64,000 nucleotides of DNA from contig OZ251992.1 in NCBI GenBank assembly GCA_965246885.1, positions 1,504,001 through 1,568,000 on the forward strand, given 5' to 3'. The position numbers and the translations under genes are program-made. This stretch comes from Abditibacterium sp. Lineage in GTDB: Bacteria > Armatimonadota > Abditibacteriia > Abditibacteriales > Abditibacteriaceae. Positions 1 through 64,000 of the stretch are shown one piece after another (the first letter of the stretch is position 1; each line of letters begins with the position of its first letter). The notes below the pieces were generated by a model. It was not told the DNA's origin, did not search any database, and saw nothing but the letters and a program-made list of their open reading frames with translations.

Positions 1-9
1 AGGGGGAGC

Positions 10-363
10 TTAGCGGTTCTGGTCGTCGTGGCGCTCTTGGCCATTGTGACGGCCTTGGCCGTTGTGCTTGTCGCGGTAGATGGCGCGGTCGGTGTTGTTC
101 AAGCGGTGTTGAAGGTTGCGGCGCTCGCGGCGGGTGAGCTTGCCATGATTGTGTTTGCGGTCGCGGTGTTCGGAGCGATGGATGCTCTTGTCGCGGTTCT
201 CCAAACGGTCAGCTTCGCGGCCCGTAAGCGAGCCGTTGCGCTCGCCCGCTTCGATGCGACCGTTCTGGTTGTGCAAGCGGTCGTTGACGGGCTGCGCGCT
301 CGCGCTCAGCGCCAAGAATCCGGCGAGGGCCGGAACAGTGACTAACAAGGTGGTGATCTTCAT
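10..363 (-). CDS. Small secreted Arg/His-rich hypothetical protein
   Basis: 117 aa with a signal peptide (MKITTLLVTVPALAGFLALSASA), a charged helical body and a purine-rich RBS upstream. Confidence 0.8.
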   Translation of the reverse strand: MKITTLLVTVPALAGFLALSASAQPVNDRLHNQNGRIEAGERNGSLTGREADRLENRDKSIHRSEHRDRKHNHGKLTRRERRNLQHRLNNTDRAIYRDKHNGQGRHNGQERHDDQNR

Positions 364-483
364 GGTGTTTCCTATTCCCTTTCCTTCGGGAACGCCCTGT
401 CAGACTGCGGCTGTTGGGCCATTGTTCATGGGCAGTTGTCCAGACAACGCGAAGGCACCGGCGCGGAACCCATTTTGCCCCTG

Positions 484-1278
484 ATGGGTGCCGTGAAACT
501 CCGCTCACTTTTCCTTAGCGCCGCCGCTCTCGGCGCGCTCGGTTCCTCCGCTTCCGCCAAAATCGTGACTAAAGCCGTTCCCTATCAATCGGGAGGCGTG
601 CAATGCGAGGGCTACCTCGCCTACGACGACGCGGCCCCCGGCAAACGGCCCGGCGTCTTGATTGCCCATCAGTGGCTCGGCCTCACCAAATACGAAAAGA
701 CGCGCGCGGTGCAGTTGGCCTCGCTCGGTTACGTCGCTTTCGCGCTTGATTTATACGGCAAAGACAACCGCCCCAAGGACACTGCCGAAGCCGGGAAGTT
801 GGCCGGACAGTTCAAGGCCAACCGGACGCTGTGGCGTGGGCGCGCGAACGACGGCTTGGCGACTTTGCGCGCGCAACCCAACGTGGACAGCGCCAACGTC
901 GCGGCCATTGGCTACTGTTTGGGCGGCGGGACGGTGCTTGAACTGGCCAGAAGCGGCGCCGATGTGAAGGGCGTGGTCAGCTTTCACGGTTCGCTCGATA
1001 CGCCTACACCCGAAGACGCCAAAAACATCAAGGGCAAGGTTTTGGTGCTGCACGGCGCGCTCGACCCGTTCTCGCCCATCCCCAGCGTGTTGGCGCTTTC
1101 GGACGAAATGAATAAAGCCAAGCGCGACTATCAAATCGTGTTGTATTCGGGCGCCGTGCACTCGTTTACGCAGCCCGAAGCAGGAAACGACCCGTCCAAG
1201 GGCGCCGCATATAACGCCGACGCCGACCGCCGCTCCTTCGAGGCGATGCTCGCTTTCTTCGACGAACTGTTCCGCTAA
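484..1278 (+). CDS. Dienelactone hydrolase family protein, secreted
   Basis: GYCLGG nucleophile motif, SFHG, HGALD and AVHSFT motifs; start 484 (ATG) or 493 (GTG). Confidence 0.9.
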   Translation: MGAVKLRSLFLSAAALGALGSSASAKIVTKAVPYQSGGVQCEGYLAYDDAAPGKRPGVLIAHQWLGLTKYEKTRAVQLASLGYVAFALDLYGKDNRPKDTAEAGKLAGQFKANRTLWRGRANDGLATLRAQPNVDSANVAAIGYCLGGGTVLELARSGADVKGVVSFHGSLDTPTPEDAKNIKGKVLVLHGALDPFSPIPSVLALSDEMNKAKRDYQIVLYSGAVHSFTQPEAGNDPSKGAAYNADADRRSFEAMLAFFDELFR

Positions 1279-1353
1279 AGCGAAACACGCCGGAAACAAA
1301 CGGGGAACGGCAGCTTTCTTGAGAAGTCCAGTCTCAGCTTCCGGAGGAGACCA

Positions 1354-1470
1354 ATGAGAAAACGCCGCAAACTGCTGTTTCTAACGTATTCCAGCTTCGC
1401 CCTGACGTGGCTGGGGCTGTGGATGGCGATGTGGATCGCCACACACGGCGCCCTCCTGACGGGCAACTAA
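1354..1470 (+). CDS. 38-aa single-pass membrane peptide (not in ORF track)
   Basis: GGAGGA RBS at 1343-1348; translates MRKRRKLLFLTYSSFALTWLGLWMAMWIATHGALLTGN*; terminator hairpin follows directly. Confidence 0.65.
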   Translation: MRKRRKLLFLTYSSFALTWLGLWMAMWIATHGALLTGN

Positions 1471-1502
1471 ACCGCCGCGAACAAGATGTTCGCGGCGGTT
1501 TT
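1469..1502. terminator. Bidirectional intrinsic terminator hairpin
   Basis: aaaccgccgcgaac-aagat-gttcgcggcggttt between convergent genes. Confidence 0.75.
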
Positions 1503-1505
1503 GCT

Positions 1506-3005
1506 TTAGCCCTTATGCCCGCGAATCGCGTCGGCGAGGGCTTCGACGCTTGCGCCCGCCGCTTCAACATCGGGGACGAGGCCGTTTTCCCGCGCGGTTT
1601 TCGCGGTGATGGGGCCAATGACGGCAACGCGAAACTGCGCGCGCTGCGCCAGCACGAACTCGCGCCCGACGGCATCAAGGAATCCCAACACGGTCGAGGA
1701 CGAAGTGAAACTGACCCAGTTGATCTCGCCGCGCGTCATTCGCTCGCGCACATCTTCCGCGTTGGAAGTGTCGGGGACAGTCCTGTAAACCGGGGCAATC
1801 ACGACCTTGGCGCCGCCTTCCATCAGGCGCGTTTCGAGCGCTTCGCGGCCTTCAAGGGCGCGCACGATGAGCACGCGCTCCCCGCCCGCGCCGCGCTCCA
1901 ACAATCCCACCGCGACCGCTTCGGAAATGGAGTTTTCCGGAACGTAATCGGCCTCGATGCCGCGCTTTTGCAGGGTGCGTTTGGTGGCGGGGCCAATCGC
2001 CGCGATTTGGCACGGGCCGAACGCGCGCGAATCCAAGCCGAAGTCGCGCAGCCGCCGAAAGAAAGCATCCACGCCGTTGGTCGAGGTAAAAACGATCCAC
2101 TCGTTGCGCATCAGGCGCGGGAGTTCCTCGTCCAACACGACGGTTTCCGCGAGCGGCTCGACGCGAATCGTGGGGCATTGCAGGACGCTCGCGCCCAACG
2201 CTTCCAACCCCGCAACGAGCGAGGACGCTTGCTCGCGGGCGCGCGTCACGACAACGGTTTGTCCCCACAAGGGCCGCGTATCGAACCAGCGCAGTTCGTC
2301 GCGCAGCTTCACGACTTCGCCGACAACGATGAGCGCGGGGGTTTTGAGGCCCGCGCGTTTGACTTCCTCTTCAATGGTGGCGAGCGTGCCGACGACGGTT
2401 TGCTGGAGCGTCGTCGTGCCCCAACGAATAACGGCAACGGGTTTATCGGGCGCGTCGCCGCGCTCGGTGAGCCGCTTCACGATGAGCGGGAGCGCCTTGA
2501 TTCCCATCAGGAACACGATGGTGTCCGCGACGGGTAGGGCGTCGGGCGGCGCGTCGTCACTCGCGGTGTGGCCGGTCACGACGGCGAAACTGGACGCATA
2601 ATCGCGGTGCGTGATGGGAATCCCCGCATACGCGGGCGCCGCGATGGAACTCGAAACGCCGGGAACGACTTGAAAGGGAATCTCGTTTTCGACGCACGCG
2701 AGCGCTTCCTCGCCGCCGCGCCCGAACACGAATGGGTCGCCGCCTTTCAAGCGGCACACGGAACAGCCGCCGCCCGCGCGGTCAACAAGCAGCGCGTTGA
2801 TTTCGTCCTGCGTCATCGAGTGCTGTCCCGACCGTTTGCCCACGAAAAGAAGCTCCGCGTCGTCGCGCGCGAGGTCGAGCAGTTCGCGGCCAATCAGCGC
2901 GTCGTAAACAATGCAGTCGCACTCCTGCAACAGTTCCAAGCCGCGCCGCGTCAGCAGTTTCGGATCGCCGGGGCCAGCGCCCACCAAGTACACGGTGCCG
3001 TTCAT
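1506..3005 (-). CDS. cobA: Uroporphyrinogen-III C-methyltransferase / uroporphyrinogen-III synthase fusion (CobA-HemD)
   Basis: VYLVGAGPGDP, RLKGGDPFVFGRGGEE, then a HemD domain (VVVTRAREQ, FTSTNGV, FTSSSTV, IGPITA). Confidence 0.95.
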   Translation of the reverse strand: MNGTVYLVGAGPGDPKLLTRRGLELLQECDCIVYDALIGRELLDLARDDAELLFVGKRSGQHSMTQDEINALLVDRAGGGCSVCRLKGGDPFVFGRGGEEALACVENEIPFQVVPGVSSSIAAPAYAGIPITHRDYASSFAVVTGHTASDDAPPDALPVADTIVFLMGIKALPLIVKRLTERGDAPDKPVAVIRWGTTTLQQTVVGTLATIEEEVKRAGLKTPALIVVGEVVKLRDELRWFDTRPLWGQTVVVTRAREQASSLVAGLEALGASVLQCPTIRVEPLAETVVLDEELPRLMRNEWIVFTSTNGVDAFFRRLRDFGLDSRAFGPCQIAAIGPATKRTLQKRGIEADYVPENSISEAVAVGLLERGAGGERVLIVRALEGREALETRLMEGGAKVVIAPVYRTVPDTSNAEDVRERMTRGEINWVSFTSSSTVLGFLDAVGREFVLAQRAQFRVAVIGPITAKTARENGLVPDVEAAGASVEALADAIRGHKG

Positions 3006-3050
3006 GCCTTCAGTGTGGCAAGGCGCGCTTCGCCTCGCGCGCCAACGGGT

Positions 3051-3260
3051 TCAAGCTGCTGTTTCTGGAAGTCAAGCTGCTGTGTCTTGGTCTCCAGAAA
3101 GAGTTTCTGGACACCAAGACACTCTTTCTGGAAGTCAAGCTGCTCTCTCTGGAAGTCAAGCTGCTCTTTCTGGAGTTCCAGAAACTCTTTCTGGAAGCCA
3201 AGAAACTCTCTCTGGAACTCCAGAAACTCCGTCTGGACGCCAAGAAACAGCAGCTTGACG
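3051..3260. repeat. Ten-unit 21-bp tandem array of palindromic units with 16-bp terminal inverted repeats
   Basis: Units such as tccagaaa-ctc-tttctgga-ag; 3051-3066 tcaagctgctgtttct is the exact reverse complement of 3243-3258. Confidence 0.95.
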
Positions 3261-3292
3261 CCCCACGCCCGTCGCTTTGGGTGCGGCGTTTC

Positions 3293-5524
3293 TCAGGGCG
3301 TGTCCCGCACGAAGGCATCCGCCGCGCGCAGGGCAAGCGCCATAATTGTCAGCGCGGGGTTCACGTCGAGGGCGCTGGGAAAGATGGAGTTATCGCACAG
3401 CCACAAGTTGGGAATCTCGTGCGAGCGGCCCCACTTGTCCACAACGGAAGCGGAAGCGTCGTCGCCCATCATGGCGGTGCCGATAACGTGGGCGTGGCGG
3501 TTGAAACTCCACATCTCCTTGGCGCCCGCAGCCGCGAAGATGTCGCGCATCAACTTTTCCGAGTGCGCGGCCATTCGCTTCTCGTTGTCTCCCTCGGTGA
3601 AATGCAAACGCGGCTTGGGCAATCCGCGCCCGTCGCGTTCGTCCGAGAGTTCGAGGAAGTTGCCCGCGTAGGGCAAGCAGTCGCCGAGGATATTGATGCC
3701 CGCCGTGCGGTTATAGCCGTTCAAGTGGTCGCGCAGTTCGGGGCCGAACTTCTTCTCGCCGCGCGCGTATTGGCTGGCGTAGGTGACGGGCATCACGCCG
3801 AGCGACTGGAGCAAGTAACCGCCCGCGAAGTCGGCATCCTTGGGCCGGTGCGTGTCGTGCGAGATGAGGCCGCCGGGGATGCCTTTGTAGGGGCGCGTTT
3901 CGTCCTCGAACTGCGCCCACACTTGCATGCCGGGATGCGCCATAAAGTTGCGCCCGACTTGCCCGCTCGCGTTGCAAAGCCCGTTAAGCAGCAACAAGCG
4001 CGGCGTTTCGACGGCGCCCGCGCACAGAAAGAGGGCCTTGGTCTTCTGCCGATGTTCGTTGCCCTGCGCGTCGGTGTAAACGACCGCGACGACTTTGCCG
4101 CCGCTTGTTTCAATGCGCGTGAAGAACGATTCGGGGCGGATTTCCGCTCCCTTGCTGACGGCAAAGGGAATCCAAGTGACATCCACGCTCGACTTACCGC
4201 CCGTCGAACATCCCGCCTGACAGAAGCCGCGATTGGAACAGGCCGCGCGCCAGCCGACGCCGTTTTGGAAATACGGCGCGGACAAGGCGGCGTTGGGCGC
4301 GGCGGAGGTCTTGATGCCGAGAGCGTCGCAGCCGCGTTGCATCAGTTGCGCTCCGGCGTTGAGCGGGAGCGGCGCGAGGGGATAAGCCCTACGCGGCGGC
4401 CCCCAAGGATACGGGCTGGGGCCGGAAACGCCGATGAACGCTTCCACTTCGTCGTAATACGGCTCCAAATCTTCGTAGCCGAGCGGCCAATCGAACCCGA
4501 CGCCGAAATCGCTTTTCAAGCGGAAATCTTCGGGCAGGGCGCGCGGCGTGTAAGCGGTGTAATGGATGGTCGAGCCGCCCACGCCGATGCCAGAGTTGTT
4601 GGAGCCGAACGCGACAGGGTTGTCGCCCGCCGACAAACGCTCGTCCAGCCAAAACAAAAAGCCTTGCGCGCGCTCGTCGGTGGCAAAATTGCGCGGGTCG
4701 TGCCACTTGCCCGCTTCCAAAGCGACGACGTTCAAACCCTTAGACGCCAAGCGCGCCAACAACGGGCCTCCCCCGGCGCCCGTGCCGATGACAACGGCGT
4801 CCACTTCGTCATCGTTCGAGAATCGGCGCATGTTGCCGAGCGATTCCGGCGCGATATTCTTCCACTCAGTTACTTGCGCCGACGACAGAACTATGTCTAC
4901 CGACGGTTGACTTACGTGCGCCGACGGTTGACTTACGTGCGCCAACGGTTGACTTACATCGGTCAAAGGCTCACCGGCGTGATTCTGCGGTTCGCGCGCG
5001 TGCCGCTCGGTCAGCCCGATGCGCGTCCACCCCAGCGCGTCGGCGAAGCCCGCGTAGTTTTGTCCGGCCTGAGTCGAAGGAAGCGCGGCGTAGTTCTCGA
5101 CGACCTCGGCCAGAAAATCAGAAAAGAAGCGGTGCGCGTCGAAGCCGTCGGGGAGCGTCGTGAGCGAGCCGTCGCGCACGTCAACCAGCAGGCCGCTTTG
5201 GTCGTCGGCGTCGGCTTCATCAAAACCGCGCGCACGTAGCGCCGCAAGCACGATGGAGATGGCTTGCCCGTCTTCTGGCAAAGACGCGAAGCGCCAACCG
5301 TTGCCGGTGCCTTTTCCGAGCCGCTCGTCTATGTTGGACGCGATGCGCTCGCCCGCCGCGTCCTCGGTCAGGCGCGCGCAGACGGCGCGAAGCGTGGTGT
5401 AGTCGGCGGGCGAAAAGAAGGTTGGCTCGGCGTTGGGATGGGCGCGCAACCGCTCATGAATGGCGGCGCGCGTGGCGGGCGAGACGGCGTCGGAAGCGAG
5501 CAGGTCGAGGAAATAATCGGGCAT
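3293..5524 (-). CDS. GMC family oxidoreductase with fused N-terminal gluconate 2-dehydrogenase subunit-3-like domain
   Basis: VVIGTGAGG FAD motif, GVGGSTIHY, CSNRGFCQAGC, HVIGTAMMG, NPALTIMALALR; N-terminal ~175 aa resembles the subunit 3 family. Confidence 0.88.
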   Translation of the reverse strand: MPDYFLDLLASDAVSPATRAAIHERLRAHPNAEPTFFSPADYTTLRAVCARLTEDAAGERIASNIDERLGKGTGNGWRFASLPEDGQAISIVLAALRARGFDEADADDQSGLLVDVRDGSLTTLPDGFDAHRFFSDFLAEVVENYAALPSTQAGQNYAGFADALGWTRIGLTERHAREPQNHAGEPLTDVSQPLAHVSQPSAHVSQPSVDIVLSSAQVTEWKNIAPESLGNMRRFSNDDEVDAVVIGTGAGGGPLLARLASKGLNVVALEAGKWHDPRNFATDERAQGFLFWLDERLSAGDNPVAFGSNNSGIGVGGSTIHYTAYTPRALPEDFRLKSDFGVGFDWPLGYEDLEPYYDEVEAFIGVSGPSPYPWGPPRRAYPLAPLPLNAGAQLMQRGCDALGIKTSAAPNAALSAPYFQNGVGWRAACSNRGFCQAGCSTGGKSSVDVTWIPFAVSKGAEIRPESFFTRIETSGGKVVAVVYTDAQGNEHRQKTKALFLCAGAVETPRLLLLNGLCNASGQVGRNFMAHPGMQVWAQFEDETRPYKGIPGGLISHDTHRPKDADFAGGYLLQSLGVMPVTYASQYARGEKKFGPELRDHLNGYNRTAGINILGDCLPYAGNFLELSDERDGRGLPKPRLHFTEGDNEKRMAAHSEKLMRDIFAAAGAKEMWSFNRHAHVIGTAMMGDDASASVVDKWGRSHEIPNLWLCDNSIFPSALDVNPALTIMALALRAADAFVRDTP
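4879..4983. repeat. 21-bp tandem array inside the GMC gene, encoding a heptad linker
   Basis: ccgacggttgacttacgtgcg twice exactly, plus degenerate copies; protein LTDVSQP-LAHVSQP-SAHVSQP-SVDIVLS. Confidence 0.9.
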
Positions 5525-5563
5525 CGGGGGGAAAGGCGCAAAGCGTGTTCCGACGGAAGCCGG

Positions 5564-6322
5564 TTATTTGTCCACCCACTCACACTCCAACTCCAACCGC
5601 GCCCCTTGGCCACGAAAGGTGCCCCGGTGCGGGGCGCAGTCGTGGAAGTCGCGGCCTTTGGCGACGGGCAGGTATCCCGCGCCCGCACTTCGTCCGTGCG
5701 TTGGGTCGAGGGCGTGCCACGCGCGCTCAAACGCCACTTCCACCCACGCATGAAGCGCACCGGGAAAAGGGCCAAAGCCCGCGACATAGCGCGCGGGCAA
5801 GCCAGAAGCACGCGCCAAGCCGAGCAGAACGTGCGCGAAGTCAGCGCAACTACCGCTCTTCTGCTCCCAGACGTCCGCCGCGCGGCGCGGGGCGTCCGCC
5901 GTTTCATGGCGGTAGGCGAGCGACTGGAAAACGAGGGCGTTCAGCGCGTCCGCGCGCTCCCGGCCCGGAAGCGCGCGCATCTCGCGCCCGATTGCTACGA
6001 ACTCTGGCGCGAAGGGAACGGCGCGCGAGGGAAGTTTCCAGTGGCTGAGCGCGCCCCGTTCGAGCGGCTCGGCGGCGGGCGGAGCGCCTGTTTCGATGAG
6101 GAGCGATAAGCAAAACTCACGCTCGATGCGCGCGTGGCAAAGCGAGAGAACGCGATTACCGAAGCGGTCGGTGACTTCGCTTTGGGCGGAGGGTGGGGGG
6201 GAAATGGCAAGCGTTTCCCCCGCGCCCATCCTTTCGGGGCGCGGCAGAACGCGCAGGATGCGCCGGCAGTCGCGCGCGGGCACGTCGTAGAGAACGCGCA
6301 ACTCCAAGCGGACGCGCTCCAT
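5564..6322 (-). CDS. Transglutaminase-like protein (bacterial N-terminal domain plus core)
   Basis: DRFGN motif; catalytic GSCADFAH, HAWVE and DPT; GRDFHDCAP. Confidence 0.9.
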   Translation of the reverse strand: MERVRLELRVLYDVPARDCRRILRVLPRPERMGAGETLAISPPPSAQSEVTDRFGNRVLSLCHARIEREFCLSLLIETGAPPAAEPLERGALSHWKLPSRAVPFAPEFVAIGREMRALPGRERADALNALVFQSLAYRHETADAPRRAADVWEQKSGSCADFAHVLLGLARASGLPARYVAGFGPFPGALHAWVEVAFERAWHALDPTHGRSAGAGYLPVAKGRDFHDCAPHRGTFRGQGARLELECEWVDK

Positions 6323-7012
6323 TTAAGCCCCCGACGGGTCAATCAGGCTGTAGCCGATGCCGCGAATGGTCTTGAGGAGCGGCTTGTCGAAGGGCCGGTC
6401 TATCTTGCGGCGCAGGTAAGAGATGTAGACCTCCAACACGTTGTCTTGGCCGCCGAAGTCGTAGTCCCACACGCTTTCCATGAGTTCGCGGCGGCTCATG
6501 ACGCGGCCCGCGTTCTTCATTAGGGTTTCGAGCAGGCTGTACTCGGTCGCGGAAAAGGTGATCGTTTGTCCGGCGCGCGTGGCGCGGCGCGTGAGCGGAT
6601 CGAGTTCCAACTCGCCCACGCGCAACTTGGTCGAACCTGCCGTCGGGTATCCGGCACGGCGCAGGAGGGCGCGGGCGCGGGCCAGCAGTTCGGGCACCAC
6701 GAACGGCTTGCCCAAATAGTCGTCGGCGCCCGCATCAAGGCCCTTAATTTTGTCTTCAACGGAGTCGAGCGAGGTCAGGATGAGGATGGGCGTCAGGATG
6801 TTGCGGTCGCGCAGGGAACGGCACACCTCGAAACCGGTGCGTTTGGGCAGCACCACGTCCAAAATGATGAGGTCAAACGCGGTGTCGCGCGCGGCGTCCA
6901 AGGCGCTTTCGCCGTCGGCAAGCGCCGTCACCCGAAAACCGCTTTCGTCCAGTACTTGCGCGAGCAGTTCGCGCATCTCGTCGTCGTCTTCTACCACCAG
7001 TGCTTGGTTCAT
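6323..7012 (-). CDS. OmpR/PhoB-family response regulator (no kinase adjacent)
   Basis: LVVEDD, ILDVVLP, GADDYLGKPF, winged-helix TIRGIGY. Confidence 0.95.
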   Translation of the reverse strand: MNQALVVEDDDEMRELLAQVLDESGFRVTALADGESALDAARDTAFDLIILDVVLPKRTGFEVCRSLRDRNILTPILILTSLDSVEDKIKGLDAGADDYLGKPFVVPELLARARALLRRAGYPTAGSTKLRVGELELDPLTRRATRAGQTITFSATEYSLLETLMKNAGRVMSRRELMESVWDYDFGGQDNVLEVYISYLRRKIDRPFDKPLLKTIRGIGYSLIDPSGA

Positions 7013-7252
7013 TGTTACCTCGAAAGTTAATAAAAAGAAAAGCGCGCCTTGGATGGCCAGACGCTCGCGCTTGAAGCCAAAACAGCCGTCATCGTGGCGC
7101 CCTTAGTTTGTCCTGTTCCCCCTCGGCGCGTGCAAACGGGCAAGTGAGGGCGCCAAAGCGCGAAAAATGGGGAACGAGAGGGGGGAGTTGCGGGTCTACA
7201 AGGGGTCGCGCCGGAAGAGACCCTCTTCAAGGCGGCGCGGCCCTTGAACATC

Positions 7253-8893
7253 ATGACTTCTTCCGCAAAAGAAGCGCGCGTCGCCGAGCTACTCCAAGAC
7301 CTCGACGGCAAAAGCGAAACCACACAGCGCCCCATTATAGACGAGATCGTGCGTATGGGCCAAATCGCTGTCAAGCCTCTTTCCAAAGCCCTTTCCTCCG
7401 GCGCGTCGTTCCAAGTTCGCATGGCGTCCGCGACGGCGCTGGGCGAACTGGCCGACGAAGCCTCCGTCGAGCCGCTCGTGGCCGCGCTGGGCGACTCCAG
7501 CCTCAACGTGCAACGCGCCGCCGTCAACGCGCTTTCCCTGCTCGGCTCGCCCGCCGTGCCGCCGCTCCTTATTTCGCTCGATTCGCCCGAAGAGTCCGTG
7601 CGCCGGTGGAGCGCCGAAGTTTTGGGGCGCGTGGGAACGATGGACATCGCGCCGCTTCTGATTGAGCGGCTTCCCGGCGAAGTCCTCGACGTGCAAAAGC
7701 ACATGATCGTCGCGCTGGGCGAACTGCGCCACAAGGACGCCACGCCCGTCTTGATGCCGTTCTTGGAGTCGGACAACATAGACCTCATCCGCCAAACGGC
7801 GGTCGCGCTGGGCCAAATCCAAGACAAACGCGCCGTTGACGGCCTGATAGACATCCTCGAATCTTCCTCGGTTGAAGTGCGCAAAGACGCGGCGGTGGCT
7901 CTGGTGGAGATCGGCAAAGAATCGCCCAAAGAAGCCGTTGATGCCTTGACGCGCGCCCTGGTGCACCCCAACCACAATGTGCGCTTGGCGGCGGCGGAAG
8001 CGTTGGGGCAACTCAAATCCAAGCGCGCGAGTGATGCCCTCGTCCTCGCCTTGAAAGACGACAACGTGCGCGTGCGGCGCTATGCGGCCCTTGCGTTGGG
8101 CGAAATCGGCGACGCCAAAGTCGCCAAGTCGCTGCAAGTATTGCTGGAAGATAAGGTGCAAGACGTGCGTTATTCGGCAGTCAAAGCCGTCGCGGGCATC
8201 GGCGGCCAAGCGGCTATCGCGCCGCTCACAACTGCTTTGAGTGACCCCGACTGGGTGGTGCGCTTAGCCGCCGCGCAGGGGCTGGGCAAGATGAAGTCGG
8301 ACACCTCCGTCGGCCCGCTTTGCGAGGCGCTTAAAGACCCCGAATGGAGCGTGCGCTATCACGCGGCGCTCGCGTTGGGCGACATCGGCAAGCTCGAAGC
8401 GGTGATGCCGCTCATCAAAACGCTGCGCGACCCGCGCGAGGGCGTGCGGCGCGGCGTCGTCGAGTCGCTCGGACGCTTGGGCGACAAGCGCGCCGTTCCC
8501 GCTTTGGAGCGCCAGCGCAAAATCGAGGAAACCGACGGCGCCAAACTCGCCATCGCCATGATAGACATGGTGCTTCCCGGCCTCAAGCGCGGCAAAAAGT
8601 TCGAGCCGAAACCGGAGCAGCGCTTCCAACCGGCGCCCATCATCAACTCGGCGACCATTAAGCCCAAAGCCGCGATTCTGGCCGCGCAAGAAGCGCACGC
8701 GCGCATGGCCGCTGAAGCAGCCGCCGCCGCTTCGCGCGAGGACGCCGACGATACCGTTGACGCCGCGATGGATCCGGCCCTGCTCGGTGACGGCGACCTC
8801 GCCGTCGCCGCCATCGCGGGCGGCGACCTCGACGCCGAACTGTCCGTAGACATCACGTCGGGCGATTCGGGCGAACTGGGCGAGGGAATTTAA
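7253..8893 (+). CDS. HEAT-repeat (PBS-lyase-like) protein
   Basis: Many VRxxAAxALGxxG repeats and an acidic C-terminal tail; TTG at 7244 is an alternative start. Confidence 0.9.
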   Translation: MTSSAKEARVAELLQDLDGKSETTQRPIIDEIVRMGQIAVKPLSKALSSGASFQVRMASATALGELADEASVEPLVAALGDSSLNVQRAAVNALSLLGSPAVPPLLISLDSPEESVRRWSAEVLGRVGTMDIAPLLIERLPGEVLDVQKHMIVALGELRHKDATPVLMPFLESDNIDLIRQTAVALGQIQDKRAVDGLIDILESSSVEVRKDAAVALVEIGKESPKEAVDALTRALVHPNHNVRLAAAEALGQLKSKRASDALVLALKDDNVRVRRYAALALGEIGDAKVAKSLQVLLEDKVQDVRYSAVKAVAGIGGQAAIAPLTTALSDPDWVVRLAAAQGLGKMKSDTSVGPLCEALKDPEWSVRYHAALALGDIGKLEAVMPLIKTLRDPREGVRRGVVESLGRLGDKRAVPALERQRKIEETDGAKLAIAMIDMVLPGLKRGKKFEPKPEQRFQPAPIINSATIKPKAAILAAQEAHARMAAEAAAAASREDADDTVDAAMDPALLGDGDLAVAAIAGGDLDAELSVDITSGDSGELGEGI

Positions 8894-8911
8894 CTTTTTC
8901 CCTCTGGGGCC

Positions 8912-9394
8912 ATGAAAAAGAAACCTCCCAAACTGCTCGGCGACGAAACCATCGCGCTTAACCGGCGCGCACGGCACGACTACGAAATCGCCGACTCGCT
9001 CGAAGCGGGCATGGTGCTCACGGGCAGCGAAGTCAAGTCGCTGCGCACCGGCGGCGCGCAAATCGCTGAAGCGTACGCCACGATAGACGCCATTCGTGGT
9101 GGCGGCGCCGAAGCGTGGATTTACGGGATGTACATCCCGCCCTACAAGCCCGCGACCTATAACAACGTGGATTCGCGCCGCAAGCGCAAGCTCCTGCTCC
9201 ATCGCTCGCAAATCAACAAGCTCATCGGCCAAAGCGCGCAGAAGGGCTACACGCTCATCCCCCTGAAGCTCTACTTCGCGCGTGGTCGCGCTAAGATAGA
9301 AATCGGCCTCGCCAAAGGCCGCGCCACGCACGACAAGCGCCGCGCCATCGCCGAACGCGAGATCAAGCGCGACTTGGCGCGCGAGGGGAACTAA
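8912..9394 (+). CDS. smpB: SsrA-binding protein SmpB
   Basis: NRRARHDY, EAGMVLTGSEVKSLR, RKRKLLLH, GYTLIPL, HDKR. Confidence 0.97.
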   Translation: MKKKPPKLLGDETIALNRRARHDYEIADSLEAGMVLTGSEVKSLRTGGAQIAEAYATIDAIRGGGAEAWIYGMYIPPYKPATYNNVDSRRKRKLLLHRSQINKLIGQSAQKGYTLIPLKLYFARGRAKIEIGLAKGRATHDKRRAIAEREIKRDLAREGN

Positions 9395-9439
9395 GACTAC
9401 CGGTTCCCACGCGGCGCTTGCTTAACTCTGCGGCACCTT

Positions 9440-10798
9440 ATGCGGTTCACTCGACGCGCGTCATTGATGGGAGCGGTGGCGCTTTGTTTTTATCTGGTCG
9501 CGGTAGTCAATACCCTCCCCAGCTTCTACTACGTGTTGGTGTGGCTGGCGGTCGGGTTGCTGGCGTCGTCTCTGGGCCTTGCGGTTCTGTCTCTCACGGG
9601 CACGGGGTGTAGGCTAAGGGAACTGCGGCCATACGGCTACGCACGCGGCGAATTCGTCAGCGCCATGCCGCCACTGTGGGAAGCTGCGCTGGGCAACGTC
9701 GGTTCGCTCAACAAAACTGGCATCGAACTGGAGTTGCGGCTCCGGCGCGCGGGTGGTGCGGCACCGTCCGCGAAACGGGGGCGCGGCAAGACCCCGCCGC
9801 TTCTCGCATATTTTCTGGTCGAAGCGCTTCCTTCTGGCGCCAAGCTGGATGCGCCGCTCGGACTTGATTTCCTGCCGCGCGGCGCCTACGAGTTGACGGG
9901 CGCGCGCTTGATCGGAAGCGATGTGCTCGGCCTGTTTCGCGCGTCCAAGCGGCTCTCTGTGCCCGATGCGCTCCGCGTCGTGGTGGCACCGATGGTATTG
10001 CCCATTGGAGGGGGCCGCGAGTTTTCGCGGGGCGCAGGTGGGCGCGACGGCTCACGCACCCTTGCGCGCTTGGGCAACAGTCAAGATTTGCGCGGGGTGC
10101 GGCCCTATGTTCCGGGCGACGACTGGCGTCACATCCATTGGGCGACTTCGGCGCGCACGGGTGAACTGGCGGTGCGCGAGTTCGAGCGGAGTGGACGCGA
10201 TGCGGCGGTCGTGGTGTGGGATGGGGCGCTCTCGGCCACCTCCGGGCGCGGCGCGCGGCCCACGACCGAAGAAGAGTTGACTTTGGTCGCTTCCCTTTTA
10301 TGCGCGCTCGACGCCGCGCAAACACCAGCGCACGTCGCGGTGTTGGGGGGCGAGGGGGATGAACTGATCGCCGTCAACGGCCAAGACGGGCTACTCGCGT
10401 CTGCCGCAATGGAAGCCCTCGCTCGCGCGGTTCCCGCCCGCACTGTGCCCTTAACTACCGCGCTCGACCGCGCCAGTATGAGCGCCGACGGTGCGCTGGG
10501 TCAGTTTTTCTTTGTGTCCTCCTCTCTGGGCGCCGATTTGGTGGAGTGTGTGGCGGCGTGCATGGGGCGCGGCGAAGCGGTGACGGTTGTATGGTACGAG
10601 TGGGCGTCCACGCCCGACCCGCGCCGTAGGATGCATCGCGCGCGCGATAGGAAAATTGAGGTGGCGCCGCCCGCCCGCTCGCAAGAGCAGGCGCTTCTTG
10701 CCACCGGTGCGCGTCTCGTGCGTGTCTCGCTCGAAGAAGGTCAATCCGTGTTGCCTGTTCTCGAACGGGCGCTGTTGGAACTTTTGGAGCCGATGTAA
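9440..10798 (+). CDS. DUF58 domain membrane protein
   Basis: N-terminal TM helices; LRGVRPYVPGDDWRHIHWATSARTGELAVREFE. Confidence 0.9.
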   Translation: MRFTRRASLMGAVALCFYLVAVVNTLPSFYYVLVWLAVGLLASSLGLAVLSLTGTGCRLRELRPYGYARGEFVSAMPPLWEAALGNVGSLNKTGIELELRLRRAGGAAPSAKRGRGKTPPLLAYFLVEALPSGAKLDAPLGLDFLPRGAYELTGARLIGSDVLGLFRASKRLSVPDALRVVVAPMVLPIGGGREFSRGAGGRDGSRTLARLGNSQDLRGVRPYVPGDDWRHIHWATSARTGELAVREFERSGRDAAVVVWDGALSATSGRGARPTTEEELTLVASLLCALDAAQTPAHVAVLGGEGDELIAVNGQDGLLASAAMEALARAVPARTVPLTTALDRASMSADGALGQFFFVSSSLGADLVECVAACMGRGEAVTVVWYEWASTPDPRRRMHRARDRKIEVAPPARSQEQALLATGARLVRVSLEEGQSVLPVLERALLELLEPM

Positions 10799-10801
10799 CC
10801 C

Positions 10802-13315
10802 ATGACCATGCCTCAATCTCGACGCTTTACCGGCGAACTGCTGCTCCGTTACTTTTGCGCGACTCTGGTGACTTTGGTCGCGGCGGCAGGCGCGCAACTC
10901 GTGATGCGCTCCGATTTCGCGCTCACCATCGCGGCCCTGACGCTGGTGGGCTTGCCCGTTTCCTTGTATCTGCGCGTGCACGAGATGCGCGTGCTGGGGG
11001 TTTCCCTGTCGCGGCCCGTGTGGAACGCGCTGACGGTGACGCTGTTTTTCGCGGTGGCTGGCGCGTGGACGCTGACCTCAATGTCGGATTTGATCGACCT
11101 GTTGTTGAGCGGGAGCCTGACGCAAAGTTACTGGCTGCACTTCACCGCCGAAGGCTCGCTGGCGTTGCTGATGCAAGTGTTCTTGCTGTTCGCGGCGTTT
11201 CGCTCGTTCGCGCTCATTACCGACAAAGACGCGACGCTGGCGACAGTGCCTTCGTTCTCCGTCCTGCTGTTGCTCATCCCCGTCCACAAGGGTATCGAAG
11301 TCGTTCTTTACTTTCTGTTATGGACGCTCGCGGCGACGACGCTTTTCGCCCTCGACCATCGTATTGAACAGCGCGAGCGGGCCAATGGGCGGGTTCCCGC
11401 CGCGCTTCCGGGGCAGGCGGCGCGTTTGGCGGCGCGCGGGTTGGTCGGGGTGTTGGGTGCAGCGCTGGTCGCGTCGTTTTCGCTGTCAGCGTTTTTGACT
11501 TCGCGCAACGCCGAAGACCAGAGCGTCACGCAGTCCGCCATCGCCGGACTCGCAGGCCGCTTTGCGCAACTTGCAATGGGGCCGGGCGAGTCGTCCATCG
11601 GCGGGGGAGCAGAGCGGCAAATTGATTTTTCGAGCGGCCCGTCCATTCCTTCGCGCGCGCTGTTGTGGTGGGTGAAGACCCGCGCGGGGGACGACCGCAT
11701 CGTCCGCCCGGAGTACTTCCGCTTGTTCGCCTTATCGAAATATAACGGCGCGACGTGGACGCAAGGAGGGATCGCCCAGAAGCGGCTGGCGCTCGCTCCC
11801 ATTCCCACGAGTGTGTGGCCCCTCAAATGGCGCCACCGCTTCATTGACCGCTTCCATGATGAGCAAAACGGGCAATACCACTTCAATCCGTTCTTCTCTG
11901 CCCGCAACGTGAGACGTGCCGGGCATTGGCGCTACCAACTCCCCAAAGAACCCGACCTCCATAATCGTGAGGCCGAAGAGAATAGAATCATTCAAGCGTT
12001 CCAGCAACAGAATCTCGTGCCCCATTTTTCCGAGTTGCAGCCCGGATTTACGCTCGGCCAAGCGTGGCCGCAACTGGCGCGCGATTTTGGGCGCCCGACC
12101 GCCACGCTTCAAGTCACCGTGCGCCCCAATGCCACTAATTTGGGCTTTGTTCCAACGCTGCCGGGGATGCGCGCGCTGTTCGTGCGCAACAGCTACCTTA
12201 CAAATAAGGAGATTAGGGAGGTGCGGGCGGGGGTGGACGCTTCGGTGGATACGGGGATCGTGCAGCAGGAGCACCGTATCAACAGTTTGTGTGACGTGCC
12301 GCGACTGCCCGAATACGGCTTTGCCGTGGATGCGGCGCCCACGAAAAAGGTGGCGCCGTCGGCCCAATCTCCGCAGCTTTTGCCGTCCCAGCGCGCGCTC
12401 TGCCTCGAAACGCCGCGACTCACGGAGCGAGTGCGCCGCTTCGCGCGCGCCTCTGTGGCCAAAGCGGGAACGGAGGAGAACAACCTCGCGCGGGCGCAAC
12501 GCTTGGCGCTCGCCATTGATCGGGGCGCCACCTACACGCTGCGACCGCCCACTCCACCCGACAGCGTGGAAGCGACCGATTACTTCTTGTTCGAGGGCAA
12601 TCGGCGGGGCTACTGCACGCACTTCGCGTCGGCTCTGGCGGTTTTGTGTCGCTCGCAGGGGATTCCGGCGCGTTTGGTGTCGGGCTTCGCCGCGCAGGAA
12701 TACTCCTCGGATGGTTGGGCGCTTCTGCGCGGCGCCAATGCCCACGCTTGGACGGAAGTGTGGATCGAGAACTGGGGTTGGGCGCCCGTAGATGCTACTC
12801 CCGCTACCGACCGGGGCGACAATGCGCCCAATCTGCTCGCCTTTTGGGGCGACTGGCTGGGCTTCGCATTCAATCAGATCGCCGTCTGGAGCCGCGCCCG
12901 CGTCGCTCTGCTTGGCTGTCTGGTCGGTGCGCTGGTCGTTGGCGTCTACGCTTTTCGCCGCCGCGAGCGCATCAGTCGCTGGCTGGCCAACCGGCGCGGG
13001 CGCCTGAGCAACGAGGAGTGGACGCGCCGCGAAATCATCGAATCCTACGAGAGCGCCGCCAAGCGGCTCGCGGCCCTGTTTCGTCCCCGCACGCTATCCG
13101 AAACGCCCATCGAGTGGCTCGCCGCCGCCGGACAAAGCGCCCTCGACGCTCCCCGCGCGCGCGGCTTTGCGCGCCGCGAGTTCGAGATGCTCACCGATTA
13201 TTATGTGCGCGCCCGCTACGCCCCTACGGCCCCCGATGAGTCCGCCATCGCCGTCGCGCGGGAGTTGGCCAAGCAGGTGTTGCGAGGAAAAGGGCGCACT
13301 TCCACCGAAAGTTAA
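10802..13315 (+). CDS. TgpA-like membrane transglutaminase-domain protein
   Basis: Multi-TM N-terminus; GYCTHFASA, GIPARLVSGF, HAWTEV, DATP; DUF4129-like C-terminus. Confidence 0.9.
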   Translation: MTMPQSRRFTGELLLRYFCATLVTLVAAAGAQLVMRSDFALTIAALTLVGLPVSLYLRVHEMRVLGVSLSRPVWNALTVTLFFAVAGAWTLTSMSDLIDLLLSGSLTQSYWLHFTAEGSLALLMQVFLLFAAFRSFALITDKDATLATVPSFSVLLLLIPVHKGIEVVLYFLLWTLAATTLFALDHRIEQRERANGRVPAALPGQAARLAARGLVGVLGAALVASFSLSAFLTSRNAEDQSVTQSAIAGLAGRFAQLAMGPGESSIGGGAERQIDFSSGPSIPSRALLWWVKTRAGDDRIVRPEYFRLFALSKYNGATWTQGGIAQKRLALAPIPTSVWPLKWRHRFIDRFHDEQNGQYHFNPFFSARNVRRAGHWRYQLPKEPDLHNREAEENRIIQAFQQQNLVPHFSELQPGFTLGQAWPQLARDFGRPTATLQVTVRPNATNLGFVPTLPGMRALFVRNSYLTNKEIREVRAGVDASVDTGIVQQEHRINSLCDVPRLPEYGFAVDAAPTKKVAPSAQSPQLLPSQRALCLETPRLTERVRRFARASVAKAGTEENNLARAQRLALAIDRGATYTLRPPTPPDSVEATDYFLFEGNRRGYCTHFASALAVLCRSQGIPARLVSGFAAQEYSSDGWALLRGANAHAWTEVWIENWGWAPVDATPATDRGDNAPNLLAFWGDWLGFAFNQIAVWSRARVALLGCLVGALVVGVYAFRRRERISRWLANRRGRLSNEEWTRREIIESYESAAKRLAALFRPRTLSETPIEWLAAAGQSALDAPRARGFARREFEMLTDYYVRARYAPTAPDESAIAVARELAKQVLRGKGRTSTES

Positions 13316-13352
13316 ACTCGCCGTCACCCGAACGGGTGACGGCGAGTTTAAC
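13311..13352. terminator. Bidirectional terminator hairpin
   Basis: gttaaactcgccgtcacccg-aa-cgggtgacggcgagtttaac, a perfect inverted repeat between convergent genes. Confidence 0.8.
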
Positions 13353-13369
13353 CCCAAATCAGTGGTTAG

Positions 13370-13720
13370 TTAGGCCGTTGGCGCCGTCAGTTCCACGATG
13401 CCGTTTTGCGGGTCGGCGTTCATGTGAAAGCCAAGCGCGCTTTCAAAAAAGCGCACGGGCACCCACGTCTCGCCGTCCTCGACGAAGGGCGTTCCCGTCA
13501 GGCCGACCTCGCTACCGTTGACGTTAGCAGTCGCTTGACCGTCCGTGAACGTCACGATTTGCCCGCCCATATACAAAATGGCGGTGCCTGTTGTCGGCTC
13601 GTAGTCCACGTTGCCGCCCAAGTTGCTGGCGACTTGGCGGAGCGGCACGAACATGGCGCCGTCCTGCACGCGGGGTTCGCCCGCAATATCGGTCATCTGT
13701 CCGTTGAGAATGTAAGGCAT
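13370..13720 (-). CDS. Copper amine oxidase N-terminal (stalk) domain protein
   Basis: MFVPLRQVASNLG and TWVPVRFFESALG duplicated motif. Confidence 0.85.
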   Translation of the reverse strand: MPYILNGQMTDIAGEPRVQDGAMFVPLRQVASNLGGNVDYEPTTGTAILYMGGQIVTFTDGQATANVNGSEVGLTGTPFVEDGETWVPVRFFESALGFHMNADPQNGIVELTAPTA

Positions 13721-13786
13721 GGTTGGTTCTTAAAGCAAAAAAAAGAAGAACACGACTTGCGCCGTGTTCTTCGCTGGTTCGCCGTC

Positions 13787-14353
13787 TTACTTAACGGACA
13801 GGTTGTCCACAACGGTGTAGCCGTTGGCTTTCTGTTTGGCGATGGACTCGGCGAGCGTCTTTTGCGCAGCGCTGGTGACGGTGCCAGACAACTTGACGGT
13901 CTTGGCGGCCACGTCGGTGTCCACGTTGATGCTGGAGCCGTTGAGGGCTTTGTTGCCACCGAAAGCGGTTTTGATTAGCGGAGTCAACGCCGCATGAGAG
14001 GCGGCAGCACCCACGTTGGCGGCACCGTTGGCGACGGCGGCTCCGGCATTCGCGGCACCGTTGGCAACAGCAGCCCCCGCATTCGCGGCACCATTGACGA
14101 CATTAGCGGCACCGTTAGCAACCGCCCCGCCCACATTGGCGGCGCCGTTGACGACTTTCGCGCCGCCATTGGCGACCGCGTTAGCGGTGTCGCCGAGGTT
14201 GTCGGCGACCTTGTTGGCGACTTTATCGCCGCCATTGACAGCAGCGTTGGCGGTGTCCGAAGCGGCGGTGTCGCCGCCATTGCCGCAACCCGCCAAAGCG
14301 AGGATGACGGCGCCCGTTCCGAGCAAAGCGCCCATTGTGCGAATGTTTTGCAT
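13787..14353 (-). CDS. BON-domain lipoprotein with Ala/Asn-rich 11-aa repeats
   Basis: Lipobox LAGC; NGAANxGAAVA repeats; C-terminal INVDT..VKLSGTV..VVDNLSV. Confidence 0.88.
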   Translation of the reverse strand: MQNIRTMGALLGTGAVILALAGCGNGGDTAASDTANAAVNGGDKVANKVADNLGDTANAVANGGAKVVNGAANVGGAVANGAANVVNGAANAGAAVANGAANAGAAVANGAANVGAAASHAALTPLIKTAFGGNKALNGSSINVDTDVAAKTVKLSGTVTSAAQKTLAESIAKQKANGYTVVDNLSVK

Positions 14354-14473
14354 TGTGTTGTGAAATTCTCCTGCGAAAATGCCCGCGAACTGCGGGCATC
14401 AAACTCGCCCCGATATTTTAGCAAGCGACGTGCCGCTTGTGTGAATTACCCCTCTGGCAATCTGCCGAAGATG

Positions 14474-15745
14474 TTATGACCCTCTCATTGCCGCGCACGC
14501 TTCCCCAAGTGGCAACGTCTGTTGCGTGCCCGCGTCCAAGTCTTTCAAGGCCACACTGTTCGCCGCCAATTCGTCGTCGCCCACTATCAGGGCAAAGCGC
14601 GCCTTGGAGCGGTTCGCCTCGTTCATCTGCTTCTTGAGCGAGCGCCCTACCAAGTCGCAGTCGCAGCTTAACCCTTGGGAGCGAATCGCGCGCAACAGTC
14701 CCGGCGTCGCGGCGCGCGCGGCGTCACCCAGCGCCACCACGAACGCCGTCAGGCGCGGCGCTTCGACGGTTGCTCCTCCGGCGTCGCGCACCATGAGCAG
14801 GCGTTCGATGCCGCAACCGAAGCCGATGCCGGGGGTCGGCGAACCGCCCAACTCCTCGACCAAACCATCGTAGCGCCCCCCGCCCAAAACCGTAGACTGC
14901 GCGCCCAGCTTGTCGCTGACCCACTCAAAGGCGGTGCGCGAGTAGTAATCGAAGCCGCGCACGAGGTCAGGGTCTACCTCGAAGGGGATGCCCAGTTCGC
15001 CCAAGATGCGGCCCAATTGGGCGAAGTGCGCGCTGGATTCTGGGTCGTGGGCGCGCACGTGGTCGAGCAGTTTGGGGGCGCCAATCAGCGCTTCATGGTC
15101 GCGCGGGTCTTTGGAATCGAAGATGCGCAGGGGGTTAAGTTCCAAGCGCCGCTTGGAATCGTCTGATAACCCCTCCCGCTTGGGTTCGAGGAACTCGCGC
15201 AGCGAGTTTACATAGGCCCGCCGCGATTCGCGCGTGCCCAAAGTATTCAAGCGCAGCGTCGGATAAACGCCCATCTCCTCTAAAAAGTCACGGGCCAGCG
15301 CCAACACTTCGGCGTCTGCTCCGGCGTCGCTTGCGCCCAACAATTCCACGCCGCATTGGTGATGCTGGCGAAAGCGGCCCGCGCCGGGCGCTTCGTAGCG
15401 GAAGATGGGAAAGATGTAAAACAGCTTGGAAACCGGGCCGCGCTCGCCCAAATTGCCTTGCAAGTACGCGCGAACCACGCTCGCCGTGCCTTCGGGCCGC
15501 AGCGTATACGAGTCGCCGTCCAAGCCGTCGAAGGAATACATCTGCTTGGTGACGACAACGTCGCTCGACTCGCCCGAAGCGCGCCCGAACAGTTCGGTAT
15601 GTTCCAACACGGGCGTGCGAATCTCTTGGAAATTGGCGCGCGCGCACACGCGCCGGAAGGTTTCTTCGACAAAACGCCACGAAGGGATGGCGTCGGGCAA
15701 CACATCGTGCATCCCGCGCACGGACTGGAATTTCTGCATGTTCAT
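14474..15745 (-). CDS. hisS: Histidine--tRNA ligase
   Basis: RGMHD, LRPEGTA, FRYE, GRFRQHHQ, LVRGFDYY, GGGRYDGL. Confidence 0.97.
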   Translation of the reverse strand: MNMQKFQSVRGMHDVLPDAIPSWRFVEETFRRVCARANFQEIRTPVLEHTELFGRASGESSDVVVTKQMYSFDGLDGDSYTLRPEGTASVVRAYLQGNLGERGPVSKLFYIFPIFRYEAPGAGRFRQHHQCGVELLGASDAGADAEVLALARDFLEEMGVYPTLRLNTLGTRESRRAYVNSLREFLEPKREGLSDDSKRRLELNPLRIFDSKDPRDHEALIGAPKLLDHVRAHDPESSAHFAQLGRILGELGIPFEVDPDLVRGFDYYSRTAFEWVSDKLGAQSTVLGGGRYDGLVEELGGSPTPGIGFGCGIERLLMVRDAGGATVEAPRLTAFVVALGDAARAATPGLLRAIRSQGLSCDCDLVGRSLKKQMNEANRSKARFALIVGDDELAANSVALKDLDAGTQQTLPLGEACAAMRGS

Positions 15746-15758
15746 AGCGAGGCGGCCT

Positions 15759-17000
15759 TTACAACCCAAACGCCGTTCTCATGGTGTTGACATCCTTGTC
15801 GCCGCGTCCGCTCAGATTGACGACGATAACGTCGTCCTTTCCATAGCGCGCCGTCAGTTCGCCCAGATACGCAAGGGCGTGCGCCGATTCGAGCGCGGGC
15901 AGGATGCCTTCCAATTGGCACAGCAGTTTCACGGCTTCCAACGCTTCCGCGTCGGTTGCGCCCACGTAATGCGCGCGGCCACTGTCTTTCAGGTGCGCGT
16001 GCTCCGGGCCGACGCCGGGGTAGTCCAAGCCCGCCGAAATCGAGTGCGTTTCCGAGATTTGGCCCCACTTGTCTTGCACGACGTAGCTCAGTGAGCCGTG
16101 TAGCACCCCCTTGCTCCCGCGCGATAGCGGCGCGGCATGGCGGCCCGTATCGAGTCCATCGCCTGCGCCCTCCACGCCCCACAGTTCCACCGTCTCGTCT
16201 TCCAAGAACGGGTGAAAGAGGCCAATGGCGTTCGAGCCGCCCCCGATGCACGCCACACACGCGACGGGCAATTTCCCGACTTGCTCCAACACTTGACGCC
16301 GCGCTTCTTGGCCCGTGATGGCGTGGAAGTCGCGCACCATCGTGGGGAAGGGGTGCGGCCCCGCGACGGTGCCGATGATGTAATGCGTGTCCCGCACGTT
16401 CGTCACCCAGTCGCGCATCGCCTCGTTGGTCGCGTCTTTGAGGGTCTTGCTGCCGGACGTAACCGGAATCACTTTGGCGCCCAGCAGTTGCATGCGAAAC
16501 ACGTTGAGCGATTGGCGGCGCGTGTCTTCCTCGCCCATATACACCTCGCACGCAAAACCAAAGCGCGCGGCAACTGTCGCCGTCGCCACACCGTGTTGAC
16601 CGGCACCCGTTTCCGCAATCAGGCGCGGCTTGCCCATTCGTTTGGCAAGGAGCGCTTGGCCGAGGGCGTTGTTTATCTTGTGCGCGCCGGTATGCAGCAA
16701 GTCCTCGCGCTTGAGATAAATCCGCGCGCCGCCGAAGTGCTGCGTGAGGCGCTCCGCGAAATAAAGCGGCGTCGGGCGCCCCACGTAATCGCGCAGGAGG
16801 CCCGCTAATTCGAGTTGAAACTGCGGGTCGCGGCGCGCCTCGTCGTAAATCTCTTCGAGTTCGCGCAGCGCCACCATGAGCGTTTCGGGCACGAACTGGC
16901 CGCCGAACTCTCCGAAGTGCCCGCGCGCCCCGTCTCCTTGAAGTTGCGCTTCGACGGCTTCGACTTCGGTTTCTAAACGGCCCTGCGATTCGTTGAACAT
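15759..17000 (-). CDS. trpB: Tryptophan synthase beta chain
   Basis: [16 protein letters not shown] (PLP lysine), [31 protein letters not shown]. Confidence 0.98.
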
Positions 17001-17034
17001 GGCGAACAGTGTAAAGGGGCGGAAGAATTAACCC

Positions 17035-17197
17035 GGTGACGCAGTGACAGACGCCTGTCACTGGGCGACAGATGTCTGGGAATCGTCGAGGGATGTCTGC
17101 CGTCGCGTCACGGACGTCCGCCACGCGATGCCAGACGTCTGCGAGGCAATGACAGACGTCTGTCACTGCGCGAGGGACATCCCTCGACGCGTCACCG
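17035..17197. repeat. Seven-unit 21-bp tandem array of palindromes (consensus tgacagacgtctgtca)
   Basis: Units start at 17045, 17066, 17087, 17108, 17129, 17150 and 17171; bounded by the inverted repeat cggtgacgc/gcgtcaccg. Confidence 0.92.
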
Positions 17198-17202
17198 CCG
17201 CC

Positions 17203-18291
17203 TCATTGCAGCGCGCCCGCGTAAAGGGGCGACTGGGCGGCTTGGCGGAAGGCGGCAAGGGCGGCGGGCGAGGAGTCAAAGCGGAAGTTCGATTCGCCTT
17301 GGGCGGTCTTGTCGCGGCAAAAGTAGGTGACTAAGCGCACGCGGCCAAAGCGGTTGGGAATATCGGACAACAACGCTTGAGCCAGCCAAGCGGCCTTGGT
17401 TTGGCCGAACGGGGCGCCTTCTTCGGTAACGCCCAACTCGGCGATCATGAGGGGCTTATCGGACAAACGGCCCAAGGCGTTGTAGGTCGGCTCGAACAAA
17501 TTCACAAAAGAGCGCCAAGGCTGGTGGGCGCCATCGTTGTAAAGCGAAACTCCGACCCAGTCCACCCACGCATCACCGGGAAACATCGAGTACAAGTCGC
17601 GCTCCTGCGTGCGCGCGTCGTTGAAATTGTTGGTGTAGAGGATGTTGGGCGACCAGACCCAGCGCGCGTTGGTGGCGCCTTCACGCCGGAAGATGCCGAC
17701 AACGTGCTTCCACATGGCGCAGAACATGGCGGGCGAGTTGTCGTTGTTGCGTTGCGCGACGCCTGCGTAGGCCGTTGCCCAAGGGTACCAATCGCCGTTC
17801 ATCTCGTGGGCAAAGCGAATCAGAACGGGCACGCCCGCCGCCCGGACTTGACGGGCATACGAGCGAATGAAAGCGTCGTGATTGCCCGCGACGATGTCTT
17901 CGCAACCCCAATTGCGCGCGTTTGTGTTGCCGCCCCAAGGCTCCCACGTCACCATGAGCGTTGAGCCAAGCGCGCGGGCGCGTCGGGCCTGCGCGATGGG
18001 AAACTGGTTCCAGCCCGCCCAACTTTGGAAGATCATCCAAACGGCAGGCGAGCGCCCGGTTTGAGCACGGAAACGCAAGACGGCGCTCGCATCGCCCGGA
18101 GCGCACCCGCCTTGGTCGAAGTAATAGGCGCCCAAAGCAATGGACAACGCATCCTTGCAAGGGCGACGGGGCAGGCGCCAACTGGCGGCGGAAATTCTGC
18201 CCCGCGATACGCGCACCTTTTGCGCGAGGGCGGGACGAAATAGGCCAAGTCCAAGGGTGCAAGAAACGACGATGCGGCGGCGACGGGACAT
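17203..18291 (-). CDS. Glycoside hydrolase family 26 protein, secreted
   Basis: VTWEPW, RFAHEMNGDWYPW, WVWSPN, PGDAWVD, KPLMIAELG. Confidence 0.9.
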   Translation of the reverse strand: MSRRRRIVVSCTLGLGLFRPALAQKVRVSRGRISAASWRLPRRPCKDALSIALGAYYFDQGGCAPGDASAVLRFRAQTGRSPAVWMIFQSWAGWNQFPIAQARRARALGSTLMVTWEPWGGNTNARNWGCEDIVAGNHDAFIRSYARQVRAAGVPVLIRFAHEMNGDWYPWATAYAGVAQRNNDNSPAMFCAMWKHVVGIFRREGATNARWVWSPNILYTNNFNDARTQERDLYSMFPGDAWVDWVGVSLYNDGAHQPWRSFVNLFEPTYNALGRLSDKPLMIAELGVTEEGAPFGQTKAAWLAQALLSDIPNRFGRVRLVTYFCRDKTAQGESNFRFDSSPAALAAFRQAAQSPLYAGALQ

Positions 18292-18435
18292 AAACAGGCG
18301 CTCTAAGCGTAGCCCAAAACCTGACTTCGGGTCAGGGGCAGACGCCGCACGTTCCTGAATGTTCTTTGCGATGTTGGAAAGCGAATGAGTTCGCAACCTC
18401 GTCGGCGAGGGCCGACGTTCTCGCTGGCCGCGAAT

Positions 18436-19224
18436 TCATTCGCTTTCGGCAGGCCCAAGCAGTGCCCGAATCGCTCCGGCCACATTCTCCGACCGCATGA
18501 GGCTTTCGCCCACAAGCAAGGCATCGGCGCCCGCTTCGCGCATCCGGCGCGCGTCCTGCCCGGAAAAGATGCCCGACTCGCTCACGACGGTGCACGACGC
18601 GGGGAAGAGAGGCCGTAGCCGTTCTGTCGTGGCCAAATCTACCGCGAAGGATTGCAAGTCGCGGTTGTTGATGCCAATGAAAGTGCAGCCGTTGAACAAG
18701 GCGCGTTTGGCATCGGTCTCGTCGTGCACTTCGCACAGGGCGTCCATTCCTAAGCGCGTGGCGGCGGCCTTGAGTTGGCGCAACTCCCAATCTTTGAGAA
18801 CGGACACGATGAGCAGGATGCAGTCGGCGCCCGCGACGCGGGCCTCGGTAATTTGGATCTCGTCCACCATGAAATCTTTGCGAAGCGCCGGTTTGCCGGA
18901 GATGGCGCGCGCGGCTTGGAGGTGGGCGAGGTCGCCTTGGAACCATTGCGGCTCGGTCAAGACGGACAAGCAGTCGGCGCCGCCGTCGCGGTAAAGCGCC
19001 GCTTGGTGCTCCGGGTCAAAATCGGGCGCGATGACGCCCTTCGAGGGCGAGGCTTTTTTGATTTCGGCGATAATTCCCAAGCGGTCGGGGTGCTTCAAGG
19101 CGGCAGCAAACGGGCGCGGCGGGGGCGCGTCGGCAAGGCACCGCTCAAGCGTGGCGATGTCGGTGGTGGCTTTCAACTGCTCCACGCGCACGCGGGTGGC
19201 GGCGACGATTTGGTCGAGGATCAT
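18436..19224 (-). CDS. trpC: Indole-3-glycerol phosphate synthase
   Basis: IAEIKKASPSKG, SVLTE, LRKDF, GINNRDL, SESGI, LVGESLM. Confidence 0.97.
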   Translation of the reverse strand: MILDQIVAATRVRVEQLKATTDIATLERCLADAPPPRPFAAALKHPDRLGIIAEIKKASPSKGVIAPDFDPEHQAALYRDGGADCLSVLTEPQWFQGDLAHLQAARAISGKPALRKDFMVDEIQITEARVAGADCILLIVSVLKDWELRQLKAAATRLGMDALCEVHDETDAKRALFNGCTFIGINNRDLQSFAVDLATTERLRPLFPASCTVVSESGIFSGQDARRMREAGADALLVGESLMRSENVAGAIRALLGPAESE

Positions 19225-19276
19225 AGGATGGCTTTAGTGTGCGCGGCGCCGTCAGGGAATGGGTAAAATATGGCCG

Positions 19277-20458
19277 ATGACAACCTCTTCAACCAAGCGT
19301 CCGGTGTGGGTATTGGCCGGACAATCGAACATGGAAGGCGTGGGCTTTTTGAGCGGCGCTTTGGAAAGCGACCCGCACGTGTTGAGCTTCTCAAGCGCCG
19401 GACAGTGGGAAGTCGCGCGCGAGCCGCTTCACATGCTGTCGCACAGCTACACGCCCATCAACCATAAGCTGGGCCGCGAGCACATGACGCCGGAAGAGTT
19501 GCAAGCGTCGGTCGAGGAGTGGCGCACCAACGACGTCAAGGGCCGCGTGATGGGCGCGGGCTTGGGCCTTGCGTTTGGGCGGGCAATGGCGCGAGCAACG
19601 GGCGAAACGGTGGGGCTTATCCCCGCCGCGCACGGAGGAACCTCGTTGGAGCAGTGGAGCGCCGACAAGAAGGACGAGGGGATTCACTCGCTGTATGGGG
19701 CGATGCTTGACCGCATCGAGCGGGCGGGCGGGGATGTCCGGGGCGTGTTGTGGTATCAGGGCGAATCCGACTGCTCGCCGGAGTTGGCGCCGACCTACGG
19801 CGCGCGCTTGGAAGCGTGGATAGCGGCGCTCCGCAAGGAGCTGGGGCGCCCCGACATGCCGTTTTATGTGGTGCAGTTGGGGCGCTTGATCGTGCCGACG
19901 GACAATTATGGCCCGACCGAGGAGGAGCTACCCCACATCCAAAGCTGGAACGAGGTGCGCACCGCACTCGCCGACTTACCCAAACGGGTGGCACACTGCG
20001 CCGCGACAACGGCCATTGACTTGGAACTGTCGGACGTTATCCACATAGACGCGACGGGTCTGATTCGCTTGGGCGAGCGGTTGGCGCGCCTCGCGCTAAA
20101 AACGCACCCCTCGCCAGAGGTGCAATCCGTCCGCTTTGCGCCTGTTGCGGGCAACGATGCGGTGGACTCTTACCTATTGGAGTGTTCGGGCGCGTCCGAT
20201 GGCTGGGCAGTTCGCCACAACATGGCGGGCTTTTCGCTCCATACACGCGACGGGATGCCCCATAAGTCGCTCGCCGTCGTGGATGTATCGGAAGTGCCCG
20301 GCTCGCCATCAACGCTGCGGGTGCTTTTATCGGGCCGCGCGGACGAGGAGTGTCTGCTCGCTTACGGTTGGGGCCACGCGCCAATTTGTAACGCCGTTAC
20401 GAAATCCGATATGCCGCTTTTGGCGTTTGCGCCGCGCGCGCTGAAGCGGGAAGCCTAA
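19277..20458 (+). CDS. Sialate O-acetylesterase (SASA, SGNH-type) family protein
   Basis: LAGQSNM, GGT, WYQGESD and DVIH motifs. Confidence 0.9.
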   Translation: MTTSSTKRPVWVLAGQSNMEGVGFLSGALESDPHVLSFSSAGQWEVAREPLHMLSHSYTPINHKLGREHMTPEELQASVEEWRTNDVKGRVMGAGLGLAFGRAMARATGETVGLIPAAHGGTSLEQWSADKKDEGIHSLYGAMLDRIERAGGDVRGVLWYQGESDCSPELAPTYGARLEAWIAALRKELGRPDMPFYVVQLGRLIVPTDNYGPTEEELPHIQSWNEVRTALADLPKRVAHCAATTAIDLELSDVIHIDATGLIRLGERLARLALKTHPSPEVQSVRFAPVAGNDAVDSYLLECSGASDGWAVRHNMAGFSLHTRDGMPHKSLAVVDVSEVPGSPSTLRVLLSGRADEECLLAYGWGHAPICNAVTKSDMPLLAFAPRALKREA

Positions 20459-20468
20459 GCCCTCACAC

Positions 20469-20503
20469 CGCCCGTCAGGGCCTTCGGAAGGCCCTGACGG
20501 GCG
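20469..20503. terminator. Hairpin between convergent genes
   Basis: cgcccgtcagggccttc-g-gaaggccctgacgggcg. Confidence 0.7.
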
Positions 20504-21416
20504 CTTCGCGCGCCGGTTCCTTGCGCAAAGGGGCGTGACCTTCTGGCGGCCACTCGACTACCAGCAGTTCGCCCTCCGGTGCCCCCGGCACCTCGCCCGC
20601 ATAGCGCGGCGCGCGCAAGCGCAAACACAGGCTGTCGCCGATTTCAATGGTGTCGCCCGCCGCCATCACTTTGCCTTGGCGCTGCAAAAACGAGGCGATG
20701 GAGTTGAACGTTTTAAGCGTCGCGTCTTTGCGGTGCGCGGGTGCCAAAGCCGCCAAGTTGGGCGCCCCCCACGCTTCCAAGCCGCGCGTCACGAGCCACA
20801 TCTCGCCCGTCGCGGGCGCGAACTGCCACGACACCCCCGCGAAGAACGACAGTGGCGGTAGCCCCTTCCAAAACTCCTCGCGCGGCGCCGAGTTGGTCGG
20901 GCGCCACGACGCGGGTAGCACCGCCGTGTGCGCCCGTTGATTGAGGAGCGCCAACGGCTTCCCCGACCCGCCAATGGCCGCGCCCATCATCGCCAGCCGC
21001 GTATAATTGGCAGACACGTGGTCGCGTTTGGCTTCGGCGTAGAGCAGCACGTGGGCGCAATGCGCGTGTATTTGCCCCCGCGCCCTCTCGTCGCACCGCA
21101 CCGACGCGAGGCACTCGCTCACCGTCCCCCGGCCAAGGGGCGACGCGGCGCCAATCAGCCCGAACCGTTGCCCTTGCCAGTGGATTTCCGCCATCGTGTG
21201 CCCCGCCTGCGACTGCTCGAACACCGACACCATCGCTTTGAGGAGCGACGGGTCGTAGTTGGCGAGTGGACGCCACAGCGCGCCTTCGTCCTTGATATGC
21301 CACGCCTCCAACAGCAGTTGTAGGCATACCAACGTATTGCGCTCCGCTTCCTCCTTCGCAGCCCGCTTGTGCCCCAATGTTTCCACGCGGTCGAGGAACT
21401 GAGTGATCAAGCTCAT
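20475..21416 (-). CDS. DUF4261-like hypothetical protein (paralog 1)
   Basis: AHCAHVLL, WLVTRGLEAWGAPNL, GDTIEIG; paralogous to the adjacent gene. Confidence 0.7.
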   Translation of the reverse strand: MSLITQFLDRVETLGHKRAAKEEAERNTLVCLQLLLEAWHIKDEGALWRPLANYDPSLLKAMVSVFEQSQAGHTMAEIHWQGQRFGLIGAASPLGRGTVSECLASVRCDERARGQIHAHCAHVLLYAEAKRDHVSANYTRLAMMGAAIGGSGKPLALLNQRAHTAVLPASWRPTNSAPREEFWKGLPPLSFFAGVSWQFAPATGEMWLVTRGLEAWGAPNLAALAPAHRKDATLKTFNSIASFLQRQGKVMAAGDTIEIGDSLCLRLRAPRYAGEVPGAPEGELLVVEWPPEGHAPLRKEPAREAPVRAFRRP

Positions 21417-21536
21417 AAGAGGAAGCATACCGCGTTTTGAATAAGATTTTGTTAAGAACAAGCCCAGTGTTGCAAAATTTACACCCCGCTAATCGGGGCG
21501 AAATGGCTTCCCTGCCTTGCGCGTGGCAGCCACCGC

Positions 21537-22487
21537 TCAGTTGGACAGTCCCTTGGAAGGGAACACTGCTTTGTTGGCTTGGGCGGCGGAAATGAACTGC
21601 GCCACCAGCAGCTTTCCCTCGCCTTGAATGGCCAGTTCGTCTGCCGATTCGGGCGCGCGGAGCTTCATGTGATTGTCTACGCCGACCTGCATGGTGTGCC
21701 CCGGTTGCAGCACCGGCCCGTTGGCAATGAGATAAGTGGCGACGTTGCCGAATATCTCCAGCATCTGCGAGCCGTGCGAATGGTCGGGCGCCAGCGTCGT
21801 CAGGTTGGGCAAACCCCACGCTTCCAAGCCGCGCGTCGTCATCCAGACTTTGGGCGAATCGGGCACCACGTATTTGACGAAGCCCGCATACAGCAAGAGC
21901 ACCGGCAGGGTGTTCCACTGCTCAAAGCGTCCCGTCCGGGTGTCGAGCCACACCTTGGCGGGCATGGCGGTTTGCGCCGTCTCGTTCAAAACCCCGATGC
22001 CATGCGAGTGCTCCAACAGCCCGCCGCAAAGCATCGCCAAGCGCACGTAATTCTGGAGCACCGCCGCGCGCGGCGAGTCGCACAGCAGCAGGACGTGTGC
22101 CTCATGTGCCCGCGCCTGCCTTTTGAACTCTTGATCCCACGCGCACGGTTGCACGCACGCTTCGACGGCATCGGCAGGCATTTGGTGGTTGAACGCCACA
22201 AGTCGGAAGCGTTGTCCCTGCCATTGGATGTCGCAGAGCGTGGTGCCATCGTCGGCGCACACCCATGTGTCGAGCGACAGCGACGATAGCGAGGCATCGT
22301 AGCCCCGCAACGCCGCGAGAAGCGCCGCTTCGTCACGGAGCGTCCACGCTTCGAGCAGCAGTTGAAGGCTGAGCGAGACGGTCTCCTTCGGCGCGTCTTC
22401 CTCGTTGGGACGCGGCGCAGCGGGTGACGACGGAGAAGGCGGCGATGGCGCCGCTTTACGCCCGAACAGATTGGAAAACAACCCCAT
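21537..22487 (-). CDS. DUF4261-like hypothetical protein (paralog 2)
   Basis: MGLFSNLFG start, AHEAHVLL, WMTTRGLEAWGLPNL, YLIANGPVLQPGHT. Confidence 0.75.
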   Translation of the reverse strand: MGLFSNLFGRKAAPSPPSPSSPAAPRPNEEDAPKETVSLSLQLLLEAWTLRDEAALLAALRGYDASLSSLSLDTWVCADDGTTLCDIQWQGQRFRLVAFNHQMPADAVEACVQPCAWDQEFKRQARAHEAHVLLLCDSPRAAVLQNYVRLAMLCGGLLEHSHGIGVLNETAQTAMPAKVWLDTRTGRFEQWNTLPVLLLYAGFVKYVVPDSPKVWMTTRGLEAWGLPNLTTLAPDHSHGSQMLEIFGNVATYLIANGPVLQPGHTMQVGVDNHMKLRAPESADELAIQGEGKLLVAQFISAAQANKAVFPSKGLSN

Positions 22488-22545
22488 AGCAAGCGGCAGT
22501 ATGCCCAACGCCCGCGCCTCGTCGCCTTGCGAATGGCCTCGCCCC

Positions 22546-23580
22546 TTAGCGCATGAACTGCCCGGTGAAGTCGCGCAGGTCGCGCAGCTTTTCGCGCGCG
22601 GCGCCTGACCGGATGGCGGCGCGCGCCAGTTCGAGGGACTCTTTCCAATTGGGTGCAATGTCAGCGACTTGGAGAACGGCGGCGGCGTTGAGGCACACGA
22701 TGTCGGACGCGGGGCCATCGTGCCCGTTGAGGATTTGCTCGATGATAACGGCGTTTTCGGAGGCGTCACCGCCCGCTAAGCGCGCGGCGTCGAGGCAGTG
22801 AATGTCGCTGGCGTGCGGGTGGAAGGTGTGGGCTGTGAGTTCGCCGCCGCGCAGTTCGAGGTAGTCGGTGGGCGCGCAGGTCGAAAACTCGTCCAACCCG
22901 TCGTGCGAGTGAACGACGAAGGCGCGCTCGCAGCCCAACTCCCGGAGGGTTTCGGCGATGGGCCGCAGCCACTTCTTTGCCGGAACGCCCATGACTTGCC
23001 GGTGCGCGCCTGCGGGGTTGGCGAGCGGGCCGAGCAGGTTGAAAACGGTGCGGATGCCAAGCTCGCGGCGGATGGCGGCGACCGATTTCATGGCCGGATG
23101 ATGCGCGGGCGCAAACATGAACCCGATGCCAATTTCGTCTATCGAGCGCGCGATAGCTTCGGGCGAAAGGTCGAGGTGAACGCCGAGCGCTTCCAGCACG
23201 TCGGCTGACCCCGACCGCGAGGAGACGGCGCGGTTGCCGTGCTTGGCGATGCGCGCGCCCGCAGCAGCCGCCACAAATGCCGCCGCCGTCGAGATGTTGA
23301 ACGTGCCCACCCCGGCTCTACCCGCGTCGCCGCCCGTGCCGCAAGTGTCCACCAAGGGCGCTGAGGCCGCTTCGACCCGAATCGCCCGCACGCGCAAGCC
23401 GCGCGCGAAGCCCACCAACTCGCTCGTCGTTTCGCCCCGCGCGCGGAGCGCGCCCAGTAGCGCCGCCACTTGCAGCGGCGACGGCGAACCGTCCACGATA
23501 TCGGACAGCACGAGTTCGGCTTCGGCGGAGGAGAGGTGGGCGCCGTCAGTCACTGCGCCCAGAGCAAGAGAGACGGTCAT
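22546..23580 (-). CDS. trpD: Anthranilate phosphoribosyltransferase
   Basis: DTCGTGGD, FNIST, AKHGNRAVSSRSGSADVLEALG, RTVFNLLGPLANP. Confidence 0.97.
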   Translation of the reverse strand: MTVSLALGAVTDGAHLSSAEAELVLSDIVDGSPSPLQVAALLGALRARGETTSELVGFARGLRVRAIRVEAASAPLVDTCGTGGDAGRAGVGTFNISTAAAFVAAAAGARIAKHGNRAVSSRSGSADVLEALGVHLDLSPEAIARSIDEIGIGFMFAPAHHPAMKSVAAIRRELGIRTVFNLLGPLANPAGAHRQVMGVPAKKWLRPIAETLRELGCERAFVVHSHDGLDEFSTCAPTDYLELRGGELTAHTFHPHASDIHCLDAARLAGGDASENAVIIEQILNGHDGPASDIVCLNAAAVLQVADIAPNWKESLELARAAIRSGAAREKLRDLRDFTGQFMR

Positions 23581-23586
23581 AATGCC

Positions 23587-24159
<573 letters not shown>

Positions 24160-24204
24160 GCCGGAAAGTTTAGCGGAGGCGCCGACACGGTTCGGAACGC
24201 CGAG

Positions 24205-25593
24205 CTACCGCGCGAACCACAGCCCGACAAGCGCCGCGATGCCGCAGGCGACGGGGAACCAGTCGCCCCATCGGGCATAAAGCGTGGGTCGCCCATCCCC
24301 GACGCGCACATCGGCGACGAGGAGTTTGGGGCCGTCTTGGAAGTGGTCGCTGGACTTTTGGACGCGACCCTCGAACGAGGTGAGGGCGGAGATGCCGTCC
24401 GACGCGGCGCGGGCGAGGGCGAAGCGGAACTCCAAAGCGCGCCACAGGTGATTGGCGAAGTGGATGTCTTTGACACGCGCCCAGTCGTTGGTCGGCACGA
24501 CCAGCAGTTGCGCGCCCGCGCGGGCGTAACGGCGCGCGATGTCGGGGAAGTTGTCGTCTTGGCAGATGAGGCCGCCAACGCGCACGCCGTCCACGTCCAT
24601 CAAGGCGACTTCGCCGCGCCCCCGTTTGTAGCGTTCCACGAGCGGCACGAGATGCGTTTTGACGTAGCGCCCCGCGACTTCGCCGTCAGCCGAAATGAAG
24701 TCAATGCAGTTCTCGTTGCGAGCCGCGTCGAAATATCCAACCGCGAGGGCAAGGCGATATTTGAGCGCGAGCGTTTGAATCACCACGCGAAAATGGGCGC
24801 GGTTGGCGACGTGGATGGCGGCTTCGGGCGTAACAAGCAACCGCGCGCCCGCCTCACTCGCTTCGCGTGCGGCGTCTTGAAAGGCAGATGGAATTTCGGT
24901 GAGACCATCAAAGCCAGTCCCCGCCCAGCCGAAGGTGGCGACGCGGAGGGATTGCCCTTGTTGCAGATGGACTTCCGATAGCTTTAGAACGAGCAAAGCG
25001 TAAGCGATAATAAGGGCGTAGATAAGCAGGTTCGCCCACAAAGGCATCTGAGCTTCACGAGCCGAGGCGACGAAGACGGCCACTGCGAGAATGCTCCATG
25101 TTCCGCCCGCCGCGCCCGCGCATGCGACAAGGGGGCTGTTAAATGGGATGGAACACGCGAAGTTCTGCGCTGTGCCCCACAAGGGGAGGAGCGACCATTC
25201 GAGCCAGAATAATACCGTTCCCCAACAGGCGATGCAAAGGATGTTGGCGGGCGGGGGCAGAGCGGTGAGTTTCGCGGCGCCCGCCATGAACAAAGTCCAC
25301 ACCAGCGTTTGAGAACACGCCAGCACTGCCGATACTGGAGCGGGTAAGCGCAACGAAAGCAGCATCTTTAGCGCGTAACCCGCGCCAAACTCCGCGCCCG
25401 CCGCCGCCGCGAACCAAAACATATTGTGTTCTGCTCCGCCTAATGCAATAATGTATGCCGACAGGCCCAGCAATGGTAGCAAGTTCCACGCATCTGCTGC
25501 GGGCACAGCCCGAAGGCGCGCCCAGCCCAACAGCGCGCCCAGTCCTACCATGAAGGCGACACTAACGACGTCGGCAATGAGGGAGCCTTGCAT
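24205..25593 (-). CDS. Apolipoprotein N-acyltransferase-like protein (nitrilase fold)
   Basis: TM-rich N-half; E-K-C triad in PEAA, YVKTHLVP, LICQD; RALEFR; TLYARWGDWF. Confidence 0.8.
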   Translation of the reverse strand: MQGSLIADVVSVAFMVGLGALLGWARLRAVPAADAWNLLPLLGLSAYIIALGGAEHNMFWFAAAAGAEFGAGYALKMLLSLRLPAPVSAVLACSQTLVWTLFMAGAAKLTALPPPANILCIACWGTVLFWLEWSLLPLWGTAQNFACSIPFNSPLVACAGAAGGTWSILAVAVFVASAREAQMPLWANLLIYALIIAYALLVLKLSEVHLQQGQSLRVATFGWAGTGFDGLTEIPSAFQDAAREASEAGARLLVTPEAAIHVANRAHFRVVIQTLALKYRLALAVGYFDAARNENCIDFISADGEVAGRYVKTHLVPLVERYKRGRGEVALMDVDGVRVGGLICQDDNFPDIARRYARAGAQLLVVPTNDWARVKDIHFANHLWRALEFRFALARAASDGISALTSFEGRVQKSSDHFQDGPKLLVADVRVGDGRPTLYARWGDWFPVACGIAALVGLWFAR

Positions 25594-26535
25594 TTAAGAT
25601 CGTATCCTTGGATCAACAACGCGGTAAAGCACGTCCACGACGAGGTTGGCGCTCACGACCATGAGGGCGGAAAAGAGGACGGTGCCCATGATCATCGGCA
25701 CGTCTTGGTTGATGACGGAATCTATGGCGAGGCTTCCGATTCCCGGCCAGCCGAAGATTTTCTCGGTGAAGATGAGGCCCGACAGGAGCGAGGCGAACTC
25801 GCCGCCTAAGACGGCGATGGCGGGGATGAGCGCGTTTTTGAGGGCGTGCTTGGCCAGCACCCTCGACTCGCTCACGCCGCGCGCGCGGGCGGCGCGGATG
25901 TATTCTTGCTTGAGGACGCCACGCAAGTTGGCGTGCAAGAGGCGCGAGTAATAGGCCGCGCCGCCGATGCCAAGCGTCAGGGCGGGCAGGGGCAAGTTCC
26001 ACAAACTCGCACCTCCGCCAACGGAAAAGAGGCCGAGTTGGAAGCCAAGATACTGCTGCAACAGTCGCCCCAGCCAAAAGGTCGGGATGGAAATGGCAAG
26101 GAGCGACAGCACCAAAAACGCGCGGTCGAGAAACGAGCCGCCGCGACTGGCAGTGAGGAGCGAGAGCGGGATGGCGACGCCCAAATAGACCGCGAGGGCG
26201 GTGACTGCAAGCAGAATCGTGGCGGGAAAGCGGCGGGCGATGGCCGAAAACACGCGGTCGCCGTTGCGGTAGGACTTGAGGTTGTTGGTGAGGGCGTCAC
26301 GCACGAAGGTGCCGTATTGAACGGGGAGCGGGCGCTGGAGGCCCAGTTCGCGCTTGATGTTGGCGATGGTGTCCTTATCGGCGTGCGCACCCGCCAAACT
26401 TTGCGCGATGGCATCGGTGGGGTCTTTGTCTTTGCCGCCCAGTCGCGGCGCCACGAAGATAAGGGCGAACACCACGACACTCACGCCCCACAACGTCAGG
26501 AGAGACCCCAGCGCCTTGCGCCCAAAGGAAAGCAT
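25594..26535 (-). CDS. ABC transporter permease (OppB/DppB family)
   Basis: SIPTFWLG, EYIRAARARG, KHALKNA, TEKIFGWPGIG. Confidence 0.95.
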   Translation of the reverse strand: MLSFGRKALGSLLTLWGVSVVVFALIFVAPRLGGKDKDPTDAIAQSLAGAHADKDTIANIKRELGLQRPLPVQYGTFVRDALTNNLKSYRNGDRVFSAIARRFPATILLAVTALAVYLGVAIPLSLLTASRGGSFLDRAFLVLSLLAISIPTFWLGRLLQQYLGFQLGLFSVGGGASLWNLPLPALTLGIGGAAYYSRLLHANLRGVLKQEYIRAARARGVSESRVLAKHALKNALIPAIAVLGGEFASLLSGLIFTEKIFGWPGIGSLAIDSVINQDVPMIMGTVLFSALMVVSANLVVDVLYRVVDPRIRS

Positions 26536-26544
26536 GCTTTGAAT

Positions 26545-27810
26545 TTAGCGGGTTTGGGGATGCGTGCCTTGCATCCCTTCCGCGCGCACCCCTTGCCAGA
26601 ACTTGAAATACCCCGCCGTCGCGCTTCCCAACACACGCGCGTCTTCGCCCCGCCTCAGTAGTTTCAGGGCGATGCCGTCTCGTTCCAAGCGCGCCCGCAC
26701 TGCCGGGAGCGCGTCCGCAGTTGGGCCGACGAAGGGCTTAAGCGCGACGACGGTTCGCACGCCAGCGCCCTTGGCCCACTCATGCAGTTGCTCCGCCAAT
26801 TCATCGGGCGCAATGGCTTCGAGAGGGCGGATGTTGGCGCCCCAGTGGTGGGCGGCGCGCGCGGCGGCATCGCGGGCGGCGCGCAAGCGGTAGTCGCGGC
26901 GCAAACCGTTGGATGACTCGGACTTGGCGGGCGCTCCGACGACGGACGTGCAGATGGCATCGAAACGCGCGCCGCTGAGTTCGTCCGCCGTTTCGGGCAC
27001 GAGGTCGTCCTCGGTGATCCACAAGCCGAGCGGCCCCGTTGTGTCGCCGATACTGGCGTCGAAGGCAGGGCGTATCGGGTTAGGGATGGGGCCGTCGGGC
27101 ACGTCGGCTTCGCGCGGGCGCTCCAAACGTTCCATGCCGATACCCTCGCCGATGTAAGCGGGGTCGCAATACTTTTCGAGGTTCGAGCGGCGGGCCAGAT
27201 ACGCTTTGCCGCGCGTTTGGATGCCCGCGACCCAGCGCCAAGAAAGCGTGTTGGCGGCGGGGCAGGCGCAGATTAAGTGGCGCTCAAAGAAGTCGCTGCC
27301 AAGCTCCCAAGGCAAACGTTCGGTGTGAATCCAGAACGCGGCGAACCACATGCGCGCGTGGTTGTGCAAGTAGCCCGTCCCGACCAACTCGCGCGCGAAG
27401 TTGTCCATCGGCTCGCAACCGCTTTCCCCGGCCTCGATTTGCTCGATGCGGCGGCGCTGCACTTTGGCGAGAGAGGCGCCTTGCTCGGCGCGCGTTTGAA
27501 GGTAACGCGTCCAGATTTCGGGGCGTAATTCCAGCCACGAGCGCCAGTAGCCGCGCCAGTGAATTTCTTGGACGAACTTCTCGCACGCCGCAAGCGAGCC
27601 GTGTTCTTCCAAGGCGATGCGCGCGACTTCGCGCTCCAGTATCAAACGCACGCGGATGGCGGACGCGAGGGTCGAAACGAACGGATGGCCGGGAACGACG
27701 CGGTTGCGCTCGCGGGCATACTGCGCGCCCATGAAAGGAGCGAACGCACGCGCGGCGCCCAATGCGCCTTCGCGGGTGTCGGGGAAAATGATGGGTTTGT
27801 GAACGGACAT
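26545..27810 (-). CDS. Photolyase/cryptochrome-family protein with N-terminal FAD-binding domain (inverted-domain NewPHL-like)
   Basis: EKFVQEIHWRGYW, TGYLHNHARMWFA and ANTLSWRWVAG lie in the N-half; alpha/beta-like C-half. Confidence 0.85.
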   Translation of the reverse strand: MSVHKPIIFPDTREGALGAARAFAPFMGAQYARERNRVVPGHPFVSTLASAIRVRLILEREVARIALEEHGSLAACEKFVQEIHWRGYWRSWLELRPEIWTRYLQTRAEQGASLAKVQRRRIEQIEAGESGCEPMDNFARELVGTGYLHNHARMWFAAFWIHTERLPWELGSDFFERHLICACPAANTLSWRWVAGIQTRGKAYLARRSNLEKYCDPAYIGEGIGMERLERPREADVPDGPIPNPIRPAFDASIGDTTGPLGLWITEDDLVPETADELSGARFDAICTSVVGAPAKSESSNGLRRDYRLRAARDAAARAAHHWGANIRPLEAIAPDELAEQLHEWAKGAGVRTVVALKPFVGPTADALPAVRARLERDGIALKLLRRGEDARVLGSATAGYFKFWQGVRAEGMQGTHPQTR

Positions 27811-27843
27811 TACCCGGTTCGCTCCGCCAAATGCGGGCCACAA

Positions 27844-28533
27844 TTACCGCTTGGGAAAGCGGAAGTGCGCCTTGATTGTCCACGCGTCGAGGGCGTCCTG
27901 CTCGACGCACTGCCAGCCGTTGTGGACGACAAGAGGCAAGCCGCGCGGCCCGATGCCATCGGAAACTATGCCGGTGTGCCATTTATTGCCGTCCAACTTC
28001 CACTCCACGATGTCGCCGGGTTGCCAGCTTTGGATGTCGGCGTCCGTCGCTGTGCCGATGGGCAACTCTTGCCCGTAGCGGCGAAAGAAAACGATGTGGT
28101 TGGGCACGCGGCGGTGGTCTATATTGGTGTCGGTGTGGCCGAGTTTCCACGCGTTCGGGTAGGCCGCAAAGTGCGCTTTCATATCGTCGTGAATCAGGCG
28201 CTGCAAGTCCATGCCCGCCCCGCGCAAGGCGCGCACGACGACATCGGTGCACGCGCCCGCTCCTTTGGGCACGTCGCCGCCGGGGTAGGCGATGGTCTGA
28301 TACGAGGCGTCGTAAGCGTCGCCTATCTGCGCTTTGGCGGCGTCCACGATCTTGCGCGCGACGGGGTCAGCGACCGCCACGCGGCGGAGGGGGCTTTCGA
28401 GAGCGGTTTTGACGGGCGAGTCGGGTAGCGCCGCGACCAAATTGGCGCGTTGAATGGGCCGCGCGACGACCCACGCGACGCCCAAAGCGCCCGCCAAACC
28501 AACGGCGGCAAAGACAAAGCGGCGAGTAGGCAC
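27844..28533 (-). CDS. DUF1287 (YijF-like) protein
   Basis: YPGGDVP..GACTDVVVRALR, DTNIDHRRVPN, WQPGDIV, HTGIVSD. Confidence 0.9.
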   Translation of the reverse strand: MPTRRFVFAAVGLAGALGVAWVVARPIQRANLVAALPDSPVKTALESPLRRVAVADPVARKIVDAAKAQIGDAYDASYQTIAYPGGDVPKGAGACTDVVVRALRGAGMDLQRLIHDDMKAHFAAYPNAWKLGHTDTNIDHRRVPNHIVFFRRYGQELPIGTATDADIQSWQPGDIVEWKLDGNKWHTGIVSDGIGPRGLPLVVHNGWQCVEQDALDAWTIKAHFRFPKR

Positions 28534-28581
28534 GCCATCTGAAACGCTTTGGCGCAGGGCAGGAGTGCGAAAAAGCGCGAG

Positions 28582-29439
28582 TTAACCCAACCGCGAGCGG
28601 AACTCCGGCATCCCGCCCACGCCCGGAGTCAAGCGAAACAAGGCGCCGCTCGGTTCATCGGGCGCGTCGTCGGGCCGCCCGCCGCCCGTTGTGATGTACA
28701 GTTGCTGTAATTCCGGCCCGCCGAAGATACAACTGGTGACGGCTCGCACGGGGAAGTCCACTTGCGCCACCATGCGCGCCCCGCTATCGTAGTGGCGCAG
28801 GAAAGGGCCGTCGAAAAAGGTCAGCCACACGCCGCCGTCGCGGTCGGTGGTGAGGCCATCGGGCGTCCATTCGGGCGTGTGCAGCCACAGCGTTTGCTCG
28901 CCCAGTTCTCCGGTTGCCGGGTCGAAGGCGAAGCGCCACACTTTGCGCGATGTCGAATCGGCCCAGTAAAGGCCGCGCCCGTTTGCCGTCCAGCCCAGCC
29001 CGTTGGAACACGCACTTCCACCCGTGATGCGGTGGCTTCCGAAGCCCTGATGCAAGTGGAACAGCCCGCCGCGCGTGCGTTGCGACCAATCCACTGTCCC
29101 CGCGAATACCCGTCCGTCCGGCGCCGCAATGCAGTCGTTGAAGCGCTCCGTGTCGCGCAAAAAGCCGCTTGCCAAGGGCGTCAAGCGCCCCGTATCGGGG
29201 TCAAGCCTCGCCGCGTCGCCCGTCAAAAGCAAGAGCAAATCTCCCGATTCTTCGAGCGTAAACGCGCCGCACTCCTGCCCGACGCTGGCTGCCAACCGAT
29301 GCGAAGCGGTGCGCGGGTCATACGCCCAAATCTGGCCCGACGGAATGTCGCACCAAAACAAGACGCCGCGCCGCTCGTCCCACAACGGGTTCTCGCCGCA
29401 CGCGCAATGCTCGTTCGCAATCAATTCAAGGTTCATCAT
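28582..29439 (-). CDS. SMP-30/gluconolactonase/LRE family protein
   Basis: GENPLWD, RFND, SNGLGW, PDGLTTD, TSCIFGG. Confidence 0.92.
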   Translation of the reverse strand: MMNLELIANEHCACGENPLWDERRGVLFWCDIPSGQIWAYDPRTASHRLAASVGQECGAFTLEESGDLLLLLTGDAARLDPDTGRLTPLASGFLRDTERFNDCIAAPDGRVFAGTVDWSQRTRGGLFHLHQGFGSHRITGGSACSNGLGWTANGRGLYWADSTSRKVWRFAFDPATGELGEQTLWLHTPEWTPDGLTTDRDGGVWLTFFDGPFLRHYDSGARMVAQVDFPVRAVTSCIFGGPELQQLYITTGGGRPDDAPDEPSGALFRLTPGVGGMPEFRSRLG

Positions 29440-30251
29440 GCTGTCACCCCTGCATACACCGTTAGCCCGCGCTCGCGTAGGAAGCCAACCAAGTTCACGC
29501 CGTTCGCCCTCGCCAACTCGACCGCCAAGTTCGATGCCGCCGACACCGCCGCAACTGTTCCGATGCGCGCCCTGAGCGCCTTTTGGATGATCTCGAAGCT
29601 GGCGCGGCCCGATACCAAGAGCGTGAGCGGTTCACTCCCGAACAGTAAACCGTGCTCAAGGCAATAGCCGACCGCTTTATCCGTCGCGTTGTGGCGCCCA
29701 ATGTCCTCGAAGCACGCTAACAGTTCGCCGCTCCGGTTGAAAATCGCCGCCGCATGCAAGCCGCCCGTCGCGCCGAAAAGCGTCTGCCGTTCGCGCATCC
29801 GAGCGGGCAACGCGCGCACCAACTCAAGGTCGAGCGGAACGGGAACGAGCGGCGCGACGCGCGACGAGAGCGCTTGAATCGAAGCGTGCCCGCACAGCCC
29901 GCAACTCGAATTGGAGATGAGCGAGCGCCGCCATTTGTCGCCCGCCGTGTCGGGTTCTTCCAATAGAATGGCGTCGGCGACGTTGCACAAATCAGCGTCG
30001 AACTCGCGGCACCGCGCGCGCACCTCGACCCGCACGACATCGGCGAACTCCTCGATAACGCCCTCGCTCAGCAGTAGCCCCAAAGCGAGGAAGCGGTCAG
30101 CGTCGTCGCCCATCGGCGTGCGCATCGTCGCCGAAAACGCGCGCCCATTGACGCGAATCTCAAGCGGTTCCTCGACCACTAACTCGTCTTCGACTGCGCG
30201 CGAATCGCCGCCGCGAAACTGAACGGCGCGGGTGATGTGCGTGGAATTCAT
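29436..30251 (-). CDS. fdhD: Formate dehydrogenase accessory sulfurtransferase
   Basis: VEEPLEI, TMRTP, SSCGLCG, TGGLHAAA, EDIGRHNA, SGRASFE. Confidence 0.95.
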   Translation of the reverse strand: MNSTHITRAVQFRGGDSRAVEDELVVEEPLEIRVNGRAFSATMRTPMGDDADRFLALGLLLSEGVIEEFADVVRVEVRARCREFDADLCNVADAILLEEPDTAGDKWRRSLISNSSCGLCGHASIQALSSRVAPLVPVPLDLELVRALPARMRERQTLFGATGGLHAAAIFNRSGELLACFEDIGRHNATDKAVGYCLEHGLLFGSEPLTLLVSGRASFEIIQKALRARIGTVAAVSAASNLAVELARANGVNLVGFLRERGLTVYAGVTA

Positions 30252-30763
30252 GGCAAGAGGCGGGTCCACAGCGTTAGTTCCATCCACAACTGCGCCGCGC
30301 TGTCGGGGTGGTATTTCGGGATTTCGACGAAGCCCATTTTGCGATACAGCGCGACGGCGGCGGCTTGTTTGGGTGGGTCGGCCACGTCGAGCCGCAGGCG
30401 CTTGTAACCCGCGTCGCGCGTCCACGCGACCAGTTCCTCTAACATCCGGCGCCCGAACCCTTTCCCGCGCGCTTCGGATAAGAACCACATCCGCTTGAGT
30501 TCGGCGGTTTCTTCGTCCAATCGGCGCACGCCGCCCGTGCCCACGACGTGCCCATCGTCGAGCAACACCCGAAACGTGCCGCCGTTGCCGAAATAGTGGC
30601 CGTGCAAATCTTCCAAATCCGCGAGGCGCCAGCCGCGCCGCGTGAACTCTTCCAAAACCTCGTCCAATGTTCCCGGCACGCCCCACAACTCCTGCGCGAC
30701 GGCAGCGACCACGCGTTTGGCGGCCTCGACGTGTTCCGGACGCATCGGTTGGATAAGGAGCAT
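30248..30763 (-). CDS. GNAT family N-acetyltransferase
   Basis: AELKRMW..RGKGFG..ALYRKMGF; stop codon overlaps the fdhD ATG. Confidence 0.9.
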   Translation of the reverse strand: MLLIQPMRPEHVEAAKRVVAAVAQELWGVPGTLDEVLEEFTRRGWRLADLEDLHGHYFGNGGTFRVLLDDGHVVGTGGVRRLDEETAELKRMWFLSEARGKGFGRRMLEELVAWTRDAGYKRLRLDVADPPKQAAAVALYRKMGFVEIPKYHPDSAAQLWMELTLWTRLLP

Positions 30764-30785
30764 AAACGATTGGTTGGTGGTAATG

Positions 30786-30932
30786 CGCTCGGCCCCACGC
30801 TGTCATTCCGAGGGGAGCCTTGGCGACCAGAGGAATCTACTTTCGCCCTTAGTTTGGTATCAAACGGGCGACCGGAACAAGATTCCTCTGGTCGCCAAGG
30901 CTCCCCTCGGAATGACAGCGTGGGGCCGAGCG
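30786..30932. repeat. Perfect 53-bp inverted repeat (TGTCATTCCGAG...GGAATCT REP-like palindrome)
   Basis: 30786-30838 is the exact reverse complement of 30880-30932; the spacer holds an inner hairpin. Confidence 0.92.
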
Positions 30933-30941
30933 GTCGGTTTG

Positions 30942-33245
30942 CTACTTCGCCTTTTCGACGGTAATCACGACCGATTTGGAAGTCGGGGTGTTGGACTTGT
31001 CGGCCACGCTTCTCGCGGGGACGAGGACGTTGGTTTCGGGGAAATACGTCGCGGCGCAGCCTTTGGGAATCTCGTATTCCACCACGATGAAGCGCGGCGC
31101 GGTGCGGGTTTCGCCCTCGAAGTGCGAGTGCAAATCCACCACGTCGCCCGCTTGGAGGCCGCGCGCTTTGATGTCGTCGGCGTGGAGGAAGACGACGCGG
31201 CGCTCGTTGTAGACCCCGCGATAGCGGTCGTCCAGCCCGTAGATGGTGGTGTTGTATTGGTCGTGCGAGCGGATGGTCATCATCAGCAACTGGTCGCTTG
31301 CCAGCTTCCATTCGCTAATCGGCGTGACGGAAAAATTGGCCTTCCCGGTCGGCGTCTCCCACACGCGCTCTTTGGCGGTGTTGGGCAGATAGAAGCCTTC
31401 GGGCGTTTTGGCGCGCGCGTTGAAGTTCTCGAAGCCGGGGATGACCCGTTCGATGTGGTCGCGGATGAGGTCGTAGTTCGCGGCCATCGCTTCCCAGTCG
31501 GTGCGGGAGCGGTCGCCCAACACGGCGCGCGCCATTTCGCAGACGATGGCCGGTTCGCTTTTGAGTTCGGGCGAAGCGGGCGCCAAGCGGCCTTGCGAGC
31601 CGTGCACCACGCTCATGGAGTTCTCGACGGTGACGAACTGATCTCCTCCGGCCTGCGTGTCGCGTTCGGTGCGGCCTAAGCAGGGCAAGAGGAGGGCGCG
31701 CTCGCCCGTCACCAAATGCCCGCGATTGAGTTTGGTGGCGACGTGGCACGTCAGGCGGGCTTGGCGAAGGCCGCGCGCGGTGTAATTGGTGTCGGGCGTG
31801 GCGCTCAGGAAGTTGCCGCCCATGCCGAAAAAGACTTTGGCGCGTCCGTCGTTCATAGCGTGAATCGCCTCGACGACATCGAAGCCATCGGCGCGCGGCG
31901 ATTGGATGCCGAACTCCTTATCGAGGGCGTCCAGAAACGCGGGGCGGGCCTTCTCGTAGATACCCATCGTCCTGTCGCCCTGCACGTTGGAATGGCCGCG
32001 CACCGGGCAAGCCCCCGCGCCCTCGCGCCCGATGTGGCCGCCGAGGAGCAGCAGGTTGATGACCTGTTGGATGGTGGCGACGGCGTTTTTGTGTTGCGTC
32101 AGGCCCATTGCCCAGCACGCGATAACCCGCTTCGAGCGCGCGACGAGCGATCCGATATGCTCGATTTTGATGCGCGGCACCCCGCTCGCGCGTTCGACTT
32201 GCGTCCAATCGAGTTCGCGCAGGTCGCCGAGCAGGGCGTCGAGTCCGTGCGTGTGTTGGCGTAGAAAGTCGTGGTCGAAGACGCCGCCCTCGCGCTCCTC
32301 GATGTCCAGCATGACGCGCAAGATGCCCTTGAGAACCGCCGCGTCGCCGTTGATCTTGACCGGCACGAAATGCGACGAAATGGCAGTGCCCCCGGAAAGG
32401 AACTGCTCCGGATGTTGCGGGTGGTGGAAGGCTAATAATCCCGCTTCGGGGAGCGGGTTGAAGGACACGATTTCGCAGCCATGCGCCCGCGCGGTTTGCA
32501 GGGCGGACAGCATACGCGGGTGGTTGGTGCCGGGGTTTTGGCCGAAGATGAGGATGCAATCGGCTTTTTGAAAGTCTTCCAGCGTGACGGTGCCCTTGCC
32601 CACGCCGATGGTCTCGCTCATCGCGCAACCGCTCGACTCGTGGCACATATTCGAGCAGTCGGGCAAGTTGTTGGTGCCGAACTCGCGCACGAAGAGTTGG
32701 TAGGCAAACGCGGCCTCGTTGCTGGTTCGCCCCGACGTATAAAAGACCGCCTCGTCGGGCGACTTGAGCGCGTTGAGTTCTTCGGCCAACACGCCGAACG
32801 CTTCGCTCCACGAGACGGCGCGGTAGTGGCTCGCGCCCTTGTCGAGCAGCATCGGGTGCGTGAGGCGTCCGGCTTTGCCAAGCTCCATGTCGCTCCATTT
32901 GCCCAACTCTTCGAGCGAGTGTTTGGCGAAGAAGTCGGGGGTGACGCGCTTGCGGGTGGTTTCTTCGGCAACGGCTTTCGCGCCGTTTTCGCAGTATTCA
33001 AAGCGGCTGCGCTTGTCGTCCGGGTCGGGCCACGCGCAACCGGGACAGTCAAAGCCGTCCTTTTGGTTGAGGCGCAGCAGGACTTGGTTGCCGCGTAAAA
33101 AGCCCGACTCGCGCGCGATGAACTCCATTGACTTGGCGACGGCCATCACGCCCGCCGCGCGCTCGTGGCGGTGGCCGACTTTGAGGCCGGTGAACTCTTC
33201 GCTGGTCAGCGCCGCGTCGAAGGCGTTGGGGGTTTCGTGGCTCAT
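30942..33245 (-). CDS. FdhF/YdeP family molybdopterin oxidoreductase
   Basis: GFDCPGCAWPD, CENGAKA, YTSGRTSNE, NNLPDCSNMCHE, RGHSNVQG, RSHDQYNTTIYG. Confidence 0.95.
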   Translation of the reverse strand: MSHETPNAFDAALTSEEFTGLKVGHRHERAAGVMAVAKSMEFIARESGFLRGNQVLLRLNQKDGFDCPGCAWPDPDDKRSRFEYCENGAKAVAEETTRKRVTPDFFAKHSLEELGKWSDMELGKAGRLTHPMLLDKGASHYRAVSWSEAFGVLAEELNALKSPDEAVFYTSGRTSNEAAFAYQLFVREFGTNNLPDCSNMCHESSGCAMSETIGVGKGTVTLEDFQKADCILIFGQNPGTNHPRMLSALQTARAHGCEIVSFNPLPEAGLLAFHHPQHPEQFLSGGTAISSHFVPVKINGDAAVLKGILRVMLDIEEREGGVFDHDFLRQHTHGLDALLGDLRELDWTQVERASGVPRIKIEHIGSLVARSKRVIACWAMGLTQHKNAVATIQQVINLLLLGGHIGREGAGACPVRGHSNVQGDRTMGIYEKARPAFLDALDKEFGIQSPRADGFDVVEAIHAMNDGRAKVFFGMGGNFLSATPDTNYTARGLRQARLTCHVATKLNRGHLVTGERALLLPCLGRTERDTQAGGDQFVTVENSMSVVHGSQGRLAPASPELKSEPAIVCEMARAVLGDRSRTDWEAMAANYDLIRDHIERVIPGFENFNARAKTPEGFYLPNTAKERVWETPTGKANFSVTPISEWKLASDQLLMMTIRSHDQYNTTIYGLDDRYRGVYNERRVVFLHADDIKARGLQAGDVVDLHSHFEGETRTAPRFIVVEYEIPKGCAATYFPETNVLVPARSVADKSNTPTSKSVVITVEKAK

Positions 33246-33305
33246 GGAATAAAGGGAAGTTTAGGCGCGGACGGCGTTGCGCCCGATTGGGTTAAATTAG
33301 CCCCG

Positions 33306-34160
33306 ATGATTTCCACACTGAACCCCGTCACCGCAGGGGGCGGCTTGCCCTTGCCCGCTTTCGTTGAGTTGGCCGCTCGCAACGGCTTCAAGGGCGTTGA
33401 CTTCTCCGTTGATGCCGCAATGGCAATGGGCTTAAACGCCGCGCGCGACTTGTTCCAAGGGCACGGCGTTGCTCCGTCGTGCTTTGGCTTGTCGGTCGAA
33501 TGGCGGCGCGACGAGCAAACCTTCCGCGACGGCTTGGCGCTCCTTCCCGCACAGGCCCAGTTCGCCCGCGAGTTGGGTTGCGCGCGCACCGTCACATGGG
33601 TTCTGCCCTCAAGCGACGACGTGGCCAGTTACCGCGAAACATCCCTTGCGCGTTGGGCAGAAATCGCGCGCGTGTTGGATGCCGAGGGCATCGCGCTCGG
33701 TTTGGAGTTCCTCGGCCCGCTCCAGTTTCGCCCTGACGGAGACAAGGTCTGGTTCTACAACATCGCCGGGGCGCTTGAAGCCGCCGACGAAGTGAACGGT
33801 CGCGCCGGCACGAGCAACGTCGGTTTGCTGGTGGATTGCTGGCACTGGTTCGCGGGCGGCGGCACCTTGATGGACTTGGCTTCCATCCCCGTCGAGCAGG
33901 TCACGCACGTCCATATCAACGACGCCCCACGCGGCGTGGCCTTGCCTGACTTGGTTGACAACGAGCGCGAACTGCCCGGCGCGACAGGTGTCATTGACCT
34001 GACGGGCTTCCTCGAAACCCTCTCCCGCATCGGCTACACCGGCCCCGTCGCCGTTGAAACCTTCTGGAAGCGCCCCCAAGAAGCGGGCGACGAAGTGGCG
34101 GCCAAGGAAGCGGGCGCGGCAGTCAAAGCCGCGTTCGAGGCGGCAGGGTTGGTGTTTTAG
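33306..34160 (+). CDS. Sugar phosphate isomerase/epimerase (xylose isomerase-like TIM barrel)
   Basis: GLEFLGP, LLVDCWHW, HVHINDA, RELPG, VAVETF. Confidence 0.9.
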   Translation: MISTLNPVTAGGGLPLPAFVELAARNGFKGVDFSVDAAMAMGLNAARDLFQGHGVAPSCFGLSVEWRRDEQTFRDGLALLPAQAQFARELGCARTVTWVLPSSDDVASYRETSLARWAEIARVLDAEGIALGLEFLGPLQFRPDGDKVWFYNIAGALEAADEVNGRAGTSNVGLLVDCWHWFAGGGTLMDLASIPVEQVTHVHINDAPRGVALPDLVDNERELPGATGVIDLTGFLETLSRIGYTGPVAVETFWKRPQEAGDEVAAKEAGAAVKAAFEAAGLVF

Positions 34161-34513
34161 GGGGGCGCCAGAAACGGGGCGCGGGCGCCCCAATTCGGCT
34201 CGTCTTGCCGCTCGTGGCGGCAGGCGAGGATGTAGATGACTTCCAAGCCATCGCCGGTTTGGAAGTCAACCGAGGGATAGTCGGTGTAGTAGAGCCAATA
34301 GGCAAACGGGGAGACGCGGATTCTTCGCACCGGAACAGGAAGGGATGTTTGGGCGGGCGCGCCTTGAAAGGGGAACGCCAGAAGCGACGCGACGACGGCA
34401 TCAACGGCTTCAAGCCACTGGATGCCGCGCCCTGCACTGCTGTCCTCCAATCGCCCGACAGCGTCAACTATCTCGTCTTTGGCGACTTGCAACAGAATCA
34501 CTTCGCGTCTCAT
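34157..34513 (-). CDS. RelE/ParE family toxin
   Basis: VRRIRVSPFAYWLYY...ILACRHERQ; ATGA overlap with the upstream antitoxin. Confidence 0.8.
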   Translation of the reverse strand: MRREVILLQVAKDEIVDAVGRLEDSSAGRGIQWLEAVDAVVASLLAFPFQGAPAQTSLPVPVRRIRVSPFAYWLYYTDYPSVDFQTGDGLEVIYILACRHERQDEPNWGARAPFLAPP

Positions 34514-34743
34514 GCGCCGCGCTCTCGCAGCTTTTGTAGCATCTGCGTTTTGACCTGCTCCCAAGGTATTCCAGCGTGCGGATTGTCAATGGCTTGCTGG
34601 ACGCGGCGCTGCAACTCCTCCCGGAACTCCGGGTCTTCCTCCGGCACCTCCGCGCCCTCATGCCCCAAGTCCCAAATTTGCTGCGCCAGCACTAACTGCT
34701 CGGCGCGGGACATCTTTTTAATCTGCTCTAAAAGTTCGGCCAT
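34510..34743 (-). CDS. Addiction module antitoxin (putative addiction module component family)
   Basis: MSRAEQLVLAQQIWD..EELQRR..GIPWEQVK pattern. Confidence 0.85.
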   Translation of the reverse strand: MAELLEQIKKMSRAEQLVLAQQIWDLGHEGAEVPEEDPEFREELQRRVQQAIDNPHAGIPWEQVKTQMLQKLRERGA

Positions 34744-34764
34744 AGTACCTCGTAGTTTAAACTC

Positions 34765-37332
34765 CTAACTCGTTTGCACGAGGCTCAGCTTGTCGCCCCA
34801 GAAGCGGTGCAGGGCTTCCTTGAGAAAGGCGTGTTCGGGGTCGTCGAGGTGCGGGTCTTCACTCACCACGTCCCACGCCGCTTCGCGGGCGCGCTGGATG
34901 ATGTCTATATCGGTCAGGAGGTCGGCGATGCGAAAGTCGGGGATGCCGCTTTGCCGCGTGCCATAAAGTTCGCCCGAACCGCGCAGTTTCAGGTCTTCCT
35001 CGGCGATGACGAAGCCGTTCTGCGTCTGGCACATCACGTTGAGGCGCACCTTGCCCTCGTCCGATTTGGGGTTCGCCAACAAGATGCACATAGATTTGTG
35101 CTGCCCGCGCCCGACGCGGCCCCGTAATTGGTGCAGTTGGCTCAGCCCGAAGCGGTCGGCGTCCTCAATCAGCATCACGGTTGAGTTCGGCACGTCCACG
35201 CCCACCTCAATTACTGTGGTGGATACCAGCACGTCGTGCATTTGCGCGCGGAACAGTTCCATTTGCTCGTCGCGCTCTACAACATCCAACTGGCCGTGAA
35301 CGAGGCCGACACGAAGCCCTTTGAGTTCGTGCTCGCGCAAACGCTCGGCCACCGAAGTGGCGGCTTGCAGGTTCACCAATTTGTCCGATTCTTCCACCAA
35401 GGGGCATACTACGTATGCCTGACGCCCTTTGGCCACCTCCGCGCGCACGTAAGCGTACGCCCGCTCGCGCGCTTCCGGCTTGACTTTAATAGTTTTTATT
35501 GGCTGGCGACCGGGCGGCAGTTCGTCCAAGACGGACACATCCAAGTCGCCATAAATGGTCAGCGCCATCGTGCGCGGGATGGGTGTCGCGGTCATAACCA
35601 GCACATCCGGGCGAAGTCCGCCTGCCCCCTTGCGAGCGAGCGCCGCGCGTTGCATGACGCCAAAGCGGTGTTGTTCGTCCACCACGCACACGCCCAGCTT
35701 TTGGAACTCCACGCCTTCTTGAATCAGCGCGTGCGTGCCGACGACCACATGGATGCGCCCTTCGGCCAAGTCCGCCAAAATCTGCCGCTTATTCTTCGTT
35801 TTAAGACTCCCTTCCAACAGCCCGACTTCGACGCCAAGCGGCTCCAGAATCTTGCGCAACACGTAAAAGTGCTGCTCGCTCAGAATCTCCGTCGGCGCCA
35901 ACAGCGCGCCTTGGAAGCCCGCTTTGAAGGCGCTCCACAGCGCATACGCCGCCACGATTGTCTTGCCGCTTCCCACGTCGCCGTGAAGGAGGCGGTTCAT
36001 CGGACGCGGACTCTTCAAGTCTTTGCGCACCTCGTTCATCACCCGCTTCTGCGCGCCGGTCAGCTTGAAGGGCAGGGCGGCGAGGAACTTCTTTACTTCG
36101 TCGTCGGGCACAATATGGCGGATGCCCGCTTCCTCCAAGTGCGCCGCGCGCTTCTTTTGGGCGAGCGCCACCTGAAGCAGAAAGAGTTCCTCGAAGACCA
36201 GCCGATAGCGCGCGGCCTCCTTTTCCTCCCAGTCGGTCGGTGCATGGATGGCCCGCAGCGCCGTTTCGAGCGGCACCAAGCTGAACTCTTCGAGCAACCT
36301 CGCGGGGATCGGGTCGGGAATACGCCCCGCGCATTTCGCCAGCGCGTCTTCCGTTGCCCGGCGCAGGTTCGATTGGAACAAGCCCTCGGTGAGCGGGTAA
36401 ACCGGCACTATTTTGCCGACCTGACTGCCGTCTTCGTCGCCGATGAACTCGAATTCCGGCACATCCATCTGGCGGTAGCCGTTGAACTCCGAAATCTTGC
36501 CGTAAACGAACAGTTTCTGGCCGACCTTGAACTGCTTCTCGCGCCACGCCTGATTCCACCACTGCAAATCGATCTGCGAGTCGCCATCCCCCACGCGCAC
36601 TTTCGTGACCGAGCGGTTGCCCACGCCCATTTTGCGCGTTTGCGGCTCGTATAGCACCTCGGCCAGAAAGGAATCCTTCTCGCCTGTTTCGATGTCGCCC
36701 AGCGCCCGGATGAGGCGACGGTCTTCGTAGCGCGCCGGAAAATGCAGGAGCAAGTCGCCCACCGTTTGGATGCCCCACTTGGCGAGCAGCTTGGCCTTTT
36801 GCGGCCCGACGCCGCGCAGGTAGGTCACGGACTCGGCGAGCGGGTCGTCGGAAGCTCTCACCGATACCGGCGCCCGGTTCACCGGCATGTGAGATTCGTC
36901 CACCGGGGCCGGGGAGTCGTCCGCGTGTACGCGGGAACCGTTCACCGGCATGCGCGAATCGTCCGCGCGTATGCGCGAATCCTCCGCCGGTACCGGCGCA
37001 ACGATGGCGCGCGTCGCGTTGCTTTCAAAAAGCGGCGCGTTGTCGAGGGTGTCTTCCAATTTGTCGAGCAGTTGCGCGGTAATCCATACGATGTCGCGGC
37101 GGCGCTCTTCCTCCTCGCGCGGGTAGAGCGTCCAGATGTCGTGCAAGCGTTGGAGGGAGAACTCGCAGTTGGAAGGCACTTCTTCCGACCCGTCTTCGAT
37201 GGCCGCGAGCGCGCGCCCCGTGAGCGCCACGAAATGTTGCGCCGTGCCACCGGACACCGCGATGTTCATGAACTCGGTGCGTTCCTCGTCGGGCAGGGGC
37301 AGGCGCAACGCCTCAATAGTTTCACGCAACAT
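34765..37332 (-). CDS. recG: ATP-dependent DNA helicase RecG
   Basis: LLHGDVGSGKT, DEQHRFG, MTATPIPRT, QLHQLRGRVGRG, DLKLRG. Confidence 0.97.
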   Translation of the reverse strand: MLRETIEALRLPLPDEERTEFMNIAVSGGTAQHFVALTGRALAAIEDGSEEVPSNCEFSLQRLHDIWTLYPREEEERRRDIVWITAQLLDKLEDTLDNAPLFESNATRAIVAPVPAEDSRIRADDSRMPVNGSRVHADDSPAPVDESHMPVNRAPVSVRASDDPLAESVTYLRGVGPQKAKLLAKWGIQTVGDLLLHFPARYEDRRLIRALGDIETGEKDSFLAEVLYEPQTRKMGVGNRSVTKVRVGDGDSQIDLQWWNQAWREKQFKVGQKLFVYGKISEFNGYRQMDVPEFEFIGDEDGSQVGKIVPVYPLTEGLFQSNLRRATEDALAKCAGRIPDPIPARLLEEFSLVPLETALRAIHAPTDWEEKEAARYRLVFEELFLLQVALAQKKRAAHLEEAGIRHIVPDDEVKKFLAALPFKLTGAQKRVMNEVRKDLKSPRPMNRLLHGDVGSGKTIVAAYALWSAFKAGFQGALLAPTEILSEQHFYVLRKILEPLGVEVGLLEGSLKTKNKRQILADLAEGRIHVVVGTHALIQEGVEFQKLGVCVVDEQHRFGVMQRAALARKGAGGLRPDVLVMTATPIPRTMALTIYGDLDVSVLDELPPGRQPIKTIKVKPEARERAYAYVRAEVAKGRQAYVVCPLVEESDKLVNLQAATSVAERLREHELKGLRVGLVHGQLDVVERDEQMELFRAQMHDVLVSTTVIEVGVDVPNSTVMLIEDADRFGLSQLHQLRGRVGRGQHKSMCILLANPKSDEGKVRLNVMCQTQNGFVIAEEDLKLRGSGELYGTRQSGIPDFRIADLLTDIDIIQRAREAAWDVVSEDPHLDDPEHAFLKEALHRFWGDKLSLVQTS
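36858..37004. repeat. Seven-unit 21-bp palindromic array in frame within the recG N-terminal linker
   Basis: Units such as ccgcgtgtacgcgggaaccgt and ccgccggtaccggcgcaacga; taccggcgc recurs at 36865 and 36991 (126 bp apart). Confidence 0.85.
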
Positions 37333-37339
37333 GGGAACT

Positions 37340-37400
37340 CGTAGGGACGCTGCTTGCCGCGTCCTTTTGTTTGGTGGACGCTGCTTGCCGCGTCCCTACG
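37340..37400. repeat. GTAG-type REP pair
   Basis: cgtagggacgc...gcgtccctacg ends, with ggacgctgcttgccgcgtcc present twice. Confidence 0.8.
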
Positions 37401-37401
37401 T

Positions 37402-37992
37402 TTATTTTTGCATCGGGTCGAAGGCGGCTTTGGGTTTTTCGGCTTCGACGGCGCGTTTATAGATGACGACTTGGCGCACGTCGCGGTTGCTTAGGCAAAC
37501 GAGGCGCCCGTCGCGGTCGCGTAGCCACGTCCCGCGCAGCGTCCAGCGTTCGACCGTGCCCTGCACCCCGTTGATTTCAACGGCATCCCCCGGCGCGAGG
37601 GTATCTTCCGATAAGAGCGCGAAGCCTTGCGCAATGTCTTGCATCAAGGGCATGAGGGCGAGGCCAAACAAGAGGGCGACCGCGCCCAGCGAAAGCGCCA
37701 ACTCCAACACGGGCAAGCCGAAGACGTTGAAGACGAGCACAAGCGCGACCGAATAGAGCAGGGTTCGCAGCGCCAGCTTGGGCGTTTTGACGAGCGTTTC
37801 GCGGCGCAAGGCCCGCCAGCGCGCGTCGCGCTCGCCGCCCAAAGCCGCAAAGGGCGCGGTCAGCTTTTCGAGCCGCTTTCCCCCCAGCCACGCCGCAAAC
37901 TCGAAGGCGACCGCGATAAACAGCAGTTCGGGCGCGATAAAGAGGATGGAGTGCAAGCGCGCCGTTAAATCGGGCAGGGCAACGTGTGGCAT
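37402..37992 (-). CDS. MscS-family mechanosensitive channel domain protein (short)
   Basis: QDIAQGF..PGDAVEING..GTVE..LRGTWLRD.DG. Confidence 0.85.
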   Translation of the reverse strand: MPHVALPDLTARLHSILFIAPELLFIAVAFEFAAWLGGKRLEKLTAPFAALGGERDARWRALRRETLVKTPKLALRTLLYSVALVLVFNVFGLPVLELALSLGAVALLFGLALMPLMQDIAQGFALLSEDTLAPGDAVEINGVQGTVERWTLRGTWLRDRDGRLVCLSNRDVRQVVIYKRAVEAEKPKAAFDPMQK

Positions 37993-38019
37993 GGGAAAGG
38001 AGATTTTACCCGGTGGCCC

Positions 38020-39024
38020 TTAATTCTTCCCGTCCCCGAAGGCCGCGACGAAATCCAACAGCACAAACCCGCTCCGCACGTCGGGCGTTTGACCGCCGAG
38101 CGTGTCCATCACCTCGTCTATTTGCGCGCTTCGCCGCTCGCGCCCGACGCTTTGCGCGAGGAGAGTGAGGGCGTCGAGTGCGCCCCCGGCGTAGATGCCG
38201 TCCCCGCCGCCGTCTAACACTTGCGCGCGGCGCGCGAGATCAAGCCACCGGACGGGTAAGCCGAGCGCCTGCTCCGCGCGTGCAATGGTCGCGCCCGCCC
38301 CCGCAACGTCGGAAGCGGAGCGGCTGGCTGCATCGGGAATGGTGCCGTCGTCGCGGCGCGCGGGGAAATAGCGGCCCTCGCATAGGTCGAGCAGTTCGAG
38401 CACATCGGCTTTAACCGAGCGGTCGCGCGTCAGGGCGAAGAGCGCGGCGCCCGCTTCGAGAAGCGCCAACTGCGTCGGGGCAGTTTTTGACCCGATGCCG
38501 CTTTCTTGCGTCGGCGCGAGCGGGCCAGTCACGAAGATTTCAAAGTATCCGCCGCCACTCACCCGGTCGCGCGCCCGTTCGCGCAGGAGGCGCCACGTCG
38601 TGAGCGCCAAAGCGCGCGGCTCCGCTTCGCCCGATACGCGGGCGTATTCGACAAGCGCGGAGATGATTTGGGCTTGCAAAAGCGTGGATTTAGACGGCTC
38701 CCCACCCCCGCCCGAAACGGCGAAAAAGCCTCCGCCCACCTTGTCGCGGCGCGAGTCACGTAGCAGGCGGTAGTGCACACGCGCGTCATCGAGTAGATTC
38801 CATTGCGGCGTCAAGTAGACCAAGCGGTGGGCGTGCGCGAGGGTTCGACACAGCCGCGCGGCAACGAGGGCGCCTTCATTGTCAGGCGATTTTGCCGCCC
38901 ATAGGGGTAGCCACCTCTTTCGCAACTCCGCCTTAATTGCCGCCGCGCGCGCACCGAGGTCGTCGGCGCGCGCGCTAACGGCGAGGGAGAGGGCCAACAG
39001 GGGAACGAGAACGCGGGAAGTCAC
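38020..39024 (-). CDS. Secreted AGE/cellobiose 2-epimerase-like protein, degenerate
   Basis: Signal peptide; DKVGGGFF, ALVEY, DRVSGGGYFE, KTAPTQLALLEA. Confidence 0.6.
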   Translation of the reverse strand: MTSRVLVPLLALSLAVSARADDLGARAAAIKAELRKRWLPLWAAKSPDNEGALVAARLCRTLAHAHRLVYLTPQWNLLDDARVHYRLLRDSRRDKVGGGFFAVSGGGGEPSKSTLLQAQIISALVEYARVSGEAEPRALALTTWRLLRERARDRVSGGGYFEIFVTGPLAPTQESGIGSKTAPTQLALLEAGAALFALTRDRSVKADVLELLDLCEGRYFPARRDDGTIPDAASRSASDVAGAGATIARAEQALGLPVRWLDLARRAQVLDGGGDGIYAGGALDALTLLAQSVGRERRSAQIDEVMDTLGGQTPDVRSGFVLLDFVAAFGDGKN

Positions 39025-39040
39025 GGCGCAAAGTGTAGGC

Positions 39041-39628
39041 TTAGCCGGTGCGCCCTTGAATGTCGAGCGTGCCGTCGCCGACTTCGACCGATTCGACGCG
39101 CGCGGCGCCTTTGTCCTTGAGGGCGTGCTTCAAGCCGTCGTCAACGGCGCGTTGCACCTTGGCCTTCCACGATGCGGGGGCGGGGAACAGGCCGCCCAAG
39201 GACAGGGAATCGAGCGTGAACGCGACGCCGCCCCCGCGCGCGGCGAGTTTGCCCGCGAGGGAGACCGGCGCGGCGAGGCCCTTGTAACTGGCGTCCGCTT
39301 CGAGGATAAGCAGCCCGCCTTGCAGCCCGACGCGCGCGTTTTTGAAGGGCAGGTTTTGGGCGCGGAGGCGGTCTTGGAGCAGGGTGTTGAGTTCGTCTTG
39401 CGACAGGGAAAGGGTAAAGGCGCGCTTGTCTTTGTGGCGTACGCGCCGCGTGATGGCTTCGATGCGCCTGACCGCGCTTTGCGCCGCGATACGCCGTTTG
39501 CCTTGCTCGGCGTGGGGCAGGGCGGCGAAGTTAACTACCGTCACACGGGGCGCTGGCGGGCGCGCGACCCACGCCGCCGCGCCGCCAAGAGCAGCCACAA
39601 TCAGGGCAAATACCAATAGCCGTTTCAT
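39041..39628 (-). CDS. Membrane-anchored hypothetical protein
   Basis: N-terminal hydrophobic anchor, LSQDELNTLL motif, beta-rich C-terminus; start inferred at MKRLLVF. Confidence 0.7.
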   Translation of the reverse strand: MKRLLVFALIVAALGGAAAWVARPPAPRVTVVNFAALPHAEQGKRRIAAQSAVRRIEAITRRVRHKDKRAFTLSLSQDELNTLLQDRLRAQNLPFKNARVGLQGGLLILEADASYKGLAAPVSLAGKLAARGGGVAFTLDSLSLGGLFPAPASWKAKVQRAVDDGLKHALKDKGAARVESVEVGDGTLDIQGRTG

Positions 39629-39648
39629 GCGGGAGCGTTGCGGGAGCC

Positions 39649-40254
39649 TTAACTGAGCCTGCGGCCAATGTCGGAGCGCACGGCGTAGCAGATGGCGATG
39701 GCGAGGGCATCCGCGAGGTCGGGCGGGTGAAGCGGGGCGGCGATTTGCAAGCGGGCTTTGACGGCGCTTTGGATGCTCGACTTGGTGGCGTGTCCGTTGC
39801 CAGCGACGGTTTGCTTGACTTCGTTGGGCGTGAAAGTGTGAACGGGACGCCCCGCTTGCGCCGCCGCCAGAATCAACACGCCCCGCGCGTGCGCGAGCAT
39901 CAAGGCCGAGCGTGGGTGGGCGTAGGTCGAGAACAAGTCCTCGATGACGACGATTTCTGGGCGGTACTCGGCGAGCACTTCCGCGAGGCCGCAATGCAGC
40001 GCTTGGAGGCGGTCAGGCAGAGGGAGCGATTCTTTGCCGCGCAAAACGCCGCCCTCGACCAGTTTTAAACACTTGCCGCCGTCCGCTAAGTCGGACTCAA
40101 TTAGTCCGTATCCGGTGCGGGACAAACCGGGGTCAATGCCCAAGATGCGCGTGAGGCCATTCGTGGGCGCCGGGTTTTTCGCGCGTCCGCGCGCGCCGAG
40201 TTCGGGGCGCCGAATCGAAGCGGTGGGCAAGTTGAGGGCGCGGGTGCGAAGCAT
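39649..40254 (-). CDS. ruvC: Holliday junction resolvase RuvC
   Basis: ILGIDPGLSRTGYG, VVIED, HARGV, VKQTVAGNGHATK, DLADALAIA; start uncertain. Confidence 0.95.
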   Translation of the reverse strand: MLRTRALNLPTASIRRPELGARGRAKNPAPTNGLTRILGIDPGLSRTGYGLIESDLADGGKCLKLVEGGVLRGKESLPLPDRLQALHCGLAEVLAEYRPEIVVIEDLFSTYAHPRSALMLAHARGVLILAAAQAGRPVHTFTPNEVKQTVAGNGHATKSSIQSAVKARLQIAAPLHPPDLADALAIAICYAVRSDIGRRLS

Positions 40255-40258
40255 GTTT

Positions 40259-40334
40259 GAGTGCGGAATTCGGAGTCGGAGTGCGGAATAATCGGGCTTT
40301 GACTACTCCGCACCCTGTACTCGCCACTCCGCAT
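40259..40334. repeat. Heptamer-repeat inverted element (gagtgcg/actccgc)
   Basis: Left arm gagtgcg-gaattcg-gagtcg-gagtgcg; right arm actccgc-accctgt-actcgcc-actccgc. Confidence 0.65.
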
Positions 40335-40339
40335 TTATT

Positions 40340-40387
40340 ATCGCATTACTCCCCAGTGTCGGGATCGCACTACTCCCCAGTGTCGGG
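40340..40387. repeat. 24-bp tandem duplication of the protease gene 3' end
   Basis: atcgcattactccccagtgtcggg / atcgcactactccccagtgtcggg (1 mismatch). Confidence 0.9.
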
Positions 40388-41692
40388 GCGGTCGCCGATC
40401 TTGAGTTTGAGGGTCTGCTTGACGGAGTTGTTGCGCAGTATCTCGACTTGCACTTCGGCGCCCGGCTTGCGGCCTTCGACGTTGGCCACGACTTCTTTGT
40501 CCGAGTGGATGGATTTGCCGCCGATGGAGCGGAGAACGTCGCCCGGCTTGATGCCCGCTTTTTCGGCGGGTGAACCGGGGGTGACGCCCTTGACGAGGGC
40601 GCCGACCTTATCGGGCAGACCGTAGTCCTGCTTGATGGCATCGTCTATAGTTTGGACGTTGACGCCCAAATAAGGGTGAAAAACGCGCCCGTGCGCGATG
40701 ATCTCGTCGGCCACTTTCTTGGCTTTGTTGATGGGGATGGAAAAGCCCAAGCCTTGGCCGATGGGAATGATGGCGGTGTTGATGCCGATAACTTCCCCCT
40801 TCAAGTTGATGAGCGGCCCGCCCGAATTGCCGGGGTTAATCGCGGTATCGGTTTGCAGCATGTCCGTTAGGTCGAACGAGCCGCCGTCGTTTGAGCCTTC
40901 ATTGGCGGGCACGGGAAGGGTACGCCCCGTCGCAGAAAGCACGCCGCACGTCACGGTGTTCTCCTGACCGAAGGGGTTTCCAATCGCTACTGTCCACTCG
41001 CCCACGTCCAGCTTCTTCGGGTCGGTGAACGTCGCCAACTTGACCTGCGGAAGCGTGCGGTCAGCCAGTTGCACGACGGCGATGTCGGAGCGCCGGTCGA
41101 AGCCGAGCACCTTGCCGGTAATCTTCTTGCCGTCGCGGGTGGTGACTTGGAGTTCCTTGGCACCCGCCGCGACGTGGGCGTTGGTCAGCATGTAACCGTT
41201 CTTGGTGTCAAACACAAACCCCGTTCCTTTGCCTTTGCGCTCCTGCTGGTTTTCCTGTTGCCCCGGACGCGGCAGGTAAGCCGATTTGCCGGTTTTGCCA
41301 AACGTCGTATCCACGTTCATCACGGCTGGCCCGACTTCGCGCGCGACCTGCGCAACAGGATTAGCGCCCTCGAACGAGCCGCCGCCCGTTGGCATCCCGC
41401 CCCCCGCGCTCCCGCGTCCAAGCACGATGCCCGTCCCCAGCAGCGCCGCCGACAACAGCGCACCGCCCAGCATCGCTAACAGCGAGTTCGTCGCTTTCCC
41501 CGCGTTCGCCGGTTCTTCGGCGATGTAGCGCGAGGGTGCGGGCGCTGTCATCGGCGCGGGCACCATGTGCGGCGCGAACGACGGCTCCGGCGCGAGGGGA
41601 AGCGGCGCGGACGCAACGGGCGCGGCGACTTCGGTAACAGTGGGCGCAGGCGGTTCGGGGCCGGGTGAAAATGGGGTGGGCGCGTCGTTCAT
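40370..41692 (-). CDS. HtrA/DegP-family serine protease with PDZ domain
   Basis: LTNAHV, SDIAVV, QTDTAINPGNSGGPL, one PDZ domain; N-terminal Pro-rich region and TM helix. Confidence 0.95.
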   Translation of the reverse strand: MNDAPTPFSPGPEPPAPTVTEVAAPVASAPLPLAPEPSFAPHMVPAPMTAPAPSRYIAEEPANAGKATNSLLAMLGGALLSAALLGTGIVLGRGSAGGGMPTGGGSFEGANPVAQVAREVGPAVMNVDTTFGKTGKSAYLPRPGQQENQQERKGKGTGFVFDTKNGYMLTNAHVAAGAKELQVTTRDGKKITGKVLGFDRRSDIAVVQLADRTLPQVKLATFTDPKKLDVGEWTVAIGNPFGQENTVTCGVLSATGRTLPVPANEGSNDGGSFDLTDMLQTDTAINPGNSGGPLINLKGEVIGINTAIIPIGQGLGFSIPINKAKKVADEIIAHGRVFHPYLGVNVQTIDDAIKQDYGLPDKVGALVKGVTPGSPAEKAGIKPGDVLRSIGGKSIHSDKEVVANVEGRKPGAEVQVEILRNNSVKQTLKLKIGDRPDTGE

Positions 41693-41749
41693 AAGCAGTG
41701 GCGAAAGTTTAAACTCCCCGGCGCGTTCGCGCCGGGGAGCCTTGAGATG

Positions 41750-42232
41750 TCAAAGATACGGCTTCAATAGCGCCTGATACCCCGCGAGCGTTTGCTCCTG
41801 CGTTACGACTTTGGCGAGGGCGCCCTTGCGGTTGTAAATGTAGGTGCGCGGCAGGGCGACCGTTTCCTTGTTCTTGGGGTCGAAACTCCCGAAGAAGATG
41901 TCTATATCGGTCGAAATAAGGCGCGTCAGCCGGTGGCCTTTGGCTCCGGCAACCGAAGCGACTTTCGGCTTCTGGCCGGGGTCGTCGGCGGAAACCAGCA
42001 GCAAGACCGCGCCCTTGTTCTTCGCGCTTAGCTGCGCCAAGGCGGGCAACTCCTGCACGCACGGCTGGCACCACGTCGCCCAGAAATTCACCACGACAAC
42101 CTTGCCCTTGTTGCGGGCGATCTCGGCGCGCAACGATTGCGGCGTGACCATGCGCACCGTCGCGGGCGCGGCGTGGGCGGTACTGGCTCCCGCGAGAAAG
42201 GCAAAAAGAGCGGCGGTGTGTTGGATGCGCAT
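41750..42232 (-). CDS. TlpA-family thiol-disulfide oxidoreductase
   Basis: Signal peptide; VVNFWATWCQPC..ELP; LPRT. Confidence 0.92.
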   Translation of the reverse strand: MRIQHTAALFAFLAGASTAHAAPATVRMVTPQSLRAEIARNKGKVVVVNFWATWCQPCVQELPALAQLSAKNKGAVLLLVSADDPGQKPKVASVAGAKGHRLTRLISTDIDIFFGSFDPKNKETVALPRTYIYNRKGALAKVVTQEQTLAGYQALLKPYL

Positions 42233-42254
42233 GATGAGTGTTGGAGACGCCCGG

Positions 42255-43202
42255 TTAACCTACGCGGTTCGCGGTCGCGGCGGCGGATTGCAAATCGAGA
42301 ACGCGCGGTTTCCACGCCAATTCTTCCAAGCGGCGCTGGTAATCGTCCGCCGTCTTGTCGCCCATTGCCGCGAAGATGCCTTCCATGACGTTAGTGCCGA
42401 ACGAACGCCCCGAAAACTCTGGCGTAGTGGTGATGAGCCGCTCCAGACCGCGCTCGCGCAGGAGGGCGATGTCGTCGCTCGTGACGGTATTGGTGATAAT
42501 GGTCTTGTCCGAGAGGTCGGCAGGCAAAAAGCGGCGGATCAGCAGGAAGTCGCCCGCGATGACCTCGTTCTCCGCGAAGAAGCGGCGGTGGAGAGGTTTG
42601 TCGAGTATTTGGGTTTGTTTTTCGCCCGTTGGATACAAGAGCGCGAAGGGCAAGCGGCCCGCGATGGGCAACACCCACGTGGCGGCGCGGCGAACGGCGC
42701 GCAGGGTTTTCATGCGAAACGGCAGCGACAGCACGAAGATCCAGTCGCCGAACGACACATCGGCGCCTACGCGCACCAACTCTTCGGCCATGCCAAATCG
42801 GTCGGCGGCGCTGGTCAGCCCGACTTTGGCGCCGCGAAAATCAAGGACTCCCTCGTCTTGGAGCCAGCGAATGGCGGCGCGTTCGAGAGTGTCCTTCAAA
42901 CCCGACCCGTCCACGACGGGCGTCTTCGTGGCGGCGCGGGCCAATCTTTGCGCGTCGCGCACCGGGTAGCGCACGCCGCCCGCCACTAAAAAAAGGTCAA
43001 TGCCACCCAAACCAATGGCCGCAACGTGTCCATCGAGTTCGCGGATAAGGCTTTCGGCGCGTCCCAAGTCGCCGTCGGTGCCGCGCCGTTCGAGTTGCCA
43101 AGAGTGGCCCAACAAGTGCGCGCACGCGACGTGATCGCGCGAGGCGGATCCCAGTGAGACGGACACCACCCGCAATGTTTCGTCGTTGGATGCTTCGATC
43201 AT
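42255..43202 (-). CDS. Conserved hypothetical protein (family often auto-annotated 'quinate 5-dehydrogenase')
   Basis: VVSVSLGSASRD, GTDGD, GLGGIDL, VVDGSGLK, GRSFGTNVME. Confidence 0.7.
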   Translation of the reverse strand: MIEASNDETLRVVSVSLGSASRDHVACAHLLGHSWQLERRGTDGDLGRAESLIRELDGHVAAIGLGGIDLFLVAGGVRYPVRDAQRLARAATKTPVVDGSGLKDTLERAAIRWLQDEGVLDFRGAKVGLTSAADRFGMAEELVRVGADVSFGDWIFVLSLPFRMKTLRAVRRAATWVLPIAGRLPFALLYPTGEKQTQILDKPLHRRFFAENEVIAGDFLLIRRFLPADLSDKTIITNTVTSDDIALLRERGLERLITTTPEFSGRSFGTNVMEGIFAAMGDKTADDYQRRLEELAWKPRVLDLQSAAATANRVG

Positions 43203-43301
43203 CCCGCGCAGTATGTCCGTTTTGGCGAATAGGTCGCCATAGGTAGCGCCGCCCCGGTTTGTGCTTTGGCGCAAAGTGAAGCAAACTACGAGTTTCCTTT
43301 T

Positions 43302-44792
43302 ATGTCGCTTTGGTTTCAGGTTCTGGCGCCGCCGCGCGAGCAGGCACCCCCGGCAGTGGATTTTCCTCCCACCGTCGGAGGGGAACTGTCGCGCCGCGCG
43401 GCTCCTCCCCGGCCCAATGCCTCCACTTCCCCCCTTGGACTGCGCGACGACATCCGCGACGCCGAACTGCTGTTGGCCGCCTTTCGCACCCTCCTGCTCG
43501 TCGTCTTAGCTCTGGCGCCGTATGTCTTGCACGTACAGGAAGCGTTCTCGCCCACCTCGATTGGCCTCATGGCCGTTGGCGGCGTCTACAACATCGCAAT
43601 GGGCGTGGCGTGCCTGTTCCCGACGCGCTTCGGCGTGCGGCGGCCCATCGTGTTGGCGATGGACACCACCCTCATCACGGCGTGGATTTCCCTGTCGGGC
43701 CGCTTCGAGTTAGTCTCGTTCTACTTCGTGGTCGTGGTGGTGGCGGCGATGTGGTTTCGCGTATTGGGCGGCGTGGTCGCGGCGGCGGTGTGCAATTTCC
43801 TGTTTCTCTTTCTGTGGGCGCGCATCGCCGCCGAAGCGCCCTTTTTAGGGCGCGTCGAAGCATTTCCCTTTTCGATGGCCGTCAATTCCGCGCTGCTTTT
43901 TGTCGTGGGCGCCCTGACCGGCTACATTTCCGAAGCGCAAGAGCGCGAGCGCGGCGCCCGCTTAGAGCGCGAACTGCTTATCGCCAGCTACCAGAACGAG
44001 CTTGACGTATCGGGCGCCATGCAGCCGCTTCTTATTGGGCGTCCCGACTTCTCGACGCCCTTCGAGTTCGGTCTCGCTTTTCGCTCCGCCCGCGCGGTGG
44101 GCGGCGATTACCTCGATGTATTGCCCCTTCCCGATGGCCGCGTATTGGGCTGCATCGCCGACGTATCGGGCAAATCCGTGCGCGCCCAAGCCCGCGTGCC
44201 GCTTCTCAAATACTCCCTACGCGCCCTCGCGCCCTTGCACCCTGACCCGGTGGAGCTGATGGCGCGTTTGCAAACGACGCTCGCGCCCGACTTGGGGCCG
44301 GAACTTTATATCGCGGTGTGCCTGGTTGTTTTCGACGCCGCCACTACTTCTCTGACGTGGTGCAATGCGGGTCACATCGCGCCGCTCTTGGTGCGCTTGG
44401 GAGGGGAAGTGCTGGAACTGGAAACTACCTGTCCCCCGCTTGGATTGTGGCCGGAAATCGAGCCAGTTGGCAAGAAAATCGCGTGGAAGCCGGGGGACGC
44501 CTTGTTGATGGCAACGGATGGCTTGAGCGACGCGCTTTCTTTTGGCGGCGAAGTGGACGGCGAAGCGCAAGTCCGTTTGCTCACGCCGCGTCTGGTCGGC
44601 GAAAACGCGGTCGGGGCGCCCGACGCGGCGCGCAAGATGGTGGAGTTGGCCGAAGCCGCCTTGGAGAACAACTCCTTCGTCGCGCGGCACTTTTCGATGG
44701 GCGATGAACTCGAAGAGCCGCACGCTCACGCCGACGATTGCGCCGTTTTGGTCGCGCGCTTCCCTGAAAAGGCGGGAAGGGACGCAAAATAA
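43302..44792 (+). CDS. Membrane-bound PP2C/SpoIIE family phosphatase
   Basis: TM N-half; VGGDYLD, IADVSGK, CNAGH, TDGLSD, DDCAVL. Confidence 0.92.
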   Translation: MSLWFQVLAPPREQAPPAVDFPPTVGGELSRRAAPPRPNASTSPLGLRDDIRDAELLLAAFRTLLLVVLALAPYVLHVQEAFSPTSIGLMAVGGVYNIAMGVACLFPTRFGVRRPIVLAMDTTLITAWISLSGRFELVSFYFVVVVVAAMWFRVLGGVVAAAVCNFLFLFLWARIAAEAPFLGRVEAFPFSMAVNSALLFVVGALTGYISEAQERERGARLERELLIASYQNELDVSGAMQPLLIGRPDFSTPFEFGLAFRSARAVGGDYLDVLPLPDGRVLGCIADVSGKSVRAQARVPLLKYSLRALAPLHPDPVELMARLQTTLAPDLGPELYIAVCLVVFDAATTSLTWCNAGHIAPLLVRLGGEVLELETTCPPLGLWPEIEPVGKKIAWKPGDALLMATDGLSDALSFGGEVDGEAQVRLLTPRLVGENAVGAPDAARKMVELAEAALENNSFVARHFSMGDELEEPHAHADDCAVLVARFPEKAGRDAK

Positions 44793-44797
44793 GCGCT

Positions 44798-44955
44798 CAG
44801 AGAGGGCGGCGAGCGGGTGACAGATGTCTCTCATCGCGTGAGGGAGGTCGCTGATGGGGCGACAGACGTCTGTCAGAGGAAGGGGGGCGTCTGTGGCGGA
44901 AAGAGGGACGTCGTTCACCGCGCGACAGACGTCTCTGGCGTGGTGACGGGAGGAG
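44798..44955. repeat. 21-bp palindromic array (same family as 17035-17197) flanked by a 9-bp direct repeat
   Basis: Units tgacagatgtctctca.., cgacagacgtctgtca.., cgacagacgtctctgg..; ataagcgct at 44789-44797 and 44956-44964. Confidence 0.88.
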
Positions 44956-45131
44956 ATAAGCGCTAACGCTTCGCACTTTGGGATTATGCGTCCAAAGCGC
45001 GAAGAGCTATGGAAGATTCCAAGACAAAAAAGTGCCTAAAGAGAACTTGCGCCGGGTCTGAGAAGTCTGTAGATTCAATATCCGAGCCGGGGAATCAGAA
45101 TTGCTGCCGGAGAGGGAGACGAGGAGTTTCG

Positions 45132-45425
45132 ATGTTTAACCTTTTTGGAAAGCGGGCCGCCACGAAAAGCGCCCATCACGACCATCAAATGACGTGCACG
45201 TCCCTGTGTTGCGCCCGACCCGGCGCGCGTGTGTGCGTGCTCGAAGTTGGTGGCTCTGACATCGAAGCCTGTAAGTTACGCGACCTCGGTGTGCGTGAAG
45301 GTGCCATCGTCTCGCTTCTGAGTCACGGCGACCCGATTCTGGTGCGCGTGGACGGCGCCCGTATTGGCCTCGCCGAATCCGCCGCGCAGAACGTTTTGTG
45401 CGAGTATTTGCCGGACGCCAAGTAG
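45132..45425 (+). CDS. feoA: FeoA family protein with His/Cys-rich N-terminus
   Basis: KLRDLGVREG, GDPILV, RIGL; GAGGAG RBS. Confidence 0.85.
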   Translation: MFNLFGKRAATKSAHHDHQMTCTSLCCARPGARVCVLEVGGSDIEACKLRDLGVREGAIVSLLSHGDPILVRVDGARIGLAESAAQNVLCEYLPDAK

Positions 45426-45647
45426 ATGACCCTCGCGCAACTCCAAGTCGGCGACGCCGCCCGCGTCCTTTCGCTGGGCGAGGGCGAAGCCGCCGAACGG
45501 ATGATGGAAATGGGCTTGGTCGAAGGCACGCAATTCTTCGTCGTGCGATTCGCCCCGTTAGGCGACCCCATCGAGATCGAAATGCGCGGTTACCACCTGT
45601 CGCTGCGCCGAGCTGAAGCGATGGGCGTTGTAGTTGAGAAGCTGTGA
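45426..45647 (+). CDS. feoA: Ferrous iron transport protein A
   Basis: RMMEMGLVEG, APLGDPIEI, LSLRRAEA. Confidence 0.95.
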   Translation: MTLAQLQVGDAARVLSLGEGEAAERMMEMGLVEGTQFFVVRFAPLGDPIEIEMRGYHLSLRRAEAMGVVVEKL

Positions 45648-45650
45648 AAC

Positions 45651-45845
45651 ATGAATGGCACGCTTGGCCTGCTCGCTCTTGCTCTGCTCGCTGTTTGCGT
45701 TGTTTGGCTCATCATCTTCGAGGCCGTCCGTAGTTGGGCTTCTTCGCGTAATTGGAGAAGTGCCGCTGGCTGTGTTGGGCCGATAGGCGGAGTCATTTGG
45801 TTCTTGTTGGCATTGGTTTCTTTGTTAACCGCTCGATTGCACTGA
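45651..45845 (+). CDS. Small two-TM membrane protein
   Basis: 64 aa with two hydrophobic segments; ATG follows the feoA stop by 3 nt. Confidence 0.55.
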   Translation: MNGTLGLLALALLAVCVVWLIIFEAVRSWASSRNWRSAAGCVGPIGGVIWFLLALVSLLTARLH

Positions 45846-45924
45846 CTAACTGCGGACACCTGATCGTAAACCCACATGGGGCGGCGTCCCCTCTCTTTCG
45901 TCTTCTAATCAACTCCCTACAGCC

Positions 45925-48045
45925 ATGCCAACTCCCACTCTCGCGCCCGCCCGCACACGAACTATTGCGCTCGTGGGCAATCCCAACGCGGGCAAGACGA
46001 CGCTGTTTAACGCCCTCACGGGGCTACGGCAAAAGGTCGGCAACTACCCCGGCGTGACGGTCGAGAAGAAAGAAGGGCGCGCGAAGCTGACGGGCGAGGT
46101 CGAGGCGACCATCCTCGATTTGCCGGGGACATATTCGCTCGCGCCCAAGTCGCCCGACGAGGAAGTGGCGCGCGACGTGTTGCTCGGCCTGCGCGCCGAT
46201 ACGCCCGCGCCGGACGCGGTGCTGGTCGTGGTGGACGCTTCCAACTTGGAGCGCAACCTGTATTTGGCGACGCAGGTGCTGGAGTTGGGCCTACCGTGCG
46301 TCCTCGCGCTCAACATGGTGGATGTCGCGGCGCGCGCGGGGAGGGCAGTGAACGCGGGGCAACTGAGTGAGGATTTGGGGTGTCCCGTCGTGCCCGTTAT
46401 CGCGGTGAAGAGCGAAGGGTTGGAGGAACTCCGCGCGGCTTTGGCGGGCGAACTGCCGATTCCCAACCCGCCCGTGTTGGAGCTTTCCCCGGCTTTAGCC
46501 GAGGCGCGCGACCGCCTCACTCATGTGCTGTCGCCCGCCGTCGAAACGGAGCGCACGAGCGGGCCGCGCGGTCTCGCGCTGCGCCTCATTTGCGGCAACG
46601 CGCCGGATGAGCGCGTGCGCGAGCGGTTCGGGGCGGGCGTAGTGGAATTGTTGGAAGAGTTCCGCGCTGAGGGGTTGAAGCCCGCGATGGAAACCGCGCC
46701 GCGCTACCGCGCCTTGAGCGCTGTCGTGTTGCGTGCAACGCAACACGACGCACGGGCCGCCAAGTCGTTCACCGATCGGGCGGACGCCATCTTAACGCAC
46801 CGCGTGTGGGGGTTGGTCTGCTTTGCCGCCGTCGTGCTGCTGGTGTTCCAGTCCATTTACACGCTCGCCGACTGGCCGATGCGCGGCATCGAAGGGCTGA
46901 CGACGGGCGCGCAGAACTTCCTTTCGACGCACCTTCCCAATGGGCCATTGCGCGACCTACTCGTGAACGGCGCCATCGCGGGCGTGGGCGCGGTGCTCGT
47001 GTTCGTGCCGCAAATCATGATCCTCTTTTTCTTTCTGGGCATCCTCGAAGACACGGGATACATGGCGCGGGCGGCGTTCATCATGGACAAGACGATGGGC
47101 CGCGTCGGGCTACACGGGCGCGCGTTCATTCCACTTCTCAGTTCCTTTGCGTGCGCCATTCCGGGCGTGTTGGCGACGCGCACCATCGCCTCGCGGCGCG
47201 ACAGGATGACGACCATCCTAATTGCGCCCCTGATGAGTTGCTCGGCGCGCTTGCCGGTGTATACGCTGATGATTGGCGCTTTCATCCCCGAATTCCGTGT
47301 GTTGGGCTTTGTCTCGTCGCGTGCGCTGACCATGTTCGGGTGCTACGTGTTGGGCGTCTTGGTGGCGATGGGCGCGGCGTGGGTTTTCAAAAAGACGCTC
47401 TTTCAAGGCCCGCCGCCCGCGCTGATGCTGGAACTGCCGCCCTACAAGATGCCCGCCCTGCGCAACCTGCTGGTGACAATGTGGGACAGGTCGAGCGAGT
47501 TCCTCAAGCGCGCGGGGACGACCATCTTCGCCATCTCCATCCTACTTTGGTTTGCGCTCAACTATCCGAAGCCCCCCTCTGCGCTGTTGGCAGCGCAACC
47601 CGACGACGCGGCGCGCTCGGCCTTAATAGCGCAGCACTCGGCGGCGGGGCGCGTCGGGCATGCGATTGAGCCGCTCATTGCGCCCATTGGCTTCAATTGG
47701 AAGATTGGCATCGGGCTGATTGGGGCGATGACGGCGCGCGAGGTATTCGTCTCAACTATGGGCACGGTGTATAGCGTGGGCGACGCGGACGAGAAGTCGT
47801 TGCCCCTGCGCGAAAACATGCGTCGCGACCGTTGGCCCGACGGTCGACCGGTGTGGACGACGCTGACGGCGGTTTCGATTCTCGTTTACTTCGTCATCGC
47901 CATGCAGTGTATGTCTACGCTCGCCGTCGTGCGGCGCGAAACCGGCGGTTGGGGCTGGCCGTTATTTATGCAGGTGTATATGACCGCGCTCGCGTGGCTG
48001 GCCTCGTTTGCCGTCTTTCAAGGCGGACGCGCCCTTGGTTGGTGA
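45925..48045 (+). CDS. feoB: Ferrous iron transport protein B
   Basis: GNPNAGKT, VGNYPGVTVE, DLPGTYSL, NMVD, LEDTGYMARAAF, CSARLPVY. Confidence 0.97.
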   Translation: MPTPTLAPARTRTIALVGNPNAGKTTLFNALTGLRQKVGNYPGVTVEKKEGRAKLTGEVEATILDLPGTYSLAPKSPDEEVARDVLLGLRADTPAPDAVLVVVDASNLERNLYLATQVLELGLPCVLALNMVDVAARAGRAVNAGQLSEDLGCPVVPVIAVKSEGLEELRAALAGELPIPNPPVLELSPALAEARDRLTHVLSPAVETERTSGPRGLALRLICGNAPDERVRERFGAGVVELLEEFRAEGLKPAMETAPRYRALSAVVLRATQHDARAAKSFTDRADAILTHRVWGLVCFAAVVLLVFQSIYTLADWPMRGIEGLTTGAQNFLSTHLPNGPLRDLLVNGAIAGVGAVLVFVPQIMILFFFLGILEDTGYMARAAFIMDKTMGRVGLHGRAFIPLLSSFACAIPGVLATRTIASRRDRMTTILIAPLMSCSARLPVYTLMIGAFIPEFRVLGFVSSRALTMFGCYVLGVLVAMGAAWVFKKTLFQGPPPALMLELPPYKMPALRNLLVTMWDRSSEFLKRAGTTIFAISILLWFALNYPKPPSALLAAQPDDAARSALIAQHSAAGRVGHAIEPLIAPIGFNWKIGIGLIGAMTAREVFVSTMGTVYSVGDADEKSLPLRENMRRDRWPDGRPVWTTLTAVSILVYFVIAMQCMSTLAVVRRETGGWGWPLFMQVYMTALAWLASFAVFQGGRALGW

Positions 48046-48052
48046 ACCTCCT

Positions 48053-48244
48053 ATGAACATTCAAGACCTCGCCGTTTTCGCCATCGTCGCCCTCGCCGCG
48101 ACCTATCTCGTCCGCGACTGGCTCCGCGCGTCCAAGTCGGACGGCGGTTGCGGCAAGTGCCATAGTTGCCCCTCCAAAGCCCCCGCCAAGCCAGAAGCGC
48201 AACTGGTGCAGATTGATTTGGGCGGCAGTTGGAAGCGGCCTTGA
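48053..48244 (+). CDS. FeoB-associated Cys-rich membrane protein
   Basis: TM helix followed by GGCGKCHSCP, directly after feoB. Confidence 0.85.
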   Translation: MNIQDLAVFAIVALAATYLVRDWLRASKSDGGCGKCHSCPSKAPAKPEAQLVQIDLGGSWKRP

Positions 48245-48365
48245 TGGGGGTTGAAATTTGCTTGTGGAGAGTGGCACGACTGGCCGTTTGTTTGAGCGGA
48301 GTTGTGCTTTCTTTGGTGCGGCCTTCACACTGTTGGGAGCCGTCCCTCTTTACTTCCATCTTTTC

Positions 48366-50549
48366 ATGCAAACCCAGACCCCCTTGCCCCATCTCCCGGC
48401 CCCGGTTAAAGCGCGCGATGGCGGGGTGACGGCGCGGGTGGTGTTGCTGTGCTTGTTGCTCGCGGGGTTCTTTGGGTGGGTGATCCCGCTCATTGATGTC
48501 AAGCTGAGCAACACCTTTTTGGGCGGGCAACATCTCGCGCCGGGGGCGGTGGGGACGCTGCTGGTTTTGTTGCTGGTCGTCAACCCGCTCTTGCGCTTGG
48601 TGCAACGCGCGGCGACTTTGCGGGGCGTGATGTTGCTCGTTGCCCTCGCGTGTGTGGCGCTGGCTTATTTTGGCTGGGTGCGCAACATCTCGAATGGGCT
48701 GGTGCTGTACGCGGGGGCGGCGGGCGCGTTCTTCGCGCTGTTAGGCGCTCTATTTGGGCGGCCTTTGTCGCGCAACGAGCTATTGACCACGTATATTTCG
48801 TGCTTGTTCTCGTGCATCGTGCCGGGGCATGGGGCGGAGAACTTTGTCATCGGCAACCTCGTGGCGCCCTTTTACTTTGCCACGCGCGACAACAAATACC
48901 TCGACGCCATTACCCGCTACATTCCGGCGTGGATGACGCCCGTTTTGTGGGCCGACCCCTCGCAAAAGGGCGCGACCACGCTCAGCGCGGCGGGCCGCGC
49001 CGTCGCGGACGGATATTATCTGGGAGTTGGCCCCGTGCCTTGGAGCGCGTGGCTCGTGCCGATGGCGTTTTGGATGGGCTTCATCTTGCTTTCCTACATC
49101 ATGCTGGGCTGTTTGAGCGTGATGCTACGCGCGCAGTGGGCGGAAAACGAGGCGCTATCGTTCCCACTTAACCAACTGGCGTTGGAACTGACCGAGGACG
49201 CAGATGCGCCGAGTGGGACATTCGGCGCCTTCTTCCGCAATCCGCTCGTGTGGGTAGGCTTTGCAATTGCGGCGGTGTTTCAGGGGTTGAACGGGTTGCA
49301 CTTATATTTCCCCGACGTGCCGATGATCGAGTGGAACCTCAACACCGGGGCGCTCTTTTCCGAAGCGCCTTGGAACCAGATGGGGTGGACGCCGATGCAA
49401 ATCTATCCCATCGCCATCGGGGTCGCGTTTCTGCTCACCAGTGAAGTTGGGTTTTCCCTCTGGTTTTTTGCGCTTTTCGTGCGCTTCCAGTTCATCGCCT
49501 CCTACATGTTGGGGTATCCGCCGGGGGTATCGGGCGGGCGCGACCTCGCCGTATTCCAAAGTTTCGGCGCTTTTTTCGCGTACGCCGCCCTTGTGATGTG
49601 GACGGGTCGCTTGCATTACACCCACATCGCGCGCCGCGCATTGGGTTTAGCGCGCGCGACGCCGGAAGAGCGGAGCGAGATACTTTCTTACCCGCTCGCG
49701 TTTTGGGGCTTCGTTCTCTCGCTGATGGGCGTCATGGCCATTACGCACTTCCTCGGCGCGAATTGGGCGATTACCTTTCTGTTGTGGGCGACGTATCTGG
49801 TCATGAGCATCGCCCTCACCCGGTTAGTGGTGGAAGGCGGCGTATTGTTCGTGGGTTGCGCGTGGTGGCCCATCAATATGTGGACGCAGTTACTCAACGG
49901 CTCGCCCGCGACGTGGCTCCCCGCGTCCAGCATCGCGCCCGCCGCACTGATGCACAGCGCCTTCATGCTCGATATGCGCGCCTTCATCCTCCCGTCGTTC
50001 GTGCAAAGCTGGAAACTGGCGTCCGACAATGGGCTGAACCAAAAGCGCTTGGGCGCTTTGATTGTCGCCATCATCCCCATTGCGCTGGTGTTGGGCTTTT
50101 ATCGCCGCGTGGACATCGCTTACAACAACGGCGGCGCCCTGACGTGGCACCCCCACGTCGCCAAGAACGGCGTTATCCTGTGGGCGAACTTGTCCGCAGG
50201 CTTGGGCCGGGGCGTCGAGAACGTGACGTGGACGAACACTTTCTGGGTGATTGTCGGCGCCCTGCTAACTTGGGGGATGCTGGCCCTGCGCGCGCGCTTT
50301 GCGTGGTTTCCCTTCCATCCTTTGGGCTACCTGATTCCGCTTTCTTACCCGATGCTGTGCCTTTGGTTCTCCATTTTCCTCGGCTGGACAGCGAAGGTCG
50401 TCGTTTCCAAGTATGGCGGTAACTCCGCTTACCGCACCACCCGCCCGCTCTTTCTGGGCCTCGTCTTCGGCGACATTTCCATGATGCTCTTCTGGCTCGT
50501 CATAGACGGCTGGCAAGGGAGAACTTTCCACTACCTCGTGCCGACGTGA
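48366..50549 (+). CDS. Polytopic membrane protein (DUF6785/DUF6784-like, putative transporter)
   Basis: Many TM helices; QWAENEALSFPL, FPFHPLGY, PLFLGLVFGD. Confidence 0.7.
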   Translation: MQTQTPLPHLPAPVKARDGGVTARVVLLCLLLAGFFGWVIPLIDVKLSNTFLGGQHLAPGAVGTLLVLLLVVNPLLRLVQRAATLRGVMLLVALACVALAYFGWVRNISNGLVLYAGAAGAFFALLGALFGRPLSRNELLTTYISCLFSCIVPGHGAENFVIGNLVAPFYFATRDNKYLDAITRYIPAWMTPVLWADPSQKGATTLSAAGRAVADGYYLGVGPVPWSAWLVPMAFWMGFILLSYIMLGCLSVMLRAQWAENEALSFPLNQLALELTEDADAPSGTFGAFFRNPLVWVGFAIAAVFQGLNGLHLYFPDVPMIEWNLNTGALFSEAPWNQMGWTPMQIYPIAIGVAFLLTSEVGFSLWFFALFVRFQFIASYMLGYPPGVSGGRDLAVFQSFGAFFAYAALVMWTGRLHYTHIARRALGLARATPEERSEILSYPLAFWGFVLSLMGVMAITHFLGANWAITFLLWATYLVMSIALTRLVVEGGVLFVGCAWWPINMWTQLLNGSPATWLPASSIAPAALMHSAFMLDMRAFILPSFVQSWKLASDNGLNQKRLGALIVAIIPIALVLGFYRRVDIAYNNGGALTWHPHVAKNGVILWANLSAGLGRGVENVTWTNTFWVIVGALLTWGMLALRARFAWFPFHPLGYLIPLSYPMLCLWFSIFLGWTAKVVVSKYGGNSAYRTTRPLFLGLVFGDISMMLFWLVIDGWQGRTFHYLVPT

Positions 50550-50559
50550 AGCGCCGGGT

Positions 50560-50814
50560 CTACGGCATCATCTTGTCGTACTGCGCGTGCGAATCTACCC
50601 AGAACCACAGCACGCTGCCATCGTGATCGAATCCTAACACCCGATAATGCGTGCCGACGCGGTCAGACCACAGGCTCCCCACTTTCTTGAAGTGCAGAGA
50701 CGAGTGCTTCGGGTCTGCTTTCAAGAGGCGGAAGTTCTTCCTCTCCAATTTCTGAATGTGAAGCGGCAACCGCTCGAACATCTGCCAGAACTGCGGCGTT
50801 GTCCGGTGCTTCAC
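50560..50814 (-). CDS. RelE/ParE-like toxin
   Basis: DPKHSSLHFKKVG.LWS.RVG.HYRVLG..WFWVDSHAQYDK; GTG start overlaps the antitoxin stop. Confidence 0.85.
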   Translation of the reverse strand: MKHRTTPQFWQMFERLPLHIQKLERKNFRLLKADPKHSSLHFKKVGSLWSDRVGTHYRVLGFDHDGSVLWFWVDSHAQYDKMMP

Positions 50815-51017
50815 AACGGTTTGCAGCGCCCCGCCGCGTGTTCGGCTTTGGCTTGTTTGATGAGCGCGTCGAAGCGCCCCGCCTCGCTGTCACGGGCGAT
50901 TTGCTCGTCCCACATTTGGTTGCGATACTCCTCGAACCACTGGGAAAGCTCCGCTACTTCGGAGCGCGGAAGCTGCGTGATGGCCTGTTCGATGTCTTGA
51001 ACGCTCATGGTGTTCAT
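50811..51017 (-). CDS. Putative antitoxin
   Basis: IEQAITQLP..WF.E..WDEQIARD..AGRFD; coupled to the toxin. Confidence 0.8.
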   Translation of the reverse strand: MNTMSVQDIEQAITQLPRSEVAELSQWFEEYRNQMWDEQIARDSEAGRFDALIKQAKAEHAAGRCKPL

Positions 51018-51059
51018 TTACTCTGCCATGCCCACGACGTGCTTGGGCGGTGGTTGGCA

Positions 51060-54000
51060 TCACTTCTCCACGCGCGACACGAAGGAGCGCGTCCACTCTG
51101 GGAGCTTCGGGGCTTGCGGGGTGCGCAGCAACTCTTGCCACCCGGCGTCGGATAAACGCTCGGAAGCGGGGCGGGTGAACTCATAGTAGGAATACGCGGC
51201 GCCGCGTGCCAACTGGCGCCTGCCGTCTCGCTCGAACGCGACATAAAGGGGCAGGGCGTGGCCGACGCCTTCTTCGAGCACCCGCAGGTCGGCTCCCTCG
51301 CGGGTCGAGAGGGCACCCGCCACGTCCGCGACGAGCGCCATGTCGCTGTCTTCCATCGTTTGCGCTTGCCCTTCGCTGGAGATGAGCGTCAGGTGTTCGA
51401 GGAAGGTGCCAAAGAAGCGCAACTGCTCAATTTCGCCCTTGGTGAACGGGGTGCCCGCGCGCTGCTTCGCTTCCAAGCGTGTCACCATATCCAACAGCGC
51501 CCCGAACGCGCCCAAACGGTCGTCCGATTCCGGCGATAAATACCCCGCGCCCGCGAGGGCGAGGCGCTCCGCCGATACTAATTCGCGCAAGCGGTGGAAC
51601 ACTTCGGGAGACGGCTCCACCACGCCTTGGGGTTGCTCCTCCAGCATCACTTCCGACAGCCCGCCTTCGCCGCCCGCTTCGATGGCGGTGGGTTGCTTGG
51701 GCATCGTATCGTGCTTGAGTTCCGCCCACGCGCCCAGCGCCGCGTTGAGTTGCTTGTCGGCCCACGCCGGGGACTGCGTGAACTTGTAACGCGGGTTGGC
51801 TTGCGGCGTAAGGAGCGGTTTGAGCGACCACAGCGTCTGGGAGTAGAATGAACGCTTCCAGTCGTCCGGCCCAAAGGCGCTGAGCCGCGCCCTCTCGATG
51901 AGGAACTGCCGGTCATAGTTCTGATAGCCCGACTCCTTGAGGCCGAAATCGAAGAAAGAGCCGCCGAAGGTGAAGGTATCTAAGAGGCTGCGCGCCCGAT
52001 CGGAGCCTAAGACGCCCATCGCGTCCAAGCCCAGCGCGAAAAAGCGCGGCTTGTCTTCTGTCCCGACTCCGGGCGCGTTGCGGTTGTACACCAAGTGCTG
52101 CATCGCTTCCGCGTCGAGCGTATAAGGCGCCGGAAACAGCGTCATCGCGGGGCCGCCCGTTGGCGCAATGCGGGGGCGCGGCAGCTTGTCCACTTCGGAT
52201 TGGAACAGCGCTAATCTGGCCGCGTCGTTAATGGCGTCGGGCGGAATCGTCTCGCCATACACGCCGCGCGCAATGGCCACGACATCCAGAAAGCGGCGGT
52301 CGTCGCTTTCACCAACGAACTGCGCCATCACCCGCGCAACTGCGCGCAGTTTAGCCTGCGTGGGCGCATCCGTCGCACTCGCCAGCAACAGCGTGCGGCG
52401 CAGATGGGCGGGCGTGGCGCGAAACGGGGCGCCTGACAGCCACCGGCTCGCCAGAAAGAAACGGCGTAGCTGCTCCGTGCGCGTGTAGTGGCCGCGCGGC
52501 GCGAACTGCGTGTAGTCAATGCGCGTGTCCGCGAGCGGCTCTTTCGGCTTGCCAACGCCCGTCAACTCTCCGCCGAAGATGGGGCTTGATGCGCGGGCCG
52601 CGTGCGCCTTGATAAGCGCGATTTCCGCATCGGCCAAACGCCCCGCCTCGAACGGCAACGCTTCCAACAAACGGCCAAGCGGAGCCGTCAAAGCGTTTGA
52701 GGCCGCCGTGTTCTTCGCCAAATTCCCCTTCAAACGCGCCGCATCGTCCGCGCTCGCGTCGGCGGGTGGCGCGCTAATGCCCGTCGTCACTTCCCCGCGC
52801 AATAGCCGCGCGGTCACTGCCCAGTACGCGGCATTGGCCAGCGCTTCTTCGCGCAATGCGGGCACGCGCGACTGCTGAATCGAAACTTGCAAAAAGTGCC
52901 GCGCGATGTCCACCGTCGCGGGCAGCAAGTGCTTGGTTTCCGTTTCGCGCAGGAGGGAATCGAACACTAAATGGTTCAAGTGCAACAGCGCGTCGCTCGA
53001 CACGAACACGGGCAGGCCCGCGTAGTCGGTCTCTTCATACAAGGCGAACATCTGCTTCGCGCCCGCTCCGCCCACGACGAAACCGTTGCGCGCGAGGAGA
53101 GGGCGGTCTTGCGCGGTTAGCCCCTCGAACTCGTCCGAGCCGGAAAACGCCACGAGGTTAGAAACATCCGCGAGTGGTTCGATGTTGGGGCGGGCCGCGA
53201 TTTGCCCGTCGGCTGTGGTGATGAAAGTAATTTTCCCATCGCGCGCCCAAAAGACGCCTATCGGCGAGGCGGGGCCGCTCATCCGATAATTCGGCCCATA
53301 CCCCGGCGACTTGGCCACAGATGCTGTGTCGCGGCGCAACACTATCAGTGTGTTCAGTCCCGCAACGGCCAACTGCTCGCCGTTGGGCGAAAAGGCAATG
53401 CGGCCTTCTGGTTCGATGCCGCTCAACTTGCTGATTGATTTACGCCACTCCTTTAGGTCGATGCTCATGCCCTTGGAATTGCCTTTGTCGTCCATCTCTT
53501 CGCTTTCTGTCGGAAACTCGGCGACGCACAGCGCGCTTGCACCCGCGAACGAGCGCACAAACGCCATGATCCGCCCAGTTGGGTCAACACGCGGCAACGT
53601 GTAATTTTCGGCGGTTCCGGTCTCCAAAACGCGGCGGTCGGTTCCGTCGTCGCGCATGAGCAGCAGCTTCCCGTCGCTCCCCGCGACGCTTTGGCGGGCG
53701 AGGATTTTATAAAAGCGGGCGCCGACCTTGACGCCGAAGGTCGGGCGCGGACTACCTTTCTCGTAGGCTTCGATGGCGCGAGGGCTTCCGGCCAAACGCT
53801 GCATAAGCCGTAGTTCGGACGGGGCGATGTGCGACGCGGAGCGGTCGGGCACAAAAGGGGCGCCGCCGTTTTCTTGAACGATAAAGCGGCGCGGGGTGAA
53901 ACTTGGCTCGGTGATGTCCACGTTTGGCGTGTTGGTCAAACGCCGTAGGCCCGTCCCATCGGGGCGGATGGTGTAAAGCGAAAAACGCTTGCTCGTGCCG

Positions 54001-54269
54001 CGCTTCCCGGCGAAAACGAGGAGTTTCCCGTCGGGGCGCCACGCGGGTTGCATGTCGTTGCCGCGCGCTTCGCGGGTGATGGCGCGGGCGCCCGTCACGC
54101 TTTTGCCGTTCCAGCGCCCCACGAACAAGCGCGAGCCACCCGCCGTGCGCCGCTCGAAGACGAGTTTCGTGCCATCGGGCGAAAGCGCCGGGTTGCGGAG
54201 CGGCCCGCCTTGAGCAAGCGCGGCGGCAGGTAGAGAACAGAGTACGGGCAAAAGCAGCGAAGATTTCAT
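51060..54269 (-). CDS. Secreted DUF3160-domain protein with N-terminal TolB-like propeller repeats
   Basis: Signal peptide; PALSPDG/PAWRPDG repeats; DYTQFAPRGHYT, WAELKHDT, LVADV, GAAYSYYEF. Confidence 0.85.
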   Translation of the reverse strand: MKSSLLLPVLCSLPAAALAQGGPLRNPALSPDGTKLVFERRTAGGSRLFVGRWNGKSVTGARAITREARGNDMQPAWRPDGKLLVFAGKRGTSKRFSLYTIRPDGTGLRRLTNTPNVDITEPSFTPRRFIVQENGGAPFVPDRSASHIAPSELRLMQRLAGSPRAIEAYEKGSPRPTFGVKVGARFYKILARQSVAGSDGKLLLMRDDGTDRRVLETGTAENYTLPRVDPTGRIMAFVRSFAGASALCVAEFPTESEEMDDKGNSKGMSIDLKEWRKSISKLSGIEPEGRIAFSPNGEQLAVAGLNTLIVLRRDTASVAKSPGYGPNYRMSGPASPIGVFWARDGKITFITTADGQIAARPNIEPLADVSNLVAFSGSDEFEGLTAQDRPLLARNGFVVGGAGAKQMFALYEETDYAGLPVFVSSDALLHLNHLVFDSLLRETETKHLLPATVDIARHFLQVSIQQSRVPALREEALANAAYWAVTARLLRGEVTTGISAPPADASADDAARLKGNLAKNTAASNALTAPLGRLLEALPFEAGRLADAEIALIKAHAARASSPIFGGELTGVGKPKEPLADTRIDYTQFAPRGHYTRTEQLRRFFLASRWLSGAPFRATPAHLRRTLLLASATDAPTQAKLRAVARVMAQFVGESDDRRFLDVVAIARGVYGETIPPDAINDAARLALFQSEVDKLPRPRIAPTGGPAMTLFPAPYTLDAEAMQHLVYNRNAPGVGTEDKPRFFALGLDAMGVLGSDRARSLLDTFTFGGSFFDFGLKESGYQNYDRQFLIERARLSAFGPDDWKRSFYSQTLWSLKPLLTPQANPRYKFTQSPAWADKQLNAALGAWAELKHDTMPKQPTAIEAGGEGGLSEVMLEEQPQGVVEPSPEVFHRLRELVSAERLALAGAGYLSPESDDRLGAFGALLDMVTRLEAKQRAGTPFTKGEIEQLRFFGTFLEHLTLISSEGQAQTMEDSDMALVADVAGALSTREGADLRVLEEGVGHALPLYVAFERDGRRQLARGAAYSYYEFTRPASERLSDAGWQELLRTPQAPKLPEWTRSFVSRVEK

Positions 54270-54440
54270 GGCAGTTGACGGGATGAACGGCAACCGATAG
54301 GATATAACGCGCGCCGGTTCACCGAGCCGCGCCGACGACGGAATCATGCCTGCCAATTAGAGAATTGCGCGCGTCGAAGAAGAAAACAGGCGCGCCACCG
54401 ACGGAATTACATGCGCCACCGACGGAATTACGTGGCTGAC
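54270..54440. repeat. Degenerate 21-bp array spanning the CapA-family/DUF3160 junction
   Basis: gcgccaccgacggaattac at 54392 and 54413; gcgccgacgacggaatcat at 54329 (63 bp earlier). Confidence 0.7.
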
Positions 54441-55865
54441 CCGCCAATTTTCGCCGCTTGCCCGTCGCGCTTGCAAGCGCAAGACTCCCGCCGGGTTGAT
54501 TTCTTCAAAGGAGAGGAAAACGCCGCGTTCATCCACGCCGCTTCGCAAACCCCGCAACTGTCCCGCGAATGGCTGTTGCCACACCGCGCGCAAACCGAAG
54601 CCGTTCCAGCGATACACGCACAACCACTGCGCGCCGTTTGGCCCGCTTTCAAGGGCCGCGAGGTCACTCCCCGGTTCATCGGCACGCGGCGCGAGCGTCC
54701 ACCCGAAAAAGGGCCGGGACAATTGTGAGCCACGCCAAAGCGGTCGGAAACCCTGCGACCCCAAGCCGTAAACGTGCAAACGCGGCAGGATGCGCGGGTC
54801 TAACTTGGAGCGTTGCCGTAGCTCCACGACCAATTCGTCGCGCCCATCGCTGTTTATGTCGCCTACTTCGAGGCGCGCAACTTCGCGCGGGAAGCCGGTC
54901 GCCCGCACGCGAAAGCCGCCCGGTGTTTGTTCGAGGGCGCGCAAAACAGGGCGTCCGGCTTTGGTTCGCGTCCAGAGTATCCAACTGACCCGTGCGGCCT
55001 CGGCGTCGAAACGGTCCATGTAGGCCCCGACGCGCGTTTCCCCTTTTGGCGTTGGCGGAAGGGCAACGCGTCGGGCTTGCGGGGTGGCGGGCCACACCCG
55101 CCAGCTTTCCGTCGCGGTTCGGGGGTCGTTGCCGTCAATAACCACGCGCGCGAGCAGTCCGCTTTGAGCGGTGGGCATCCTGTCCCATAAAAAATTGCCC
55201 GTCGAAGCGAAGATGGGGCGGCCCTTGTAGCTTTCGACCGGCCCCGCGACGTGCGGATGATGCCCCCAGACGGCGACGGCTCCGGCATCTATGAAACCCC
55301 GCGCGAGGGCACGTTGCTCCGGCGACAGGGATGACACGCCCTCCGTGCCCCAGTGCAGCGACGCCACCACAAAGACGCCGCTCGCCGTCAGAGCGCGGAT
55401 TTTGTCCCGAAGCGCCGCCGCATCCAAACGGGTTAAGCGCGCGTTCCCCGCCACGAATGGCCCCCACGCCGTTGCGCTCACGACGGCCACGCGCCGCCCA
55501 GCGATGTTCCAGATGGGAACAGGGTCGCTTCCGTCGAGCGATAATCCGGCTCCTTGCATCCCAGATGCTCTCAGCGCCGCCATTGTGCCGCGCGCCCCGC
55601 TTTCGCCCGCGTCGAGCGAGTGGTTGTTGGCTAAGTTCAAGCCCCCGAATCCGATGGCACGAAGCGCGGCCAAATCGCCCGGATTATAAGACGGTTTGCG
55701 CCCCGTCCGTGCACCTGTGGGCGCGGCTTCGAGGTTGCCGAGCGCCAAATCTGCGCCCGCAATCACCGGCGCGAAGCGCCGGAGGGAAGTCTGCGGCCCG
55801 TTCAAAAGCGGCGCAACTCCCCGCCCCGTCAGGATGTCACCGACCAACACAAGCGAGAAAGGCAT
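54357..55865 (-). CDS. CapA family (PGA_cap) metallophosphatase-fold protein with C-terminal FG-GAP-like region
   Basis: VGDI, GNLE, NLANNHSLD, SLHWGTE, GHHPHV, STGNF; GDINSDGRDEL. Confidence 0.9.
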   Translation of the reverse strand: MPFSLVLVGDILTGRGVAPLLNGPQTSLRRFAPVIAGADLALGNLEAAPTGARTGRKPSYNPGDLAALRAIGFGGLNLANNHSLDAGESGARGTMAALRASGMQGAGLSLDGSDPVPIWNIAGRRVAVVSATAWGPFVAGNARLTRLDAAALRDKIRALTASGVFVVASLHWGTEGVSSLSPEQRALARGFIDAGAVAVWGHHPHVAGPVESYKGRPIFASTGNFLWDRMPTAQSGLLARVVIDGNDPRTATESWRVWPATPQARRVALPPTPKGETRVGAYMDRFDAEAARVSWILWTRTKAGRPVLRALEQTPGGFRVRATGFPREVARLEVGDINSDGRDELVVELRQRSKLDPRILPRLHVYGLGSQGFRPLWRGSQLSRPFFGWTLAPRADEPGSDLAALESGPNGAQWLCVYRWNGFGLRAVWQQPFAGQLRGLRSGVDERGVFLSFEEINPAGVLRLQARRASGENWRVSHVIPSVAHVIPSVARLFSSSTRAIL

Positions 55866-55871
55866 GAGGCT

Positions 55872-56873
55872 TTACCCCTCGTATCCGTTGGGCCGCGCTT
55901 GGTGCCATTGCCATGCGCTCCTTAAAATGGCGTCGAGTTCGGGGTGTTGCGGGTTCCAGCCTAAGACGGTTTTGGCTTTGCGCGCGTCGGCGATGAGACG
56001 GGCGGGGTCGCCCGCGCGCCGGGGCGATTCGACGACGGGGATGTCTCGCCCGGTGATGCGGCGCGCGGCCTCGATGACTTCCTTCACGGAATAGCCGCTT
56101 CCGTTGCCAAGGTTAAAAAAGTCGCTGCCTCCACCACCTTCCAAGTGCGCGAGTGCGCCCAAGTGGGCCGCGCCTAAATCCAAGATATGAATATAGTCGC
56201 GGATGGCCGTGCCGTCGGGCGTCGGGTAGTCCGTTCCGAAAACCGAGATATGCGGGCGCTTGCCGAGCGCCACGTCGAGGACGAGCGGGATGAGGTGCGT
56301 TTCGGGCGAGTGGTCTTCGCCGACGGTGCGCAGGCCATTTTCGCCGGTCACGGCGCCCGATGCGTTGAAGTAGCGCAGCGCGACAAAGCGCAGGTCAGTC
56401 GCGGCGTCGGTGTCGCGCAAAACGCGCTCAAACATCCACTTCGAGGCGCCGTAGGGGTTGATCGGTGCTTGCGGGTGCGCCTCATCGAGGGGGATGTATT
56501 GCGGCTCGCCATAGGTGGCGCAAGTCGAGGAAAAAACGATCTGGTGCACGCCCGCCGCCAGCAACCCGCCCAGCAAACCCAAGCCAGAAGCGAGGTTGTT
56601 GCGGTAGTACAAGAGCGGTTTCTCGACGCTCTCGCCCACGTACGCATACGCCGCGAAGTGAACGCACGCCGAAACGCCATGCTCGCGCGCGATGCGCTCG
56701 ACAAGCGCGCTGTCGCCGATGTCGCCCTCGTAAAAAGGCACATCGGGCGCCAAAGCCGCTTGATGGCCATAGACAAGGTTATCGAGCACGACGACATCGC
56801 GCCCGCCCGCGCGGAGCAGTTCGACGGTGGCCGAGCCGATATATCCGGCGCCGCCGGTCACTAAGATAGACAT
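55872..56873 (-). CDS. galE: UDP-glucose 4-epimerase
   Basis: [45 protein letters not shown]. Confidence 0.96.
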
Positions 56874-56959
56874 AAAAGAAAGAGGCGCAACGCCGGTGCG
56901 CCGCGCGGTCTCAGTGTGGATTATTTAGGAAGAGCCTGTCGGGGAAGGTGCATTTGCGA

Positions 56960-57078
56960 AGCAACCGTAGGGTCAACCCACGTGGTTGCCCTTGTTGCGG
57001 CCCTCTGTTTGCCGCAAGGTGGACGACATACAAGCGATTGCAACAAGGCCAACCACGTGGATTGACCCTACGGTTGCT
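56960..57078. repeat. GTAG-type REP inverted pair (39-bp arms, 2 mismatches)
   Basis: agcaaccgtagggtcaacccacgtggttgcccttgttgc ... gcaacaaggccaaccacgtggattgaccctacggttgct. Confidence 0.85.
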
Positions 57079-57089
57079 CATTCCCAATC

Positions 57090-58004
57090 ATGACATTCTT
57101 CAATCCCCTGCTTCTCCCTAACGTTGAAGGCGCCGACCCCTTCATTACCTTCCACGACGGATTATATTACCTCAGCGTCACGCGCGGCGACCACATCTCC
57201 TTCTTCCGCGCCCCGACGCTCGGCGGGCTTCGCAATGCGCCCGAAGAAGTTGTCTGGCGCGACGCGCACCCCGACCGCCACACCGCGATGTGGGCGCCGG
57301 AGTTCGTCCGCATTGAGGGGCGCTGGTGGTGCTATTACACCGCCGCCAACGGGCGCGGGCGCCATCGCTGCCACGTTTTGCGCGGGCACGAGCGCGACCT
57401 GATGGGGCCGTATGAATACGCCGCGCAACTGCGCACCGACGCGCACGACCGACAATACGCCATTGATTTTTCCGTGCTTCCTACGCCCGGCGGCTTGTTC
57501 GGCATCTGGGCGGGGCACCCCGATCACCGCCTGTTTATCAGCCGCATGAGCGGCCCGTCGGAACTTATTGGCGAGCGCCAACTGCTGGAAGCCGATGGCT
57601 TTGGCTGCGAGGAAGTGCGCGAAGGCCCCAACTGCATCTGGCGCGACGGGCGCATTTTCCTCGTCTACTCGGCGTGCGACGCGCGCAAGCCCGACTACAG
57701 GTTAGGGATGCTCGTCGCCGACGAGAACGCCGATTTGCTCGCGCCCAAAAGTTGGCGCCAACACCCCGCGCCCGTTTTCGCCCGCGACGACGCGGCTCGT
57801 GTCTATGGGCCGGGGCATCACTGCTTCTTTAAAAGTCCCGACGGGACGCAAGACTGGGTCGCCTACCACGCCAAGCGCACCCGCCGCCTGACCTACAAAG
57901 ACCGCGTGCCCTGCGCCAAACGCATCGCGTGGAACGATGACGGCACGCCCGATTTCGGCACCCCGCCCCCGTTTGGCGCCGCCTTGGAGGAGCCGCGCGA
58001 CTAA
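57090..58004 (+). CDS. Glycoside hydrolase family 43 protein
   Basis: GADPF, WAPE, AID, EGP, YGPGH..FKSPDG..YHA. Confidence 0.92.
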   Translation: MTFFNPLLLPNVEGADPFITFHDGLYYLSVTRGDHISFFRAPTLGGLRNAPEEVVWRDAHPDRHTAMWAPEFVRIEGRWWCYYTAANGRGRHRCHVLRGHERDLMGPYEYAAQLRTDAHDRQYAIDFSVLPTPGGLFGIWAGHPDHRLFISRMSGPSELIGERQLLEADGFGCEEVREGPNCIWRDGRIFLVYSACDARKPDYRLGMLVADENADLLAPKSWRQHPAPVFARDDAARVYGPGHHCFFKSPDGTQDWVAYHAKRTRRLTYKDRVPCAKRIAWNDDGTPDFGTPPPFGAALEEPRD

Positions 58005-58090
58005 AGTCGCAGCCAGCGAAAGCGTCAACCTTCGTTGACGCACCTCCGTCGGCGAAGGCCGACGATGATGCTGGCTGCGACTTTAGTCGC
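57997..58090. repeat. Branched palindromic element (21-bp outer stem plus two tetraloop hairpins)
   Basis: gcgactaaagtcgcagccagc / gctggctgcgactttagtcgc enclosing gcgtcaac-cttc-gttgacgc and cgtcggc-gaag-gccgacg. Confidence 0.85.
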
Positions 58091-58108
58091 TTTCTCATAC
58101 TCCTGCCC

Positions 58109-58618
58109 ATGCAATCGGACTACTCGCCGCCGCTCACCCGCATGGATGTCGTACTATGGTTTCTGCGCGTGCAACTGTGGGTGATGGTGCTGGGGGCTAT
58201 ATTCGCCTCTCTGTCATCAGTGACTTTTGTTCTTTCGCCCTTCGGCAATGGGTTGTATATGTTGCGACTTGTTGGTGTGGCATGGGCGCCCGTTTTGGTG
58301 TTGTCTTTGTTCTCTCCAGCGTTGGCGCATAATGCACTGGGAAAGACTGCGCGCGATTCAGTCGGTTCGCTTCTCGACTGTCGCCCGCTTGTGGGACGCT
58401 GTGTTGGCTTGGCGTTGCTTGTTTCTTCGGTAGGTGAAGCGGCACTGCTTTCTGGTCTTGTCCTCTACGGTCTTGTGGGCGGCAACGTTTGGCAGCAATT
58501 GGGAGGCGCCGGGAAATACATTGCTCTCGCTCAGAGCGTTGCGCCGATCTTATCGTTCTTCGTGGGCTTTTTCCTTGCCTTTGGCCCCGTTATTCGGGAG
58601 AACTTTCGCGCGAGCTAA
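58109..58618 (+). CDS. Four-TM hypothetical membrane protein
   Basis: 169-aa hydrophobic ORF; CATACT lies 7 nt before the ATG. Confidence 0.7.
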   Translation: MQSDYSPPLTRMDVVLWFLRVQLWVMVLGAIFASLSSVTFVLSPFGNGLYMLRLVGVAWAPVLVLSLFSPALAHNALGKTARDSVGSLLDCRPLVGRCVGLALLVSSVGEAALLSGLVLYGLVGGNVWQQLGGAGKYIALAQSVAPILSFFVGFFLAFGPVIRENFRAS

Positions 58619-58677
58619 ACACATCCCCTCGAACCCTTTGGGGCGGCGAGGCATCTTACTACTGCACCATTCGCCCA

Positions 58678-59289
58678 ATGAAACGCTTTCTGCTCCCCAC
58701 CTTCGTCGCCGCGCCGCTCGCGCTTTGTCTTGTCGCGCCCGCCAAGCCCTTGCCCAAGGCGCCCCATAAAGCCGCGCCCGCCAAGGCCAAAGACCCCATC
58801 GCCGCGTCGGTTGATTATCTGTGGGAACAGTCCGACGCCGCCTTTCACAAGGGCGACTACCCGACCGCCGTCAAGATTCACCGCGCCATCGTCACCCTCG
58901 ACCCGACCGACACCGAGTCCTTCGGCGTGGGCGCGTGGCTCCTGTGGAGCATGGGCCAGAAGGAAAGCGCGCGCGCTTTTATCCAGCAGGGCCTCGACGC
59001 CAACCCGAACAACGCCGAAATGTGGGACACGGCAGGCCAGCACTACGACCTCGAAAAGTCCTTCGCCGACTCCAAGAACGCCTACGTCAAGTCAGTCACC
59101 CTCGCTGGGAAAAAAGCGCCCGAAATGCTCCGCCGCCGCCTCGCGCACTCCGCCGAACACGCGGGCGACCTCGCCTTGTCCATCCAAACGTGGGCGGACT
59201 TAGTGCGCGATTACCCAAACTCGGCGGTAGATAAGAACAACCTCGCCCGCGTGCAGGGGTTGGCGGGCAAGGCAACGGCGACGGCGTGA
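58678..59289 (+). CDS. Secreted TPR-like protein
   Basis: Signal peptide MKRFLLPTF.., helical repeats with DP/NP turns. Confidence 0.8.
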   Translation: MKRFLLPTFVAAPLALCLVAPAKPLPKAPHKAAPAKAKDPIAASVDYLWEQSDAAFHKGDYPTAVKIHRAIVTLDPTDTESFGVGAWLLWSMGQKESARAFIQQGLDANPNNAEMWDTAGQHYDLEKSFADSKNAYVKSVTLAGKKAPEMLRRRLAHSAEHAGDLALSIQTWADLVRDYPNSAVDKNNLARVQGLAGKATATA

Positions 59290-59310
59290 GGGCGCGTTAA
59301 CCTTTCCCTT

Positions 59311-60493
59311 ATGAAAATTGCGGTCATCGGCGGCGGCCCGATTGGAATCGAAGCGGCGCTGTACGGCGCGAGCGCGGGGCTGGATGTCACGCTTTTCGAG
59401 CGCGGGCGCATCGGCGAAAACAACCGCGCGTGGGGGCACGTCCGCTTGTTCACCGAATGGGCGCGCGACCGCTCGCCGCTTTCGCTGCGGCTCCTGACCG
59501 CGCGCGGTGACGCTTTGGGCGCCGAAGACGCTTGCCCGACGGGGGACGAACTCGCCGACTATCTCCTGCGCGTCGCGTCGCTCCCCGTTCTGCGCGGGCG
59601 CATCGTGCCGCAGTGCGAGGTGCTGGCCATCACCCGCGAAGGCGCGCTCAAGTCCGACCTGTACGGCGACCCGCGCCGCGCCAACTCGCCGTTTCGCTTG
59701 CTGACCAAGGGCGTCGCGGGCGAGAAAATCCGTCACTTCGACGCCGTGATAGACGCGACTGGTGTTTATGCCACGCCCAATTGGGCGGGCAATGGCGGCG
59801 CTCCGTGTCCGGGGGAATTGGGATTGCGCCCCTTTGTGGACTACGCTATCCCCGACGTATTGGGCCGCGACCGTAGCCGCTTTTGGAACAAGCACGCGCT
59901 GATTGTCGGCGCCGGACACTCCGCCGCTTCGACGCTTCTGATGGTCGCCGACCTGATGGCGCAGTCCAGCAAAACGCGCGTGACATGGGTGGTGCGCCGC
60001 GACCGCGCTTCGACTGGCGAGATTTACCGCCTCGACCCCGACGACGTTTCCGGTGGGCGCCGCAAACTGGGCGAGCGCGCCAATGCCCTCGCCGCCCATC
60101 CCCAGCGTGGACTGCCACACCGTCTGCGCCCACACTGGCTTTCGTCCCGACGAAACGCTGTGGCAAGAACTCCAAATCGCTCCGCATCCCGCGACCGGCG
60201 CGCCTTCTGCGCAACTCGCCGCCCACCTCAACGCCGCCAACAAAAAGGCGGGCGTTGGACTTTCCACCGGCTACGCCGAAAAGCTGAGCGAATACCAGCG
60301 CCCCGAAAACGTCGCCGACCTCGACTCGCGCGAACTGTTGCGCCTGCCCGAACCGAATTTCGTCGTGTTGGGCATCAAGTCGTATGGCCGCGACGCCGGA
60401 TTCCTCATGCAAAACGGCTTCCGCCAAGTCCGCGACGCGTATCAACTGCTGACGGGAAATAAGGCGCTCGATTTGTACGGAGCGGAGTTTTAA
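59311..60493 (+). pseudogene. FAD-dependent oxidoreductase (flavoprotein monooxygenase-like), frameshifted near 60100-60103
   Basis: First frame has IAVIGGGPIG, DATG and IVGAGHSA; the family-like C-terminus (TGFRPD..PEPNFVVLGIKSYGR) is in the next frame. Confidence 0.75.
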
Positions 60494-60497
60494 CTTC

Positions 60498-60550
60498 AAG
60501 CCTCCAAAGGGAGGCTTCGCTGTGGGTTGCCCGCGACTTCAGTCGCCGGG
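60498..60550. repeat. Half copy of the 57997-58090 element
   Basis: aagcctcc-aaag-ggaggctt hairpin followed by cccgcgacttcagtcgccggg. Confidence 0.6.
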
Positions 60551-60567
60551 CCAAAGGTTGGCATTAC

Positions 60568-61500
60568 TCACCCCATCGGCTTCGGGGCGCGCTTCTTGGT
60601 TTTGGGCGTGGGCGTGGCGAAGTGACGGGTGGGCGAGAGCGCGAACTCGCGGCGTGTGCCGTGATTGGCGGGCGAGGGCGGCCACACGCCGTTGGCGGCG
60701 CTTTGGATTTCGCGGCGGCGCTTCACGAGGTCAGCGATCAAGGCGTTGCGCCCGGCGCGCTGGGTCGTGGCGCCCGATTGTGACTGGCCTTGGGCGCCGA
60801 TGACCGTGTGCCAGTTGTTGTAGTTCACCGTCATTTGCGTGATGACTTCGGGCGTGATGCCGGGCAAGGTGTCCACTTGTAGCTGCTTCAAGATGCCTTC
60901 GTAGCGTTGCACGATGGAGGTACGCGTGGGCAGGGGCACGCCGACGCCGTAGTCGCGCAGATGGGCGGGCTTCGAGACGGCGAACACGATGCGCGCCGCG
61001 CTTTGAACCGTGCGGAACGACCCCAACAACGCGGCCCGCGTCGTGCGTTCTTCGCGGGTGGCATGAACGCGCGCGTTGGTCGAAGTCTGCGCGCCGGTGC
61101 TAAGCGAACGCGCCGCGCTCACGTCGTTCAACAAGATGCTCACCTTGTCGGGCGTGATGCCCCACGCTTCCAATGCCGGGGCATATTCGGGCTTCACCGC
61201 GCTCATGCACACGAGAGTCGAGACCGCCAACTCCTGCTGCAACTTCTTGTTGAACGGGTTGCGCGCGGGTTTGGGCGGAGCGGGCGGAATCGGCGGAACG
61301 GGCGGGATGGGGTCAACGGCCCGCGCATACGCCCCATTCATCGCGCTCAAGTCAAGCAACGCCCCATCGCCCATCGAAAGAACGCCCGCCTCGCCGCCGT
61401 TTGTAGGCCGTTCGAGCATTGCCGTTCCATTCCCATTTGCGTGGCCATTTAAGTGGCCGTCAGCGCCCAAGGCGCCATCGAAGTTATTCATAGGATGCAT
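60568..61500 (-). CDS. Hypothetical helical protein with disordered Pro-rich N-terminus and basic C-terminal tail
   Basis: Long ORF with a duplicated GITP-helix unit; start uncertain (61500 or 61491). Confidence 0.7.
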   Translation of the reverse strand: MHPMNNFDGALGADGHLNGHANGNGTAMLERPTNGGEAGVLSMGDGALLDLSAMNGAYARAVDPIPPVPPIPPAPPKPARNPFNKKLQQELAVSTLVCMSAVKPEYAPALEAWGITPDKVSILLNDVSAARSLSTGAQTSTNARVHATREERTTRAALLGSFRTVQSAARIVFAVSKPAHLRDYGVGVPLPTRTSIVQRYEGILKQLQVDTLPGITPEVITQMTVNYNNWHTVIGAQGQSQSGATTQRAGRNALIADLVKRRREIQSAANGVWPPSPANHGTRREFALSPTRHFATPTPKTKKRAPKPMG

Positions 61501-61617
61501 CTCGTTACAAGAAAAGACGAGACACATCTCTGAAGCATGGATTTCGCCAAGAGAGGAAGCAAACTCATTACGAAAAAGGCGCCCCCAACAGAGAGCGTCT
61601 TTGGGTTGATGAGCCGT

Positions 61618-62592
61618 TTAGTTCGGCGACGCGGCGACTTTGGCTTTGTATCTTTTGAAGGCCGCATCTAACTCTGCGTCGGTGAATCGGCGCGGCGAAG
61701 TAAGAGAAGGCAAAGCGCGTGGATAAAATTTTTCGTGCAAGGATGTCATCGCCTTATCGCATACTCTGATGTAAATTGTAGGCCCATCAGCAAGTCCTGT
61801 CCTCACTACGTTGGTTTTATTTCTTAATAGAACTATAGCTAATAACAACACCTCCTTATTTCTGACAAACTTCAAATTATTTAGAAGAGAAATAGAAGAT
61901 TTTACTGGATCGTTCTTGATGCTTTGTCTAACTTGCTCTACATACTCGTCTCTGCCCATCTCAGAGAGGCATATGTCTATGCACATAATCTCATCTGTGT
62001 TGTTTGATTTTTCTTGTATTAAACCTGACCTTCTTGATACAAGTATGTTTTGAGTTTTGCTGTCGAGTCGAAAACACGATAGTAATAGAGTAGAAGAAGT
62101 AGAATCTCTATTTAGAACAAAATATCTCAAAAGTGCGCTTCTAAGGCGTTTAGAAGAAAAGGAGATTATTTCAGAGTAAGTATATGTAGAGTATATGGAG
62201 TCAACTGCGTCTTGTCTGATAGACAGGTCACCCATCATGTAAATGAGTAAATCTAAAGACTTTTTAGTTTTGATGCGAGAACACGTCCAAATGACTGCAT
62301 ATCTTATGTTTTCATCTTTATCCGATTTGTATGTCTCTATCGTGCTGACAAGGAGGTCGGGATGATCTTTGTAAATGTCGACTAACGTATCAATATAAGA
62401 CAAGTCGCTCTTCTCTGCATGACTCATAGACTCCGCGACACGGCCTCTCAAAGTATTTGAATTAAAGCGAACTTTAATCATTTGTGTTCGTGACGTGGTG
62501 ACTACTGACGGAGATGCACACAAATTATTTTGTATGCTGAATAAGTAAGCTACCGTTAAGGCAACTAGTAGAAACTTGTGAAAAAAGTCCAT
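61618..62592 (-). CDS. AT-rich exported HEAT-like protein, putative immunity/partner protein
   Basis: Hydrophobic N-terminus, DENIRYAVIW HEAT-like motif, IRVCDKA; much more AT-rich than the flanks. Confidence 0.65.
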   Translation of the reverse strand: MDFFHKFLLVALTVAYLFSIQNNLCASPSVVTTSRTQMIKVRFNSNTLRGRVAESMSHAEKSDLSYIDTLVDIYKDHPDLLVSTIETYKSDKDENIRYAVIWTCSRIKTKKSLDLLIYMMGDLSIRQDAVDSIYSTYTYSEIISFSSKRLRSALLRYFVLNRDSTSSTLLLSCFRLDSKTQNILVSRRSGLIQEKSNNTDEIMCIDICLSEMGRDEYVEQVRQSIKNDPVKSSISLLNNLKFVRNKEVLLLAIVLLRNKTNVVRTGLADGPTIYIRVCDKAMTSLHEKFYPRALPSLTSPRRFTDAELDAAFKRYKAKVAASPN

Positions 62593-62643
62593 AATGATTA
62601 TAAGATTATTGATTCAATTAAATCGCGATTGTAAGAGGCACGG

Positions 62644-64000
62644 TCATTTTTTTGTCCTCCACGTTGAGTTGGCATATTTATTAGCCTTGTTGCGCTGGTC
62701 TTCATTCAAAGCAAGACCACCGAGAGCTTCCCAGTACATCAAATTGGGACGTAAATAGATAAAGCTTGGATCCTCTGTTGTTGTTCCTGGAATGGCCTCT
62801 GCTATATGAAGTAAATTCAAATTGTGCCCAGCCTCATGGCAGAGGATATTTTTACCCAAAGACCCATACGCCTTCGGGACATTTTGCATGAAAAGCCAAG
62901 GGCCTCCCAAGTGGCCCACACCTCCTATAAAACCTGATTTAGTAGGTGTGGTAGTAGACGATATCTGTACACAGAAATATACGGTCAGGTTTGACAGCTT
63001 CCTGTTATCTTTTTGTAAATCGAACTGGACGCCAGTGTCGATGCTATCCATGCTCCCCTGATCGATTACATTTGCTCCTCTGTCCAATGTGTGAACGTAT
63101 TCATTCAGATAAACGAAATGAATCTGCGCCAGAGGCCACCAGACACTATTTAGTGCTGAGACAGCGTGAAGAGACGGATAATATGGAGTCGGTGAGTTTC
63201 CCAACTTATCCTTGATCTGGCAAAAGTTCAACGAAACACGAATTGGTCTTCTTGCGTTCTGTTTCGGTGACGTTATCTTTCTACTTCCCACTCTTGGCTT
63301 GACACTCTGGATCAAGTGAAAACTACCAAAATTTGAGACTAAACAAAATCTCGCTTTTGCTTTAAGAGATGTTAAAACCGGTTGTTCGTTCACTATGACA
63401 GAGGTGTCTTCCGAGCCGAAGGTGATATCGCCCACCAAGGTACCAGCCGTATAGGTGCCGTAAGCAATGCCGTCGTCATCGCTTACTCCCTGTGTTGTAA
63501 CAATACTGCCGTAACCGGGAAAAGTCCCATCTGCGGCGGGTTGGACGGGTTGGCCGTTTTCATCTTTCACTGACTCGATGTAGAAGTTGACGTTATGGCC
63601 GACAACAGAATCCTCGTTGTAACTAAATGTACGATAAAGGTTAGCAGTAGATTGCCCATCGGCGACAAGTTCGTCGGTATCAATGCCCATATCGCCATCT
63701 GCATCTTCCATTGTGACGGCAGGCGATTGGCCCGTATCTTCTCCAACAGTGGCTTTGACAACCGCAGTCGCGCCGATGCGCAGACTGGAAGTCAAGAGCG
63801 TGTGAACCGTTCCCGTGCTGTCCGTAGTTCCCGCCGCCGACGACAGGCTGGCCCGGAGGTCAGCATCGGGGTCGGTGGCGGATAAAGGCGCTGTGCTTCC
63901 CGGAAGAGTGGTGTCCACAGACAAAGCGACAACTTTGTTCGTCGCCGAAGTACCATCAGGATTTTTGACCGTGACATCAACGTGGGTTTGATGCGGAGCC
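62644..64000 (-). CDS. Ig-like (invasin/Big_1-type) repeat protein with C-terminal metzincin-like metallopeptidase; 5' end outside the window
   Basis: Frame open to the window edge; TTDSTG, LVADGQSTA and SDDDGIA..YTAG Ig motifs; HEAGHNLNLLH zinc motif and NLMY Met-turn. Confidence 0.8.
   Translation of the reverse strand, partial: APHQTHVDVTVKNPDGTSATNKVVALSVDTTLPGSTAPLSATDPDADLRASLSSAAGTTDSTGTVHTLLTSSLRIGATAVVKATVGEDTGQSPAVTMEDADGDMGIDTDELVADGQSTANLYRTFSYNEDSVVGHNVNFYIESVKDENGQPVQPAADGTFPGYGSIVTTQGVSDDDGIAYGTYTAGTLVGDITFGSEDTSVIVNEQPVLTSLKAKARFCLVSNFGSFHLIQSVKPRVGSRKITSPKQNARRPIRVSLNFCQIKDKLGNSPTPYYPSLHAVSALNSVWWPLAQIHFVYLNEYVHTLDRGANVIDQGSMDSIDTGVQFDLQKDNRKLSNLTVYFCVQISSTTTPTKSGFIGGVGHLGGPWLFMQNVPKAYGSLGKNILCHEAGHNLNLLHIAEAIPGTTTEDPSFIYLRPNLMYWEALGGLALNEDQRNKANKYANSTWRTKK

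Follow-up and report, generated by a model that had tools for sequence, protein, structure and literature searches.

Dispersed arrays with a fixed 21-bp period in an Abditibacterium genome and a putative helix+FN3 partner protein

Related repeat systems

REP and REPIN elements are short palindromes that occur in hundreds of copies, are lineage-specific, and have no gene of their own. The palindromic elements of Rickettsia are tolerated in frame within proteins. The cyanobacterial small dispersed repeats SDR1-8 were reportedly described by Elhai et al. in 2008 as inserting precisely, SDR5 into HIP1. In type III toxin-antitoxin loci, the gene of an RNase toxin is preceded by RNA repeats that are nearly identical.

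Bacterial tandem repeats with a constant length of 20-21 nt were described by Subirana and Messeguer in 2021 (PMC8161180). In the main text, this length is equated with two helical turns, and a polymerising protein or small RNAs are proposed. The 21-bp arrays of the Abditibacterium genome studied here (G000, with C1 its contig) are a variant within this already published class, and the view of the first-pass annotation that they are not a described element has to be given up. Like the repeats in the main text of PMC8161180, those of G000 have an excess of one length with a fixed 20-21-nt period, several species-specific families per genome, a mostly non-coding character, and short shared words. 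Dyad symmetry, a partner gene, and arrays that replace linkers are found here and are not described for the class in that main text. The roughly 290 arrays of G000 compare with an average of 22.8 tandem repeats for Bacillus genomes in PMC8161180, which was obtained by a different detection method. Geobacter multicopy nucleotide sequences are described as insertions (PMC2996986, section 21; PMC2700814); unlike here, neither a fixed 21-bp lattice nor a partner gene is described in those sections.

REP and REPIN elements with their RAYT transposases, the subject of PMC3116915 and PMC3733652, serve as a comparison system. The arrays share with them the short palindromes, the hundreds of lineage-specific copies, and the lack of an own gene. 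The strict 21-bp lattice of variable units is a feature of the arrays and not of REPs, and the palindromes beside the Y1 genes of G000 are other sequences. The arrays also resemble the cyanobacterial SDRs, in the portion of PMC4390886 compared, and the Rickettsia elements in having modules of 21-27 nt or palindromes that are tolerated in frame in proteins. Those elements insert precisely and leave the host sequence intact, whereas here the linker is absent at the scored sites, possibly through later deletion, and the units form long mosaic arrays. With regard to type III toxin-antitoxin loci, the array units are degenerate, and the downstream protein models as a helix bundle plus FN3.

The six arrays of the window

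The window is the whole stretch of 64,000 nucleotides that was analysed. The six arrays first noted in it are all recovered by Tandem Repeats Finder (3051-3248, 4900-4957, 17113-17166, 36917-36987, 44865-44912, and 54392-54431), and their lag-21 identity is 0.48-0.71 versus 0.13-0.29 at lags 20 and 22.

Array 1 (3051..3262) has a GMC oxidoreductase gene on one side and a hemD fusion gene on the other. It comprises ten 21-bp units of family 23, each with an 8-bp arm, a 3-bp centre, a second 8-bp arm, and a 2-bp spacer. Array 2 (4879..4983) has five units in frame within the GMC oxidoreductase gene (3293-5524, minus strand), where the site measures 117 nt versus a conserved 60-nt linker in four relatives. 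Array 3 (17035..17197) is flanked by a GH26 and a PLP-enzyme gene and is built from seven CAGACGTCTG superfamily units; in relatives, this site is occupied by a short spacer or by a short-period hairpin repeat of unrelated sequence. Array 4 (36858..37004) consists of seven in-frame units within the N-terminal linker of recG (34765-37332, minus strand), with a net gain of 75 to 78 nt over four relatives and most of the ancestral linker gone. Array 5 (44798..44955) has six to seven superfamily units and separates feoA from a SpoIIE-type phosphatase gene. Its site is empty in the relative G002, G000 being longer by 171 nt, and its flanks carry a 9-bp direct repeat with copies 167 bp apart. The degenerate array 6 (54270..54464) spans the junction of a PGA_cap and a DUF3160 gene; its existence holds, but it runs to about 54464 and not to the end near 54440 first given. 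It adds 20 residues to the C-terminus of the PGA_cap product, and the site is longer by 62 to 63 nt than in three relatives.

The architecture was first thought to be shared without the sequence. This is incorrect, as arrays 2-6 form one superfamily and array 1 belongs to a second family. The units are imperfectly palindromic, with dyad p values against column-permuted controls of 0, 0.046, 0, 0.026, 0.0005, and 0.23 for arrays 1-6; the symmetry of array 6 is not significant. Tested one by one, 86 of the 289 arrays of the genome exceed the control 95th percentile and 203 fall below it. No transposase or reverse transcriptase (RT) family is encoded among the 44 ORFs scanned, of 245 listed in the window, and none of the six arrays has a helix+FN3 gene beside it. 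A CRISPR array was rejected, as the units abut without spacers and the window has no Rfam match.

Genome-wide occurrence and coding status

G000 contains about 289 arrays with a fixed 21-bp period, which make up about 1% of the genome and are evenly spread along the chromosome. There are 235 strong segments at period 21 versus 1-18 at periods 18, 20, 22, 24, and 27. A check by lag gave 360 segments at lag 21 versus 59, 46, 35, 6, and 4 at lags 18, 24, 27, 20, and 22, and period 21 accounts for 342 of 1118 Tandem Repeats Finder rows. Superfamily units up to 70 bp apart are spaced by 21 bp in 259 of 330 cases, by 42 in 57, and by 63 in 14. Loci with at least two superfamily units peak at 5-7 units. 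Short-read contigs cover arrays 1, 2, and 3 in run X1 (1 and 2 also in X2) and arrays 4-6 with zero letter differences, which rules out an assembly artefact; both runs come from one study, and one is possibly the source of the assembly. No length polymorphism was seen in these two runs, whose contigs drop rare variants.

With 179 of the 289 arrays intergenic, the arrays are mostly non-coding. Stops occur in all three lattice frames of 107 intergenic arrays (1.0, 1.7, and 3.3%), and 22-31% of changes are synonymous. A heptad-peptide coding of the intergenic arrays is ruled out by the stops in every frame and the neutral synonymous share. The 21 calls inside genes are spread over all frames (10, 7, and 4), two of them resembling false gene calls. 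The 21-bp period preserves the reading frame, as first pointed out, and arrays do occur frame-preserving inside genes. In the superfamily, one frame is heptad-like and the symmetrised profile peaks at every third base, which is not a rule in other families. The period-21 segments of family 9 are true coding repeats.

The arrays have no strand or position preference, and the orientation of neighbouring genes is unbiased. No paralog family, built at E 1e-8, is enriched next to arrays. DUF6261 has no match in G000, and one strict two-unit pattern, a narrow query, found no match in viral contigs.

Families and shared descent of units

The arrays of G000 fall into several families, with sizes of 96, 42, 21, 12, 9, 9, 6, and 5. 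Family 23 comprises an orphan set of eight members, array 1 included, plus the array upstream of the helix+FN3 gene. Different loci share unit ancestry. Family 43 has 541 distinct half-units among 902, versus 707±9 expected for independent columns and 661±13 for a first-order Markov model, and 57 of the 289 arrays have an exact 21-mer in common with another array.

Within arrays, later reshuffling is by direct slippage and less often by local inverted copying. Identical half-units amount to 19% at +21 versus 0.3% for the adjacent mirror half. Exact inverted copies of at least 16 bp are found in 19 of 97 arrays, versus 4.3% between arrays. Fold-back copying, one of the generators first suggested, thus holds as a local process in a minority of arrays and fails as the main generator.

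Relatives and the loss of linkers

The arrays are lineage-specific. The four close relatives have no arrays at the corresponding sites, in agreement with the expectation of empty sites. One core pattern has 45 copies in G000, none in 12 genomes of the same genus, and is found in one of 400 other genomes of the phylum. In the tree, G000 is sister to G003 (100/96). The superfamily core recurs sporadically in other phyla, and many of 50 genome matches to the array pattern are chance pairs or coding repeats.

The in-gene arrays were first described as insertions into proteins. At the four sites scored, the ancestral linker is lost and the array stands in its place. At three of them, the G000 linker compared with four relatives gives z of -0.7 to 1.7, versus 6.9-18.5 among the relatives. 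The recG site retains some likeness at its edges (z 1.3-4.3 for G000 versus 4.2-14.6 among relatives). The replacement in a uvrA-like gene is nearly length-neutral, at +15 to +24 nt. Three further in-gene sites, for which the divergence was too high or a single relative was available, were read by eye. Because the relatives are only about 80% identical, a one-step replacement looks the same as an insertion followed by deletion of the linker.

The helix+FN3 gene and an associated family

A helix+FN3 gene (G000:C1:525622-526317) has a family 23 array just upstream. Two genes of the helix+FN3 type in G000 are preceded by arrays at distances of 46 and 78 bp, the background being 112 in 3024 genes; the second was assigned by architecture, as its comparison with the family profiles gave E values of only 0.13 and 0.003. 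The pairing of gene and array recurs elsewhere. Homologous loci in the taxonomic family have arrays at 9 of 11, seven of period 21 and two of a weak period 22, and more distant loci at 11 of 19, some of them weak. In other organisms, the main core CAGACGTCTG forms a 21-bp lattice immediately upstream of a family gene in 6 of 54 arrays, which fall into three independent sets.

Within G000, a candidate gene is found no more than 700 bp away from just 3 of the 289 arrays, and of the six candidate genes three lack an array. Orphan arrays outnumber gene-linked ones by about 100:1 and have entered housekeeping genes too. No array of the largest superfamily is gene-linked in G000. Gene number fails as a predictor of orphan arrays, as G157 has 15 family matches and no arrays in 100 kb.

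The model of the helix+FN3 protein P0002 consists of three helices and an FN3 fold (pLDDT 94.8). Its fold match has a Z of 12.2 and an rmsd of 2.3 over 89 aligned residues; the best matches are FN3 domains, and these searches barely probed the helical part. The family has conserved basic residues at 107, 115, and 160 and a nearly neutral charge (median +0.5). No known DNA-binding or catalytic domain was found in it. P0002 is predicted to form a two-fold homodimer, with a score of 0.84 versus 0.00 for the best of 3 controls; the mark is attained by 20 of the 30 homodimers of solved structure and by 1 of the 23 single chains. The runs have at least 91% of their contacts in common (pLDDT at least 85), and the predicted interface is on the long helix.

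The product of an orphan gene of the window (60568..61527, minus strand) is all-helical and contains two modules that resemble each other; no array accompanies the gene here. In relatives, 8 of 10 homologous loci are preceded by an array; the period is 21 bp in six of the eight and 41 bp in two, with two fragment loci of 14 omitted. A doubling of the period along with a doubled helix is therefore no general rule here. The gene is counted as an associated family. Comparison with the helix+FN3 profile was not significant, with an hhalign probability of 2.9% (E 0.016), and the model has no FN3 domain and no PDB match at E 0.001.

Origin of the arrays

The explanation that fits best, with about an even chance of being right, is that the six tracts are part of the roughly 290 arrays and are orphan copies of arrays linked to helix+FN3 genes, which would be putative dimer-binding lattices. 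Phased sites for a dimeric protein are the best guess for the fixed period, the binding being putative. One unit per two DNA turns would be occupied by a predicted two-fold dimer, and this binding would fix the period. A new array would form at a break, into which 5-7 units are copied as a block from a different locus. This copying would proceed by repair or illegitimate recombination and remove 60-140 bp of host DNA. Those arrays would survive that fall in spacers and frame-neutral linkers. No enzyme for array spreading was found.

A doubtful extension is that the small dimeric helix+FN3 protein polymerises on the 21-bp lattice and promotes its copying over the chromosome without a transposase, overwriting spacers and linkers. 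Array and gene would then be a self-propagating satellite with its own reader and a widespread two-part system, and the protein would be the one postulated for the constant-length 20-21-nt repeats.

It is equally doubtful that the arrays are non-autonomous elements of the REPIN or MITE type, moved by a transposase encoded elsewhere, with the helix+FN3 gene a passenger or unrelated. The typical size of 5-7 units is in line with this, and in families 1 and 35 whole elements are copied, matching across array and flanks (91% over 353 bp; 87% over 193 bp). The two arrays with terminal inverted repeats were correctly noticed (16 bp at array 1, 9 bp at array 3), and the 9-bp direct repeat of array 5 and the hairpin folds of four of the six arrays point the same way. 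G000 has five Y1-transposase matches, one adjoining a helix+FN3 family gene. Each of the five genes, however, is flanked by its own palindromes, which when read by eye are unlike the array units, and REPIN/RAYT membership was rejected. The single RT gene of the genome has no array within 3 kb. The 9-11-bp direct repeats first noted at three arrays do not hold up as target-site duplications. Repeats of at least 9 bp occur at 12 of 121 arrays versus 3.4 expected. In 7 of these 12 cases, however, the copies are a multiple of 21 apart; off-lattice duplications number 5 in 121 versus about 3 expected. At array 3, both copies of the direct repeat have counterparts in relatives without the array. There is no general duplication signal, and a classic insertion with target-site duplication is not supported. 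The superfamily has no fixed terminal sequence, information falling from 6-7 to 2 bits inside one unit. MITE membership was rejected for the lack of fixed ends and target duplication, although families 1 and 35 do share flanks. The loss of the old linker likewise stands against such elements.

Unlikely, too, is an origin in place, in which chromosome-organising or regulatory sites were selected by mutation towards the sequence preferred by a polymerising protein, an idea put forward in section 4.1 of PMC8161180. The even chromosomal spread, the strict lattice, and the near length-neutral replacement in the uvrA-like gene agree with it. Units are nevertheless shared between loci beyond the expectation for independent sites, the old sequence is traceless at three sites, close relatives live without arrays, and gene orientation is unbiased.

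That the arrays act as RNA, as transcribed hairpin repeats bound by the helix+FN3 protein or altering transcript stability, is improbable. Four of the six window arrays fold better than shuffles (z -2.8 to -8.3), but this folding follows from the palindromic units, and array 6 does no better than shuffles. The layout of an array followed by a small gene is like that of type III toxin-antitoxin loci. Transcription is reported for a 52-nt class in PMC8161180. Against an RNA role are the lack of strand or position preference, the absence of any Rfam family in the window, and the period of two helical turns, which points to duplex DNA. Ordinary minisatellites or seven-residue coding repeats from locus-by-locus slippage are largely refuted and very improbable, since the dominance of direct copying, the heptad-like frame, and the coding repeats of family 9 are outweighed by stops in all frames, neutral synonymous rates, units and whole arrays common to different loci, and the lack of any reason for slippage to choose 21.

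Biological meaning

The class poses an open question, presented in PMC8161180: what makes many bacteria retain repeats that measure exactly two helical turns and are free in sequence. G000 allows a direct test, as it has a candidate reader, P0002, with its own array, eight orphan sister arrays, and empty sites in close relatives. If the arrays do replace host DNA in one step, this would be a route of repeat spread and protein-linker turnover unlike the insertion of REP, MITE, and SDR elements.

Period-21 arrays in the genome

The six arrays described in the window by the first-pass annotation (arrays 1 to 6, at 3051-3262, 4879-4983, 17035-17197, 36858-37004, 44798-44955 and 54270-54464) are all present with period 21 according to Tandem Repeats Finder (TRF) and lag identity. 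Short-read contigs from two runs of one study contain them without a differing letter. The Abditibacterium sp. genome comprises 3.56 Mb in two contigs, and the window corresponds to C1:1504001-1568000. Among 1118 TRF rows for the whole genome, period 21 accounts for 342, period 42 for 84, and period 63 for 37. In the lag scan, 21 leads with 360 segments, versus 59, 46, 35, 6, and 4 at periods 18, 24, 27, 20, and 22, and a stricter score retains 235 versus 18, 11, 6, 1, and 1 at neighbouring periods. The excess over other periods thus extends throughout the genome, and the phenomenon is real. After segments were merged and those below 55 bp dropped, 289 arrays remain, totalling 34 kb (0.96% of the genome) and evenly spread along the chromosome. 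A minority are ordinary coding repeats, such as family 9, with 14 of 15 inside genes. The BON-domain gene at window 14004-14179 has a coding repeat of period 33/54, unrelated to the 21-bp arrays.

Architecture and non-coding character

Clustering gives families of 96, 42, 21, 12, 9, 9, 6, and 5 arrays. Four of these eight listed families and a small one together make up a superfamily built around CAGACGTCTG, which includes arrays 2 to 6, while array 1 belongs to family 23; the earlier view that the arrays share no sequence is therefore not upheld. Each unit contains two dyad axes separated by 10.5 bp. Five of the six window arrays show significant dyad symmetry, as do 86 of the 289 arrays genome-wide. 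Superfamily units are spaced by 21, 42, or 63 bp only, and 75 of the 146 superfamily loci with at least two units have 5-7 units. The array edges are fairly sharp and lack a fixed sequence.

Against the 3024 genes predicted by the analysis's own caller, 179 arrays fall between genes, 94 lie inside them, and 16 cross gene ends, with no orientation bias of the genes around the 289 arrays. Among intergenic superfamily arrays, every frame is interrupted by stops and the share of synonymous changes is neutral, which rules out for them a peptide-repeat reading, and in-gene arrays are read in all three frames. This indicates that the arrays are DNA elements. In the genome-wide profile, the symmetrised superfamily unit has conserved positions at every third base despite the non-coding character of the arrays.

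Copying within and between arrays

Identical half-unit pairs reach 19% at 21 bp within an array, compared to 0.3% for adjacent mirror halves and 0.4% between arrays, which indicates that slippage dominates within arrays. Exact inverted copies of at least 16 bp occur in 19 of 97 arrays versus 4.3% of between-array pairs, and those of at least 20 bp in 8 of 97 versus 0.3%. This excess shows that local fold-back copying also occurs, so the suggested fold-back synthesis survives as a minor process beside direct slippage. An exact 21-mer is common to another array in 57 of the 289 arrays, and families 1 and 35 contain copies of whole arrays with common flanks. The flanking direct repeats, if read as target-site duplications, give no general signal across arrays. 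An array forms part of a perfect 169-bp duplicate (C1:668017-668123 and 672878-673009) that brackets a 4.8-kb, four-gene block, for which integration at the arrays, or recombination between them, is possible.

Empty sites in relatives and lost ancestral linkers

Four relatives (G003, G012, G010, and G002), about 80% identical in nucleotides, lack any counterpart of arrays 2 to 6 wherever both flanks of the site are anchored, which confirms the predicted empty sites; the array 1 site is not syntenic in them. One core pattern has 45 copies in this genome and is found in none of 12 same-genus genomes and in one of 400 others of the phylum. In sampled stretches, period-21 segments per 100 kb number 6.6 here, 5.4 in G053, whose contigs were chosen for carrying family genes, and 0-1.5 in nine other genomes. 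The G003 sample has one period-21 locus in 47 kb. G003 has an orphan 21-bp array of unrelated sequence (L033:2106-2290), which precedes the hemD fusion gene, the gene beside array 1, by about 500 bp. At the array 3 site, loci L032, L043, and L048 of relatives carry an unrelated short-period inverted repeat with ACACAGAG-type words, so this intergenic spot has been hit by different repeats.

In-gene arrays occupy the place of the linker rather than adding to it. Insertion alone, as first described, does not fit the four scored sites, where the ancestral linker is absent or mostly so. The genome is sister to G003, and the linkers are alike among the four relatives (z 6.9-18.5). Its own linker has no likeness to theirs in the GMC oxidoreductase gene (array 2), a gene that is uvrA-like by its motifs, and C1:2889498 (z -0.7 to 1.7), and the recG linker (array 4) retains some edge likeness. 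The net length changes are +57 (GMC), +15 to +24 (uvrA-like), +51 to +60 (C1:2889498), and +75 to +78 nt (recG), none a multiple of 21 save against one relative's length. Three further sites appear similar by eye, but align poorly or have a single relative for comparison. The linkers may have been lost by replacement or, possibly, by insertion followed by deletion, which would look alike at about 80% identity.

The helix-FN3 gene

Arrays with the same core are found in other phyla, and one precedes a 222-residue orphan gene, which led to a similar gene here (C1:525622-526317; product P0002). It lies 46 bp behind a family-23 array in a restriction-modification island (C1:520114-529394), which presumably comprises a type I restriction-modification cluster and an ATPase gene. 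P0002 has 156 relatives at 50% clustering, none named, and is modelled as a three-helix domain plus an FN3 fold. Prediction with an alignment built in the analysis supports a homodimer (score 0.84, best control 0.00; contact agreement at least 91%; pLDDT at least 85); of the reference structures, 20 of 30 solved homodimers and 1 of 23 single chains reach the mark.

Among 11 homologous loci in the bacterial family, seven have upstream arrays of period 21 and two of weak period 22; the other two, with partial genes, have none. Across the phylum, 11 of 19 loci have a 21/42/63 signal, and 6 of 54 core-bearing arrays from 82 public loci precede a gene of the helix-FN3 family. Five further candidates in the genome are filed by architecture; arrays lie 78 bp upstream of one and 640 bp upstream of another, and the other three have none. 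One of the candidates is the orphan window gene at 60568-61527 (minus strand), modelled as all-helical with two modules, which has homologues with an array at 8 of 10 loci in relatives; a profile comparison with the family of P0002 gave no significant match. However, only 3 of the 289 arrays lie near any candidate, and genome G157 has many helix-FN3 family genes yet no arrays in 100 kb, which weakens a simple causal link between gene and array.

The window gene is duplicated at C1:2317180-2318106 (80% identical). Both copies lie just behind low-GC or RHS-like genes, are followed by REP-type palindromes, and have no array of their own. The low-GC end of the window (61618-63924; final 2 kb at 44.6% GC) carries orphan and HEAT-like genes and is probably foreign. 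A near-identical 21-bp unit in L075 and L083, from one Hydrogenedentota and one Nitrospirales genome, gives a hint of transfer between phyla.

Possible origin of the arrays

There is an even prospect that the arrays are orphan copies of gene-linked lattices, bound by a dimer and spread by copying into breaks with loss of host bases. A two-fold dimer would fit the palindromic units, and binding to one helix face would fit the two-turn period. In this reading, another locus would donate a copy of a 5-7-unit block to a break, at the cost of host bases. The copy would survive in spacers, or in linkers whose length changes by a net multiple of three, and its units would then be mixed by slippage and local inversion.

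Movement by a transposase is unlikely: the five Y1 transposase matches in the genome each have their own palindromes, and its single reverse transcriptase gene has no array beside it. A separate REP family with a 14-bp core (77 copies, at window 60533 and genome-wide) matches the palindromes that stand next to the Y1 gene at C1:1930539, and a second REP family has 30 copies. Sites selected in place are somewhat less probable still, given that different loci have half-units in common more often than independent or first-order models allow. An RNA role of the arrays is improbable, and plain minisatellites are a very improbable account.

Relation to known repeats

Constant-length 20-21-nt repeats, species-specific and mostly non-coding, are described in many bacteria by Subirana and Messeguer (PMC8161180), who propose a polymerising protein for them. 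The present arrays are alike in their fixed period of about 21, largely non-coding nature, and species specificity; this class is already known, contrary to the first impression of an undescribed element. Multicopy sequences within Geobacter genes are reported to occur in all frames, like the in-gene arrays here (PMC2996986, PMC2700814). Searches of mainly open-access full texts, main text only, brought up no paper on gene-array pairing or linker replacement. New here are the bloom at species level, with empty sites in sister species, and the disappearance of ancestral linkers. The measured balance between direct and inverted copying is also new, as is the dimer prediction.
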